Positions 1-64,000 of a stretch of 64,000 nucleotides of DNA are shown in pieces (position 1 is the first letter of the stretch; each line of letters begins with the position of its first letter). The DNA is taken from contig QPMI01000494.1 of the NCBI GenBank assembly GCA_004431415.1, forward strand, positions 248,001-312,000, read 5' to 3'. A program made the position numbers and the translations under genes. This DNA comes from Cyanophora paradoxa CCMP329. Taxonomy: Eukaryota; Plantae; Glaucophyta. The notes beneath the pieces are model-generated. The model saw only the letters and a program-made list of their open reading frames with translations, searched no databases and was not told the DNA's origin.

Positions 1-38
1 AACGCTTCATGATCAGTCGTATTCTTGCGATGGCGCAG

Positions 39-3000
39 GTCTACTGGACCATGTATTTTCCGGATACCAAGCGCAGCTTCAACCACGCAACTCGTACGTT
101 CAGCGCAGACGAGGAATCGGGCATCGAATTCCAGGTGATCCCTCTAGATCTCGATGCCCGACTTATCGTTTCAATGCTGAATCCGAGCGCGCGTCAATAA
201 TCCCATCGGAAATACGATCTGTTCTGATTGCATTTTGAGAGCAGCGGCCACAAACCTTCTGCGCACGCTGTCATTATATTCAGAATGCTTTTTGCAGGTG
301 TCATTCGTCCGCTACACAAGAACACAATCATACGATGACTTCGCGAAATCGTGGCCTGTTCCACTTACGGTGCCCGAAAAATGCCATAAAAATCCATCGC
401 AGCTTCTTGCGATAAATACTGATCGTCATGGCGTTTTTTTATCTTGCGCAGGTCAGCCCTAGGAGCTATCCGCTGATTCGTGACTGCGGTAACAACATCA
501 GTATTATTCGACGCTTGCTTTTGCCTCGCTCTTATCGTGCGCGCTCGGATTCTGCGAACCTCCACAGCTCGTGTCACTGTCAACACGGCCGACCGTTGGT
601 CGACCACCAATACCCTGGACGTATACGCAGAATGTTCGGTTCGCGGATATATTCGTCTCGTGCATAGATCGACGAGCTTACATCTTATAATTACCTTCAA
701 CAGGCTCCCATCACGCTGAATGAAGGGGTGCGCTTCTTACGAACAGATTACATAATTATGCGATCCCACAACTACTCATCACCGACAAAACTCTAGTGGT
801 GCCTTCGGATCAATCGTACCGACGGCGGCCTGTTCTCCGTAAGTTGCGAATTGCTGTGTATTTGAAAGCTGCATATCCTGAGTTTCAGCCAGATGGCGAT
901 GAATTCGTTTGGGATCGACAATAACAACAATAATGGTGGGCCCGTGCCCCCCTTCCCTGAACACAATCGCAACTCGAGTAACGCGAGGTCCGCGCAGCAA
1001 TGCAGACGCACGCTGTCACCGCGACGACCAATTGGATGAGCGGCTCCGGGGCTGTGAGCGACCACATGGCAGCGCAAATGGGTTGGTTGGGGAAGAGGAG
1101 CCTCAGACTTCGGCCGAAGGCCGGATGCGATGGACTATCAGGGTCCTATCCATGCGGCAATGGGAATGAAAATCCCAGCTCCTACAAACCGCTCGTGGGC
1201 GGATCGCAATTTCCAAGGCACGCATTTTTAGACTTCGAATTCTGTTTTTGTTTCTAGACTTCTGATATCTGCGACGTGACGGCTTCAACAGATGGTTAGG
1301 CCACGGCATCGGCGAGGTCATGTTTTCGGTGATCCGTCCCCGCATGGAACTCTGCAGTGTTCGTAAATTAAAGCTGCAACTTACTCGAGCGTTAATCAGC
1401 ATCCCATGAGAGATAGAATTGCGAGCTCCCGCGAAACAGCCGAGTTTCCTTGGGTAACGACGGAGGAATATGTTGTTCGTGCGTGAAAACAGCCCTTGCA
1501 CTGCAATTGCAAGCTTGCGTCGCTTCTGCGCGACGAGTTTTAATTTGGAAAACAGGTCAAACTTTCATGGATTTCAGGTTCGAATTGTTTCTGGTCGCGT
1601 GAATGGGTCTTCTGTCTACTGTCACAGTGTGTCACGGATGACGAGAATCGCACAGGCCCCTCTTCGAAATTCGGGGAAACCTCGCTGTGTCTCTTCCCGA
1701 GCCTGGAGCATACGACGCGAGGGTTATGTCGGTTGATGGAAAGTCAAATGATACGTACATTGTGCGGCCGTTCCGATCTGCGACCTCAACAGAGGCTCTC
1801 TAGTTACAACTCTCATGCTCAGGTCACTCGGTACATCTTGACGGCAATCCACGACAAAGAAGGCACAATAGGCAGTCTAAGTCTTGCACCTGATTCCTGG
1901 TGGGCGTTTAAATACTTAATCATACTTAATGCGGGCTAACGCTGCTATAGGCCGCATGCCTACACGCATCCTCGTAAGAGCGCAATTGGACTAATGGTGG
2001 ATATTGACAAGGACGGGTCTGCAAGTTTCCAGAGTCGGTTTATTCGATCATTTTCAGATCAATCTTGTATACGCAGTTTTAACAATTGGCCTGAGGAAGA
2101 CGATTATATTGACGGTGAGAAGGACACAGGACAGCAGTTAGCCTTTTGCGGGTGCTTTTGTTCTTGTTTCTTGCAATCACTTTATCGCCGCAAGATTTGC
2201 GCGCGCGTGATCATAAATTTATTTTACTTTGTTTGATTTGCGACGCACGCGCAGAGACTACTTTATTCCGTGCGCATGTTTCTAGCCATTTATATATATA
2301 ATCCATTATGCTTGATCACCCGGCCCCGCTTCTGATTTTCGTCGGTTTGGCTTTTCTTTCGGTAGAGGGGCACCGGTACATAATTGTTCTTTCTTCACAT
2401 TTCTCAAGAATTTCTGATCGGTTCTCGATTTTAATTTGAACGCAGTTTGAAGGGTTCGTTGTTCAATATGTTGCGCATGCGCATGTAAGTTTGGGAAGGG
2501 CGCGCTGATCGCTTCTATTTATAACAGCTGGGGAATCAAACTCGGCGACGACGAGTTCCACAATGCAGGCGCGTACGGTTACGTTTACATATCCGATGAT
2601 CCAAAGTTATCATAAATAACAGTTTTTCTCAGGCGCCTCCCGAGAGCTTCAGCCCGATCAGGTTATCCGACCAGCTATAACCGGAAGAGTGGTGAGCAAA
2701 ACAACAGGCTCGGATGGCTCCATCGTCGTCCACCGGGCGTTTCACCCCACTTTCAACCTCAGCGTTGAGCACACGTGCGCTCTTAGTTATCGAACAAGCG
2801 CAATTGTGTACCTTCGCTCGATTCGAGAGAGCGCTGATTGCTCTTTCGATCGCTCCAGCTACTATTTCAATATAGACGAGGAAGCGGCGCCATTGAATTT
2901 GATGAGTGCGTCCTCCTATCATTCGAGTGCTCTGATTTCCGAGTGCGGAAATGTGACTCCTCTGTTTAGTTTATATCAATGTCGTTATCCGCAACGGCGA

Positions 3001-6000
3001 CGGGTCGTCCGCAGCTCAGCTGCCCTACTACGGTTGGCAGCTGCCTTCGTTCTCCGATGACTCGCGCGATCGATCTGCCTGACCTCATAGATGCGCAGTT
3101 CGTGACATGGACCCCGGTAACTGTTTCATTCAATGCATCTTCACGTTTTAGCTTTGTCCGACTGCAGGAATTCGGTCACAGATCAGGGTCAATCGCGCAC
3201 TGCTGCTGGCCGATATGCTGCAAACGAAAACCTCGGAGCCTGGAATAATGATGTAATCGATAACATTCCAACCGATTATTGGGGCCCGGGCAAGCAGCAT
3301 TACGAAGCTAAGCGCGGCGATAACCTTTTTGCGTCGGTCGAGTTCTTTGGTTCGATAATGAAATATAAACTCCACCGAACTTGAAGCGAGCGCTAAGCCG
3401 TTCGCAGAAACCAGGAACGAGATATTGGCCCAGCCAGCCTCATCTGGGTATGCAGGCGCTTCTGGAACAGTTGCAAGCAACATTGCAGCTGGAATTGTCG
3501 CAGGTGGGACCCGATGTCGTTACATATGGTGAGAATATATAGAATGCGCTGATCGTTTTTTACATCGTGAATACAAAAGAGCGATGCGAAATCGGGTACG
3601 TGGCGGACGATGCACGTGCGCGCGTAGGTTTTTCGGGTGGCACTAGGTGCACGTTCCTCTATACGATTCTGTCACCTGCTAACGTTGTGCGATCAGGACC
3701 ACCGGCGACAAGATTAGAGATCCGTTTCTTTTCCCCTACGGATATAGAAACGTTGGTGCAAAAGTTGTCGACGACAACGATATGGGGGTTCGCGATACCT
3801 ATGTCAGTTTTAAAACTTGTCCACGTTGCTGACATAGGCCTCACGACCAGATTTGGTTCAATTTCGGTTGGTTTTCTCCACTTCTTTTTCTATGTGATTT
3901 CTAGATCTGAAACGACATCAATCATCAGGATCGCGCAATGGGGGATGGTTGGAACCAGGGGATGCAGTCAGCTTTGGAGTGCGATTTTAAAGGAATACTT
4001 TTGAAACCACGCGCTAGCACAGCTTATTTCGTCTGCAGTTCTCCATGGGCTTCAGGAGGGCCGACATCCTCGGCTTCACTAAGGATCCGTACAAATTCGT
4101 TGCTCCTCCTGTGACAATGAACGGCCTTACGGGTACGCGATGAGAATCCGAGTCGCTCTTTTCTTACTCGTGTGTGTTGAAGTGAACGTTTCTCTTTCCC
4201 AGCCGGCTGGACGAATCCCGCGGAAGGACTCACTCCGGTTGGCTACAGCCTGACGATATTTAAGGTGCACCGTGGCACGTGGGTTCCAGTTAATTCATAG
4301 CTCAATCGGCCGAGAGATCGCAATACTATATATTTAATTGACTGCAAACGTGTGCAGCTGCGAAGTGGTTTTACCTCAGACGCGCCCTCCACGACGCGCG
4401 ATCATGAGAAGCATGTGTGCACCGTGGAGGGTATTCCTAAGGGCGACAGTGGAGCTGCGATGACGAACGATTTGGAACCCGGATGTCCCGTCAGCGGCTT
4501 CGTCTGCGGCGCGTGGTACCGCACGTACCTGCGCGCCTTCAACAGACTCGGCGGCTTCCAGGAGAACTCGGTGGCTTTCCAGGCCGTCGGAAGCCCGTAT
4601 TGCGCCACTCCCACTCCGTCGCCCTCGCTCGCACCGACTCCTCCGGCGACGGGTTCATTGGCCCCGACACCCGTCCCGCCGACGCCCTCAAGCTCGCCTC
4701 GCCCGCCCACCGGCGCGGACGGGCTGCCGACCGTCCTCACCGCGGTCATCGCTGGTGGCGATCGCAGCGTCGGCCGCGACGCGTCGTTCGTCGTCGACGG
4801 CACCCCGTAAGCTTAAAAGCATCCACGCATTTCTGTGCGTGGGGGGCTATAATTTAAAGGATTACGGCAGGTCGTACAACCCGACCTGCCCAAAGACCGC
4901 TACGTACGAGTACCAGTGGCGCCTCGTGCCGAAGGGCGAGCCCTTCGACGGCGCGTCGACCGTCCTGTTCGAGACCGCCTTTGGCGCCGACAAAAAGACC
5001 GTCTCCCTTGCCACCGGCACCGCTCCGCCCCCTGCTCCCGCCATCCGTGTGTTCCCCGACTTTCGCGATCGGCTATCCATCCGCTCCTGTCTGAAAACAA
5101 AACGTCCTTCGCGTGCAGCCAACTTCATGTTCGGCAAGTCGTACACGCTCTACCTGCGCGTGAATTCGACTTGCCCGGGGGCCGGCTGGGCCGAGGACAC
5201 CACCTCGATCACCGTCAACGTCCTCGACAAGGTCCTCCCCGTCGTAAAGATCGACACGGAGACATCCAGCCTGAAGGACGCCACCAAGCTCACCGAGTCC
5301 AAGACGCTCACCATGCGCTGCCGCTCCCGCGTCGATCCCGACCCCAGTGCGCGAGCGAACCAGATCTGGAGCTTCCTCCCGCACTTGGTCACGAACGCCG
5401 GCTTCTGACCGGGCCGGGTCGCAGGCTGGCCGAGCGTGGCGGTCATGTCATGGGTCGCGCCGAACAAGGAGCCCGAGCTCGCGGAGATCCTCACCTACCT
5501 CAACGCGGGCGCCAACAAGGCGGAGAACTTCATGGTGTTCAGCCCCGAGAAGCGCCCGAAGCTGGTCTACGGTGAGCCTCGAGCTCGTCTTTTAATTTCA
5601 CCAATGCATTGAACGCAATCGCAAGGTGGCTGACTGCTTTTATCATAGATAAGATGTACCTTCTCGTGAGTCGGACATCCTGATCATGATGCGGTGACCG
5701 GTGCGCATCACCATGCGCTCACGCACGCCGCGCAGCGCTGCGTGGCCTCGTACCCAAACGCCCCGCAAGACGAAATCGTGTTCGATGAGATTCGCGTCCG
5801 GTGAGTGTATACGTACATATACTGAAGATCCAACACCGCGGCCAGCTCTCTAGCTTCGGTCACGATCTCTCAGAAATGAAAGACTTATTATAACGCATGC
5901 GCACGTCGCAGCCTCCTCGGCCCACCCAAGCCCGGCCAATGCTCCGTCACGCCCTCCGCTGGTGTCCTGCTTCAGGTGCTTTCACGGCCGCTTAGAATTG

Positions 6001-9000
6001 CAGCTGCGCGTTGGTTCCCTTGCAGTTGTTTGAGGCCAGACCAGGATACGTTCACGGTGACGGCCGAGGGCTGGACGGTCTCGGACAACGACTCCCTTCC
6101 TCTTTCATACACCCTCAAGGTGCTGCTAGCTCGCGATCGGTCCTCCCTATTGTCTTCTGCTAACGTCCACCGCAGCGCAACGGCCTGCCGGTTGCGCCCA
6201 CGCAGTACAGCGGCTCGTTTGCCGAGCTCTCCTTCCCCATCGGCCAGGTCCCGCTCGTCATCACCGTCTGCGACAAGGAGCGCAGCTGCGCAGGTGCCTG
6301 AAAGCTTCAGCTTAATGTCGGAAATTATGCCGACCACGCTTGCAATTGGTGCTTTTTGAAAACGAAAGTCTCGCTCGCAGACTGCCAGGCGAGCGTGGTC
6401 GTGCGCGCGCCGCCGGCCGGGCAGGCGTGCGACCTGTACAGGAAGCGGAAAGCGGACCTGGACGCCAAGCTCGCCGCCGGCGCCATCACCAAGAAGCAGT
6501 ACGACCAGAGCGTCCTTCAGGCCGTCTCCTCCGTCACGAGCCAGCTGCTCGAGGAGGACGCGGGTGGGCTATATATAGCTAGCCCCATCCTGGTGTGGTC
6601 GGGTACCATAGGCCTGAATTGAAGTGCCCCGCAGCGAACCCGGGCAAGTCGGAGTGCGCCAAGGCTCTGAGCGACACGCTCCTGAAGGACACGTGCGCGG
6701 CGACGCAGGACATGAGCGGCGGCCCGTACGAGGAGGCGGCCACCGCCATCGGCACCATCCGCTCCTTCTCGCGCGTCGTTGCCAAGTGCGGAACTTTGAA
6801 TGAATTCACATTGTTTTACCCTTCTGATTCGAGTCTTTTATCGTCTCCCTCGTGCAGATATTTGAAGTAATTACACCGCCCTTGATCGGCTTATTTTCGA
6901 AGTTTTACTTACGTCGCCGTTGCGTGATGCCGCAGCTACTCGGCGGAGCAGATCCTTTATGGGTGCTACCCCGATTTCGACCCGTGCTCGATCCCTCCGG
7001 ACCGCTTCTCCGAAATGCTTGGCGGGGTGTGCGATTTCGATACGTTATACATCTTAATCAGGCATACTTTCGATTGAGCGGTATATGATCGATATCTTGC
7101 CGCGTTGTGGCGGCACCTGCAGGCGGCGGCTACGATATCGAGTGCCATCGATTCTGACAGCTGGACGCCAAGCACAGCGACCGGATTGGACTCCGTAGCT
7201 GGCACAGGAACATCATCTCCCCTGAAAGATGTTCTCAGCAACCTCATCAAGGCGCGATCCGGGTGCGCTAAGCTAACGTTTACAATCATGCGTCGAATCT
7301 TGAGTGTTACAACCATCCGAACCGCTCAATTGGTTGTTCGCGATCGCCCAGCTGCATACCATGTGGTGACGGTATGAAGAGAAACGCCGCCGATGAGGCT
7401 GCTCTGGTGCGTATGCTTTGCATTTGTGTATATATGGGATAAACATTCAGCACGATATGACGCCCCTACGTAATTATTTATATGACGTTTGAATTTTCAG
7501 ACGGCCGGCAAGAGTGCGTCCGCATGCACATATGCATCTTCCTCATTCCTTTGTATCGCTGACGCCAAAATTATCTTCCGAATCCATTGCGCACAGTCTG
7601 CTTCCCTGATCCGCCTGACCGCGTGCGTCTGTACATGTCTTTGGGATTCTTCAAAAATACCCAGTTGCGATGTTGACGAACGCGCGCATGTGCAGGATGG
7701 CGTCTGGTGCAGTCTTGAATAATTGTGTATCCCGAGCTTACAATGCAACTGACCATGACCTTTCGACGTACACCAGGTTCACTGTTCCCACGAATGCCGC
7801 CGACAACGTCAACAGCGCGGTGGTGCTACTTCCGGACGAAATCAAGGCGAGCGCTAGCTATATATATATATATATATCATATATATAGCGTTTTTGGAGG
7901 TCGAATCGAGCGTGTCAGTCCTGACTGGTACACGGGCAGAGATTTGTGCCGAAGGACGGAAACGACGGCACGTGCTAATTAAACCCGACGATGATTCGAT
8001 ACCGTCTAGGTTCGCATACTATAGCTATAGCTAATCGAACCTGAGCAGGATTCGCCGTCGCCGTCTTGACAATGAGCAAGTCGCCCTACGCGCCGGTCTA
8101 CAAGGGGCCCGCAGGCTTCGTCACGGGCACCGCCCGCATTTCCGGCCTCTTCGTCGACATTACGGTCCTGGGCGCCCCAATTTACGGCATCAATCCCGAG
8201 TTTCCCATCATCATTGAGGTGGGCGCACGGCTCGAGCTCGTAGTTTGAGTGAAACATTGTGATTGTTCAGTTCTTGACGGGTAAAACGTTAACGTTCGCA
8301 GATTCCTTACGCCCAGGGAGTTGAGAGGCCAACGAAGCAGCAGGTGCGGTTTCATTATTGCCAGAGCGATTATAACTCAATGCACATGGGCGCTCACTTA
8401 ATTTTTGCATGGCGATGATTGCTCGCGTCTCTTAATATTACACGTACAGTACCTGCTGTTCTGGAACGGTGCGATTGCAGTTCGCATCTCATTCGCTTTA
8501 ATGGACATTGTCTGATCGAGTCACGACAGTGACATCGGAGAGCTGGGAGCCATGCGACCCGTACGGCACGGGCATTAACATGGCGGTGCGGGTTGGGCGT
8601 AGTCGATGTCGACGTTTAGATTGAAAGCTCGTTTATTCAAAATTTCGATTCCTCAGGACGGCGATCCCAACATCATCACGCGCGGTTCTGGCGACGTGCG
8701 TGCCCATTCGTCCTTTCTTATTTCAATGCTGAAGTGTCTTTAAATTTCTCGACGTAGATCTTCTTCAAGGACGGCACCTACTACGCCCGCGGCCGCTGCA
8801 CGCACCTTACGACGTTCACGATCGGCGAGATCGAGCTGAATACCTTCAAGTCAAGCGTGCCGCTGTACGGTGGCGTCGCGCCCCCCGACCACGAGACCTC
8901 CAAGAGCAACGCCGGCCAGGTTCGCGTCCGCCAGCGTCCTCCCGCCCCTAGGCCTCTCGAGCGCGCCTGTTTTCAACCCGGGCCCGGCGCTGCGCAGCTG

Positions 9001-12000
9001 CCTTTCATCCTCCCGATCGCGTTTGGCATCGGCGGTGTGGCGCTGCTCCTCGCCGGCTTCGCCGTCGCCAAGGCCAAGGGCGCCCTTCCGAGCTGGGGCC
9101 CCAAGTCCTCCTCGCCCTACACACCGTATTCCGGCCCGGCTCCCGGCGCCGGCGCCGGTGCCGGTGGCAACCCGTTCAACCCGGCGCGCAACGTGGGCGC
9201 GTTCGCGTCGCCGGACCAGCCGGGCGGCACCACCATCACCTGGAGCGAGCCCGAGACCGCCAGCTCTAACCCCCCGTCACAGTACGAGGCGAGCGGCGCT
9301 TCTCATCCCGAACACAGTCTAAACTTCTGCTGAATCGCGCTGCAGATCTGGTCGAGCGACCCCAGCGGCCGCCCCGGCAGGAAGCTCGGCGCCGTCCCAG
9401 CCGACAGGCTCAGCTACACCCTCCCGGCGGCCCTCGCCGGCGTCCCCGTCATCGTCCGCGCGTTCGGTCCCGGCGGCCGCTTCGCTGACGCGCCGCCCGT
9501 CTCGCCCGACCCCGCCGGGGGCGCCGGCCGCCCTCCCGCCGGGCCGTTCGACCCGCGCAACGTCCGCTCCATGCCCGCCAGCGAGCCGGCCCCCGGCGAG
9601 CCCGCCCCCGGCCCCGTCCTCACGTGGAACCCGCCCGAGGCCGCCAGTTCAGGCGCCGAGCCCGTCGTCCAGTATCAGGTCGCGGCAGAATTCGAAGCGC
9701 CCGCGCCCGAATGTTTAGTTTGCTAACGCGATTCTGTCGCGCAGCTGTGGGCTGCCGACCCGGCAGGACGCCCCTCGACCCTCCTCGGCTTTGTCCCCGG
9801 CGAAACGCTCTCCTATGTGCTCCCGACCACAGCCGGTGCCGTCGGCGGTGCGTTCGTTGTTCGCGCCCTCGGCAAGTCCGGGAGTAGCGGCGAGAGCGGA
9901 CCTATCCCGGGCCACCCCGCCGCCCTCGACGCGGCTGCGGCGCCCGCCCGCGACGCCCCGGCGAACCTGCAGCTGACCAGCGTGACCTCGGGCCTGCTCG
10001 GCGGCACAAGCGGCCGCCTTAGCTGGGGCCGCCCCGCCGCCGGAAACCCCGCCCAGTACCTCGTCCTGCAGGACGGCAAGCCCGTCGAGGGCATGCCCGG
10101 CGACCGGACCTCCGCGCCCGTCTCCGACCTGCCCCGCGACCGCCCGGCGGTCTTCCAGGTCGTGCCCCTCGACGAGCGTGGCGCCGCCGGGACGCCCTCC
10201 TACCCGCTTACGGTCGGCCTGGCGAGCGACCCGAGCTCCGGCATCAATCTCACCGCCGCGCCCGCCAACCGCGACGCCTCCAGCGCCCTCCTCGCCTGGA
10301 CCGCCCCCACCTCGGCGGCGGCCGCCGGCCTCGCCGCATACTCCGTCCTCGCCGACGGCCGCGAGATCGCCCGCGTGCCCGCCGCCGGCGCCGGCATCAC
10401 GTCTTACGTCGCCCGCGGCCTGCGGCGCGGCTACGAGACCCGCTTCTCCGTCGTGCCGCTCTCGTCGCTCGGCGGCCCCGCCGGGCCCGCGTCGGACGTC
10501 GTCCCGCTCAGCCTCGCGCTTGGCAGGCCCGCCTCGACCGCGCCGACCGACCTGCAGCTCACCAACGTCTCGACGGGCATGCTGGGCAGCATCTCGGGGA
10601 CCCTCAGCTGGGCCCCGCCCCAGTCAGGCCCCGTGCAGTCGTTCGTCGTGCTCCACGACGGGCGCGTGGCCGGGCAGATGCCGGCGCGGGAGACCAGCGT
10701 CACCCTCACGAACCTCAACGACCGCGACACCACCGTCTTCTCCGTCGTCCCGATCTACGCGAACTGTGTCGCCGGAACCGCCTCGGCCCCGCTCTACGCC
10801 GGCATCCCCCAAAACCCGGGCGCCGGCATCACGCTGACGGCATCTCCGGATCCAGTGTCGGGCTCGAGCGCTCGCCTGTCGTGGAACCGGCCGCGCGGCG
10901 GATCGGGAGGCGCCTACGGCCCTATTTCGCAGTGCGTGATGCTTTCGCTTGGCTTGTTCTGTCTTGCCGGTTGATCTTGGACGCGCAGGTACGGCGTGCT
11001 CCGCAACGGGCAGCAGATCGCCACGGTGCCGGCGTTGGATGTTGACATGAACACATTCATGGCCTCGGGCCTCCAGCCGAACTCGACCTCGGTCTACTCC
11101 GTCGTGCCCTTGTCGCCGTCCGGCAGCCCGAGCGGCCCCGGAAGCGCGGACGTGCCTGTGCAAGCCCCGCTCTCCTCCTACGGCTTGAACGGCTCTGGCG
11201 CTCCGTTCACCGCGGCCGGCCGTGGTAGCGCCGCCCTGTCGGCCCCCTCGAACCTGCAGCTGACGGGCATCTCGGCGGGCCTCATGGGCGGCGCCTCGGG
11301 CACCCTCTCGTGGAGCCGCCCGGCCTCGGGCGCCCCCGAGAGCTACCAGGTCCTCATGAACAGCGCCCCCGCCGGCTCCGTCTCGGGCGGCAAGACCTCG
11401 GTCACCGTGTCCGACCTGCTGGTCGGCGGCATCACGACCCTCCGCGTCGTCCCCGTCGGCCCGGGCGGCGTGCGCGGCGCGGAATCGGCTCCGCTCGTCG
11501 CCGGCATCCCGTCGGACGCGGGCTCGGGCATCGTGCTGACGACGGCGGCGGCCGGCGCCTCGAGCGCCCGCCTCGCGTGGACCCGGCCGCGCGGCGGCGC
11601 CTACGGCCCGATTTCGCAGTGCGTGCAAATCCCATTTGCGGCCGCGAAACGCGCTGCCCGCGACGCGCCCCTCGCTGACCTCCATTTCCGCAGGTATGCG
11701 GTCCTCAGCAACGGCCAGCAGATCGCGACCGTCCCATCGTCGAGCTCCGCCCTCGCCACTTTCACGGCGAACAACGTGCAGCCCGGCGCCGTCTTCTCGG
11801 TCGTGCCCCTCACGGCGGCCGGCGAGGCGAGCGGCCCCGGCAGCCTCGACGTCCCGCTCTCGGGCTCCGGCGGCGCGGGCTTCGGCGCCCCGTCGGCCCC
11901 CTCGAACCTGCAGCTGACGGGCGTCGACTCGGGCCTCATGGGCGGCACCTCGGGCACCCTCTCGTGGAGCCACCCGGCCTCGGGCGCCCCCGAGAGCTAC

Positions 12001-15000
12001 CAGGTCCTCATGAACGGCGCCTCGGTCGGCACCGTCTCGGGCGGTAAGACCTCGATGAGCGTCTCGGACCTGCCGCGCGGCGGCGTCGCGAACCTGAGCG
12101 TCGTGCCCATCGGCGCCGGCGGCGTGCGCGGCGCGGCGTCGGCCCCGCTGTACGCCGGCATCCCGTCGGACCCCGGCTCGGGCATCGTGCTGACGTCGGC
12201 GGCGGCCGGCGCCTCGAGCGCCCGCCTCGCGTGGACCCGCCCCCGCGGCGCCGCCTCCGGCTCTGTCTTCCAGTGCGCGAAACCGTTTTCGCGGGCCCGC
12301 CTGCCCGCGCCACGCCGGGGCTGACGCATCTGCTGCTTTGCGCGCGTGCAGGTACCGCGTGCTCCGCAACGGGCAGCAGATCGCCACGGTGCCGGCGTCG
12401 GGCGCCGAGACCACCGTGTTCACGGCGAACGGCGTCCAGCCCGGCTCCGCCTTCTCGATCGTGCCCCTCTCGGCGACCGGCAACCCGAGCGGCCCCGGCA
12501 GCGTCGCTGTTCCTGTACATGTGGCTATGGTCGCAGCCGGCGCCGCCGCGGGTGCAGCGGCTGGCTATGGCGCTGGCAACGGAACACGCAGCATCGCCGC
12601 CCCTGGCGCGCCCTCGAACCTGCAGCTGACGGGCATCTCGGCGGGCCTCATGGGCGGCGCCTCGGGCACCCTCTCGTGGAGCCGCCCGGCCTCGGGCGCC
12701 CCCGAGAGCTACCAGGTCCTCATGAACGGCGCCCCCGCCGGCTCCGTCTCGGGCGGCAAGACCTCGGTCACCGTGTCCGACCTGCTGGTCGGCGGCATCA
12801 CGACCCTCAGCGTCGTCCCCGTCGGCCCGGGCGGCGTGCGCGGCGCGGAATCGGCTCCGCTCGTCGCCGGCATCCCGTCGGACGCGGGCTCGGGCATCGT
12901 GCTGACGACGGCGGTGGCCGGCGCCTCGAGCGCCCGCCTCGCGTGGACCCGGCCGCGCGGCGGCGCCTACGGCCCGATTTCGCAGTGCGTGCAAATCCCA
13001 TTTGCGGCCGCGAAACGCGCTGCCCGCGACGTGCCCCTCGCTGACCTCCATTTCCGCAGGTATGCGGTCCTCAGCAACGGCCAGCAGATCGCGACCGTCC
13101 CATCGTCGAGCTCCGCCCTCGCCACTTTCACGGCGAACAACGTGCAGCCCGGCGCCGTCTTCTCGGTCGTGCCCCTCTCGGCGACCGGCAACCCGAGCGG
13201 CCCCGGCAGCCTCGACGTCCCGCTCTCGGGCTCCGGCGGCGCGGGCTTCGGCGCCCCGTCGGCCCCCTCGAACCTGCAGCTGACGGGCGTCGACTCGGGC
13301 CTCATGGGCGGCACCTCGGGCACCCTCTCGTGGAGCCACCCGGCCTCGGGCGCCCCCGAGAGCTACCAGGTCCTCATGAACGGCGCCCCCGCCGGCTCCG
13401 TCTCGGGCGGCAAGACCTCGATGAGCGTCTCGGACCTGCCGCGCGACGGCGTCGCGAACCTGAGCGTCGTGCCCATCGGCGCCGGCGGCGTGCGCGGCAC
13501 GGCGTCGGCCCCGCTGTACGCAGGCATCCCGTCGGACCCCGGCTCGGGCATCGTGCTGACGACGGCGGCGGCCGGCGCCTCGAGCGCCCGCCTCGCGTGG
13601 ACCCGCCCCCGCGGCGCCGCCTCCGGCTCTGTCTTCCAGTGCGCGAAACCAAACCGTTTTCACGGGCCCGCGCCACGCCGGGGCTGACGCATCTGCTGCT
13701 TTGCGCGCGTGCAGGTACGGCGTGCTCCGCAACGGGCAGCAGATCGCCACGGTACCGGTGCCAGCGTCGGGCGCCGAGACCACCGTGTTCACGGCGAACT
13801 GCGTGCAGCCCGGCTCCGCCTTCTCGATCGCGCCCCTCTCGGCGACCGGCAACCCGAGCGGCCCCAGCAGCGTCGCTGTTCCTGTGGCTATGGTCGCAGC
13901 CGGCGCCGCCGCGGGTGCAGCGGCTGGCTATGGCGCTGGCAACGGAACACGCAGCTTCGCCGCCCCTGGCGCGCCCTCGAACCTGCAGCTGACGGGCATC
14001 TCGGCGGGCCTCATGGGCGGCGCCTCGGGCACCCTCTCGTGGAGCCGCCCGGCCTCGGGCGCCCCGAGAGCTACCAGGTCCTCATGAACGGCGCCCCGCC
14101 GGCTCCGTCTCGGGCGGCAAGACCTCGGTCACCGTGTCCGACCTCCTGGTCGGCGGCATCACGACCCTCAGCGTCGTCCCCGTCGGCCCGGGCGGCGTGC
14201 GCGGCGCGGAATCGGCTCCGCTCGTCGCCGGCATCCCGTCGGACGCGGGCTCGAGCTCGGGCATCGCACTGACGGCGGCGGTGGCCGGCGCCTCGAGCGC
14301 CCGCCTCGCGTGGACTCGGCCGCGCGGCGGCGCCTACGGCCCGATTTCGCAGTGCGCGCAAATCCCATTCGCGGCCGCGAAACGCGCTGCCCGCGACGCG
14401 CCCCTCGCTGACCTCCATTTCCGCAGGTATGCGGTCCTCAGCAACGGCCAGCAGATCGCGACCGTCCCGTACGCGTCGTCGAGCTCCGCCCTCGCCACTT
14501 TCACGGCGAACAACGTGCAGCCCGGCGCCGTCTTCTCGGTCGTGCCCCTCTCGGCAGCGGGCGAGGCGAGCGGCCCCGGCAGCCTCGACGTCCCGCTCTC
14601 GGGCTCCGGCGGCGCGGGCTTCGGCGCCCCGTCGGCCCCCTCGAACCTGCAGCTGACGGGCGTCGACTCGGGCCTCATGGGCGGCACCTCGGGCACCCTC
14701 TCGTGGAGCCACCCGGCCTCGGGCGCCCCCGAGAGCTACCAGGTCCTCATGAACGGCGCCCCCGCCGGCTCCGTCTCGGGCGGCAAGACCTCGATGAGCG
14801 TCTCGGACCTGCCGCGCGACGGCGTCGCGAACCTGAGCGTCGTGCCCATCGGCGCCGGCGGCGTGCGCGGCACGGCGTCGGCCCCGCTGTACGCAGGCAT
14901 CCCGTCGGACCCCGGCTCGGGCATCGTGCTGACGACGGCGGCGGCCGGCGCCTCGAGCGCCCGCCTCGCGTGGACCCGCCCCCGCGGCGCCGCCTCCGGC

Positions 15001-18000
15001 TCTGTCTTCCAGTGCGCGAAACCAAACCGTTTTCACGGGCCCGCGCCACGCCGGGGCTGACGCATCTGCTGCTTTGCGCGCGTGCAGGTACGGCGTGCTC
15101 CGCAACGGGCAGCAGATCGCCACGGTACCGGTGCCAGCGTCGGGCGCCGAGACCACCGTGTTCACGGCGAACTGCGTGCAGCCCGGCTCCGCCTTCTCGA
15201 TCGTGCCCCTCTCGGCGACCGGCAACCCGAGCGGCCCCAGCAGCGTCGCTGTTCCTGTGGCTATGGTCGCAGCCGGCGCCGCCGCGGGTGCAGCGGCTGG
15301 CTATGGCGCTGGCAACGGAACACGCAGCTTCGCCGCCCCTGGCGCGCCCTCGAACCTGCAGCTGACGGGCATCTCGGCGGGCCTCATGGGCGGCGCCTCG
15401 GGCACCCTCTCGTGGAGCCGCCCGGCCTCGGGCGCCCCCGAGAGCTACCAGGTCCTCATGAACGGCGCCCCCGCCGGCTCCGTCTCGGGCGGCAAGACCT
15501 CGGTCACCGTGTCCGACCTCCTGGTCGGCGGCATCACGACCCTCAGCGTCGTCCCCGTCGGCCCGGGCGGCGTGCGCGGCGCGGAATCGGCTCCGCTCGT
15601 CGCCGGCATCCCGTCGGACGCGGGCTCGAGCTCGGGCATCGCACTGACGGCGGCGGTGGCCGGCGCCTCGAGCGCCCGCCTCGCGTGGACTCGGCCGCGC
15701 GGCGGCGCCTACGGCCCGATTTCGCAGTGCGCGCGAATCCCATTCGCGGCCGCGAAACGCGCTGCCCGCGACGCGCCCCTCGCTGACCTCCATTTCCGCA
15801 GGTATGCGGTCCTCAGCAACGGCCAGCAGATCGCGACCGTCCCGTACGCGTCGTCGAGCTCCGCCCTCGCCACTTTCACGGCGAACAACGTGCAGCCCGG
15901 CGCCGTCTTCTCGGTCGTGCCCCTCTCGGCAGCCGGCAACCCGAGCGGCCCCGGCAGCCTCGACGTCCCGCTCTCGGGCTCCGGCGGCGCGGGCTTCGGC
16001 GCCCCGTCGGCCCCCTCGAACCTGCAGCTGACGGGCGTCGACTCGGGCCTCATGGGCGGCACCTCGGGCACCCTCTCGTGGAGCCACCCGGCCTTGGGCG
16101 CCCCCGAGAGCTACCAGGTCCTCATGAACGGCGCCCCCGCCGGCTCCGTCTCGGGCGGCAAGACCTCGATGAGCGTCTCGGACCTGCCGCGCGGCGGCGT
16201 CGCGAACCTGAGCGTCGTGCCCATCGGCGCCGGCGGCGTGCGCGGCGCGGCGTCGGCCCCGCTGTACGCAGGCATCCCGTCGGACCCCGGCTCGGGCATC
16301 GTGCTGACGACGGCGGCGGCCGGCGCCTCGAGCGCCCGCCTTGCGTGGACCCACCCCCGCGGCGCCGCCTCCGGCTCTGTCTTCCAGTGCGCGAAACCGT
16401 TTTCGCGGGCCCGCGCCACGCCGGGGCTGACGCATCTGCTGCTTTGCGCGCGTGCAGGTACCGCGTGCTCCGCAACGGGCAGCAGATCGCCACGGTGCCG
16501 GCGTCGGGCGCCGAGACCACCGTGTTCACGGCGAACGGCGTGCAGCCCGGCTCCGCCTTCTCGATCGTGCCCCTCTCGGCGACCGGCAACCCGAGCGGCC
16601 CCGGCAGCGTCGCTGTTCCTGTGGCTATGGTTGCAGCCGGCGCCGCCGCGGGTGCAGCGGCTGGCTATGGCGCTGGCAACGGAACACGCAGCTTCGCCGC
16701 CCCTGGCGCGCCCTCGAACCTGCAGCTGACGGGCATCTCGGCGGGCCTCATGGGCGGCGCCTCGGGCACCCTCTCGTGGAGCCGCCCGGCCTCGGGCGCC
16801 CCCGAGAGCTACCAGGTCCTCATGAACGGCGCCCCCGCCGGCTCCGTCTCGGGCGGCAAGACCTCGGTCGCCGTGTCCGACCTCCTGGTCGGCGGCATCA
16901 CGACCCTCAGCGTCGTCCCCGTCGGCCCGGGCGGCGTGCGCGGCGCGGAATCGGCTCCGCTCGTCGCCGGCATCCCGTCGGACGCGGGCTCGGGCATCGC
17001 ACTGACGGCGGCGGTGGCCGGCGCCTCGAGCGCCCGCCTCGCGTGGACTCGGCCGCGCGGCGGCGCCTACGGCCCGATTTCGCAGTGCGCGCGAATCCCA
17101 TTCGCGGCCGCGAAACGCGCTGCCCGCGACGCGCCCCTCGCTGACCTCCATTTCCGCAGGTATGCGGTCCTCAGCAACGGCCAGCAGATCGCGACCGTCC
17201 CGTCGTCGAGCTCCGCCCTCGCCACTTTCACGGCGAACAACGTGCAGCCCGGCGCCGTCTTCTCGGTCGTGCCCCTCTCGGCGGCCGGCGAGGCGAGCGG
17301 CCCCGGCAGCCTCGACGTCCCGCTCTCGGGCTCCGGCGGCGCGGGCTTCGGCGCCCCGTCGGCCCCCTCGAACCTGCAGCTGACGGGCGTCGACTCGGGC
17401 CTCATGGGCGGCACCTCGGGCACCCTCTCGTGGAGCCACCCGGCCTCGGGCGCCCCCGAGAGCTACCAGGTCCTCATGAACGGCGCCCCCGCCGGCACCG
17501 TCTCGGGCGGTAAGACCTCGATGAGCGTCTCGGACCTGCCGCGCGGCGGCGTCGCGAACCTGAGCGTCGTGCCCATCGGCGCCGGCGGCGTGCGCGGCAC
17601 GGCGTCGGCCCCGCTGTACGCCGGCATCCCGTCGGACCCCGGCTCGGGCATCGTGCTGACGACGGCGGCGGCCGGCGCCTCGAGCGCCCGCCTCGCGTGG
17701 ACCCGCCCCCGCGGCGCCGCCTCCGGCTCTGTCTTCCAGTGCGCGAAAGCAAACCGTTTTCACGGGCCCGTGCCACGCCGGGGCTGACGCATCTGCTGCT
17801 TTGCGCGCGTGCAGGTACGGCGTGCTCCGCAACGGGCAGCAGATCGCCACGGTGCCGGCGTCGGGCGCCGAGACCAACCTGTACACGGCGAACGGCGTGC
17901 AGCCCGGCTCCGCTTTCGCGATCGTGCCCGTCTCGGCGACCGGCAACCCGAGCGGCCCCGGCAGCGTTGAGGTGCCTCTTTCGACGACTGGTGACGGTCG

Positions 18001-18037
18001 GCATACGCAGACGTACACATCTGGGTCCTTCTACTAG
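39..18037 (+). CDS. Giant multi-exon single-pass receptor (5' end outside window): unknown N-terminal region, FN3, Pro/Thr linker, PKD/REJ-like module, GPS autoproteolysis motif, TM, about 26 FN3-like repeats
   Basis: Spliced exons give REJ-like motifs (VLTAVIAGGDRSVGRDASFVVDG..SYNP..YEYQW at 4733-4920; PPKPGQCSVTP..VTAEGWT..LPLSYT at 5920-6120), GPS ..LFWN..WEPC..RCTHLTTF (8797-8817), TM LPFILPIAFGIGGVALLLAGFAVA (8998-9069) followed by KAK, then FN3-like repeats in frame through GT/GC-AG introns to stop 18035-18037. Linking exons 39-4350 to the same gene is inferred. Confidence 0.75.
11245..17975 (+). repeat. Five near-identical ~1365-bp tandem units (each 4 FN3-like domains and 2 introns)
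   Basis: Units start at about 11245, 12611, 13974, 15347 and 16711 (CCCTCGAACCTGCAGCTGACGGGCATC). Each has two related halves, and the introns are repeated along with the exons. Confidence 0.97.
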
Positions 18038-18534
18038 ATAAACTGCTTCTCGCGATCGGTATAGATCGCTTACGCTACTAGGGTAATGATATGTTGCAAA
18101 TTGGCGTACATACTGTTCCGCTGTCGGACGTGCATTAAATGATTATCGCTGTCGGACCTTGCACATGCCGCAGTGCAATCGCAATCATTGAACGCCCTGC
18201 AATTATGCACTTTCGACACTTTCAAAAACGAGACGCCACGTGCACGTGCACGGCCTGTATACGTACATGTCAAGCATCGTTCCTTTCCTTTTATAACGGA
18301 AGCTATAGAGGGCATTGCGGCTTAAGCTTCTTCGAAAGGGCTTTTCTTTCGAATTTGAAGCTAACTATAGAGGCGCACGGTAATTAATATAATCTCGGAA
18401 TCCGCGGCGTCATTTTTAAATTAGCGAATTGGCATTAAATATTGCCGTCGGCACTTGCTACCGTAGTACGTATATACGGCCTACAGTACAGTCCGCTACA
18501 CAAACGTTAACGTTACCACTACCATTACTAGTAC

Positions 18535-19720
18535 TTAGGCATCCGCTGCGTCATTTGCATATTCGGCCTCGACATCCAGCATCTGACGCGCGAGCCCGAT
18601 CTTAGGCGAAACTTGACACGGATCAATTCGAAATCAAGATTGAAGGGACGCACGGTGATCTCGGAGTCGGCCTCGGCGAGGTCGAGGTCGAATTCGAGCT
18701 CCATGGCCACCTGCTGAGCCTCCTCGTCCAGCTGAGTCACCTGCGCCGGATTGGATTCAGTGTTTCTTAAGCTTTAAATTTAATTTGGCCCAGAGCGGAT
18801 TGCAGCGCGGCAAAAATACGAACTGCGTTGCAAACGGTGTCGTACTGTGCGCGGTAAGACTTGCCGCCCGCGTCCTTGCAACTGCGGCGGGCGGAAGATG
18901 GCATCGATATCGATACCGCGGCCGGCAGCACGCACGCGCATATGCATCTTCAGCAAATCATTGAATCTAGACACGCCGAACTATGCCTGCAATCGCAGAT
19001 GTGGTATGGAGGATGAACTCACGAGGAGGTGGACTCGTGGCCCTTCCCAAGGGCTGAGCCAGAGCAATCCGAGCTTGTGAAGCAGAAGCCATTCCACTGG
19101 TCCTCACCTAGTCTCGTTTAAGACAGAGCAAAAGGATAATTATATATATAAGAAGAATAGAATGGTTTGCAGACAGTAAGGGTTTGAGTTTGATGTAGGA
19201 GGATGCTGAACCCCGAATCCAACGGCGGTTACTGGTTAGATTTTTGCATGCATGCGCATGGCTTGGGCGATCGCGAGCGCGGTCAGAACTTCGGAACATT
19301 AAAAGAGGTGACGCACAAAAACACTCCAACCCTTGTAGGTGTCCGAGAAACAACTGCGAAATGGAGTATCAGCGGTGCGCGTGCGCTCACGGCGGCGCGA
19401 ATCTAATTGTAAAGCAGCATGCGCAAGTCGGCCGCACTCGGCCTTGGTGTTGATCTGATTGCCATTGGAGTAAGTGATCCTCGTCCCAGCGCAGCCCTTC
19501 GACTGTTACAGTGCTCCGACCGGTCAGTGTTTCGTTGAGCTCGAGAGATGCGCATGCATATGCATGCGCAGCTGGGATCATAGATCATATAGACACGCAC
19601 CGCAAAGCACGGCATGTTTACGCAGTGATTTTGATGAAGATTCCGAAGTTCTGGTCACTGGCCGCGGGTGGATGCTGCAGTGGAGTGAGAGGCACTGGCA
19701 CTATGTGACTGCAGACTCAG
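18535..19720 (-). CDS. Possible small multi-exon gene or relic of unknown function
   Basis: Minus-strand exons with AG/GT boundaries read CKDAGGKSYRAQYDTVCNA|VTQLDEEAQQVAMELEFDLDLAEADSEIT|MLDVEAEYANDAADA*. Upstream exons are uncertain. Confidence 0.35.
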
Positions 19721-20055
19721 TGCAGAGTTGTGCAGACCTACTAGCTATAGCCTAGAAGGAGCCTAGTCTCAGCCTACTACTAGCACTGGGAGGCACTGGT
19801 ATTGTGGCAGGCCTAGGCGCCGGCTGGAAGCCTGCTGCCGGGCCCGGGGCCCGGGCTAGCGCTAGCGCTGGACTCCGGGATCCGGATAGCGATCGCCGAT
19901 CGTTATCGGTCGTTCAGAGTCACTGCAAGACCTACAAGCCTAGAAGGAGCTGCAATTTGTCGAAAAAAAGATGCCAAGTACAGAAGAGCTATCTAGATCT
20001 CCGAAGAGTCTAAGAAAAAGAGGTTGCGACTTGAGTCGCGAGCCTCGGCGGAATT

Positions 20056-20258
20056 TCAAATTAATGCGTTTTTCGCTGGCAAAACGCATTAATTTGGGAC
20101 CGCATTAATATCGAAACGCTAAGAAACTGCTGTATAGTATGTACCCCCCTACTGCAGCCAAAAAGCTTCAAAACGCATTAATTCGGCGCCGCATTATTAT
20201 CAATACATGCAAGGGGTCCTATAAACCGCATTAATTTCTGGCGCATTAATTAAGTGCT
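20056..20258. mobile_element. MITE-like hairpin repeat family A (GCATTAAT-rich), copy 1
   Basis: Clear homology to 34070-34302 and, inverted, to 27410-27570. Internal hairpin CAAATTAATGCGTTTT..AAAACGCATTAATTTG. Confidence 0.7.
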
Positions 20259-20274
20259 ACACCCGCCTATTATA

Positions 20275-20522
20275 TAATTACCCGGCCCGAGGATCGAATG
20301 TTTTTCGAAGGGCCAAAATACCGCGGTACGTATACCAAATTACCGCGTTTTACAAAATTTGAGGCTTGAATTAAGTTGTATGGGGCGGTAATTGTGGGGG
20401 GTACTATATGGAGCAACTTGGCTGCAGCATATTACCGCGCCCGGTACCAAATTACCGCGTTTTAACAAATTCTCGGCGCAGTAATTTGGTACCGCGGTAA
20501 TTCAGTGGGCGCGGTATTATAG
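20275..20522. repeat. MITE-like repeat built from ATTACCGCG / CGCGGTAAT motifs
   Basis: Direct repeat GGTACCAAATTACCGCGTTTTA at about 20325 and 20443, plus inverted copies near 20483-20520. Confidence 0.5.
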
Positions 20523-20690
20523 TGCCACAAGGTAGTACCACTGCCAAGCACTGCCAACATGTTGCCAAGCGCTAGTACGTACTACCGTAGTACCGCCGTC
20601 TACCGGTACCGCAGTACGGCAGGTACGGTACGGCATCGCTATAGTCCAACGATATCGATTTCGACGGAAATTCGACCCCATCTACCAGGG

Positions 20691-23081
20691 CTACAGCGCC
20701 GCCGCCTCAAAGAGGGGCCGGCCAGCGTCCTCCGCCTCCCGCGCCGCTGAGCGCTCTGCCGCCCGGACCGCCCGTGCCCTCCGATCCTGCGCTAAGGTAA
20801 GAAGGGGGAGGGGGGGGGGGGGGGGGGGAAGAGAGGAAGGGGCCCCGGGAGGGGTACGGCGCACGTGGAGGGGCAGGTCCTCGTCGGGGTCACCGGGGGG
20901 GGCGAGGCGTCCCATCGCGTCGGCCATCCTGGAGAGGGGCCGGGAGGGGCGAGGGGCGAGGGGTATCGGCTGGGGCAGGGAGGGCTGTGGGGCGGGCGGG
21001 GGTCGCACCTCGCGCCCATATTCCCGCCCCGCGCACGGAGCGCCGCAGCGAGGTCATGGTACTGAGCCAAAGCCAGAGGGGGTGCGAGGTCAGGGGCGCG
21101 AATGAAAAAAAAACAATCTTTGGGGGTACGCGCACGCGGCGGATCTCGGCCTGCACGATCGAGAGCGGGGTGTCCTCGGCGGCGGCGGCCGCCGCGGAGC
21201 TGCGCCGGCGGGCGGCGGCGGAGGGCGGGGGCCCGGCCTCGGCCGCCCTCCTCGCGGCGTGGAGCAGCCTCTTGAGGCCGGGTTCGATTCCCTGTTGGCA
21301 TCAATATTATCAGCGGAGGGACGAGGGAAGCCCGTCACTTCGTTCGCGCGCGCACCGGCTCGGCCATGGCTGCGGCGAAAGCGTCGGCCCTGGAGGGGGG
21401 GGGGGCCTCTCCGGCGGCGGCCGCTCGCCGCCGCCGGCGCTCGTCGCCGGCCCTCAAGTGAGCGGGCAGGCGCTCAGACAGGCGAGCCACCATCGCCTGA
21501 GCCGGCTCAGGGGTACGCGCAACGCGTACCCCCGGAATCAATCGCACCTTCGTCGCGGCCTCGAGTCGCGAGTCGATGTGTACCCAGGCGAGCGCCTCGC
21601 CCCGCGCGAGAGGCGCCTCGCCCTGACTCTGCGGCGCGGGCTCGAACCCGCGCGGGAGGATTCGTCCGGGCGAGGCGCGCACCTTCTGTGCGTCGCGCTT
21701 GGAGGAGGGGGCGGGGGGCTGGGAGGGGGCCGTGGTACGCTGGGACGCAGGGGACGAGGAGCGAGAGGTGGCGGGGGATGAAGCGGCGGAGGTGCGCCGG
21801 GCGGGGGGTACGTCGTTCGGGGCGGCGTTGAAGGGGGCGGGGGTGGGGGACGGGGACGAGGAGGGTACGCTGGTGGGCGTGGATGGCCGGGGCCGGCAGT
21901 GGGCGGCGTGGGGGGCGGCGGCGGCGGAGCCCGGGGGGTAGCAGAGCGGGCGGAGGTGGGCGGGAGAGGGGAAGGGCGGAGGAGGCGGAGGCAGAGACGG
22001 AGGCGGGAGGCGGCGGCGGCGCGGGCGCAGCAGCAGCGGCGGCGGCGGCGCCGCCGCCGGTGCGCGTGGGGACGGGTTTCGCAGGGCCGGGCGGGGCTGC
22101 GCGGCCGGCTCAAGTGCGAAGGGCGAAGGCCCGCGGGGCGGCGCGAGTCGCACCTTTGCACCGCTGTGCGGTTTTGGAGCGGCGGTCGCGGGGATACCGA
22201 CGCGCGGGGCTCGGCGCGGCGGCCGCGGCGGCGGAGGACGAGGAGGAAGGGCGCGGGGCGGGAGCGGCTGTGGAGGACCGGGGGCTTGGCGCGGCGGCGG
22301 CCGCCCCGCCGGAGCCCTGCGTCCCGGCGCGAGTCCTCCCCGCGCCCAATGCGCCCGCCGAAGCGCTCTTGGGCGGACCCGCGGGCGGCTTGGCGGCCGC
22401 GGCGGAGGCGGAGGCGGCGGAGGCGCGCGGCTGCTGCTGCGGGACGGAAACGGCGCCCGGCGGCTTTGGGAACGTCTGCATGAAGCGCGACTGGACCGCT
22501 GGATCGAATTTCAGCGGAAATCCAGCGCGCGGCGGCCGCGGGGGCGCACCCTTCACCCGCCGCTTGCGCGCCGCTGCGGGGTCGGCCGCCTCCTGCGCGG
22601 CGTTCTCCAGCGCTCCCGCGAGCCACTGCGCGTTCTCGAGCGTGTCCGGGAGCCCCGGCACGGGCGTCGGCAGGTCCTCGTCGGCGTCCTTCCGCTCGGG
22701 CGGCGGGACGAGCGCGTCGACCTCCTCGCCGTGGATGATCCTCAGGCTCGCGGCGTGGCGGAAGAGCTCCGTCGCCTCGTCGATCTCTCGGCTCTCCGCT
22801 TCCTGCACGACCTGCTTCGTCTCCTCGTCGACCGAGGCTGCGCAACGCCGTGGAGTTTGAGCATGGGGCGTTGGACACGGCCCCCCCAAGCCCGCCGCAC
22901 CTATGGCTGCCTGGAGGAAGTCGATCATGTACTCGTCCACGTGCAGCGATGTGCGCGTTGTGGCGCGGACGCGCTCGGGCGACTCCGTGAAGTGCGCGTC
23001 CAGCTCCGCATCGATGTCAACATAGTCGAGCGTCTCGATGCCCTCGGACGCCATCGCACTGCTCTGCTGGCCTTCCGCCAT
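20691..23081 (-). CDS. Multi-exon low-complexity protein of unknown function, head-to-head with TOP6A
   Basis: Coding-like exons MAEGQQSSAMASEGIETLDYVDID..FLQAAI|..VDEETKQVVQEAESREIDEATELFRHAASLRIIHGEEVDALVP.. The 3' exons and stop are uncertain. Confidence 0.55.
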
Positions 23082-23297
23082 CCAGCGCGGGACCTGGGAC
23101 CAGCCAGGGGGGCTACGCGATTCACCAAGCGCGGCGCGAAGACCTCCACCCGCCCGGCGCCGCACCTCGCTCGTTTCCAGCACCTTCAGGTGGACAGCAC
23201 CCGCTCTACGCACCGCCTCGCGCCCTGCGCCCCGCCGCTGATGCAGCGTAGGTCAAGTCCTCGCCGGCGCGTACGCGCGGGCAGCGGCCGCTGCAGG

Positions 23298-26200
23298 ATG
23301 TCGAGCAAGAAGGACAAAGCGATGATCGCCGAGCAGAAGAAGAAGATCAAGGACCCGGAGGCGGTCCTGAGGGTTCGCCTGCGCTTGAACGAGGCGGCGG
23401 CGCGCTGACGCGCTCCGCCAGGGCGTGACGAGGCTCGGCGAGGAGATGAAGAAGGCTCCCAAGCGGAAAGCGACGAGCGCGGCCGAGCTCGGCTACGAGA
23501 ACGTGCTGAAGGAGGTCGGCCATGCGTTGGCCGTGCGCAGCGCCGTACGCATTCGAACGCGGCGCAGGTGCGAGACATGGTGGAGGAAGACGTTTCGGCG
23601 GAGATAGAGAAGATCGTCATGCAGGCGAGCGCTCCGCGCCGCCCGCGCGGCCGCCGCCGCCGCCCGGCCCCGAGATCAAATCCGACCCGCAGACGGTGCG
23701 GTCCATCCTGGCTGGAGAAGGCTTCTCGTACACGGTTCCCAGCAAAAGCTCGAGGTGAGAGCCGCGGCGGCGGATGCGCCGCGGGGCCGCGGGACGGGCT
23801 CCGATGCGCGGCCCGTCCGCAGCAACCACCTCTATGTGCCCGAGCTGGATCGAATCGTGCTCAAGAACGCAATCACGACGCGCGCCTTTGCGAACGCGTC
23901 GTCGGTCAGGTACGCCACTGCGCCTCGCCGCCCCGCCCCGCCCCTGCGCCTCGCCGCCCCGCGCGCCCTGCCCGCCCGCCTGACAACGGCGCCGAAGGAA
24001 AACAGCGATCACGACGCGTGTTATGCAGCTGATCTACGAGCTCTGCTCCAAGAAGATTCACGTCACGAAGCGTGACCTCTTCTACACGGACGTCAAGTGC
24101 GCGCGAAGCCGCGCGGCGTACCCCCTCCTTTGTTCGCCCGCGAACGTCGTACCCCCCTCCGCAGCCTCTTCCAGCGGCAGGAGGAGTCCGACGATGTGCT
24201 CAACGACGTCGCCTGTATGGTGGGAAGGTGCGCGGAGGGTACGGGGCGCGAAGGGGGGTACGGGGGCCTGACCGCGTGCCCCGCCCGCCGCGCAGCACGC
24301 GCACGAGCCTGAACGGTGCGAGCGGCGCCGCGCCTCCACCCGGTGTACCCCACCCCTCAAGAGGGGGTACGCGCAGTCGTCGCCTCGGACAAGGGCATCG
24401 TCGTTGGGCGCATCACGTTCCGCGACGACGGTACCCTCTTTGCCCTCCATCCCCCACGCCCTGGAATCCCGTGTCCCTCCGGCTGAAGCCGCACGTACCC
24501 CAGGGGACCTCATCGACGGGACGAAGATGGGCACGGGGGGGAAGGGTGCGGACTTTCCCCTTCTTCCCCCCCCCCCCCCCCCCCCCTCCCTTCGCCCATC
24601 TCCCCCCTCCCCCTTTCTTTCCTTTGAGCTCCGCCGCTCCGCCCCCCCTGCTCCGCCCCGCTAAGCCGCTAAGCGGCCCCCGCCCCTCCCCTCGCCACTC
24701 CATCCTCCTGCAGCCCCGATCCCATCCCATCCGATCCGATCCCATCCGATCCGATCCGATCCCATCCGATCCGATCTGATCTAATCTGAATCCCCCTCCT
24801 CCCCTCCCCCCCCCCCCCCCCCCCCCCTCTCCCCTCCCCGCGCAGCGATCCCGCCGTACATCGACAAGATCACGGACATCGCTGCGCCCGACGCCAAGTT
24901 CATCCTCCTCGTCGAGAAGGATGGTGCGGTATGCGGGAGAGAGAGCTCTCGTAGGGGGCTTCCTAGGGGGCTTCCTAAGGGGCTCTAGTTCATCGAGATG
25001 TGCGGGCCCGCGTTTTGGCCCGGTCGTCTATTTCTCTTAGGAGGACACTGTAGCAGGGCTGTTCTTGTGAGGCTCGTCGAGAGGGCCGGGGGCTCGCCCG
25101 GCCGGGGGCATCCACGGATTTCCAGCGGGAAGTTGATAGCGGGCTCTACTCCTAGTTCCTCGTCGAGAAGGGGGGAGGACAGCACGCGGGGATCCCGCCG
25201 AGCCCTTAGCGAGGGGCCGCGTCTCTCGAGGCCCTCCCTCGGCGTCTCGAGAGGGCCCTCGGCCATGGATGGAAGAGGGTTCTTCTGGGCCGGGTGTGCG
25301 GCTCCGGGCCGGGGCCCATCCCTCTCTTGGCGGGGTCGCCCTGCGCTCAGCCCCCCGCCCCACACGCCTCAGACCGCCTCGTCTGATCGCCCCGCCCCGC
25401 CCCGCCCCGCCCACAGCCGCCTTCATGCGACTTGCCGAGGACCGCTTCTACAACAAGGTCCCCGCCCCGCCCGACGGAAATGGACCGCGTACCCCTCCCC
25501 ACCGTCCGACGACCGGGTCGCGCGCAGTACCCCTGCATCATCATCACGGCCAAGGGCCAGCCCGACGTAGCCACGCGGCTCTTCCTCAGGAAGGCGCGGC
25601 GTACCCCTGCCCCCTCCCCCCTCGTTTCGACTCCCGTACCCCCCTTGAGCCCTGTCCCCCCCCCGCCCGCAGCTCCGTGACACGCTGAACATCCCCATCC
25701 TCGGCCTCGTCGACTCGGACCCGTACGGGCTCAAGGTATAAAGCGTACCCCCTCCAACAAAAATGCCCACGTACCCCTCTCTGAGCCTTGTATTTTTAGA
25801 TCCTGTCGGTGTACATGTCGGGCTCGAAGGCGATGGCGTACGACAGCGCGAATCTGACTACCCCCGACATCAAGTGGCTGGGCGTCCGGTACCCCCCCTC
25901 TACTTCCTCCTCCTTCCCCCCCCCGCGCCATCTTAGAGCTCCACCGTAGAACTCCCAGCTCCTCTTGAAATATTTTGATGCTCGTACCCCCACAGGCCCT
26001 CGGACCTGGAGCGGTACAGCGTCCCGAAGCAGTGCCGCATCGCCATGACCGAAAAGGCGAGCGATCCGGCCGGCAGTAATAGCGGATGAACAGCGTAGTA
26101 GTATTGATCTGATAACGGACTGGAGTTTTGGAGTTTAAGTTGCTGGCTACATCTAATATCGGATGAACAGCGTAGTAATATTTAACGGACTGGAGTTTTA

Positions 26201-27028
26201 GTTGACGGACTGGAGTTTTGGTTGCCGGCCGCCCGTTAATGTCTAAGATTCTCAGATCGACCGAATCCCGCCTGCTCCCCCCCCCCCCCCCCCCAACACC
26301 CCCCCCCCCCCCCCTCAACTCTTCGTTCGCAGGACGTGAAGACGGGGAAGGAGCTGCTGGAGGAGGACTTCATCAAGAAGAACCCCGAGTGGCACCGCGA
26401 GCTCCAGGTCTGCCCGTACCCCCGCTTCAGGGGAGGGGGGTGGGGGGGTGGAGGGGGAGAGAGGGTGGTGGAGGAGGTGGAGGAGGTGGGCGCGGCGCCA
26501 CGCGCGCCCGGCCCCCGACATGCTGCCCCGCCCTGCCTCCCTAGGCTACCCAACCAATTATATTTAGCGATGAACTCGCGCGCGGCACCGCCCGTCCCGT
26601 ACCCCCTTCGAGCTTCTTCCCCCCTCCTCTTATTCTTACCGCTTCGAATGTGCGCAGCTGATGGTCCAGCGGCGAGAGAAAGCGGAAATCCAGGCCCTCT
26701 CCAGGTGCCGAATCTTTACGTTGAAAACCTTTATTTCTTCCATAACTGTGTGGAACGTTAATTCTGGAACCAAGTAATAATCCTTTAAGATCAGCTAAAG
26801 GCAAATTCAGAAAGGTGTCTTATTGTAGAACAATATAGTCATGCCCCGTATGTAAATCCGGCCAGTGGTCATCCGCTGAATTTAAGATGCGGCACACCCC
26901 TCCCCTTCTCTTACCCTCTCGTTCCCCTGTCTCACTCTCGTACGTACCTCATTCTCTGCAGCTTCGGGTTCCAGTACCTGAGCGAGGTTTTCCTCCCCCG
27001 GAAGCTTCAGGACTCGGACTGGATTTAG
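23298..27028 (+). CDS. TOP6A: DNA topoisomerase VI subunit A (SPO11-3 type), 19 exons
   Basis: Spliced product has [22 protein letters not shown] (catalytic Tyr), [59 protein letters not shown] and [24 protein letters not shown], collinear with plant SPO11-3. Confidence 0.96.
24717..24790 (+). repeat. (GATCC/CATCC)n microsatellite in a TOP6A intron
   Basis: Direct reading of the sequence. Confidence 0.85.
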
Positions 27029-27409
27029 CTATTTATAGCACGGATTCGCATTATAATTAGCACGTCGGCGCGGTGTTCTGGATCCCCTGACTTCCCCTTT
27101 ACAAATAAACTACAATACAGCGCGATCATGCATGCACATCATTAGCAGCGTATGCGCAATGCGCGATGCGCGTGCGAACTTCGAAAGTTGCACTGCGAAC
27201 TTGCATGCGCAGGCCTGCATCATTGCAGTTGGCTGTATGAGCCTGTATCTATATACCGGGTAGCTAGTATGCCGCAGTGCAGGAATCAGCAGCAGGCTGC
27301 GACTGGGCCAGCAGGCTGGCAGCAGCCTGCCAGGCTGTGCCAGCTGGTCCCTGAGCAGGATGCCACTGCATGCCAGCATTGCCGGAAAATACTTCATTAC
27401 TGCGCTAGA

Positions 27410-27570
27410 TATTGATGCGTTTTTTAACGCTTTCTCGTCTGCATGAAGACCTGGAGGGTACTGACTCCATGCGGTTTCTTAGCGTTCTCTTATTAATTTA
27501 TAATGCGCCAGCGGAAAACGCATTAATTGGGGGGGCGCATCAGTTAAGTGCGCGCATTACTTGAAAGTGC
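27410..27570. mobile_element. Family A repeat, inverted partial copy
   Basis: GCCAGCGGAAAACGCATTAATT..GTGCGCGCATTACTT matches the reverse complement of about 34070-34125. Confidence 0.6.
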
Positions 27571-27689
27571 TGTACGCCAATGTACGGTACCCCGGTAACT
27601 GGCGGCGAGCTCGAGCCTGGCGCAGAGTCTGTACGTATACTGACATACAGAAGCTTAAGGAATGATTAAACATTGCTGCGTAACTTAGT

Positions 27690-28625
27690 AATTTAATTGC
27701 CGAATTTGACCAATTAAAACCGGACCGGAAGATATTGCCGTGCACGTGGCAATATTAAGAAATTGCCCGGCGCCGGCCGAAACTCTAGATCTGGATTTCT
27801 TCTATCATACTAATATGATAATAGCCCAACCCCCTGACTCAGTGAGAAATTGCCGGGACATGCCGTGGCTTAACTTAGTCACTTAGTAACTAAGCCTACT
27901 AAGCCTAGTAGTTAAGTTCATATTGCCGACTCGGCGACTCGGCGAGTTCGGCCTCTGGGGCCTCGGCCCTCGGGCCAGTGATGGGATTACAGATTAGGCC
28001 AAAATCCGCTCTTTTATTATAATATTACACTAACGTTATATAATATTATAATAACGATTAGAGTATTATAAATAACGCCCCATAGAAGAAGGCAGAGAAG
28101 GGCACCCCTGCACCTCACAGAACAGTTCTAAACGTTAGATCTAGAAAGAAGGATAAGAACATCGCCTAAGCTATTATACTGTCGATTTCAGAATGCAGAC
28201 TCTGAGACATCTAAATTCCCGTGGTTTCACCAGAGGGAGGCTCGGGCCCTCGGCAATATACGGCCGCGCCGCGGGGCGGCGCGGGCAGCCGCCGCCGGCG
28301 CGGCGGCGCCGGGCTCCACTGACTCGGACGCCGGCGCCGCGGACTCCGCGTCCGACTCGTACTACTAGACTGTAGGGATGAGTAAATTGCCTCGTAGTTA
28401 AAATTGCCGAATTCGACCAGAACCGGAATTGCCGTGGCGATAAATTGCCGAAATTCTGGATTTCTTCTATGGCGCCAATGCCGCGCGCGCCATACCGTAG
28501 ACTGGTCCGTAGTACAGAAGCGGCCGTTTAGCCCTACCCCCTGAGAATTGCCGTAACTCTAAACTGCCGAATTTGGCCTCTCGGGAGTCGGGCCTCGGCA
28601 ATAAACGGCAATTTAAAACATCGGC
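27690..28625. repeat. Two diverged copies of an AATTGCCG-rich MITE-like element (27690-28260 interrupted; 28385-28625)
   Basis: Shared ordered blocks AATTGCCGAATT-GACCA, CTGGATTTCTTCTAT, CCCCTGA..GAATTGCCG and GGCCTC..CCTCGGCAATA. Confidence 0.7.
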
Positions 28626-29226
28626 TAAAAAAGCAATCCTACAGTAGTACCGTAGACTCCGTAGTACGTACAGCGAGTCCCTGCGGAGCAGGAGTGGCCT
28701 TAAGCTTGGGGTTGAGGGGCGTCAAGCCTAAAAAACGGTCAAGGCGTGAAGGCGGCCGCTCTTTTTTTACCAGGGGCACGCAACCGCGCGCGGTTATGCA
28801 GGGGAGGGGGAAGCTTAAGAGAAATAGGGGGGCCACTCGGCAAGGGTAGACGCTCAATTGAGAGGGTACGGATTTGTGCCGCAAGGGTACATGATGCGGG
28901 CGGCCAGTAATAAGGCTCTGTTTAAATTGTTAACTAGGGGCCCGGCCGCGATTCTCGCGCCGGGGGTGCAAGGGGGGAATCGGGATCTAAAACATGCACG
29001 GGGCAGATCTAGATCGACCCCGGCGCAGTGCGCGGGGCAGGTTGAAGTGTAAAGATAAACAAGCAGATAAAAATAGGAAAGGCCCGATAAGCAGACGCTG
29101 CGATCAAACCGAATGTTCTGGAGCGGAAAAACGCTGCGCGATCAAACCGAATAAAGAAAAGCCTCAATGAAAGGCCAGATTCATCAACTGTGTTCGTACG
29201 GCCTACCGCTAACCCTGAACAGCTGG

Positions 29227-29962
29227 CTAAAAGATAATGGTGCTGTCTGTAGAGGGCTCGCCGTAAACATAGGCGATCCAGGCCTTCTGGAGGGGGTCGG
29301 GGCGCAAGTCGACCATGGGGGTGAGGGGCTGCCAGCGGCGCCGGTCCTGAAGAGAGCCGTCTTGCAAGAGCATGGCGAGGCGGCCCGCCGCCTCGAGCGC
29401 CCGGAGAGCCACGCGGCTGGCGCGCTGCTCGCTCCCGCTGCGCATCTGGTAGACAAGGTCTTGAATTTCGATATCCGCGAGGCCGGCGTCACGGAGGCGC
29501 TTGAGGACTCCCATGTGGAGGTCCTCGATCGCCGGCCTGCCGTGGCAATCATGAACAGAGGTGAGCTATGGGCGGTCCACTTGAATGAATCTTCGCGCAC
29601 CCGACAAAGCGAACGACGAAGCGATCCTGCCGCGCAGCCGCGAGTGCTTCGACGGTCGCTAAAGCGAAGGCGACGGCTTGCTCGCGGATGGGGGGGAAGC
29701 CAGCCCGGTCGGGGAGCTCGCGGACGACGATGAGCAGCGGCCTCTCAGCCGCTCCGAGCACGGACACGAGACCGGCGACGTCGGGGGCCGCTCCAGACGG
29801 CGAGGTGGACGCGGCGTGCCGGTATCCGTCCGGCGGGAGCACAAACGCATCGGCGTGCGCATAAAGCCGGCCGCGCGCGAGGCCGAGCCAGGAGGCGTCT
29901 TCGGCGGAGGCAACGACGAGCCCCCCAACCGCCAGAGGCGGTCCCGAAGCCGGCCGCGACAT
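29227..29962 (-). CDS. Two-exon ORF (~223 aa) of unknown function carried inside the Helentron-like element
   Basis: A 64-nt GT-AG intron (29600-29537) joins ORF 29549-29965 in frame to ORF 29227-29514 (..VVRFVG|PAIEDLHMGVLKRLRDAG..). Confidence 0.55.
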
Positions 29963-30367
29963 CACATAGCAGCGGAAGTCACTGTTATATAATTAGCCAC
30001 CTCCATCGCGAAGGGGAGCTGCGGATGGTTCAGATGATGCTGACTTCAGAGACGGAGGCCGCTCGGCGGTCGCACCAGGTTCGAGGCGTTGCACTTGTGC
30101 TCGAGGTCCTCGCGGCTGCGCCGGCGTCAGCTTCGCTCGCTCCTCTTGGTGTCAGGCTGAGGGATGCGTGAGTGCGGCTGCATGCGCAGCACACGCACGT
30201 GAAACGGGCGCCGACTGAGCAGACAAGCGGCACGTCGTGCGCAACACGCGAACTGGTCTGCTGGCCGGGTGCCGTGCGCAGCCGGTGCTGCGCATGCGCG
30301 CATGCGGTGCCAGCTCGATGCACTGAAAAGTAGTCCAGGCGGCACGGGTACCGTGCGGCGTACGCGG

Positions 30368-30532
30368 CGCACTGCAGCTGCGAGGAAGCGGAAATCTAGA
30401 GGAGACAGCTAGAGAGAAGTGGTTCCATGCAGAACCGCGCAACGAAGAGCAAGGCGTACGCGACGCACTGCGAGGAAGCCGAAATCTAGAGGAGACAGCT
30501 CAGGAGAACTGGTTCCATGCAGAACCGCGCAA
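30368..30532. repeat. ~90-bp direct duplication inside the Helentron-like element
   Basis: CGAGGAAGC.GAAATCTAGAGGAGACAGCT..TGGTTCCATGCAGAACCGCGCAA occurs twice. Confidence 0.85.
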
Positions 30533-31196
30533 GGAATTCGAAGACCGGAGTGAGAGAGAAGTTGGTTTTCCCCTCGAAAACCACTTCTCGCGAGTTCGAG
30601 AGAGCTCTCGCGAGCTCGAAAGCTGACCGGTCCACCGAGCCAATCGGATCGCGAATAACGGAACATTTTTGTTGCATACTGGACCTCGCAAACGGCCTCA
30701 TAGAAAAATTTTGGCTGAAGCAAGGGAACGGGAAGCAAGGGGGTCCCCTTCCCCCCTTGCAATTTTGATTTTCTTTGAACTAATACTTCAACTCAACTTA
30801 TATCCCACATCGTGGCACACAACGACCCTGTCTCATACAAATTTGCTGGGCAGCCATGTGGCGCTTCGTTAATTTGGAAATTATTTACCAGCGAACGAGG
30901 CGTGGTCTCTTTAATTACTAAATATTCAAATTCGACTTGGAAGGCCAATGTGATTTACGCTTTCTATGTTTTTCAGGGAAAATGCTTTTCCATGCTTCTC
31001 GACGTGCTGTTAGTGCCCTTTAGAGGTATCACATTTGAAAAGTAACGCCGCCATCGTGCTCCCTAGGGTCGAAAATGGGTACCTCGGTTAGGCTCGGTAT
31101 ACAAATTTTGTCTATAATCTCAGTTTGAAGTTCGCCACAATACAGGCACAGACCTAAGGGCCTCTCCTTTCCCCAAGGCCGACTACTAGTACGTAT

Positions 31197-32185
31197 TAGG
31201 GCTGTCGTCAGTCACTGACAGTCACAGTCAGAGGGTCTGACTGACCTCACTGGGTCAGCTTTTGGCTGACTGACGTTTTCTCAGTCCCATACAACACCCT
31301 GCTGGGAGCGTGCCCCCCTGTGGCCCAGTGGGCTTTTTCCATCTAGAGCTGACGTGGGTCGACCAAAAAATAATCTTCTGTCGTTGAAATCTTCAAGAAA
31401 CCGCCCATGTGCATGGTAAGAGGCTAATGCATATGGAGTCTGACGTGCGCCTGGCTAGGGCCCCGGGCCGAATCTCCTTTTCTCGTGCCTGGCCTTGGCC
31501 TGATGCTTGGCAACTCAGAATGAAGTAGATAGATCGCGCTTGGGTGAATTCCTCCCAATTTCCTGGTCATTTTTCACGGCTTTTGCACGGTAGCCTGACT
31601 GAACCTCGGGTTGACTGATTCAGTCACAGTCAGGGGGGCTGACGGACTGGGTCAGCCGGGGGACTGACTGACGACTAGGGCTGTCGTCAGTCACTGACAG
31701 TCACAGTCAGAGGGTCTGACTGACCTCACTGGGTCAGCTTTTGGCTGACTGACGTTTTCTCAGTCCCATACAACACCCTGCTGGGAGCGTGCCCCCCTGC
31801 GGGCTTTTTCCATCTAAAGCTGACGTGGGTCGACCAAAAAATGATCTTCTGTCGTCGAAATCTTCAAGAAACCGCCCATGTGCATGGTAAGAGGCTAATG
31901 GAGTCTGACGTGCGCCTGGCGGGGGCCGAATCTCCTTTTCTCGTCCTCTCTGCTCGCATAACGTGCCTGGCGGCCCTGGCCTGACTCAGTGATGCTTAGC
32001 AACTTGAATGAAGTAGATAGATCGCGCTTGGGTCAATTCCTGCCAATTTCCTGGTCATTTTTTCCGGCTTTTGCACGGTAGCCTGACTGAACCTCGGGTT
32101 GACTGATTCAGTCACAGTCAGGGGGGCTGACGGACTGGGTCAGCCGGGGGACTGACTGACGACATCACTACTGACGACAGCACTA
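31197..32185. mobile_element. hAT-type MITE, outer copy, 8-bp TSD GTACGTAT
   Basis: TIRs TAGGGCTGTCGTCAG / CTGACGACAGCACTA. GTACGTAT at 31189-31196 and 32186-32193. Confidence 0.92.
31676..32170. mobile_element. Second copy of the same hAT MITE nested in the right TIR of the first, TSD CTGACGAC
   Basis: Near-identical to 31197-31675. CTGACGAC at 31668-31675 and 32171-32178. Confidence 0.9.
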
Positions 32186-32277
32186 GTACGTATACTCCGT
32201 CCGAGTCCGGGAATGTCCGACGGTCCGCGGCGACGGACTCGGGTCCCGGAATGGCCGCGGCCTTGCTCGGCCATCAC

Positions 32278-32750
32278 TAGGGCACTGGCCAGCGGCCCGG
32301 CCGAACAGCTGGCTGGCTGGTTTCGGACTTTTACTTCAGGCTGGCCCAGCCGCCCGATTTGTTGACCAGCCGGGCCAGACTTTTTCGGCTTTATCGGGCG
32401 GCCAGCCGGTCGGCGACACTGGCTGGGGGGTCGGCTCCAGGCTAGGAGTGGGGCTTGAGGGGGTGGCTTGATTAGATCAACTGCTCATTCTCTTACTGTG
32501 CACAATAAAACAGTTATAAAATCGTTTCTAAGACACCAAGTTCATTTAACAACGGGGGCTCTGCGGCTGGTCGGCTGGCCAGCTGACCTAGCCGAGTCTT
32601 TGGCTCGTAGCTGGAGGCTGGTTGCCAGCTGGCCGGCCAAGTTTTGGCTGCCAGGCTGGAAGCTGGCGGCCAGCCCCGGGCCGCTGGCAAGGCTTCGTCG
32701 GCTTGGGCTGGCCCGCTGGCCAAAGGGAGACCTGGCTGGCCAGTGCCCTA
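32278..32750. mobile_element. hAT-type MITE, different family, 16-bp perfect TIRs, TSD GCCATCAC
   Basis: TAGGGCACTGGCCAGC ... GCTGGCCAGTGCCCTA, with GCCATCAC at 32270-32277 and 32751-32758 and GGCTGGCC subterminal repeats. Confidence 0.93.
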
Positions 32751-32789
32751 GCCATCACTCAAGTTTTAGCATCGATATCAATTTTGTTG

Positions 32790-33215
32790 AGAAGCGGACT
32801 CCGGGAGCGTTTGTCGGGCGGCTCGGGACTCGAGTCGGGAGTCGGGACCCGGGGACCGGGGGCCCGGGACTCGCCATCCGACTCGTGATCCGAGGCATCG
32901 CGATCGGGATTCGGGAGTCCGACGGTCGGGAGTCTCGGGACCGGAGTCGGGAGCCGGAGTCGGGAGTCGGGTCACACGTATACGTAGAAGGACCTTTTTT
33001 TCACAAGAAGCGGACCCTTTTTTTCACAAGAAGCGGACCCTTTTTTTCACAAGAAGCGGAGCCTTTTTTATCAGAAGCGGATCGAATCCGATCGATTTGT
33101 TTTTTAAGAAGCGGTCCAAAGAATTCGAAGCGGTCCAAGCGGACTTCAAGTCTTCATTGACTCTTCAAGGCTTTTTGTAAATAATTTCAAAGAAGCGGAC
33201 CTTTTTTTCGGGGGT
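32790..33215. repeat. GGGAGTC/GACTC and AGAAGCGGA motif arrays (probable MITE subterminal repeats)
   Basis: TTTTTTCACAAGAAGCGGA occurs three times, with further AAGCGG motifs. Confidence 0.6.
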
Positions 33216-34069
33216 GATTGAATCCTTGACACATCATGATCATCCCAGGAGTCCGGGACCCAAGTCCGTCGACGTCAGCAATGATGACTCAGCATGCGCG
33301 CAGCGGTCCGACGGTCAGGCCGGGCCGCCGGGACCGCCGGGTAGCGGCGGGTACCGGTCAGCTGCGGTCACCGGGTGACCGCGGCCGTCACAGCGCTAGC
33401 GGGCCGCTGTGGGCGTCACGTGCACTGCGCGTGCACTTGACTGTGGCACTGTGCGTCACACATGTCATGCCATGATGATGTACAGAGTACTAGTCACAGA
33501 GTCACAGACCGCGGCCGTCACGGCGTCGGATCCGGACTGTGCGCATGCGCATGCCATGATGCCCGGCCCCGCCGCAGCTCAGCGGCAGCTGCCACTGCCT
33601 CAGTCTGCCTGCCGCAGTGCCAGGTATAGCTAGCGCGCGCTGCAGTGCACAGTGCACACTGCGACACTTCACACCTGAACTGATAATCATTTTGAATAAA
33701 ACCACTGCCCTAGGCCTAGATAGGGCTATCCTGAAAAAAATATATCGATTAGCACTGCGGCAGTGATCGAGTCATGATCAGTGAGAACTAGCTGCTGAGT
33801 GATACGTCGCGACTAGAACTGAGTAGTTCCGAAGTTCCGAACTCGGAAGTTCGACGGTTGCAATTGCACAACTTGCACTCAGTGACTGCCGCAGTGTGCA
33901 GACTCTGCCAGACTGCGCATGCCGCAGTGCAGTCTGCAGTGACTCTGCAGTGAGTCTAGATCTGCGCATGCAGAATGATGCAGCCTGGCAGTGATCATGA
34001 CGTCCGACGGTCGACTCTGCACTACCGTGTTACTTACTTAACTTACTGAAGTGTTACACGGTGTAACAC

Positions 34070-34302
34070 TTAAGTAATGCGCGCACTGAAGTAATGCGGT
34101 CCCAAATTAATGCGTTTTCCGCTGGCAAAACGCATTAATTTGGGACAGCATTAATATCGAAACGCTATATGCAGCTAAGAAACTGCTGTACGTACCCCCC
34201 TACCGCAGCCAAAAAGCTGCAAGACGCATTAATTCGGTGCCGCATTAATAGCCATACGAGGGGTCCGGGTCCAAAAACGCATTATAATTAATTACTGGCG
34301 CA
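34070..34302. mobile_element. Family A hairpin repeat, copy 2
   Basis: Homologous to 20056-20258, with a ~27-bp stem TAATGCGGTCCCAAATTAATGCGTTTT / AAAACGCATTAATTTGGGACAGCATTA. Confidence 0.7.
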
Positions 34303-34576
34303 TGAGTAGTACGGTGTACGTGTATATACGTACAGTCGACGTCCTGCTCACGTGCACATTTCAAGTGTTTTTACTAGTAAGTTAAATTGTAGCCAGGAGG
34401 CCCAGGCGGGCCAGGCCTAGGACTAGTACTCCGGCCCAGGACCCAGGACGTCCGATCGCGACGTCGACTGTCTTCCGAAGTTCAAGCGTCGGACTCAGTG
34501 ACTTCGACGTCGACGTCGATCCCTTGAATCCAATTGCAAGCTTTTAGAGAGCTTGAGCTTCTCATGCGCAACCGGT

Positions 34577-37541
34577 ATGGCATGTGCCCTGATCATTAGC
34601 ACGCTGCGGCCGCGAGGCATGTGCAGGCACGCTGGCGCGAGCTCGAGCGCCGTATACGTATGCGCATCTTTCTTCGTTGCGGCGGCCGTCGCGAGCCTCT
34701 TGAGCATAGCAGCACCCGCCGCTGCTCAGTCATGTCTCAGCACGCAGCCGTTTCAGGTGGTGTCGGTGAAGAACACCTCGTTGTGTTGGGAGGCCGGAAC
34801 GCTTCCCGCACGATACAGCAACGGAGAGACCTGGTACTATTATGCTGGCGTGGCACTTAGCACCTGCGACACAAGTGAGTGCACGTCGCTCCAAAAATCG
34901 TCCGCAAAATAAAGACAACGCATTCGCATGCGCATTCATGTCCATGTTTGTTTATTATTGCAATTGGCAGGCAACCGGCTGCAATATTTCAACGCGACGC
35001 AAATCTGCGGCAAACCTAGCCATCTCGAGGACGACCCGCCGCCAGGAGCCCAATTGTACGACATGTCCTATCCGGAGAACGCCACCTTCACTGTATACGA
35101 CTTGGACGCAAACGGCAACCCTCGGGCTGGAGTGATGGGCCCTTATGCGCCATATACCTTCAACCTTGGGCCCAATATGCATATGCACATTGACGGCGGC
35201 AGGGGCTTTTTCGCGGTTCGTTCGATTGCATTCAAACAGGCGCCGCGGGTCGACGTCCGTCTCATTATCACAGCATGCAGATTGTCCAACAAAAAAACGT
35301 GGCTCCACCCAGCAATCCCTCGCACTACACGTGGGGCGTCAGCGTCTCCACGTCCAACAGTATTCGTATCTCGAATGCAGCAATGGGAATCACGGCAGTC
35401 GCAGTCGCTCCTATCGGCTTCTTCTCTTATTCGGGGACGTCCTTCTCGATGTCCGGCAACGCACTTTTTCTTAAAAACGCAGACGGCAAACAGGATCAGG
35501 AATTCGATTGGACGGTTCGGCTCCAAGATGGAAGCAGCGCGTTGATCGGCAGCGGTTGCTGTCCGGTGCGCACGCGAGCTCGGCCCCAGCCCCTGCAGCT
35601 ACACTTCAGCTTTAAGCGGCGTTTCTGAATAGAAATACCCGCAACGTTAACGAAGCTGAAGCTCAATTAATATTTTATACATACATATGCATCATCGTTC
35701 ATGCATCTATATCACATGCGTTAACGTTCGCGGATAATTAACGTTCTTGCAAGCCATCTAAGAGTAAATGAAGAAAGCAGAATGCAATTTTCTTGCTAAT
35801 ATTCGGAATGCAGACCCCAACGCCATCCCCCAGCGGCATCCCCAGCCCCAGTCCCATTGGCAACCCGATCGCGAGCCCTGTGGCCAGCCCTGCGCCTTCC
35901 CCCAGCCCCGCGAGCTCTCCAGATCCCACCACGAGCTCGCTGCCAACTTCCACCCCGTCTCCGGTCGCGAGTCCACACGCAAGCCCCAGCCCAAGCCCAT
36001 CGCCGTCTCCCAGCATGCACATGGAGCCTACACCTAGGCCTGGCGCGAGTCCCGTGCGTGATAAAGAAGACGCCCGGCCCGCTGCGAGAGACACTAATCG
36101 TGCAAGTCAACAGCCTGCAACTGGAGGGAATTTGAATATCAATGCCACCACAACCCAGCTCATAATCGTCCAAGTGATCATTGATGGCAAATCTGTGTGT
36201 CCGGATCCGTGCTTATAACTCAACTTGTTTGGATCGATATTGACAATGCTCGGTGGACGTCGACAGTATAATATCGCTTCAGGTAGCATCTCCACGACAA
36301 CAGATCCGGTGCTTTTCAGACTAGATCACACTGTGACATAGAGTCAATCAATCAAAATTTAGAATTCGAATGGATATATATATATATATAGTCGTATGCA
36401 TTCATGATCAGTAACGAGAGAACCCGCATGTGCATACAGGACGGAACTCGAGCGGACCGGATAACGCTCAGTGAACCTGTCCTCTCTGTGCCTGCAGAGG
36501 CGAGTGCACTCAAACCTAATTCATATTATAAGTCTTTGGAATGTTTTCTTAAGAAAGCCTGATCTCTCCACGCTTGTACAGACGGGCAGCACGGATTTCG
36601 TTACGATAAAAGGCAGCAATCTTCCGGTAATTATTATAGCGATATCTGAGCGCGTTGAAGTGTCCGATTGCGAAGGCATTCAAATTCGCTCATCACATAA
36701 CTGCACGCAGGCACTCAAGTCAGTCAGGATTTATATTGTAAATAACAGGAGCCAGAGGATCGAGGCGCTCGACGCTTCTATTCCCGACTCGCAAACAATC
36801 AAATTCAGTAAATTGACTAATGTAAGAGCTCGTCATTTTCACTAGAGACTTACCATCAGTACCGCGTAGAAATCCCTCCGCTTCCGAAGGGAGGCCGCCG
36901 CGCACTGCTTCAATTTGTCGCCGACTCTGCGGTGCGATTGCAAGAGATATATACAGTTTCCGCCGAATCAAAGTGTGAAGTCGTCGAATTCGGTCCTCAT
37001 GATCATGATCACGCGGCTGCGCAGTACGATCTGCGCGTCGAATCGGCTTCGGCAACCCGCGAATTTACCACTTTCGTTCTTGGCGGGGTCCGAACTGGCA
37101 TTGCTCTTTAATTTAAATCTGAATATTAATACTCTTAGGCTTTAGTTTTGTCTAACATTGTTGCGTGCGCTTTTGAATTATCGCGCAGGCTTTCCGCTGG
37201 GATTCGAAGGCCCCTTTGTCAAGAGCCAGGGTCGACGTCCCGGGCGTCGCAGCTGCAGTGCCTTATTGTGCGTATATATGCCTGCTTCGGATTCGAATTC
37301 GGCGCGTTATAATTATATATATCACTCGCCGAGTCGCTCCAAGGCTTTCCAATTGTCGACGTCCCTCACCACTATCGACGCATGTCTGCAGGGACGTCGG
37401 GAGCTTCAAAGGCTACCTTGAGCTTGGTGAGGGAAATTTCTGAGTATACGTACGCATGCATGTGCTCGTTTCGCGACATTAATCCCGTGGCAGGTCGGGA
37501 TTTTCACGAGCGTTTTTGCGGCGGTGCTACTACTAGGCTAG
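34577..37541 (+). CDS. Secreted/surface protein: ricin-B-like N-terminal motif, Ser-Pro-rich linker, hydrophobic C-terminus (possible GPI signal)
   Basis: Signal-like FFVAAAVASLLSIAAPAAAQ; SVKNTSLCWEA..VALSTCD..NRLQYF; (SP)n exon at 35814-36015; chain of small exons ending ..SLVGIFTSVFAAVLLLG*. The 3' exon chain is tentative, with an alternative stop at 36218. Confidence 0.6.
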
Positions 37542-38500
37542 GTCATTGTCTGTCTAGATCTTCGCGTGCCAAATATATAGAATCGAATTAAGGTGTACTT
37601 CCCTGTCCACCTGCATTTGCATGCATGATCATGACGATGCATATTCAAATAACTTGGCCTTCCAAGTTTCACCACAGTGCACGTGCCTGCACCATATTTA
37701 AGTAGCACCATAGTATGACTGTTGCATTTCGCGGCATCGCGCGACCCCAAAGCCTGCTCAATGGCGCCTGTGACCGCGACCATCCGAATATTAACTATAT
37801 ATAATTGTAGTAGACCCAAGTGTAAGTGCGAAGGGGGGCCCAGTGAGTGGGGAGGGAGGGGCGGGGCCGGGATGGAGGGGGGGGGGGAGGGGGGGGGGAG
37901 TGGCGGGGGCAGGGTTGGGGGTGGAAGAGAGGGAGGGGGGGTGGATCCGGAATCAGCCTCGGGTCGACCCGAGCGGAGCGAGGGTAAGGACCCGAGGTTC
38001 TACTTTTCACACTTCTGCGGCCGTATAGGGGGGGATGGATTCTTTGGGGCCTCGAAATCCTATTGGCCGATCGTGCAAGAACGACAACCCTACTGGCCAA
38101 GAGAGGGCGAAACCTTTCTAGAACGCGTACGTTTACCCCCTCTCCCGCGACCCGGGGGCAGGAGAATTTATCGGAGGGGGGCCGGATACGCCAGGAATCG
38201 AAGGAGGAGCCCCTCCGGGCTTTAAATGGATATTTAGCCAGCTAGCGTTGCAGCTGCATGCATAATTGTGCTCAAGCTAGCGTATAGCTAGCTATAGAAA
38301 ACCCCGTCTAGGCCTAGGGCCCAACAACGTGAACAGGCACCTGATCATGAATTGATGCAGATCAAAAATTTTTAAACTGTACAGCTGCAGCACACGAAAG
38401 TTTAATACACGATCAATTCCTGGATAGACTGTACAATTATATAATACGGTCGCGACTGGCGCGCGGCCCCGCCCCGTGTAGCCCTAATATACAGAAAGGG

Positions 38501-39963
38501 CTACGCGCAGGCCCCGAGGCACATGAAGGCTCCCCCCGTGAGGACAATGCTGCCCCCGTGAAGGACGACCTTCGAGCCACCAGAGGCCCCAAAGGCCGCG
38601 CACAACTCCCCGCTGGAGGGGTACCACTGCGCCTGCGAGACCGCCGAGAAGTCCCAGAGGGGTATCCCCGTGATCTGAGGCGGGGGTACGTGTGAGAAGA
38701 TAAATATCGGATTGTTCGAGGGGCTGGGGCGCGCACGTCGTTGACGAGGTTCGCGGGGGTAATTGTGACTGCCGTTGGCCCGTTGTCCAGCGGCACTGCG
38801 AGGTACGGTGTTTCAGGTGCGGGCGGGGGTGCAGGGGGTACGGCGCACGGCTGATGCGGAGGGCGGGGGTAGAGGGGTAGTCCGTCTGGCGGTACGCCCT
38901 GTACAGGTCGCCCCAAATCGCTGCGCCGTTCCTGGCGAAATCCCATACCCGCAACTGAAAGCGGGCGTGAGGGGGTACTCGAGCAGGGATAGGGGTACGC
39001 CGCACGTCGCGGATTGCGGTGACGCGGCCGCCGGTGAACGCAGGCGGGTCGATATCGAACTTGAAGTACACGCTTGTGGGAAGAGGGGTAGAGGGCGGCG
39101 ACGGGTCCGGGGTAGTGGTGCTCGAGTGCAGGGTACCGTTGACGTACGCACTGGGAAGAGGGTCGGAAGGGGAGGGGTACATGGTACGACTGCGGGAAGG
39201 GGTACAGACGCACGTGAAGCGGGCGGTCGTGACGGTGTCGATGGCGAATGCGTAGTGGGTCCAGCTAGAGACGGCGGCGACGGGGAAGGAGTTCGCGGGG
39301 GGTACGAGGGTCGCACTGTACGTCACGGCGGAGGCCCGCCACTGGACGGAGAACGTGACGTCACCCGAGAAGGGCGTGTTCGAGCCGAGCACTGCACGCG
39401 GAATGTGAACGTTTAAAGCACTAATTTGATCCGGCCGCGTTCGAATGCGGTCGAAGGCGGATGGCGCATGCGCAGGCGGACCCGATACGGACAGAGTGGT
39501 CGCGGCAGCCGTCGAGTCGTAGAATTCAAAAAGCTTCCTCGGCGTCCCCGCCGGGCTAGGGTACTCTGCGCCCCGGAGCGAGGGAGTGAGGCGCGGCCTG
39601 CAGCTGACCACGAGAGAGCGCTAGCGCGCAAGCGACCGCGCTCGCGGCAGGCGGAGCGGAGGCGCGGCGAACCAGTCATGCGGGCCCACATCTCAACAGT
39701 GATGGACCGGTCGCTTCGCCAGACCGTCCCGTCGACTTCGGAGGACGACAGCGTGTGGGCCGCCTGCAGGGATCCGGAGCTCGATGTCAGAGCGCGAGCG
39801 GAACACGAAGAAGACGGCGCGAGCCCCTGCGCGCCGTGAATGTGTTGATCTGCGCTGTGAGCTCGAAGCATGGCGGCGTCTGCGCCGCTGCCCGGGCGAC
39901 CGCCGTGACCAGGACGAGAGCAGCCAGCGCGAGGCTCGCGCCCTTCCAAGCTGTCCTCGCCAT
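38501..39963 (-). CDS. Secreted LamG/concanavalin-like jelly-roll protein
   Basis: Signal MARTAWKGASLALAALVLVTAVARAAAQ; SITVEMWAR, WTHYAF, AYVNG and RVWDFARN motifs typical of Laminin_G_3/pentraxin domains. Confidence 0.75.
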
Positions 39964-40552
39964 AGTGGCGCCTTAGCTACAGATAGATTTCTTCGCCCTG
40001 GTGCCCTCACATACGCCTCTTTTAGCCTGCTGCTGGCGACGACAAAGCTCAAGGCCTAGGCAACCTACGCAGAATTCAAAGTTGCTGCTGCGATCTCGCG
40101 TACGTGCCGGGATATCGCTAAGCGAGCTGAGCAGCTCACGTTGGCTGTCCGCTGTCGCCGGCGCCTGCGGCGGGACGTGCTCGCGATGGTGCTGGCACGC
40201 TTCTGCGCTCTTGCGAAAGCGGGCTCTCTCTTGAGCGCGTCGGCACCGGCGGAAGGCCGTTGGGTAGTACATCGGAGCTGCTAGGATCGATTCGAAGTTC
40301 CCGCCAGGCTGGCTTGCCCCAACTAACCCGGCTGGGCACCCCGTACCCCAGCGCCATGGCTCTAGTCAAAGCCGAGACGGCTTGAGCTGGAGCCGGCTTC
40401 GTCAGCGTCGTCAACGCCGTCAAATTACGCGTGCGCGTCGCGTGCGCTCATCTGACAACGCCAAGAGCGCATCGCATCGCATTCGAACGTCTCGCCCGAA
40501 GCCTCGCATTCGATCTGCAGCGCAGCACAGAATTGATCCCGATCTAGATCCG

Positions 40553-41313
40553 ATGGCGTTCGCTTCGACCTTCTTCGGCGTGCCCCGCTCCTCTGCGTCC
40601 ACGGCCCTGCTCGTCCAGGCGCCGCTCGCTCGGCCAGCCCGCCACACGTCGTCAAGTTCGAAGGGCGCCAGTGCCGACCGGTTCTTCGTCGCGGCGTCGA
40701 CGTCCGACAAGAAAGGTGCGCGCGCGTACGCATGTGCGCTCGCGTACGCAATGCCGGTGCCCTCCATCGCAACGCCGGCGCCGCGCACGGAGATAGCGTT
40801 GTTGGCATTGATATCGCGCGCTCCTTATATATTTTAGCATCGCAGTGCACGCGCGTATACGTACGTGCACTCATCATTAAATTCCCGCAGAGCAGTGCAT
40901 CCTCAACACTGACGATCTGCCTCAGTCCTTCACCCTCGAGGTCCGGAGGCTTCGAATCCCTCGCCGTGATTCCGCCGATGCATGTGCTGACGCCCTTTTA
41001 TTTCCTACCGGCCGCGGGCCCGCAGGTCAAGCCTGGTTCGCAGATTTCGAAAGTCTTTTCTCGAGCTCCGAATTCTCGAAGCGCTGATCATGATCATGAC
41101 CCTCGCGCAGGCGAGACGCATTTCGTGTGCCGCTGCTGGAAATCGAAGACCTTCCCCCTGTGGTCCGCCCGCCTTCCTTAGTTTAACTATAATTAGTTTG
41201 ATTTGTAAGTGACCGCGCGCGGCTCGCGCAGCGACGGGGCCCACAAGGCGATGAACGACGCGGGCGACAAGGTCGCCCCCGCCGTGATCAAGGGCGCGCC
41301 GGCCGACCAGTAG
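40553..41313 (+). CDS. CDGSH iron-sulfur (NEET) protein with a putative plastid transit peptide
   Basis: Five exons give MAFASTFFGVPRSS.. and CRCWKSKTFPLCDGAH, which matches C-x-C-x2-S-x3-P-x-C-D-G-[SAT]-H. Confidence 0.9.
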
Positions 41314-41635
41314 GCGCACGCGTTGTACGAGTGATCATGAATCTATATAATATATATAATTCGATTCAAGCGGATCATGACGTGCTCCGGGAGTCCGTAA
41401 AGAGAAGGTGTCCGTTTGAACGGGCCACCGAGCTAGCTTTAATTTGCGGCTGGCTATGCATGTGGCTCAGTGCCGGCGTTCTTGCCAAGTTCGAGTTTAC
41501 AGGCGAAGAGGGAAAGATAGGGCACTAAAAACTCTAAAAACGCAGAATATAATGCAGTAAAACGCAGGCGGCGTGCGAGCACTGCCAGAAAAAGAGAGAA
41601 GAAATGCAGCTCGAGCGAAAAAGAGATGATTCTGC

Positions 41636-43250
41636 CTACTCCCTGCTGCCGTCGAGGTCGGGGGGCGCGCCGTCCTCAGTCGGCCCCGCCCCCTCCGGCG
41701 CCGGACCCGAGGGCGCCCCCTCGGCCGCCGCGCCCTCCGCCCCTTCCGGGGCCGCCGCGCCGCGATCGGGGGCGCCGTCAAGGTCGGCGCCCTCGAGGTT
41801 GGAGGGGTACAGGTCGAAATCGGACCCCTCGAGGAGGATCGCCGAGGGCTCCTCGCCCCCGTCCTCCTCCCGTACCCCCAGCTCCGCCATCGCCTCGCTG
41901 TACCCCCGCAGATCCTCCGCGGCCTCCGGATCCGGATCCGGATCCGGATCCGCGTCGACGTCGACGTCCTCGCCGACGGTCTCGAGCTCGAGGGTGGCGG
42001 GGGGTACGGGCGTGTGGACGACGAGGGTACGCGAATCGTCGCGGACGACGACGGACCCGGAGGGGAAGGGGGAGGGGAGGGGCGCGCCGGCGCCGGGGGC
42101 CCGTCGGACGGGGGCCGACATGGGCCGGCGGGGGGCAGGGGGCGGGGCCGACGATGCGGGGGTCGAGAGGAGCAGGGGATCGTAGCGGGAGGAGGTGGAG
42201 GGGGGGGAAGAGAAGGAGTCGGGCGCCGGCCGGCGGGACTGCGCGGAGTAGGGCCGCTGGCGGGGTACAGCCGCGACGGGCGAGTCGGATGGGGCGACCA
42301 GGCGCTGGGGAAAGGGCGCCGGCCCCACGTGGCCGAGGCTGGGGCCCACTGTCGAGTACGAGGAGGCGGAGGCGGAGGTGTGGAGGAGGAGTGGGGGGCG
42401 GGCCGAGGAGGGGCGCGCGGAGGAGGGCCGGACGCGTGAGGCGGAGGAGGGGCGGGAGGCGGAGGAGGGGCGGGACCGGGCGCTGGAGGGCGGGGGGACC
42501 TGGCCCGAGGCGATGAGGGAGGAAATCGAGTGCCCCCCGACGATCTGAAGGGGGGAGAGGGGGGTGGGGGAGGGGGGTTAGAGGGCTGGGGTGAAGGAGG
42601 GCGGGCGGGTCCGGGGTACGGCGTCGGCGCACGGGAGGGGGGGTAATGTACTCCGGGGGCATGAGGAGCGCGTCGCCGAACTCGGAGTCGAAGAGGCTCG
42701 TACCCGTCTCGCCGCGGCTTGTCCTCCAGCTCGACTGCGTGAGCCCCTGCGCCTTTCGAAGCCACTGGGGGCGGCGAATCAGGCGACAAAGCGATGCGGC
42801 GCGGGGTACAGAGAGCGCACGTCATCCCAGCGCGCTTGTGCGCTCATACGCTGCCGCGTGCGCTCCCAGTTCGACGCGCTGCAGCCGCCCGAGTTCGCGG
42901 CCGCCATCCGCGTGTACGCCGCTCGCAAGACCTTCTCCGCTTCTGTCGCCTGCGCGAAAGCTTGAGAACTGCAAGGAAGGATCGGCTGTCGAGCCAGTGC
43001 CACAACTGCGCGCCTGCTGCTGCCTCTGGTACCGAGCCGCGCTCTCCCTGCGGATGCGCCGCTCCTCCGCGTAGGCGGCCGCTGGATCGGAGCGGTAGTC
43101 ATACTTCCCCGACAGCGGCCGGTCGGGCGTTGTGCGAATCTGCAGCCCCATGCCCGCGTTGGTCCGCGGACCCGCGCGGCAATTCGCAGCGCGAGGCGCG
43201 CGAGCGGATGGGGCCACGCAACGCACCTTGTAGTAGACTGGAGTGGTCAT
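41636..43250 (-). CDS. Multi-exon unknown protein, Pro/Ser-rich with an acidic tail
   Basis: MTTPVYYK|IRTTPDRPLSGKYDYRSDPAAAYAEERRIRRE..QQQ|ATEAEKVLRAAY..RWDD|WLRKAQGL.., joined by GT/GC-AG introns. Confidence 0.6.
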
Positions 43251-43635
43251 TGCGCTCGCTTGGGGTGCTGGCGGCGGCTATCGTGCGCTGGATGCCAGGC
43301 TCGGAGGCACGGGCTGTTCGGTCGCCGCCCGGGCTGGGCGCGCCGGCGCCTCAAGGTACGGTCGAGCCGCGCCCACCGGGCGGATGCGCAACAGCAGGGG
43401 TGAAGGCGGAAACTTGTGATGTCGTCTGCCCGGGTACAGGCTGCTTGGCGGAGTTGGAACTCGCGGGTCGCAGCGAGGCGGCTATTGCAGCAGCAAGAAG
43501 ACTCTCCGTGTTGCAGGGAACTCGCAGGTGCGACCTCTCGCTTCCCGGCGCGGCGCTAGTTTGAAACACCCGCACAGGAAGCAAGCGGCACAGGAAGCGG
43601 CGGCGTGAGAGCAGGAGCGAGAGGTAGTCAGGCAG

Positions 43636-44663
43636 ATGGCATCCGTGAAGATCCTGGTCCGCTCACCGTGTCCTGCCCGCCTTCCTCGCTTAGCTGCGCA
43701 ACAGGTCGTCGGGCCGAAGGCCTGCGGCAAGTCCACGCTGGCGAACTTCCTTGCGGATTACATGGAGAAGCCGAGCGGAGACTACAGGCCCACAAAGGGC
43801 TGCAGGTGCGCCAAGCTCCGGACGCCCATCCCGCCTGCGGCGGTGCGGCGGCTGAGTGCCCGCGGCCGAGCGCAGGATACACGAGTTCGAGCGGGACATT
43901 CCCTCGCAGGCGCGGCGCGGACCGTCCACCGTCCGCGTGGCGGTCGAGCTCTGGGATGTCTCGGGCGACCGCAAGTGAGCAGCCGCAGCCTGCCGGCCTC
44001 TCCGCTCACTCACTCCGCCGCTCCGCACCCGCCCGCAGCTTCCAGCCGTGCTGGCCGGCGATCCTGCGCGACGTGCGCCACCGCCCCCGGCCCGCCGCGC
44101 TGCTCTCGCGCCCCGATCTCACTCGGCGCCCGCGCCGACAGGTGAACGGAATCCTCTTCGTTTACAATCCCGAGGAGAAGTCGCAGCAGACCGAGGTATC
44201 CGAAGTCTGGTGCGCTCAGGCCGCCGCCCCCAGCTCAAGCCCTCCGTCCGCCCGCCGCCTTGCTTGCCGCCCGCCGAGCGCGCGCTGCGCAGGTACAAGC
44301 AGTTCGTCGCCGAGAGCCGGCTGCGTGACAACCAGTGCCTCTGCTTCGCGCACCGAGGCTCGAGCTTCAAGCGCGTCGAGGGCCAGAAGCTCGCCGGCCG
44401 CGTCACGCAGGCGCGTACCCCTCGACTGAATTCAAACGAGCGCCGGGCCTGACGCGCGTGCTTCGTTCGCAGGTGTACACCAACCTGGACGAGAACCCGC
44501 AGGCCATCAAAGAGTCGTTTGACCAGTGGCTCGTCGCCGGTGCCCACGTACCCCCCCGGCTAGCGCCAGTACCCCCTTGACTGTTGGGCGGGGTACGGCA
44601 GTCATGGACGCCGCGTCCCAGGCACGGGAGCACGACGAGAACGAGATCGTGGGGAATCGATGA
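43636..44663 (+). CDS. IFT22: Intraflagellar transport protein 22 (RABL5)
   Basis: MASVKIL|VVGPKACGKSTLANFLAD..YRPTKGCRIHEFE..VELWDVSGD..CWPAI..GILFVYNP..CLCFAH: a Rab-like GTPase lacking the G4 NKxD motif. Confidence 0.92.
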
Positions 44664-45475
44664 TTGCTGTACCCACCTCGAGCTTGCGCCCTGGCGTCGC
44701 TTGGGTGTCCACGCGTTGAAATGTTTCAGAGGCACCCTAAGACACTGACAGGGCACATGAAGACACCTGCCTCTTAGATCTTGAAAGCTTGGGCGCACTT
44801 AGTTAAACACAGGGGGGATCCAGGTAATACAGCTGCCAGGCTGCATTTCGAATCCGGATCCGGGCTTGCAATTGAAATGAAATGTTGGGACATGTACTAT
44901 GTACTTGCGCAAGCTGATGCAGCTGGTGGTGAAAATAAGTTAGGTACTAGTTACTATTCCGAAGATCTTGCAATTAATTGGCGACGTTAGATACAACCGC
45001 AAAGAGATGCACAATATTTAATGTCTAAAGAAAATGAATAGAAAAGCGATACAAATTGACATGGAGACATTGGATGGAAGTCCACCTAACTCTACGTGTA
45101 CCCAAAAGCACTACTTACTTGGCAACTGCTAGCGCTACATAAGCGCTAGCCAGGCTAGTCATCACAAGTGAAGCGTACAATCCGAAGTGAAGCGTCCGGC
45201 CCGGCGGTCCGACCTCGGGCCGGGCCGGGCCGGGGCGCCTGTGCTGTGCAGGAGCGCCAAAGCCAGCCGCACCCGAAAAGGAGGACGGGGAGGCGAGGCG
45301 CCCTGGCAGGCGCTTGCTTTACACACTACCGTATCTAACTCCACTACATGAGAAATCAAAGCGGAAACGATAAGACAAATGCAGAAATCTCGCACGACGA
45401 AAATACTCTCGCAGGAAAGCACTTGTACTACGCGCCAGCGCCCCTGATCCGAAACACGGCGGGGTGGGCAGGGGG

Positions 45476-48400
45476 CTACAACGTCCTGGAGGAACCGGGG
45501 TCGGCCTGCACGGGGGTACAAGTAAGAGGGCGGAAGAGAGATCGCAACGAGAGCGGAGGGCGGAGAAAGCGGACCGCTCCGAATTCGAACACTAGGTCGC
45601 CCCCCGAATCGAATTCAGTTAGGACCACCGGCTCGGGTCCGGGGGCGCAGGCCAGGGGCGGCGGCGCCGCCGCCGGCGGCAGCTGACACATCGCTGCGAC
45701 TCCAGCGATGTCGGTCCGGGATGGCGGCGTGACGTTTAGCTTGACGGGTACAGGCACGGCGCGGTGCTCGAAGAGGGGGGGTAGCTCTTTCAGCTCTTTC
45801 TCGGCCGCTTTCATAGACGCGGAAGAGTCGCTGCGGTTTAGTTTAGAAAGAGGGGGGAAGGAATGCGAGGGGGTACAGGAACGGAACCGCACCTCGGGAC
45901 GGGTACCTCCGAGGCCGTGGAGCAGGTTCGGAGGGACCCCGGGCGCTCCCCGGACAGTACCCCCTCAAATCCCGTCAGGCTGTGCTCGGAGCGCAGCGTG
46001 GTACCCCCCTCCTCCTCTTCCCCCCCCTCCCCGCCCTCCTCGGCCTCCTCGGCCTCCGGGGTAGGACTCGCGCGCTGGCGCGACGGGGGCCGCCCCTGCG
46101 GCTTCGAGCTGCTCCCCGTACCCGTACCCGGATCGCTGGGGGGGCGAGAGGCGTCCTCTCCGAGAACCAGTACCCCCGCCTCCGTCCTCGCGATCGCGGC
46201 GAGCTGGTCCGACGAAGCGGCCAGCGACGCGCTCCGTTGCGTCACGGCGCGGGTCTGACGGAAAAAAAAATCAGCAAAGGGGGGTACGGCATTTCTACAG
46301 GACGGGTACGGGTACCAGCTTCGCCTCGTTGGTTAGAGCCCGGCGCCGCTGCTGTTGGAGCCTCTCCACCTCCTTCTCGAGGAAGCCCGTCAGGTCCGCC
46401 ACGCTCTTCTCGAACTCCTCCTGTACACCCCGGGGCTCGATTCGCGTACCCCGCCGAGTGGCATCGTACCCCAGTCCCCCGCACCTGGGCGCGGACGATC
46501 GCGGGGTCGTACCCGCCGTCCTCGGCCACCGCACGGAGCCCTGCGCGGAGTCTCAAACGGGGGGGGGGGGGGGGGGATGCGGGGAGGGGGGTACGGGAGA
46601 GCCCACCGTGCGCGACGCTTGAGTGGAAAGCGGCGGAGCCGCCTCCGCGGGAGGAGCGGTGGTCGGACCCGTGTACCCCCGAGAGGCTGCGAGGGCGGCC
46701 GGGGGGGAGGAGGGAATCAGGGTGATCTGAAGTATCAAAGAGGGGGGGGTACGGCGCACCGGACTTCGCCGAGGCTGGCGCGGCGGGATCCGACGTCGGA
46801 CCACGCGGATGCCATCGTACCCAGGCTGGGCCGCCGGTGCGTCCCTGGCGGCGGCTCGGGCGCCAGCCCGTGCCCGTGCGCGTGCGAGGCGGAGGAGAAC
46901 GCTGCGCTGTGCCGGGGCCCGCGGGATCGGGAGTTCAGGAGGGATTCGAGCTGCGCTTCCAGCTTATGCGCCTCGTCCCGCCTGAGGCGCCCCGTCTCCA
47001 GCTCGCAGCCCCAGTCGATGAGCACCTGCGATCAAATTCGAGACGGGAAGAAGAGAAGATCAAATCTGGAGAGAAGCTCTGGCTAGCTAGCCTGCGCGGC
47101 GAGCTTGTGCCCGTGTCGAACGGCGTCGTGCAGCGCGTTCCCGTTCCACCGGTCCACAGCGGCCACGTCCGCCCCGCTGGAAAATCGCGTAAGTCCGGGG
47201 GCCCCGGGTTCGAATCCCGGCGGGCGCACTTCTGCAGGAGGTACTCGAGGCACTGCAGCTTCCCCTCCGCCGCCGCGAGGTGCAGGGGGGTACGCCCGTC
47301 GTAGTCCCCGTCGTTGATGGGTAGCCCGTACCGAAGGAGGACCTTCAGGGTCTCTACGTCCCCCCGGGCTGCCGCGTTGCACTGGGGAAGGAGGGGGGGG
47401 GGGGGGGGGGGGGGGGGACGTTAGCGGCGCGACGGGTACGCGCTAAGTCTGGATGGGGGGAATACCAGCATCCCCGACGCGTTCTCGACCTTCATCTCCG
47501 CGCCGGAGCGAAGTAGGAGCTCCGCGATGTGGTGGTATCCGTGCCTGACGGCGTCCTTGGGAGGGGGTACGCGGTTAAGAAGTGAGGTGAGGGTACGCGG
47601 GCGCGGGGCGGCATACCTGGAGCGGGGTACCCTTGTTGCGGTCGAGGGGCGAGAGGTCCACGCCCTGTTGGATCAGGTACTCTACCGCTGCTTGGTTCCC
47701 GTTGCAGGCCGCGCTGCAGGCGGGCGCGTCGACGTCAGAAGCGGCAGCGGGATCGGGGTCGGGCGGCTCACAGGTGAAGCGCGGTTCGCCCGTCGTAGTC
47801 GGGCGTCCCGGGGTCGACGCCGCACTCGACGAGCCGACGAAGGGCGTCTATGTCTCCGTCCGCGGCGGCCGTGCAGAGCATCGTCGCGACGTCCTCGAAG
47901 CACGCCGAGGCGCCGAAGCGGATGAGCAGCGCGGCCGCCTCGTCCTGCTTGTGGCGGACGGCGTCGATGACGGGCGTCCCGCCGTAGCGGTCCTTGGCGT
48001 TCAGATTGGCGCCCCGGTCGATGAGCAAGTGGATGATGTCGATGTGGCCGTCGCTGGCGGCGCTGCGGGCGGGCGCGTCAGGCGCATCCGCGGGCCCAGA
48101 GTCGGGCGGCCTACGAACAGGTGCAGGGCGGTGCGGCCGTCGTAGTCGGCGCTGTCGACGTCGACGTCCATGGCGAGGTAGCGCTTGACGCCCTCGAGGT
48201 TGCCCTTGTGGGCCTCCGTGAGCATCGCGACCGTCTTCTCCTGCTCGCGCTTCTCCTTGGCCTGCCGCACAAACTCTCAGTCTAGTCCAGTCGACTATAG
48301 TCTAGTTCAGTCTAAGAAGCCGACTTCAGCTAGATTGTATATGACCTGCTGCATTTCTCTTCGTTGCGCTTCCCCTTAGTGAGCTCTCATCTCATTCCTC

Positions 48401-51400
48401 CCCTAGCTTCTAGCCTAGCTTTAGATATACTCTCATCCAACGCCCCTCAACGCGCCTGGCGGACGATCTCGTGGACGGAGCGGCGGCCGTCCCCCGAGGC
48501 CATGCTCCCCAGCGCCTCGCTCGTCCCGCTCGCCACGCTGCGGGGGCGAGGGGCGAGGGGCGAGGCAAGCGGTCAGGGAGGCCTGAAGGGTTCGAGCCGG
48601 CGGGAGCGGAGAAGGTCACACGTAAAGCTAAAGCTAAGCCACGCGGCCCCAAGTGATCCCAGTGAACGGACCTCCTGCCGTCCTCGTCGCCCCAGGCGCC
48701 GAGGAACGGTCACTAGGGACGTTTCTAGGGCCACGCAGGCTCTAAGATCTAGACGTCCCGAGCGGTCGCAGGCAGAGCTAAGCCCGAAGCCCTAGGAACG
48801 GACCTCCTGCCGTCCTCGTCGCCGCAGGCGCCGAGGACGCGCTTGAAGATGAGCTCCTCCTGCGTCGGGTTGTGCTTCGCCAGCTCCTGCGCGCGCCGGA
48901 GCGGTTCAACGGTTAGTTTGGATCAGCTCGGCCTCACACTCAGTTCAGTTCGACTCAGTAAGCTTAGCCCGGCTCCGTCCGATTAGAGCAGTGTGCGCGG
49001 GCGGGGAAGCGGTTCGGATCAGCTCAGCCTCGGTTCGCGAGGTTAGGATCCGCGCAGATAGCTGGTTTACGTGCGATTAACTTAGCGCGGCCTAGACCCA
49101 GCTGAGTTCTTCCGCTGAATTCTAGGGCGGACCTGGAAGTCTTAGAAGTTCTCGGCTATAGGTGTGTTTAGATGTCTTAGGCGTCTAAAGGTGTTTTTAG
49201 CTACTCCGTCGAGATCTAGATCTAGCTACAGGGCGGACCTGGAAGTCGGGCTTGGAGAGGGCGCAGATGGTCGCGTGCCCCTTGCTCGAGACGCACGCCG
49301 AGTACGGCTGCCGGCGGCCCGCACAGATCAGCCGAGAAGCTCAGTGCAGGAGGAGAGGCCCGCGGCGCTAGCAAGCAAGCAAGCAAGCAAGCTAGTGGGC
49401 CAAGCTAGCGGCAAGCCATGGCCAGTGGGCGATGCGGTGCCTGCACCGCCCACAGCACGCCGGCACCGCTAAGCGACGACGGGCGGGCCGCTCACCTGCC
49501 GGACGCCGAAAAAGAAGGCGATTTCGCCGAGGCACGCCCCCGTGCTGACCTCCCGCTTCGTCGCCGCCTGCGTCACCGGATCCACCGCCGTGATCTCGAC
49601 CTGCGCGCGGCAGGGGGCGGGGCGGGGCGAGGGTTAGGAGGCGAGCGCAGGTCGAGATCAGATCCCATGTATATTGTTCCTTGTGGGCCGCGGGGGGCGG
49701 GGGGCGGGGCCAGGCGTCAGAAGGTGAGCGCCCTCTAGTAGAATTCTAGGGGGGATCGCGAGGAGGGGGGGGGGAGGGGGAGGGGGGGGAGGGAGGGATC
49801 GCTTCACCCCCCAGGGAAGGGGGGGAGTAGGGGGCCGCACGACGCCGCTGGCGACGAAGTAGAGGGTGTGGGAGAGGTCGCCCCGCCGGAACACCTGCGT
49901 CTTCGGCAGCTGCGCGCGTGGGACGAGGCGGAGAGGAAGGAAGGAGAGGTCAGGGGTACGAGAGGTAGGTCGGAGCGTGGGTGGCCGGGCACCAGGGTCT
50001 GCTCCTGGAGGAGGACGGAGAGGGAGTCGACGAAGTTGTCGTCGCAGTCGGCGAAGGTCCGGTTCGACGCGATCAGCGGCCGCGACACCTGCCGCGACAC
50101 CTGCACCTGCGCGCGCTCCGGCCTCAGCCCGGCCCGGCCCGGCCCGGCCCGCTCGGCTCGGACGGCCCAAAGCGTAGCGCAGCATGCGGACCTGCAGGTT
50201 CCTCGGGAGCTCCTTGAAGATACCCTGGTCCGAGCTCTGGAGGGGGGGTACACGCCCTTCAGACCCCGGGGGTACACGGTTCGTCGGAGGCGGGGGAGGA
50301 GTACCTGGTTCTGGGCGCGGAAGTCGAAGAAGGAGACGAGGTCGGAGGCGAGGGAGGCCCCCAGGCCCTTCTCCTTAATGAAGCGCCCGATCGCCAGGAA
50401 CTCGTCCCGCAGGCCCACGATCTGCCCCGAACCAGATCGGAAAGGTCCCCGACGGGATTCGAACCGGAAAGAAAAGGGGGGTACGCGCACCTCGCTGTCG
50501 GCCCCGGACATGAAGTCCGACAGGTACATCATCAGGAAAGAGTACCTGGGAGCCGGCCCGTCACCTCAGCAGCCCGTGCTCGAGCCTCGAGCTTGCTTAG
50601 AGGACTATTGGGAGGATCTTAAGAGGATATTGCCTCTCATCAGAGGGAGAAAGCAGAGACTCGGCAGTGCTTAGACTGCTCGGTAAGACTGTTCCTAAGA
50701 TAGATGGATCGAGCTCCTTATAAGGTCCTTTTTTATTAGATCCCCGGACGGGCGGGCGGGGGGGGGGAGGGGGCGGGGGGTACCAGCATAGGGACGTTAG
50801 GTCGCCGAGCAGAAACGCCACAATCTCCGCGGCAGACGTGGGCGCGATCTGCGGGGAGGGTGGTGGTGGGAGGGGGTAGACAAGCGTAAGCGAGCGCGAG
50901 GGGAGGGCATCCAGAGCATAATGAAGGGCCGAGCTCCTCCACCTTCGCTCAAGGAGAGAGAGGAGAAGGACGGGCAGAGCTTCGAAGGCTAAATTTAGCG
51001 TAAGCGTGCGCACCGATCCGGGGCCCATAGACGTCAGCATCGACTGCGTCAGATCAGATCAGATCAGATCAGATCAGAGCAGAGCAGATCGGAGCTGAAG
51101 CGCGCACGAAGCTCCAGAACATGCACTGCGGTAGGGCGGGGGGCGTGGTCAGGAGGTGTGGGGAGGGGTCGCGCGGGAAGGGGGGTACGATGAGGGCGGA
51201 CCGTGAGCCACTCGAGGAACCCGTACCCGGTCGAATTCTCGCGCCCGAAGTCATCCCCGAGCTCCGGGTTGTCCTCCCGCACCTGGGTACAGTGTTACTT
51301 ACAAGATGATGGGAAAGCGCGGGTTCGAATCCGTGCGGGGCCCTTTTCGCACCCGGGAGATCCAGTCGGGTCCGTGGCGGGCGGGTACGGCGGCAGTGTA

Positions 51401-52515
51401 GTAGAAGGCGCAGCTGCCGTAGTGGCCGATCAGGAGCGTGACCAGCAGGAGCTTCTTGACCTGTACCCCGGTCAGGCCCCGCCAGATCGGTTCGGGCAAA
51501 CAGCAGTATCCAGTACCCCGCCCATTGAGTTGCGTGATGTCGCGTTCTCGTTGCGCCGCATGAGGTACCGGTACAGGGGCCGCGTCGCGAGGTAGCGGTT
51601 TAGGCGCAGCCAAATCACAACCGTCACGCTCACGTTCTGTGGCAGGGGGGTCGGGAGGGGTACGGCGCGACGGGGAGCGGGCGAAGGGGGGGGTACCGCG
51701 AGGACGGCCATGACGTCGAAGGGCACGACAGCCACGACGTCCCACACTAGGCTCGTCTTCATGTCTGCAGGGCGACATCAAAAGAAGTTGGGGGGGGGGG
51801 AAGCCGCGGAGGGGTACAGCGCACAGCGGCGGACGATCTTGTTCACGCGGACTTCGACGGCGCCCTTCTTGTTCTGGTAGGGCTGCGCGGCGCGCTCAGA
51901 TCAGATCGGGTCTGAAGCTATCGGTTCTTCAGATCAGATCTGAAGCTAACGGCGGCGCACCGAGATGAGGCGTACGGCGCAGAGGACCGCAAACAGAACG
52001 TCGGCGGCCCAGTCCGATACGAAGGGCCTCAGCGGGTCCGACGTGCGCGTCATCGCGACCCGGAAGGGAATGGCGAAGGCAACTGCGGGTGCGGTTCGGC
52101 GGGGCGGGGCGGCGTGGGGCGGCGCGGCGCGGGGTCGGGACGGAATAATCGGCGCACAGTAAGCGGCCAGAAGGACGCGAAGGCTGTCGAGGAGGCGGCT
52201 GATGGGCGCGCCGGGCCGCAGCGGGTAAGTCCAGTGCGAGGACGGCACGATGCAGAGCCCGTCCGCCTCCAGCAGCAGCGACGCCCGCGTGCGGGAGCTG
52301 AGCAGAGTCGACTCGCGCCCCGCCGCGCCCTTGCCGCTCGCCCGGCTGCCCTCGCTCTGCCGCCGCCCCGATGCCTTCCCGCTGCGGCCGAGCGACCCCG
52401 TGCTCGGCGAGGGCGCGAGCGCGACGAGCCCGCGCCCGAGCGAGCCTGGGCGAAAGGAGTGAGGCCGCGACCTCTCTGCGAGCTTAGCTGGGAAAAGCCG
52501 CTCGCGCACCGGCAT
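45476..52515 (-). CDS. Shaker/AKT-like six-TM cation channel with cNMP-binding domain and about 9 ankyrin repeats; atypical selectivity filter
   Basis: S3-S4 WDVVAVVPFD..WLRLNRYLATRPLYR; S5 LLIGHYGSCAFYY; C-linker IFKELPRNLQ; cNBD VFRRGD..LYFVASG..LGEIAFFFGVRQPYS; three DYDGRT[AP]LHLAA ankyrin blocks. Start and stop are approximate. Confidence 0.88.
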
Positions 52516-53072
52516 CCGCCATCCCTCCGAGTTGGCGCTTGAGCGTAGGTCGGGGCGGCCGGCCGTGAGCTCTCAGCGAGCAAGAGGTGGAACTCCGCGC
52601 TCTCTACGAGCCGCCGCCGCGGCGGCCATCTCGCCGACCGATGGCCTTGACCAGGCGGGGCGAAAGGCCGAGCTCACGACTTGCGAGGCCGCTCTCGCTA
52701 CAACGCAGTTGCCTCAGCAGGTCGACTGGCAGCCAGCACCGTTTACGCCTCAGCTAACGCGGCGATGATGCGCAAGCTCTGCAGCCGCGTGGGGTACGAC
52801 GCCGGTTTAATCGCTTCGCCGACTAATTCCCCCTTCGACCGTGTTTACGTCAAAGTTACGTAACACGGCGGCGAGCTGACAGGCATCGTCTGGGACGATA
52901 ACGCAAGCTCCCAAACAACACAGAAGGTCGCTTAAGCCCCCCGAAGTCCGCGCAGCGCGAGTTCAGGTTAGCTCTGCGTACCCCCCTCGACGACGTAAGC
53001 TCGACGTAACTCATAACTTTAGCGCGTCGGTTTGTTTCAGCTCGCACCAGCGCCGGCAGAGAGCAGCGCAGG

Positions 53073-56000
53073 ATGAGCGGCAAGCCTCGCGTGGTCATCA
53101 TTGGTGCGCGCCGTTGGTTAGGCCCCGCGCCGCGCGGCACGCGAAGCGGCTCCGAGCCGCTCTCCCCGGGCGCGCCGGGCCTCCTCCCGCCGCTTCCGGG
53201 TCCCTCGCATGTAGTTATCCGCGGCTAGCGTGCAACCTCCTGTCCTCCCGCGGGCCGGCCGGACTGCGCGTGCCGGGCCGCCGAGCAGCGGCACGCGCAT
53301 CGGCTCCTAGCCGCGCCGCACCCCTCCGCACATTCCGCCAGCTCAGGCACCCTCCATAGCTAACAACAACACAGCCGAGCTTGCCCGGTCGCTCATCGTG
53401 CGCTCCCTCCTTTCGCAGGCGGCGGCTTCGCGGGCGCGAAGCTCGCGCGGATCCTCGAGAAGGTCGCACATGTGACGCTCATCGAGGCGAAGACGTACTT
53501 CGAGCACAACCTGGCGATCCCGCGGGCCCTCGTCAACGAGAACTACGTCCCGCACATTCTGGTAGACCACCGCGAGTACCTGGGGTGAGGGCGACCGAGC
53601 CGCGCGTGCTTGCCTGGGCATGCGGCGGTGTCGCTCAAAGTTCTCATTTCCGTTCCTCCTCCTGCTCCGCCGCCGCCGCCGCAGCTCGACCTACATTATC
53701 GTCGGCCGCGGTCCGCCGGCTCTCTTTCCTTCCACCCTCCGTTCCTCCAACTTCCCGTCTGAGATTCGCTTTCCTTCGCTTTCCTCGCCGCAGTCGAGGA
53801 GGTCCGGCCGGAGGGCGTGCGCGTCCAGAACCGGGTGCGCGCCATCCGTCTACATTTGAATCTCGAATTTGATCTCGGATTCGATCCGAATTTGATCTCC
53901 TCCTTTCTGCACGTCAGGCCGACCCGGTGCCCTACGACTTCCTGGTGGTCGCCACGGGCCTCTCGTACGGGCCCTGGAAGGCACTAGAGTCCACACGGGA
54001 GGAGCGCGTCCAGACCCTCCAGAGCTTCCGCGACCAGGTGCGGGGGGAAGAAGGAAGGGGTGGCGCGCCGCTCTGGGCGCTTGGGTCTGGAGCTAGCAAG
54101 CTCGCTTGCTACCTGGCAGGGCGGGTGGGTCCCTGGGCCGAGGGGGCTCCGCCTGCGCTGCCGGCGGCCCGGCATCCAGCGGAACTAGCTGGATGCCTAG
54201 CTAGCCAGCCATCCGGGCTCGCTCGCTCGCTTCTTCTCGAGCTTGCGGCTCACGCTCGCTGTCCGACAGCTGCGGAACGCAAGCGAACTATCTAGGATCC
54301 TCCCGACTAGCCCCTTTTTAAGGTCCTTTAAAGGCTAAAGTTCGTGATGCTCTAAGGTCCTTAAAGAGGTCGCTACAGATCTGATTCGCCGTTCGGACAG
54401 CTGCGTAACGCGGGGCGGGTGCTGGTGGTGGGCGGGCGCTCGACGGGCGTCGAGATCGCCGGCGAGCTCCTCGCCGCCGACCCCCGCAAGCAGGTCAGAT
54501 CGGATCAAGTTAACCCCTTTAACGACCTTAGAGCCTTAAGAACTTGAGCTTCTAAAGGACCTTAAAAACGGGCCTTACAAGGGCCCTCCCCGCGAGGCTC
54601 CTCCTGCCGCCCTCGCGCTACCCTTTTCCTTTCTTCCTTCTGCCTCCGCTGCCGCCGCTGCCGACTCCGCCTTGGCACCCGTGGGTCTAGACCCAGACGC
54701 CCCCGCCGCCTCCAGCCCGGCCCAAGGCCCTCCCGCTTCCTGGCTGGCTAGCTAGCTAGCGCCTGGCGCCTCCTAGGAGGCACCAGGGACTATCGGGGTG
54801 ATCCTGGCTAGCTAGCTAGCGCCTGGCGGCCCCCTTGCTAGTTTCCCACAGCCCCCGCCTAGGGATCCTACACCGGCCGAAGCCGGGGGCGGCCCGCCTT
54901 GCTAGCTCCCCTGCCTAGCCTAGGGACCCAGGATCGACCCGCCGCCGCATCCCCGCCGCTGATCGATCGCGCGCCCGCCCTCCCGCCCGTCTGCCCGCAG
55001 GTCACCATCGTCCACTCCGGGCCCAGGCTGCTGGCGAGCTTTCTCCCCCCCCCTCCCTCCCCCCCGCCCTGACCCCTCTACCCCCCCTTCCCTCCCCTCA
55101 GGACGACATGGCGTCGGAGAAGGCGCAGGCGCACGCCGAGAAGTTCTTCGCCTCCCGCAACGCCAAGGTCCGTTGAACCTTAGGATCTAATCTAAGTCTA
55201 AGATCTTAAATCCCCGGCCTAGGACCTTAAGAAGATATAGGACCTTAGAATCGTGCCAACGCCAAGGTCCGTTTAACCCTCCCTGGGACCTTGCCATAGG
55301 ATGCGCCTTAGGGACCTTGGCCCCCCCGCCTCCTTTCTCCCTCCTTCCCCTCCAGAGCTTCTTCTTTCTAGGTGTATCCTAGCTAGCTAGCTAGCTAACG
55401 CTATCTTGCTAGTCTCCTCCGTCCGTCGCTCCTCACAATTGGGACCTCCTTATAGTAGATGGGGCCTTCGGACCTTCCCGGCCACCCCGGCCTATATATA
55501 GCTAGCATCCTAAGATCTTTCTCTTTGGAATTTCCTTGAGCTTTCCGGGCCTTCTGCCCTGACGAGCCGGCCGCTCCCGGGCCCGGCCCACTCGAGCTCC
55601 CCCCATTCTTCCCCCGCCTGACTGGGGCCGCGCTCAGGTGATCTGCAACGACCGGATCGAGGGCCTCAAGCCCGGCATCGTCGGCGGCACCCGCAACTAC
55701 AGGACCAAGTGCGCGGCTAGGCCAGGCTAGGCTAGGCTGGGCTCGGAGGAGAGAAGCTTGGCGGCTTAGCTTTAACCGGGGACAAGGGCCTTAGCTTAGG
55801 TCAAGCTTTCTCCTTGGGACGTTAGCTCCTCCTTGGGAAGAAGAAGCTTATAATTAGGGCCCTTAATTAAGGAAGTCAATTTTGTAGTTTCCTTGGGACG
55901 TTAGCTCCTTCCAGGATCTTCTTCTTTAGGACGCTAAGCTTCTTCCTCCTCTTCGCAGCGCGGGGGTAGACGTCGCCGCGGACGTCACCGTCGTCGCCAT

Positions 56001-56893
56001 CGGGGGGGGGACGCCCAACTCGGGCTTCATGCGCGCCGCGTTCCCCCAGACGCTGGTACCCCCCCCCCCCGACCAGTCCCCCCCCCCTTCCCTGTCTTTT
56101 CTAATCGCCTTTCTAATAACAGGACGCGACCGGCCGCATCCGCGTCGAGAAGACCCTCCAGGTCCGCGGATGCGTACCCCCCTGAACTCCCCCCTCTGAT
56201 TCTGTACCCCCCAGGTCGTGGGCCAGCCGAACATCTTCTGCATCGGCGACGTGAGCGATTTCCCCGACGGGCGGAAGGTACCCCTACCCTTCCACCCCCC
56301 CCCCCCCCCCCCCCCCCGCCAGAGCTTTGGAGCCTCAAGCCCAGCCCAGCCTAGCCTAGCCTCTAGCCTCTAGCCTCTAGCATATAGCTACGATTTCCCC
56401 GGCGCTCACTCACCGGCCGGGCGGGCTGCAGGGCGCGTACGCGGCGCAGCTGCACGCGGACGTTTGCGGCAAGAACATCGAGCGTCTGATTAAGAAGGGT
56501 AAATTTGATTCGGATTCGATCTCGTATCATATCACTGATGAACTTGTTTGTCGCGCGCGAAGGCGCCGGCGCGAAGCTGAGGGAGCACAAGCCGGCGCCG
56601 GCCGGGGGACTGGTCACCCTCGGCCCGGGCGACGGCATCCTTTCCTTCCCGAAGTGAGCGTTCCCCTCCCCTACAAGGGCGTTCGCCTGAACGTTCCTCC
56701 GAAGGTTTACGGCGACGGGCTGGCTCCCCCGCGCCATCAAATCGAAGGACATGTTCGTCAAGTCGATGGTACCCCCCTTCACCTTCTTCCCCCTCCCTTC
56801 CCACCTTCCTCCTGTGTTCTGAGCTTCCGTTTGGCCTCTCGTCCGCAGCGGAAGGGCGTGCTTGGGCTCAAGACCCCCAAGATCGAGCAGTAG
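53073..56893 (+). CDS. AIFM2/FSP1(AMID)-like FAD-dependent pyridine nucleotide oxidoreductase
   Basis: RVVIIGGGFAG, YDFLVVATG, VLVVGGRSTGVEIAGEL, VTIVHSGPRLL, PNIFCIGD, LVTLGPGDG and IKSKDMFV. Confidence 0.9.
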
Positions 56894-57980
56894 GGCGCGC
56901 GCGGCCGGGCCGCGGCGCCGGCCGCGCGGCCGCGGGCAGGGCAGGCGCCGCCGCCAGCGGCCGCCGGCCGCCCAGCCTCTCTCTTCTACTTGCGGGCCGG
57001 TCCAGTCGAGTAGACGAGAGATCAATTCCCAGTCGTCGCTCCTTCGTCGGTTACTTTGTTAGCCCTCAGGGCTTCACGATCAGGCCAGCGCCCCGAGTTC
57101 TATTGATTTATCGTACTAAATTTAATAGCGCTCTTAAGGCTTTATTTCAAGGTGTAGATGTAGCTAGATCCCCCTCCAGTGCATGATACTTCTCCCTGCA
57201 ACAGTGTAATACGTTAACTTTATTGACGTGTCCGACGGTATTATTAATACAATTGCAATCGCAAAGTACCAAAACGTGCCGCTTAAGCTCGATCGCCGGG
57301 CCCGGGCGCTAGGCCATGCGCCATGCAGCTGCAGAATGATGCAGGCCCTTCAAAAAATTTGGCGCCGCGGCGCGACCTGAGCCCTCGAGATCGCTGTCAG
57401 TGTGAGCTAAAAAGTACTCGGCTCGATCGCCAGCTCGAGTAAGTGATCGACATTTCGCACGCCGGGCGCCGGCGCCAGCGGCCGCGCAGGCGCCCGGCGC
57501 TGCGGTCGCGGTACCGGTACGTATACGTATATACGTATACGCCGCGCCGTGACGCGCGGGCCCGGCCGCGGCCCGGCAGGCCGGCGCCGCGGCGCGGGGA
57601 TCCGGGAGCTTGGAGCGGGGACCGGCCCGGCGGCCGCGGGCGTGCGCCGCGCCGGGGCCCGCCAGGCTGGGACCGGACCTGCGATCGGTCCGAAGCGCTA
57701 GCGCGCGCGCGCCAGCTGCAGGCCTAGGGCCATAGCCTAGTAGCGCGCGCCATGCATGCGCATCTGCCGGCGCCGGCGGCGCTACGACCTAAATCTACAT
57801 CGCCGAGTCGGCGGGACATATATACGGAGCGGCGGCGGCGCCGGCGCCGCGCGGCGCTCCGTCGTCGCAGCGCTGAGATCGAGGCCTAGGGCCGGGTTCC
57901 GGGCGGGACCGGGCCGGGCCGGGGGGTACCGTTTCAGGGGTCCGACCACCTGATTATGATCGACGCCACCTGATAGCGGG

Positions 57981-60900
57981 ATGTTCGACTCTTTCAGCCT
58001 GAAGGCCCTGCACTTGAAGGACCTGGCCACCGGGCTCTCCGCCGCCTGCGTCGCGCTCTCGCCGGTCCGAACTTTCCGCGAAGTTCTAGATCTAGCGTCC
58101 ATGAAGGGGTTCGATGCCGTGCGATTGGCGCGTAGGCTCACTTCGAATCCGGATCGCGCAGGATGGGTCCGTCGTCGCGACGAGCAAGGGCGGCGGCTGC
58201 AGCGTACGTGTGTTCAAGACAGAGACCGGCGAGCTCCTGCAGGTCTTGAAGCACCACAAGCGTTTCGTCACGGCTCTCGCTATCACGCAGGTGCCGCACC
58301 CGCCCGCCCGCGCCCGCGCCCGGCCCGCAGGCCTTAGTTCTAGATCTGATCATATGCATGACCTGGCCCGCGCCGGCCCGGCCCGGCCCGACTGCGTGCA
58401 GGATGGCAAGACGCTTGTTTCTGCCTCTCTGGACGCAGACAGCGCCGCGTGCGCCTGGTCGCTGGCCGCCGCTCCGGGCGAGCAGCCGTCGACCGGGCCA
58501 ACGAAAGTCTTCGCGGACAAGAAGGCCCACACGGACGGCGTGCTTGCGCTCGCGGTCTCGGCCGACGGCCGGCTGCTCGCCACGGGCGGGCGCGACAGGC
58601 TCGTCTGCGTCTGGCGCCTCGACGAGGGCCGCTTCGTCCAGCCGCTCGCCGCCCACTCGGGGGCCGTCCGCTGCCTCGCGTTCTCCGCCGTGCGCACGCG
58701 CTTCCCGCCTCCTCCGAGGCTCCTCGAATCCCTCTTAAGCTTAGGGGTACAGGACGGGAAGGCGCTCGTGTCGGGCGGGGACGACGGCGCGCTCGTCGTC
58801 TGGCGCCAGAACAGCGGCGGCGGGTGGACGCAGGAGAAGCACATCGCGGCGCACGCAGGAGCCGCCTTCTCCGTCGCTGTCAGCCAAGTGCGCGTCCGCC
58901 ATCGACGACGTCGCCTACCGAGCCTAAGCTAGCCTAACTAAGCGCGCAGGACGGGAAGTTCGCATTCTCCGCGGGCGCGGACAAGGCGGTGCGGAAGTGG
59001 GGACTGTCGGGGGCCGCGGTCGCGAAGGCCGAGGGCCACACGGACGCCGTCCTCAGCATCGCCGTATCCCGGGTGCGGCTTCGCCCCACCCCCCCCCCCC
59101 GCCCTCCATCCCCAGCGCCTTCCCCCCCCTCCCCCCCCAACAACAACGCTTGGACTCTACCACTCCCCGACGCTCCCCCTCCTCCTCCCCTTTCCCCCTC
59201 CGGCCCTCCCCCCCTCCCCCCTCCTTCCCACCGCCTCCCCATCGCCTCCCTCCCCTTCCACCCCCCCTCCTCCGCTTCTTTAACCCTCATCCCTCATCGC
59301 TTCGAATTCCCGCGCCCGGCCTCCGCGCCTCCGCCGCCCGACCCCACCCCCCCCCCCCCCCCACCCACCCACCCTCCACCCGCCTTCCCCACGTTGCCCC
59401 CTCCCCTCCTCCGCTTCGATCGTCCGCTTTGAATTCCCTTCCTTATCCCGCCCCTGCCCACCGCCCTCCATACCCCCCTCGCCTCCCCCCCTCGCCTCCA
59501 CCCCCCCACCCACCACCGACCCTCCACCCCAGCCACCCACTCCGCCCTCTCCCCTACCCCTCCCTCACCGTCCCAACCCCACACACCCCACGCCTCCACC
59601 CTCCCCCACCCCACCCCACCCCCTCCCTCCGCCCGCCATCCCCCTTTCCCTCCCCCGCCCTTCTCCTCGCCTGAACATCGCCATGCAGGACGGCTTGAAA
59701 CTGTTCTCCTCGTCGCGGGACAAGACCGTGAGGGAGTGGGAGATCCCGGAGGGTAGCCTTATCGGCCTGGACACGCTCAAGCGGGCCGTGAGCGGCGGCA
59801 TGGAGGAGTGGAAGCTCGTCAACACGCGGCTCAAGACCGATGCCGCCACCTCCCTGAGCCTTTCCAAGGTCCTTGCGGCGTACCCCCTCGAGCTGTATCG
59901 TACCCCCGATATTTTCTGAAGACCGGGTACAGAGCGGGGACCTGCTTGCCGAGGCGGAGGCCGGGGGCCAGGTGGTTCTGACGTGGCGCGCGGCGCGCAA
60001 CGGGGTCGCGCAGCGCGTTATCCCCGTCAGCAACGCGCAGGAAGTGCGTTGTGCCCCCGCTCCCTCCCCTTCCTCCCCTGCCCCCCTCCTCCCCCCCAAC
60101 CCCCCTTCTCCCCTTTTCCGGTCCCCCATCCCTTCCGCCTAGTGCCCTAGTGCGCTGTGCTAACAGTGTCCCAAGCCGCCCCGCCCTCCCTCCTCCCCTC
60201 CCTCCCCTCCCCCCCCCTGCACCCTACACCCTCTTCTCCCCTCCCCCCTTCCCGCCCCGACCCCCCATTCCTGCCCCCCTAATCGCATCAACGCCACCGC
60301 AGGCACCGGCAGCGGCCGCATCAACAGCACCTCCGCCGCAGCCAGCCCCCGCAGCTCCGGCCCCAGCCCCCCCAGCACCCGCATCCCCAGCCCCCTCGAC
60401 CCCTGTCGCCCCAGCTCCCGCCGTCGACGCCTCGCCGAAAGAGGGCCCAGCTGCAGCTGTATTGGCCCAGCCGGAGAGTCCGAGCGCGGCCGCGGGCGCT
60501 GCGGCCGCTGCGCTCGGCGCCGCGAAGCAGCTGATGGATTCGGGCAGCGCGAAGCTGATGGCTGTGAAGGACGACGTCTTCGGGCTTGGCGCCAAGTTCA
60601 AAGGCATGCTGAGGCGCGACAGCGCGCCGGACAAGGCGGCGGAGCCGCAGCCGCAGCCGCAGCTCCAGCCTGAAGCAGGAGACAAGAAGGCGGCGGCGGA
60701 GGTGGAGGCGAAAGCGTCAGAGACGGCGAAAGAGCAGCCGGAGGCAGAGGCTAAGCCTGCGGCGGCAGAGGCTAAGCCTGCGGCGGCAGAGGCTAAGCCA
60801 GCGGCAGCGGAGGCTATGCCAGCGGCGGCGGAGGCTATGCCAGCGGCAGCGGAGGCTAAGCCAGCGGCGGCAGAGGCTAAGCCTGCGGCGGCAGAGGCTA

Positions 60901-61964
60901 AGCCAGCGGCAGCGGAGGCTAATCCGGCGACGGCGGAGGCGGCTCTAGTGCCCACTCACGGCCTTCCTGCTGCCGCGGCAGCAGCGAAGTCGAACGGCGT
61001 CGGCGCTCCGCCCCTGGCCGTCGCCTCCGACGGCAAGCGTTGGGACGTTTTTGTGAGGCGCGTTCTTATGCTTCATTCGGCCCTCCCCTTTTTCATGCTT
61101 TCAATGCGCGCAGCTACGCGCACGTGGACGCTGCGATTGTTTTCCAGTACGCGAAAGCCCTCGAGGCGGCAGGCTTTTCGGTCTGGCGCGCCCTTCGGCC
61201 CCGCCCCGCCCCGCCCCGCCCCTCCCCGCCCCGCCCCGCCCCTCCCCGCCCCGCCCCGCCGTCCTCGCGCCGCTGAGCGTCCGCTCTCCGCAGGATCGAC
61301 CGCGAGCTGAAGACTGGCCAGCGCTGGATGGCCAAGATCGGCGTGCGCCATGACCCCCCTCCCCCCCGCAACTGTTTCGCCTTCCATCGGTAATCATATG
61401 AGGGCTTCCGCAGGATGCGATGGGCATCTGCCGTGCCTTTCTTTTATTCCTCTCCCCCGCCTACGTCGCCTCCAAGAACTGTCCGTACCCCCCTCGCCTC
61501 TTCCCCCCCCAGATTTGATCGCGCGGCAGGCGACGACGAGCTGCAGTACGCGCACCACCAGCTGCGCCTCCCCAAGTTCCCCGTCTGGATCGCCGACCCC
61601 AAGACCGTCGTCCTCCCCACCGACTACCGCATGGCGAGTTTGGCTCAGTTTTAGCCCAAGCACTAGTACTTGTTAATTAGACAAGCACTAGACAAGCCGA
61701 AGCACTAGTGCATGGCAAGCTTAGGCCCCATCTGAGCGTGACTCTACGTTGATTAGAGCCTTCTGAATCGATATCCCCATCCGAGCCTTGACTAGGCAAG
61801 CACTTCAGCGGCTGACGTCGCCGCAGATGATGGCCTCGGTGAACTGGCTCCAGCAGCAGGACGGGGAGATCGCCGCCGCCGTCGACGCAGCCTGCGCGAA
61901 GCTCATCGACGGCCTCCGGGACGCCGGCCTCCCGGGGCCCGCCTGCGGCCCCGCCGGGCCCTAG
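57981..61964 (+). CDS. WD40-repeat + Ala/Pro/Glu linker + C-terminal TIR (TIR_2-like) domain protein
   Basis: Six WD40 repeats (e.g. AHTDGVLALAVSADGRLLATGGRDRLVCVW). Spliced TIR reads WDVFVSYAHVD..LEAAGFSVWIDRELKTGQRWMAKIGDAMGICRAFLLFLSPAYVASKNCDDELQYA..KFPVWI. Confidence 0.88.
60744..60932 (+). repeat. 21-bp coding minisatellite, 9 x AEA(K/M/N)PAA
   Basis: GCAGAGGCTAAGCCTGCGGCG units read directly. Confidence 0.95.
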
Positions 61965-62736
61965 CCACGGCCCGCCCTGGCCGGGCTGGCCCGGCACACG
62001 AACTCGCGGAGGCGATTTCAGTGTTCACCGTATTCCATTTTCTTATATAATTTTAACTTGTCGGGAAGAGGCATCGTCCCAAGAGGTTTGTTTTCGATCT
62101 GTTTTCGATCCTTGATCGTGGTCCTTGAGAATGTTCTCATTTCATCGTATATTTAAATTTTCCAAAACGTGTCCGAGCGAGGAGCCGGGAGCACGGGTGT
62201 ATCGGTGGGGCCTTGCATCGTATCGGACCGGTACCCCCGGTGGAGGGAAGAAGGGGGACGGGGGGTACGTATACGTCGCTGACAGGCATTGGCACGGCGG
62301 CCTTGCTCACTCTCGACATTAATTATATATGTAATTAATATTTGTTCCAATTGGATCAGCGCCCCGCCGGCGCCGGCGCCGCCCCCACATATTTAGCGAC
62401 CCATGCATGCGTCGACCCAGACCATCGGACCGGAGCGGCGCCGCAGCGCGCGCGCCGGGGCGCCAGGGCCAGGGCTAGGTGCCAGTCATACATATACATA
62501 TGCATGCACACCTGCGAAGCACCCCCCTCCTCCCCCCCTCCCGCCCTCCCATCCGCCCGCCATCCCCCGCCCCTTCCCGCCTCCCCTCCCCCATAGCTAG
62601 ACGCCCCCCCCCCCCCCCCCCCCCGCCAACCCTCCCCCCCCCCCCTTCCCGGCCCCGTCGACGTCCCTCTGTCTGCTTTACCGGCTCTGTCTGCTTCACT
62701 CTGCTTCGATTCAAACGTTGAATTATGAGATCGTTT

Positions 62737-63535
62737 TCGGCCTTGGGGAAAGGAGAGGCCCTTAGGTCTGTTGGTCACTTGTCACAAAATTTTAGAAAGC
62801 GAAATTCGTATATCTGAAGACACCTACTACCCCATTTTAGACTCTGGGGAGCACGATGGTCCGGCCCGTTTTCCTATGAGAGGCCTCTAATGGGCAGTAA
62901 CAGCACGTCGAAAAGCACAGAAAAGCATTTTCCCGGAAAAAAATAGAAAGCGCAAATCACATTGGCCTTCCAAGTCGAAATTTGAAAATTATTAATTTGA
63001 AGAGACCGCACCCCATTCGCTAGGAAATAGTTTCCAAATTAACGGAGAGCCACGTGGCCGGCCAGCAAATTTGTATGAGTCAGGGTCGTTGTCACAGTGT
63101 GTGCCACGAGGTGGGTTTTAAATATACTTGATGCGTTAGTTGAAAGATTATCAAAATAAACAATTTAAACAGAGCCTTATTACTACGAATTACATTCAAA
63201 TGATTCATAGATAATTATCAACCACCTCCAAAAAGCGCCGAAAGTCGTTTTCATTCAGCTGAGACGACCAATGGGCCCCTCGGGGCCTGTACTCGGTACA
63301 ACTGCGGCCGATTGGGCCCCGCATCGATATCGATATCTGTACCCTTGCGGCACAACTCTGTACCCTCTCACTTGAGTGTGTACCCTTGCCGAGTATACGT
63401 AGACCCCTCTGTTTCTCCTCCCCCCTCCCCCGTAACCGCGCGCGGTTGCGGGCCCCCGTTAAAAAACAAAGAGCTGCCACCCTCACGCCTTGAAGCCCCA
63501 AGACCCAAGGCCACTCCTGCTACGCAGGGACTCGC
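62737..63535 (+). repeat. Dispersed repeat B copy lacking the Helentron-like insertion
   Basis: Reverse-complement homology to 30762-31182 and 28670-28931. Confidence 0.85.
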
Positions 63536-64000
63536 TTGTCATCACTTCTTCCAATGCTCTCCTCGCTGTCCCCTTCTTGGGGCCGGGTCCTCTGCGGTTC
63601 GGCCCCTGGATGAACAACGAAGGATCGGCTTCTGCGTCGAGCGGATCGCGAAACAACAAATTGAATAACCCTCTGGCAAGAAAATGTGCAATGCGATAGA
63701 ATAGAAGATTTCCTCTGTGATTTCTGCCGGCCATGGGACAGGCCCGCGGCCGCGCGCGACCGCCCGGCCCCGCCTCAAGCTTTCTTGAATATCTGGATCC
63801 GAAAGCCGCGGCCGAGGCCTAGACGGAGACAATACGTCTAAAGATAGAACTGAGGTATCCGTAAAGTGCACGTGTCAAGTCGAGAGATGCGCCTACTGGT
63901 TACGCCGTGCCGGGAACCTATCAGCCATCGCGGCCGAGTATAGCTAGAGCCACCCAGGAAAGTGCGCGTGCGCTAGATCGGAATTCGATTGCATATAGAT

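Follow-up and report, generated by a model that had tools for sequence, protein, structure and literature searches.

DNA transposons of the CACTA / En-Spm (CMC) group have termini of the form 5'-CACTA...TAGTG-3' and produce a target duplication (TSD) of 3 bp, sometimes 2 bp. The CACTA-family Tpn elements combine a 3-bp TSD with short footprints (bioRxiv 10.64898/2026.08.24.746626). Hairpin formation on the flanks, opening of the hairpins by the host and end joining are established for hAT, Transib, MULE and RAG (PMC5499845), and the joints of V(D)J recombination carry P nucleotides of 1-3 bp (PMC3528771). The repair of elements with 3-bp TSDs is known to use microhomology derived from the TSD (PMC4561436). 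The footprints of transposons tend to be scarce, irregular and difficult to recognize, and the past load of excision is normally unreadable from sequence. A deterministic and countable scar would let one count past excisions directly, date them and see which regions they prefer. Here we analyse a 64-kb stretch of Cyanophora paradoxa DNA (the window, to which all scar counts refer) that is filled with scars of this kind, and we argue that they are probably excision footprints.

Two classes of inverted-triplet scars

The window contains 349 words of the form XYZ-rc(XYZ)-XYZ (a triplet, its reverse complement and the triplet again), of which 311 are left once dinucleotide runs have been removed. 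An order-1 Markov model predicts 28 +/- 5 such 9-mers, order-3 and order-5 models predict more (41 and 84), and 100 dinucleotide-preserving shuffles in 500-bp blocks gave 32.9 +/- 6.6 with a maximum of 52. The 9-mer is in 11-fold excess. The count against a Markov or shuffled background had been proposed as a check in a preliminary description of this DNA, and its outcome (311 against 28-84 expected) bears that description out; all 15 of the 9-mers which it listed are present at their coordinates and fit the form. When four of the five FN3 tandem units are taken out, 279 of the 9-mers remain.

The enrichment is specific to triplets and does not form a continuum of lengths. Words of length 3 number 311 against 29 expected, as compared to 386 against 228 for length 2 and 22 against 2.9 for length 4, with next to none of lengths 5 and 6 in the window. 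Most of the four-base inverted triplications turned out to be tandems that are GC-rich or themselves palindromic, and the form was rejected as a genuine class. Thirty of the 32 triplet classes are used, the remaining two having been taken out by the dinucleotide-repeat filter, and the bases flanking the scars show no preference.

A second class consists of 11-mers of the form XYZ-C-rc(XYZ)-G-XYZ, with 55 cases against 4.5 +/- 2.4 expected (12-fold). The forms reported earlier at 27835 and 31982 are real and belong to it. Its spacers are always C and then G: the apex base is C in 55 cases, A in 4, T in 5 and G in 18, with the A, T and G versions near background. A separate G-apex class was rejected, the 18 cases being either chance matches in GC-rich sequence or the C form read out of phase. 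Longer apex forms of 2-4 bases are not enriched in the window. Mixed scars with the C on one side only are at background level, while about 240 would be expected if the two ends chose independently; this calls either for two families or for the two ends to choose in concert. The 8-nt class, which shifts the reading frame, is rarer in GC-rich, coding-like DNA (p = 0.016).

These properties bear directly on replication template switching or snap-back by an end-joining polymerase, in which a nascent strand would copy three bases of the opposite strand and return, leaving a micro inverted triplication. At larger scales, template switching is known to give inverted triplications (PMC13334657, PMC11293582), and Pol theta produces templated insertions by snapping back (PMC4912351). 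Such a process is expected to yield an inverted segment of variable length set by microhomology, with spacers, yet the length is fixed at exactly 3, the arms have no loop, and the C/G spacer of the 8-nt class is invariant and untemplated. The described small inverted triplications, in turn, average 148/160/148 bp with 30-bp spacers (PMC13334657). We regard this origin as very improbable.

Perfect scars occur about once per 190 bp (~5 per kb), locally at up to 20 per kb, and make up 3.3% of the window. Recursive collapse of the scars uncovered 8 second-round (nested) events against 0-1 in simulations. Forms with one mismatch stand 724 above expectation; many decayed scar copies exist, and with these included the share of scars is possibly of the order of 10-20%. 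In the full-text literature searched, to which the 2012 genome paper did not belong, we found no description of this signature, nor any of such scars at this density.

Insertions between paralogous copies and their distribution

Alignments of paralogous copies resolve both classes as clean 6- or 8-bp insertions, in which the long copy has XYZ at both ends and the short copy a single XYZ (Table 1). Four independent 6-bp insertions were recovered from the FN3 units, each in one or two of the five copies; as the long alleles lie in minority copies nested within recent duplicates they are, by parsimony, derived, and a longer ancestral allele does not fit the FN3 array. The paralogue differences of the preliminary description hold for these four insertions, for 27740 and 27784 (against 28430), 30372 (against 30466), 31427 (against 31898) and 31982, and in the diverged repeat B for 28811 and 63393, as do those at 63090 and 63323-63337. 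Between 20327 and 20443 the 9-mer difference was recovered, the comparison requiring a separate 4-nt difference as well. Its phrase "dominant mutational force" is reasonable for small insertions, as measured in the window: about one-third to one-half of the indels in the window's paralogue alignments are of the scar class.

Table 1. Scars, scar-rich zones and related features, with positions in the window
Feature	Positions	Observation
TGT-ACA-TGT	12514-12522	FN3 unit 2 only; single TGT in the other four units
GGT-ACC-GGT	13751-13759; 15124-15132	FN3 units 3 and 4 only; 6 bp missing in units 1, 2 and 5
CTC-GAG-CTC	14250-14258; 15625-15633	Missing in FN3 units 1, 2 and 5
CGT-ACG-CGT	14468-14476; 15843-15851	Single CGT in FN3 unit 5; CAT in units 1 and 2
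Hot zone	18000-20000	34 six-nt and 6 eight-nt scars in 2 kb
TAC-GTA-TAC	20327-20335	Missing in the ~20443 copy
GTG-CAC-GTG	27740-27748	6-bp gap in the 28430 copy
TCT-AGA-TCT	27784-27792	28450 copy lacks the 6 bp
TGA-C-TCA-G-TGA (8-nt class)	27835-27845	One of the 55 cases of its class
CTT-AAG-CTT	28699-28707	9-mer present; paralogue copies diverged here, insertion not cleanly resolved
AAG-CTT-AAG	28811-28819	Missing in the 633xx copy
CTG-CAG-CTG	30372-30380	Clean 6-bp gap in the 30466 copy
GAA-TTC-GAA	30534-30542	Second copy of a 90-bp tandem only
TGG-C-CCA-G-TGG (8-nt class)	31321-31331	31800 copy has a single CGG and is 8 nt shorter
ATG-CAT-ATG	31427-31435	Clean 6-bp gap in the 31898 copy
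TGA-C-TCA-G-TGA (8-nt class)	31982-31992	Clean 8-bp gap in the first copy; empty site lacks C and G
Hot zone	32000-38000	65 six-nt and 22 eight-nt scars in 6 kb; seen again in independent runs
CTG-C-CAG-G-CTG (8-nt class)	32648-32658	Precisely these 8 nt are missing from a contig in other runs (X2, X9)
In-frame hexamer arrays (TCCGGA)n, (GTCGAC)n, (CTCGAG)n	41925-41992	Consistent with iterated events or slippage
Hot zone	56000-58000	Upstream of WD40-TIR gene; 26 six-nt and 8 eight-nt scars
TCT-AGA-TCT and CAT-ATG-CAT	58339-58359	In 111-nt intron of WD40-TIR gene
CTC-C-GAG-G-CTC and CTT-AAG-CTT	58712-58742	In 63-nt intron of WD40-TIR gene
TGT-C-ACA-G-TGT (8-nt class)	63090-63100	Clean 8-bp gap in the 30800 copy
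ATC-GAT-ATC-GAT-ATC	63323-63337	Two successive events; ~12 nt missing in the 288xx copy
GTA-TAC-GTA	63393-63401	Paralogue alignment

Independent sequencing runs were compared as contigs over 32170-38160, a scar-dense stretch picked to sidestep a 488-bp tandem repeat; the sites listed in the preliminary description were confirmed in the window sequence itself. Over 1.1 and 3.8 kb of this stretch, contigs from four runs (2012 and 2024) show 0-2 differences. Across these 6 kb the four runs, apparently of one strain, revealed no scar polymorphism.

It might be asked whether any insertion process is needed. Palindromic hexamers as a whole are enriched 1.5-fold (2104 against ~1380 expected), and the pattern could instead be put down to errors of assembly or sequencing, to selection that favours palindromic hexamers, or to deletions from long alleles that already existed. 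The reproduction of the scar-dense 6 kb in runs from two different years shows that it is not an assembly artefact. Selection is countered by the finding that 580 of the 2104 hexamers sit inside the 9-mers and cover most of the excess, and deletion by the minority status and nesting of the long FN3 alleles, besides leaving the origin of the excess unexplained. These alternatives are largely refuted and, taken together, retain hardly any credibility. Isolated palindromes and abutting palindrome pairs likewise show no specific enrichment, unlike the perfect 9-mers (311 against 33 expected): abutting independent palindromes number 123 against 29 at offset 6, and other offsets are equally raised 3-4x. 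This implies that a TSD-like duplication is required.

Scars would be expected to pile up where they are tolerated, namely in introns and intergenic DNA, with the in-frame 6-bp class also entering coding repeats. In the WD40-TIR gene all six of the six scars are intronic (p = 0.03).

Excision footprints as the probable source

We consider it likely, if well short of certain, that the scars are excision footprints of one or more families of cut-and-paste transposons with a 3-bp target duplication and 5'-C...G-3' ends. Three facts favour element traffic: the fixed size of 3 bases, the appearance of the triplet three times and, most strongly, the C...G class. The 3-bp TSD is deduced from the scars themselves, in which word length 3 is specific. 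As any triplet is used and the flanks have no preference, the apex C cannot come from the target, and because the invariant C and G are missing from the empty sites in the paralogue alignments, resident DNA with 5'-C...G-3' ends is implied.

The following sequence of events would generate such scars. Insertion would duplicate the triplet XYZ. At excision each flank would be sealed to a hairpin by transesterification, the cut falling at the very edge of the TSD (flush) or 1 nt into the element; the second kind of cut would leave a C at the hairpin tip. A host nuclease would then open each hairpin at least 3 nt from its tip, giving 3' overhangs that end in rc(XYZ) on the left flank and, for the right flank, in XYZ on the opposite strand. 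These ends, being complementary over exactly the length of the TSD, could anneal, after which flaps would be trimmed, gaps filled and the strands ligated. Flush hairpins would thereby yield XYZ-rc(XYZ)-XYZ and C-tipped ones XYZ-C-rc(XYZ)-G-XYZ, these end products being the part of the scheme that is observed. The 3-bp TSD would limit the microhomology available for joining, and this would make the scar stereotyped. Joining of hairpinned flanks through the 3-nt homology of the duplication would, in this scheme, predict both scar classes exactly.

Of the known families, CACTA/CMC-like elements are the closest candidate, a suggestion that draws on the length of the TSD and a single terminal base pair; the scars record just the first and last base (C...G) of the putative element, two-base apex forms being unenriched. 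To our knowledge the evidence for hairpin chemistry in CACTA elements comes from footprints only and not from biochemistry. As neither a donor nor a transposase was found in the window, CACTA membership is unproven. The search covered terminal inverted repeats flanked by a 3-bp TSD (exact 10-mers and 8-mers), CACT/AGTG ends, and 10/12 matches starting with CAC, CAG, CTA or CCT, in both raw and scar-collapsed sequence. Within the window it recovered no filled site (an element that has C...G inverted termini and is flanked by direct repeats of 3 bp), no supported element ending in CACT/AGTG and no excess of TSD-flanked inverted-repeat pairs (114 C-starting pairs against 110 in the shifted-TSD control). 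Two weak candidates, at 6807-8261 and 33593-33896, were not significant. In the hot zones no terminal motif beyond C/G is enriched, the scar palindromes alone coming up, and none of 20 window ORFs compared with Pfam showed a transposase domain, FN3 and WD40 being the only domains found. An exact-protein look-up with a Cyanophora protein matched no further contig, and a 23-nt word of a high-copy repeat had no match in a metagenome scan.

The missing filled site and transposase, the want of a terminal motif beyond C/G, the background level of mixed scars, the uniformity of the four runs and the high density all count against a transposon origin, the density demanding very heavy and long-lasting traffic. 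They leave room for an element-free process, in which an endogenous or domesticated nuclease would make 3-nt staggered breaks at arbitrary sites, followed by sealing of the ends as hairpins and host repair. This would suit a window in which no donor element or transposase was found; the extreme density and the clustering in hot zones could mark open chromatin at which a host enzyme cuts, and the all-or-none C/G class could reflect two enzyme modes. Against this, the C at the palindrome centre is missing from the empty sites and the target flanks have no C/G bias, so that something starting with C on both strands lay between the triplet copies, and we know of no endogenous nuclease that combines a 3-nt stagger with hairpin sealing. 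We judge break and repair of this kind unlikely. The hairpin-type element with a 3-bp TSD, one of the two options in the preliminary description, is accordingly favoured over the other, break repair or template switching, yet the window has yielded no donor or transposase for it.

More tentatively, the main source of small insertions in C. paradoxa may be one deterministic reaction, either excision of 3-bp-TSD elements through hairpins with TSD-limited microhomology joining, or element-free hairpin break repair; we see this as an open possibility that we would not yet favour. If it is true, one reaction wrote a considerable part of the introns and intergenic DNA, filling the genome with restriction-site-like palindromes and adding two-codon insertions to coding repeats. 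If no mobile element is needed, it would be a new kind of endogenous hairpin break repair. A deterministic scar would also explain the plentiful short palindromes in Cyanophora introns and spacers and give insight into one way in which repeat proteins gain two residues in frame. It would offer a natural system, apart from V(D)J recombination in vertebrates, in which to study how hairpins are opened and joined through microhomology. On the practical side, recursive removal of scars should improve alignment and the annotation of degraded genes and repeats here.

Comparison with known systems

The scars share with small inverted triplications the formal structure of direct, inverted and direct copies. 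Those triplications, however, are on a scale of about 150 bp, contain spacers and show microhomology at their junctions (PMC13334657); they are tied to replication and FEN1 and have neither a fixed length nor an invariant C/G, whereas the Cyanophora scars are built of 3 bases and are free of spacers except for C/G. The excision repair of mPing (PIF/Harbinger) offers another parallel, in that microhomology of a 3-bp TSD makes repair stereotyped (PMC4561436). There, staggered cuts lead to precise restoration, while in Cyanophora 6 or 8 bp are added; unlike in mPing, the homology in the proposed model would be between P nucleotides and the other copy of the TSD.

CACTA/En-Spm (CMC) elements, such as Tpn1 of morning glory, resemble the putative Cyanophora elements in their 3-bp TSD without strong target specificity, their C...G ends and their short footprints. 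Tpn footprints are variable (3-5 bp) whereas the scars are fixed, and the window shows neither subterminal repeats nor a transposase, and of a CACTA terminus only the first base. As in the footprints of hAT, Transib and MULE elements and the P nucleotides of V(D)J joints, the palindromic bases are the exact inverse complement of the abutting flank (PMC5499845, PMC3528771). The scar likewise keeps the target duplication and occasionally the terminal base of the putative element, which would imply hairpin opening and end joining. Footprints from flank hairpins are heterogeneous in length and sequence, but in Cyanophora one deterministic product or its C/G variant dominates; here, unlike in those systems, the P length equals the TSD length and the scars saturate the non-coding DNA at ~5 per kb.

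Insertions between repeat copies

The differences between paralogues reported in the preliminary description are indeed insertions of triplet scars, which take the form XYZ-rc(XYZ)-XYZ (rc being the reverse complement) and appear as clean gaps in alignments of the FN3 array, a tandem set of five units, and of other repeats (see the table below). The five-unit FN3 alignment reveals four independent 6-bp events, each limited to one copy or to the two latest-duplicated copies, with a single triplet in the remaining copies. Repeat pairs also display an 8-bp class whose C and G are missing from the short copies, and in a contig of two other sequencing runs (X2 and X9) precisely the 8 nt of the 32648 scar are missing. 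A second, rarer class of insertions between copies consists of short tandem duplications. FN3 unit 3 also carries 1-bp deletions at 14062 and 14094 relative to the other four units; these lie 32 nt apart, such that a short shifted stretch is followed by recovery of the reading frame.

Insertions, repeats and candidate elements in the window
Feature	Position	Remarks
TGT	12514	6-bp insertion, FN3 alignment
GGT	13751/15124	6-bp insertion, FN3 alignment
CTC	14250/15625	6-bp insertion, FN3 alignment
CGT	14468/15843	6-bp insertion, FN3 alignment
Clean 6-bp gaps	27740, 27784, 30372, 30534, 31427	Alignment of other repeat pairs
Clean 8-bp gaps	31321, 31982, 63090	Repeat-pair alignments
Double event	63323-63337	Repeat-pair alignment
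AAACC tandem duplication	13646-13650	Difference between copies
8-bp GC-rich tandem duplication	12307-12314	Difference between copies
TGCA tandem duplication	38073	Contig of runs X2 and X9
High-copy repeat	33970-34370; also 20057-20219 and 27507-27569 (minus strand)	~100 times single-copy contig depth; in 33970-34370, internal hairpin at ~34103-34146 (18-nt stem, 8-nt loop)
Multi-copy segment	37770-37970	~45x contig depth
Multi-copy segment	32170-32770	~10x contig depth
21-bp tandem repeat	60739-60940	9.6 copies, within ORF 60051-61310
Weak short-TIR candidate	6807-8261	TSD ATT, 11/13 terminal bases matching, start CACA; not significant alone
Weak short-TIR candidate	33593-33896	TSD TGC, termini start CACTGC; not significant alone

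Abundance, distribution and independent sequencing

All 15 of the fifteen 9-mers singled out in the preliminary description lie where it placed them and fit the XYZ-rc(XYZ)-XYZ pattern, but they are a small part of the window total of 349 (311 without dinucleotide runs). The pervasiveness that it claimed is borne out by a large excess of the 311 over simulated numbers of 28 ± 5 (order-1 Markov), 41 (order 3) and 84 (order 5, a background that already includes palindromic hexamers). In 100 dinucleotide-preserving shuffles of 500-bp blocks the number was 32.9 ± 6.6 and peaked at 52, and 279 9-mers are left once four of the five FN3 units are taken out. The excess is triplet-specific: words of length 3 give 311 against 29 expected, those of length 2 give 386 against 228, and those of length 4 give 22, mostly GC-rich or self-palindromic tandems, against 2.9, with practically no inverted triplications of longer words in the window. 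As many as 30 of the 32 triplet classes are represented, the two missing ones having been dropped by the dinucleotide-repeat filter, and the bases next to the 9-mer display no preference. Recursive removal deleted 339 perfect scars (2,136 nt, 3.3% of the window) and exposed eight second-round nested scars, against 0-1 in simulations; one-mismatch forms exceed expectation by ~720, a figure that depends on the background model. Together, the nested and one-mismatch forms suggest a long history with many decayed scars.

Scars are concentrated in intergenic hot zones (18-20, 32-38, 56-58 and 62-64 kb; up to 20 per kb) and are rare in GC-rich gene bodies. The WD40-repeat gene at 57981-60139 encodes EukProt EP00741_Cyanophora_paradoxa_P015542 (tig00020902_g15003.t1), with exons 100% identical, a match that identifies the window as DNA of Cyanophora paradoxa. 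All six scars of this gene are intronic (p = 0.03), and two very short introns, one of 63 nt and one of 111 nt, contain two apiece. Compared with the 6-nt class, which keeps the reading frame, the frame-shifting 8-nt class is depleted in GC-rich DNA (p = 0.016). Successive hexamer arrays, (TCCGGA)n, (GTCGAC)n and (CTCGAG)n, run in frame at 41925-41992 within a long ORF; they would encode dipeptide repeats and may be iterated scars or the result of slippage. Inverted repeats in introns of the Cyanophora actin gene were reportedly noted in a study of 1997, and scars would account for them. A full-text literature search found no description of the signature in Cyanophora or other organisms, and the 2019 Cyanophora genome paper gives 29.4% repeats with the scars unmentioned (PMC6704402).

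The scars are not an assembly artefact. Independently assembled contigs of 2012 and 2024 runs, seemingly of one strain, have no differences from the window across 33031-34118, and two substitutions and four gap letters across 34272-38058, which includes dozens of scars; this comparison covers a scar-dense stretch chosen in place of the sites listed in the preliminary description, so as to avoid a 488-bp tandem repeat. That the scars reflect an artefact, selection that favours palindromes, or shortening of alleles that were long to begin with is hardly credible, being contradicted by the FN3 alignment, the 2012/2024 contig match and the analysis of scar distribution and palindromes.

The C...G class and the proposed excision mechanism

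The "8-nt form" of the preliminary description is real and constitutes a separate class, XYZ-C-rc(XYZ)-G-XYZ, with varied triplets and 55 instances in the window against 2.4-4.5 expected. The same 11-mer form with a central A or T occurs four and five times respectively, and centres of 2-4 bases are not enriched in the window. The 18 instances with a central G were rejected as a class, being chance occurrences in GC-rich sequence or tandem C-forms read out of phase. As the 8-nt form is identical on both strands, C follows the first triplet on each strand; given its absence from empty sites (copies with a single XYZ) and the unbiased flanks, the two triplets must have been separated by something that starts with C on both strands. 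Scars with a one-sided C (24 and 21 against ~12 expected each) are at background, whereas independent choice at each end predicts ~240. Set against the strong enrichment of the two pure classes, this background level implies that an event's two ends behave alike, which points to two element families or to a choice that the ends make in concert.

Palindromes that lack a loop and adjoin the sequence they copy are the hallmark of transesterification hairpins opened off-centre (PMC5499845, PMC3528771), and we infer that the scars derive from hairpin excision of an element with a target-site duplication (TSD) of 3 bp. The excising element would be flanked by the duplicated triplet, with both flanks sealed into hairpins. 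If both hairpins were opened 3 nt or more from the tip, two 3' overhangs would result, one ending in rc(XYZ) and the other, on the opposite strand, in XYZ; these ends could anneal across exactly three bases, with fill-in generating XYZ-rc(XYZ)-XYZ. Were the tip to include the first base of an element with 5'-C...G-3' ends, the product would be XYZ-C-rc(XYZ)-G-XYZ. Such a scheme would predict both observed classes and no others, and the capping of microhomology by the TSD would fix the scar length. Replication template switching or snap-back synthesis is quite improbable as a source, being at odds with the fixed length, the absent loop and the C/G; small inverted triplications in the literature are ~150 bp (PMC13334657). 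An unlikely, though less remote, explanation is a transposon-free nuclease and repair pathway, which must account for the invariant, untemplated C. Two independently hairpinned ends without a duplication, which predict abutting unrelated palindromes, were also considered and rejected, as the enrichment of these is no higher than at other spacings.

Comparison with known elements

A hairpin-forming element with a 3-bp TSD, one of the two options of the preliminary description, would yield both scar classes, but neither an element nor a transposase was found: no resident copy that combined C...G inverted termini with a 3-bp TSD was demonstrated in the window, which likewise has no detected transposase domain and no enriched terminal motif. 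Contigs that link ~37874-37882 to unrelated places are numerous, a hint of a repeat boundary at this point. CACTA/CMC elements have a 3-bp TSD with little target preference and termini with an initial C and final G, and are the closest known superfamily solely by these features. The proposed joining is analogous to the TSD-derived microhomology of mPing (PMC4561436), and off-centre opening of hairpins underlies P nucleotides as well as hAT, Transib and MULE footprints (PMC5499845, PMC3528771). The scars would then be hairpin excision footprints that stand out by their deterministic form and saturating density.
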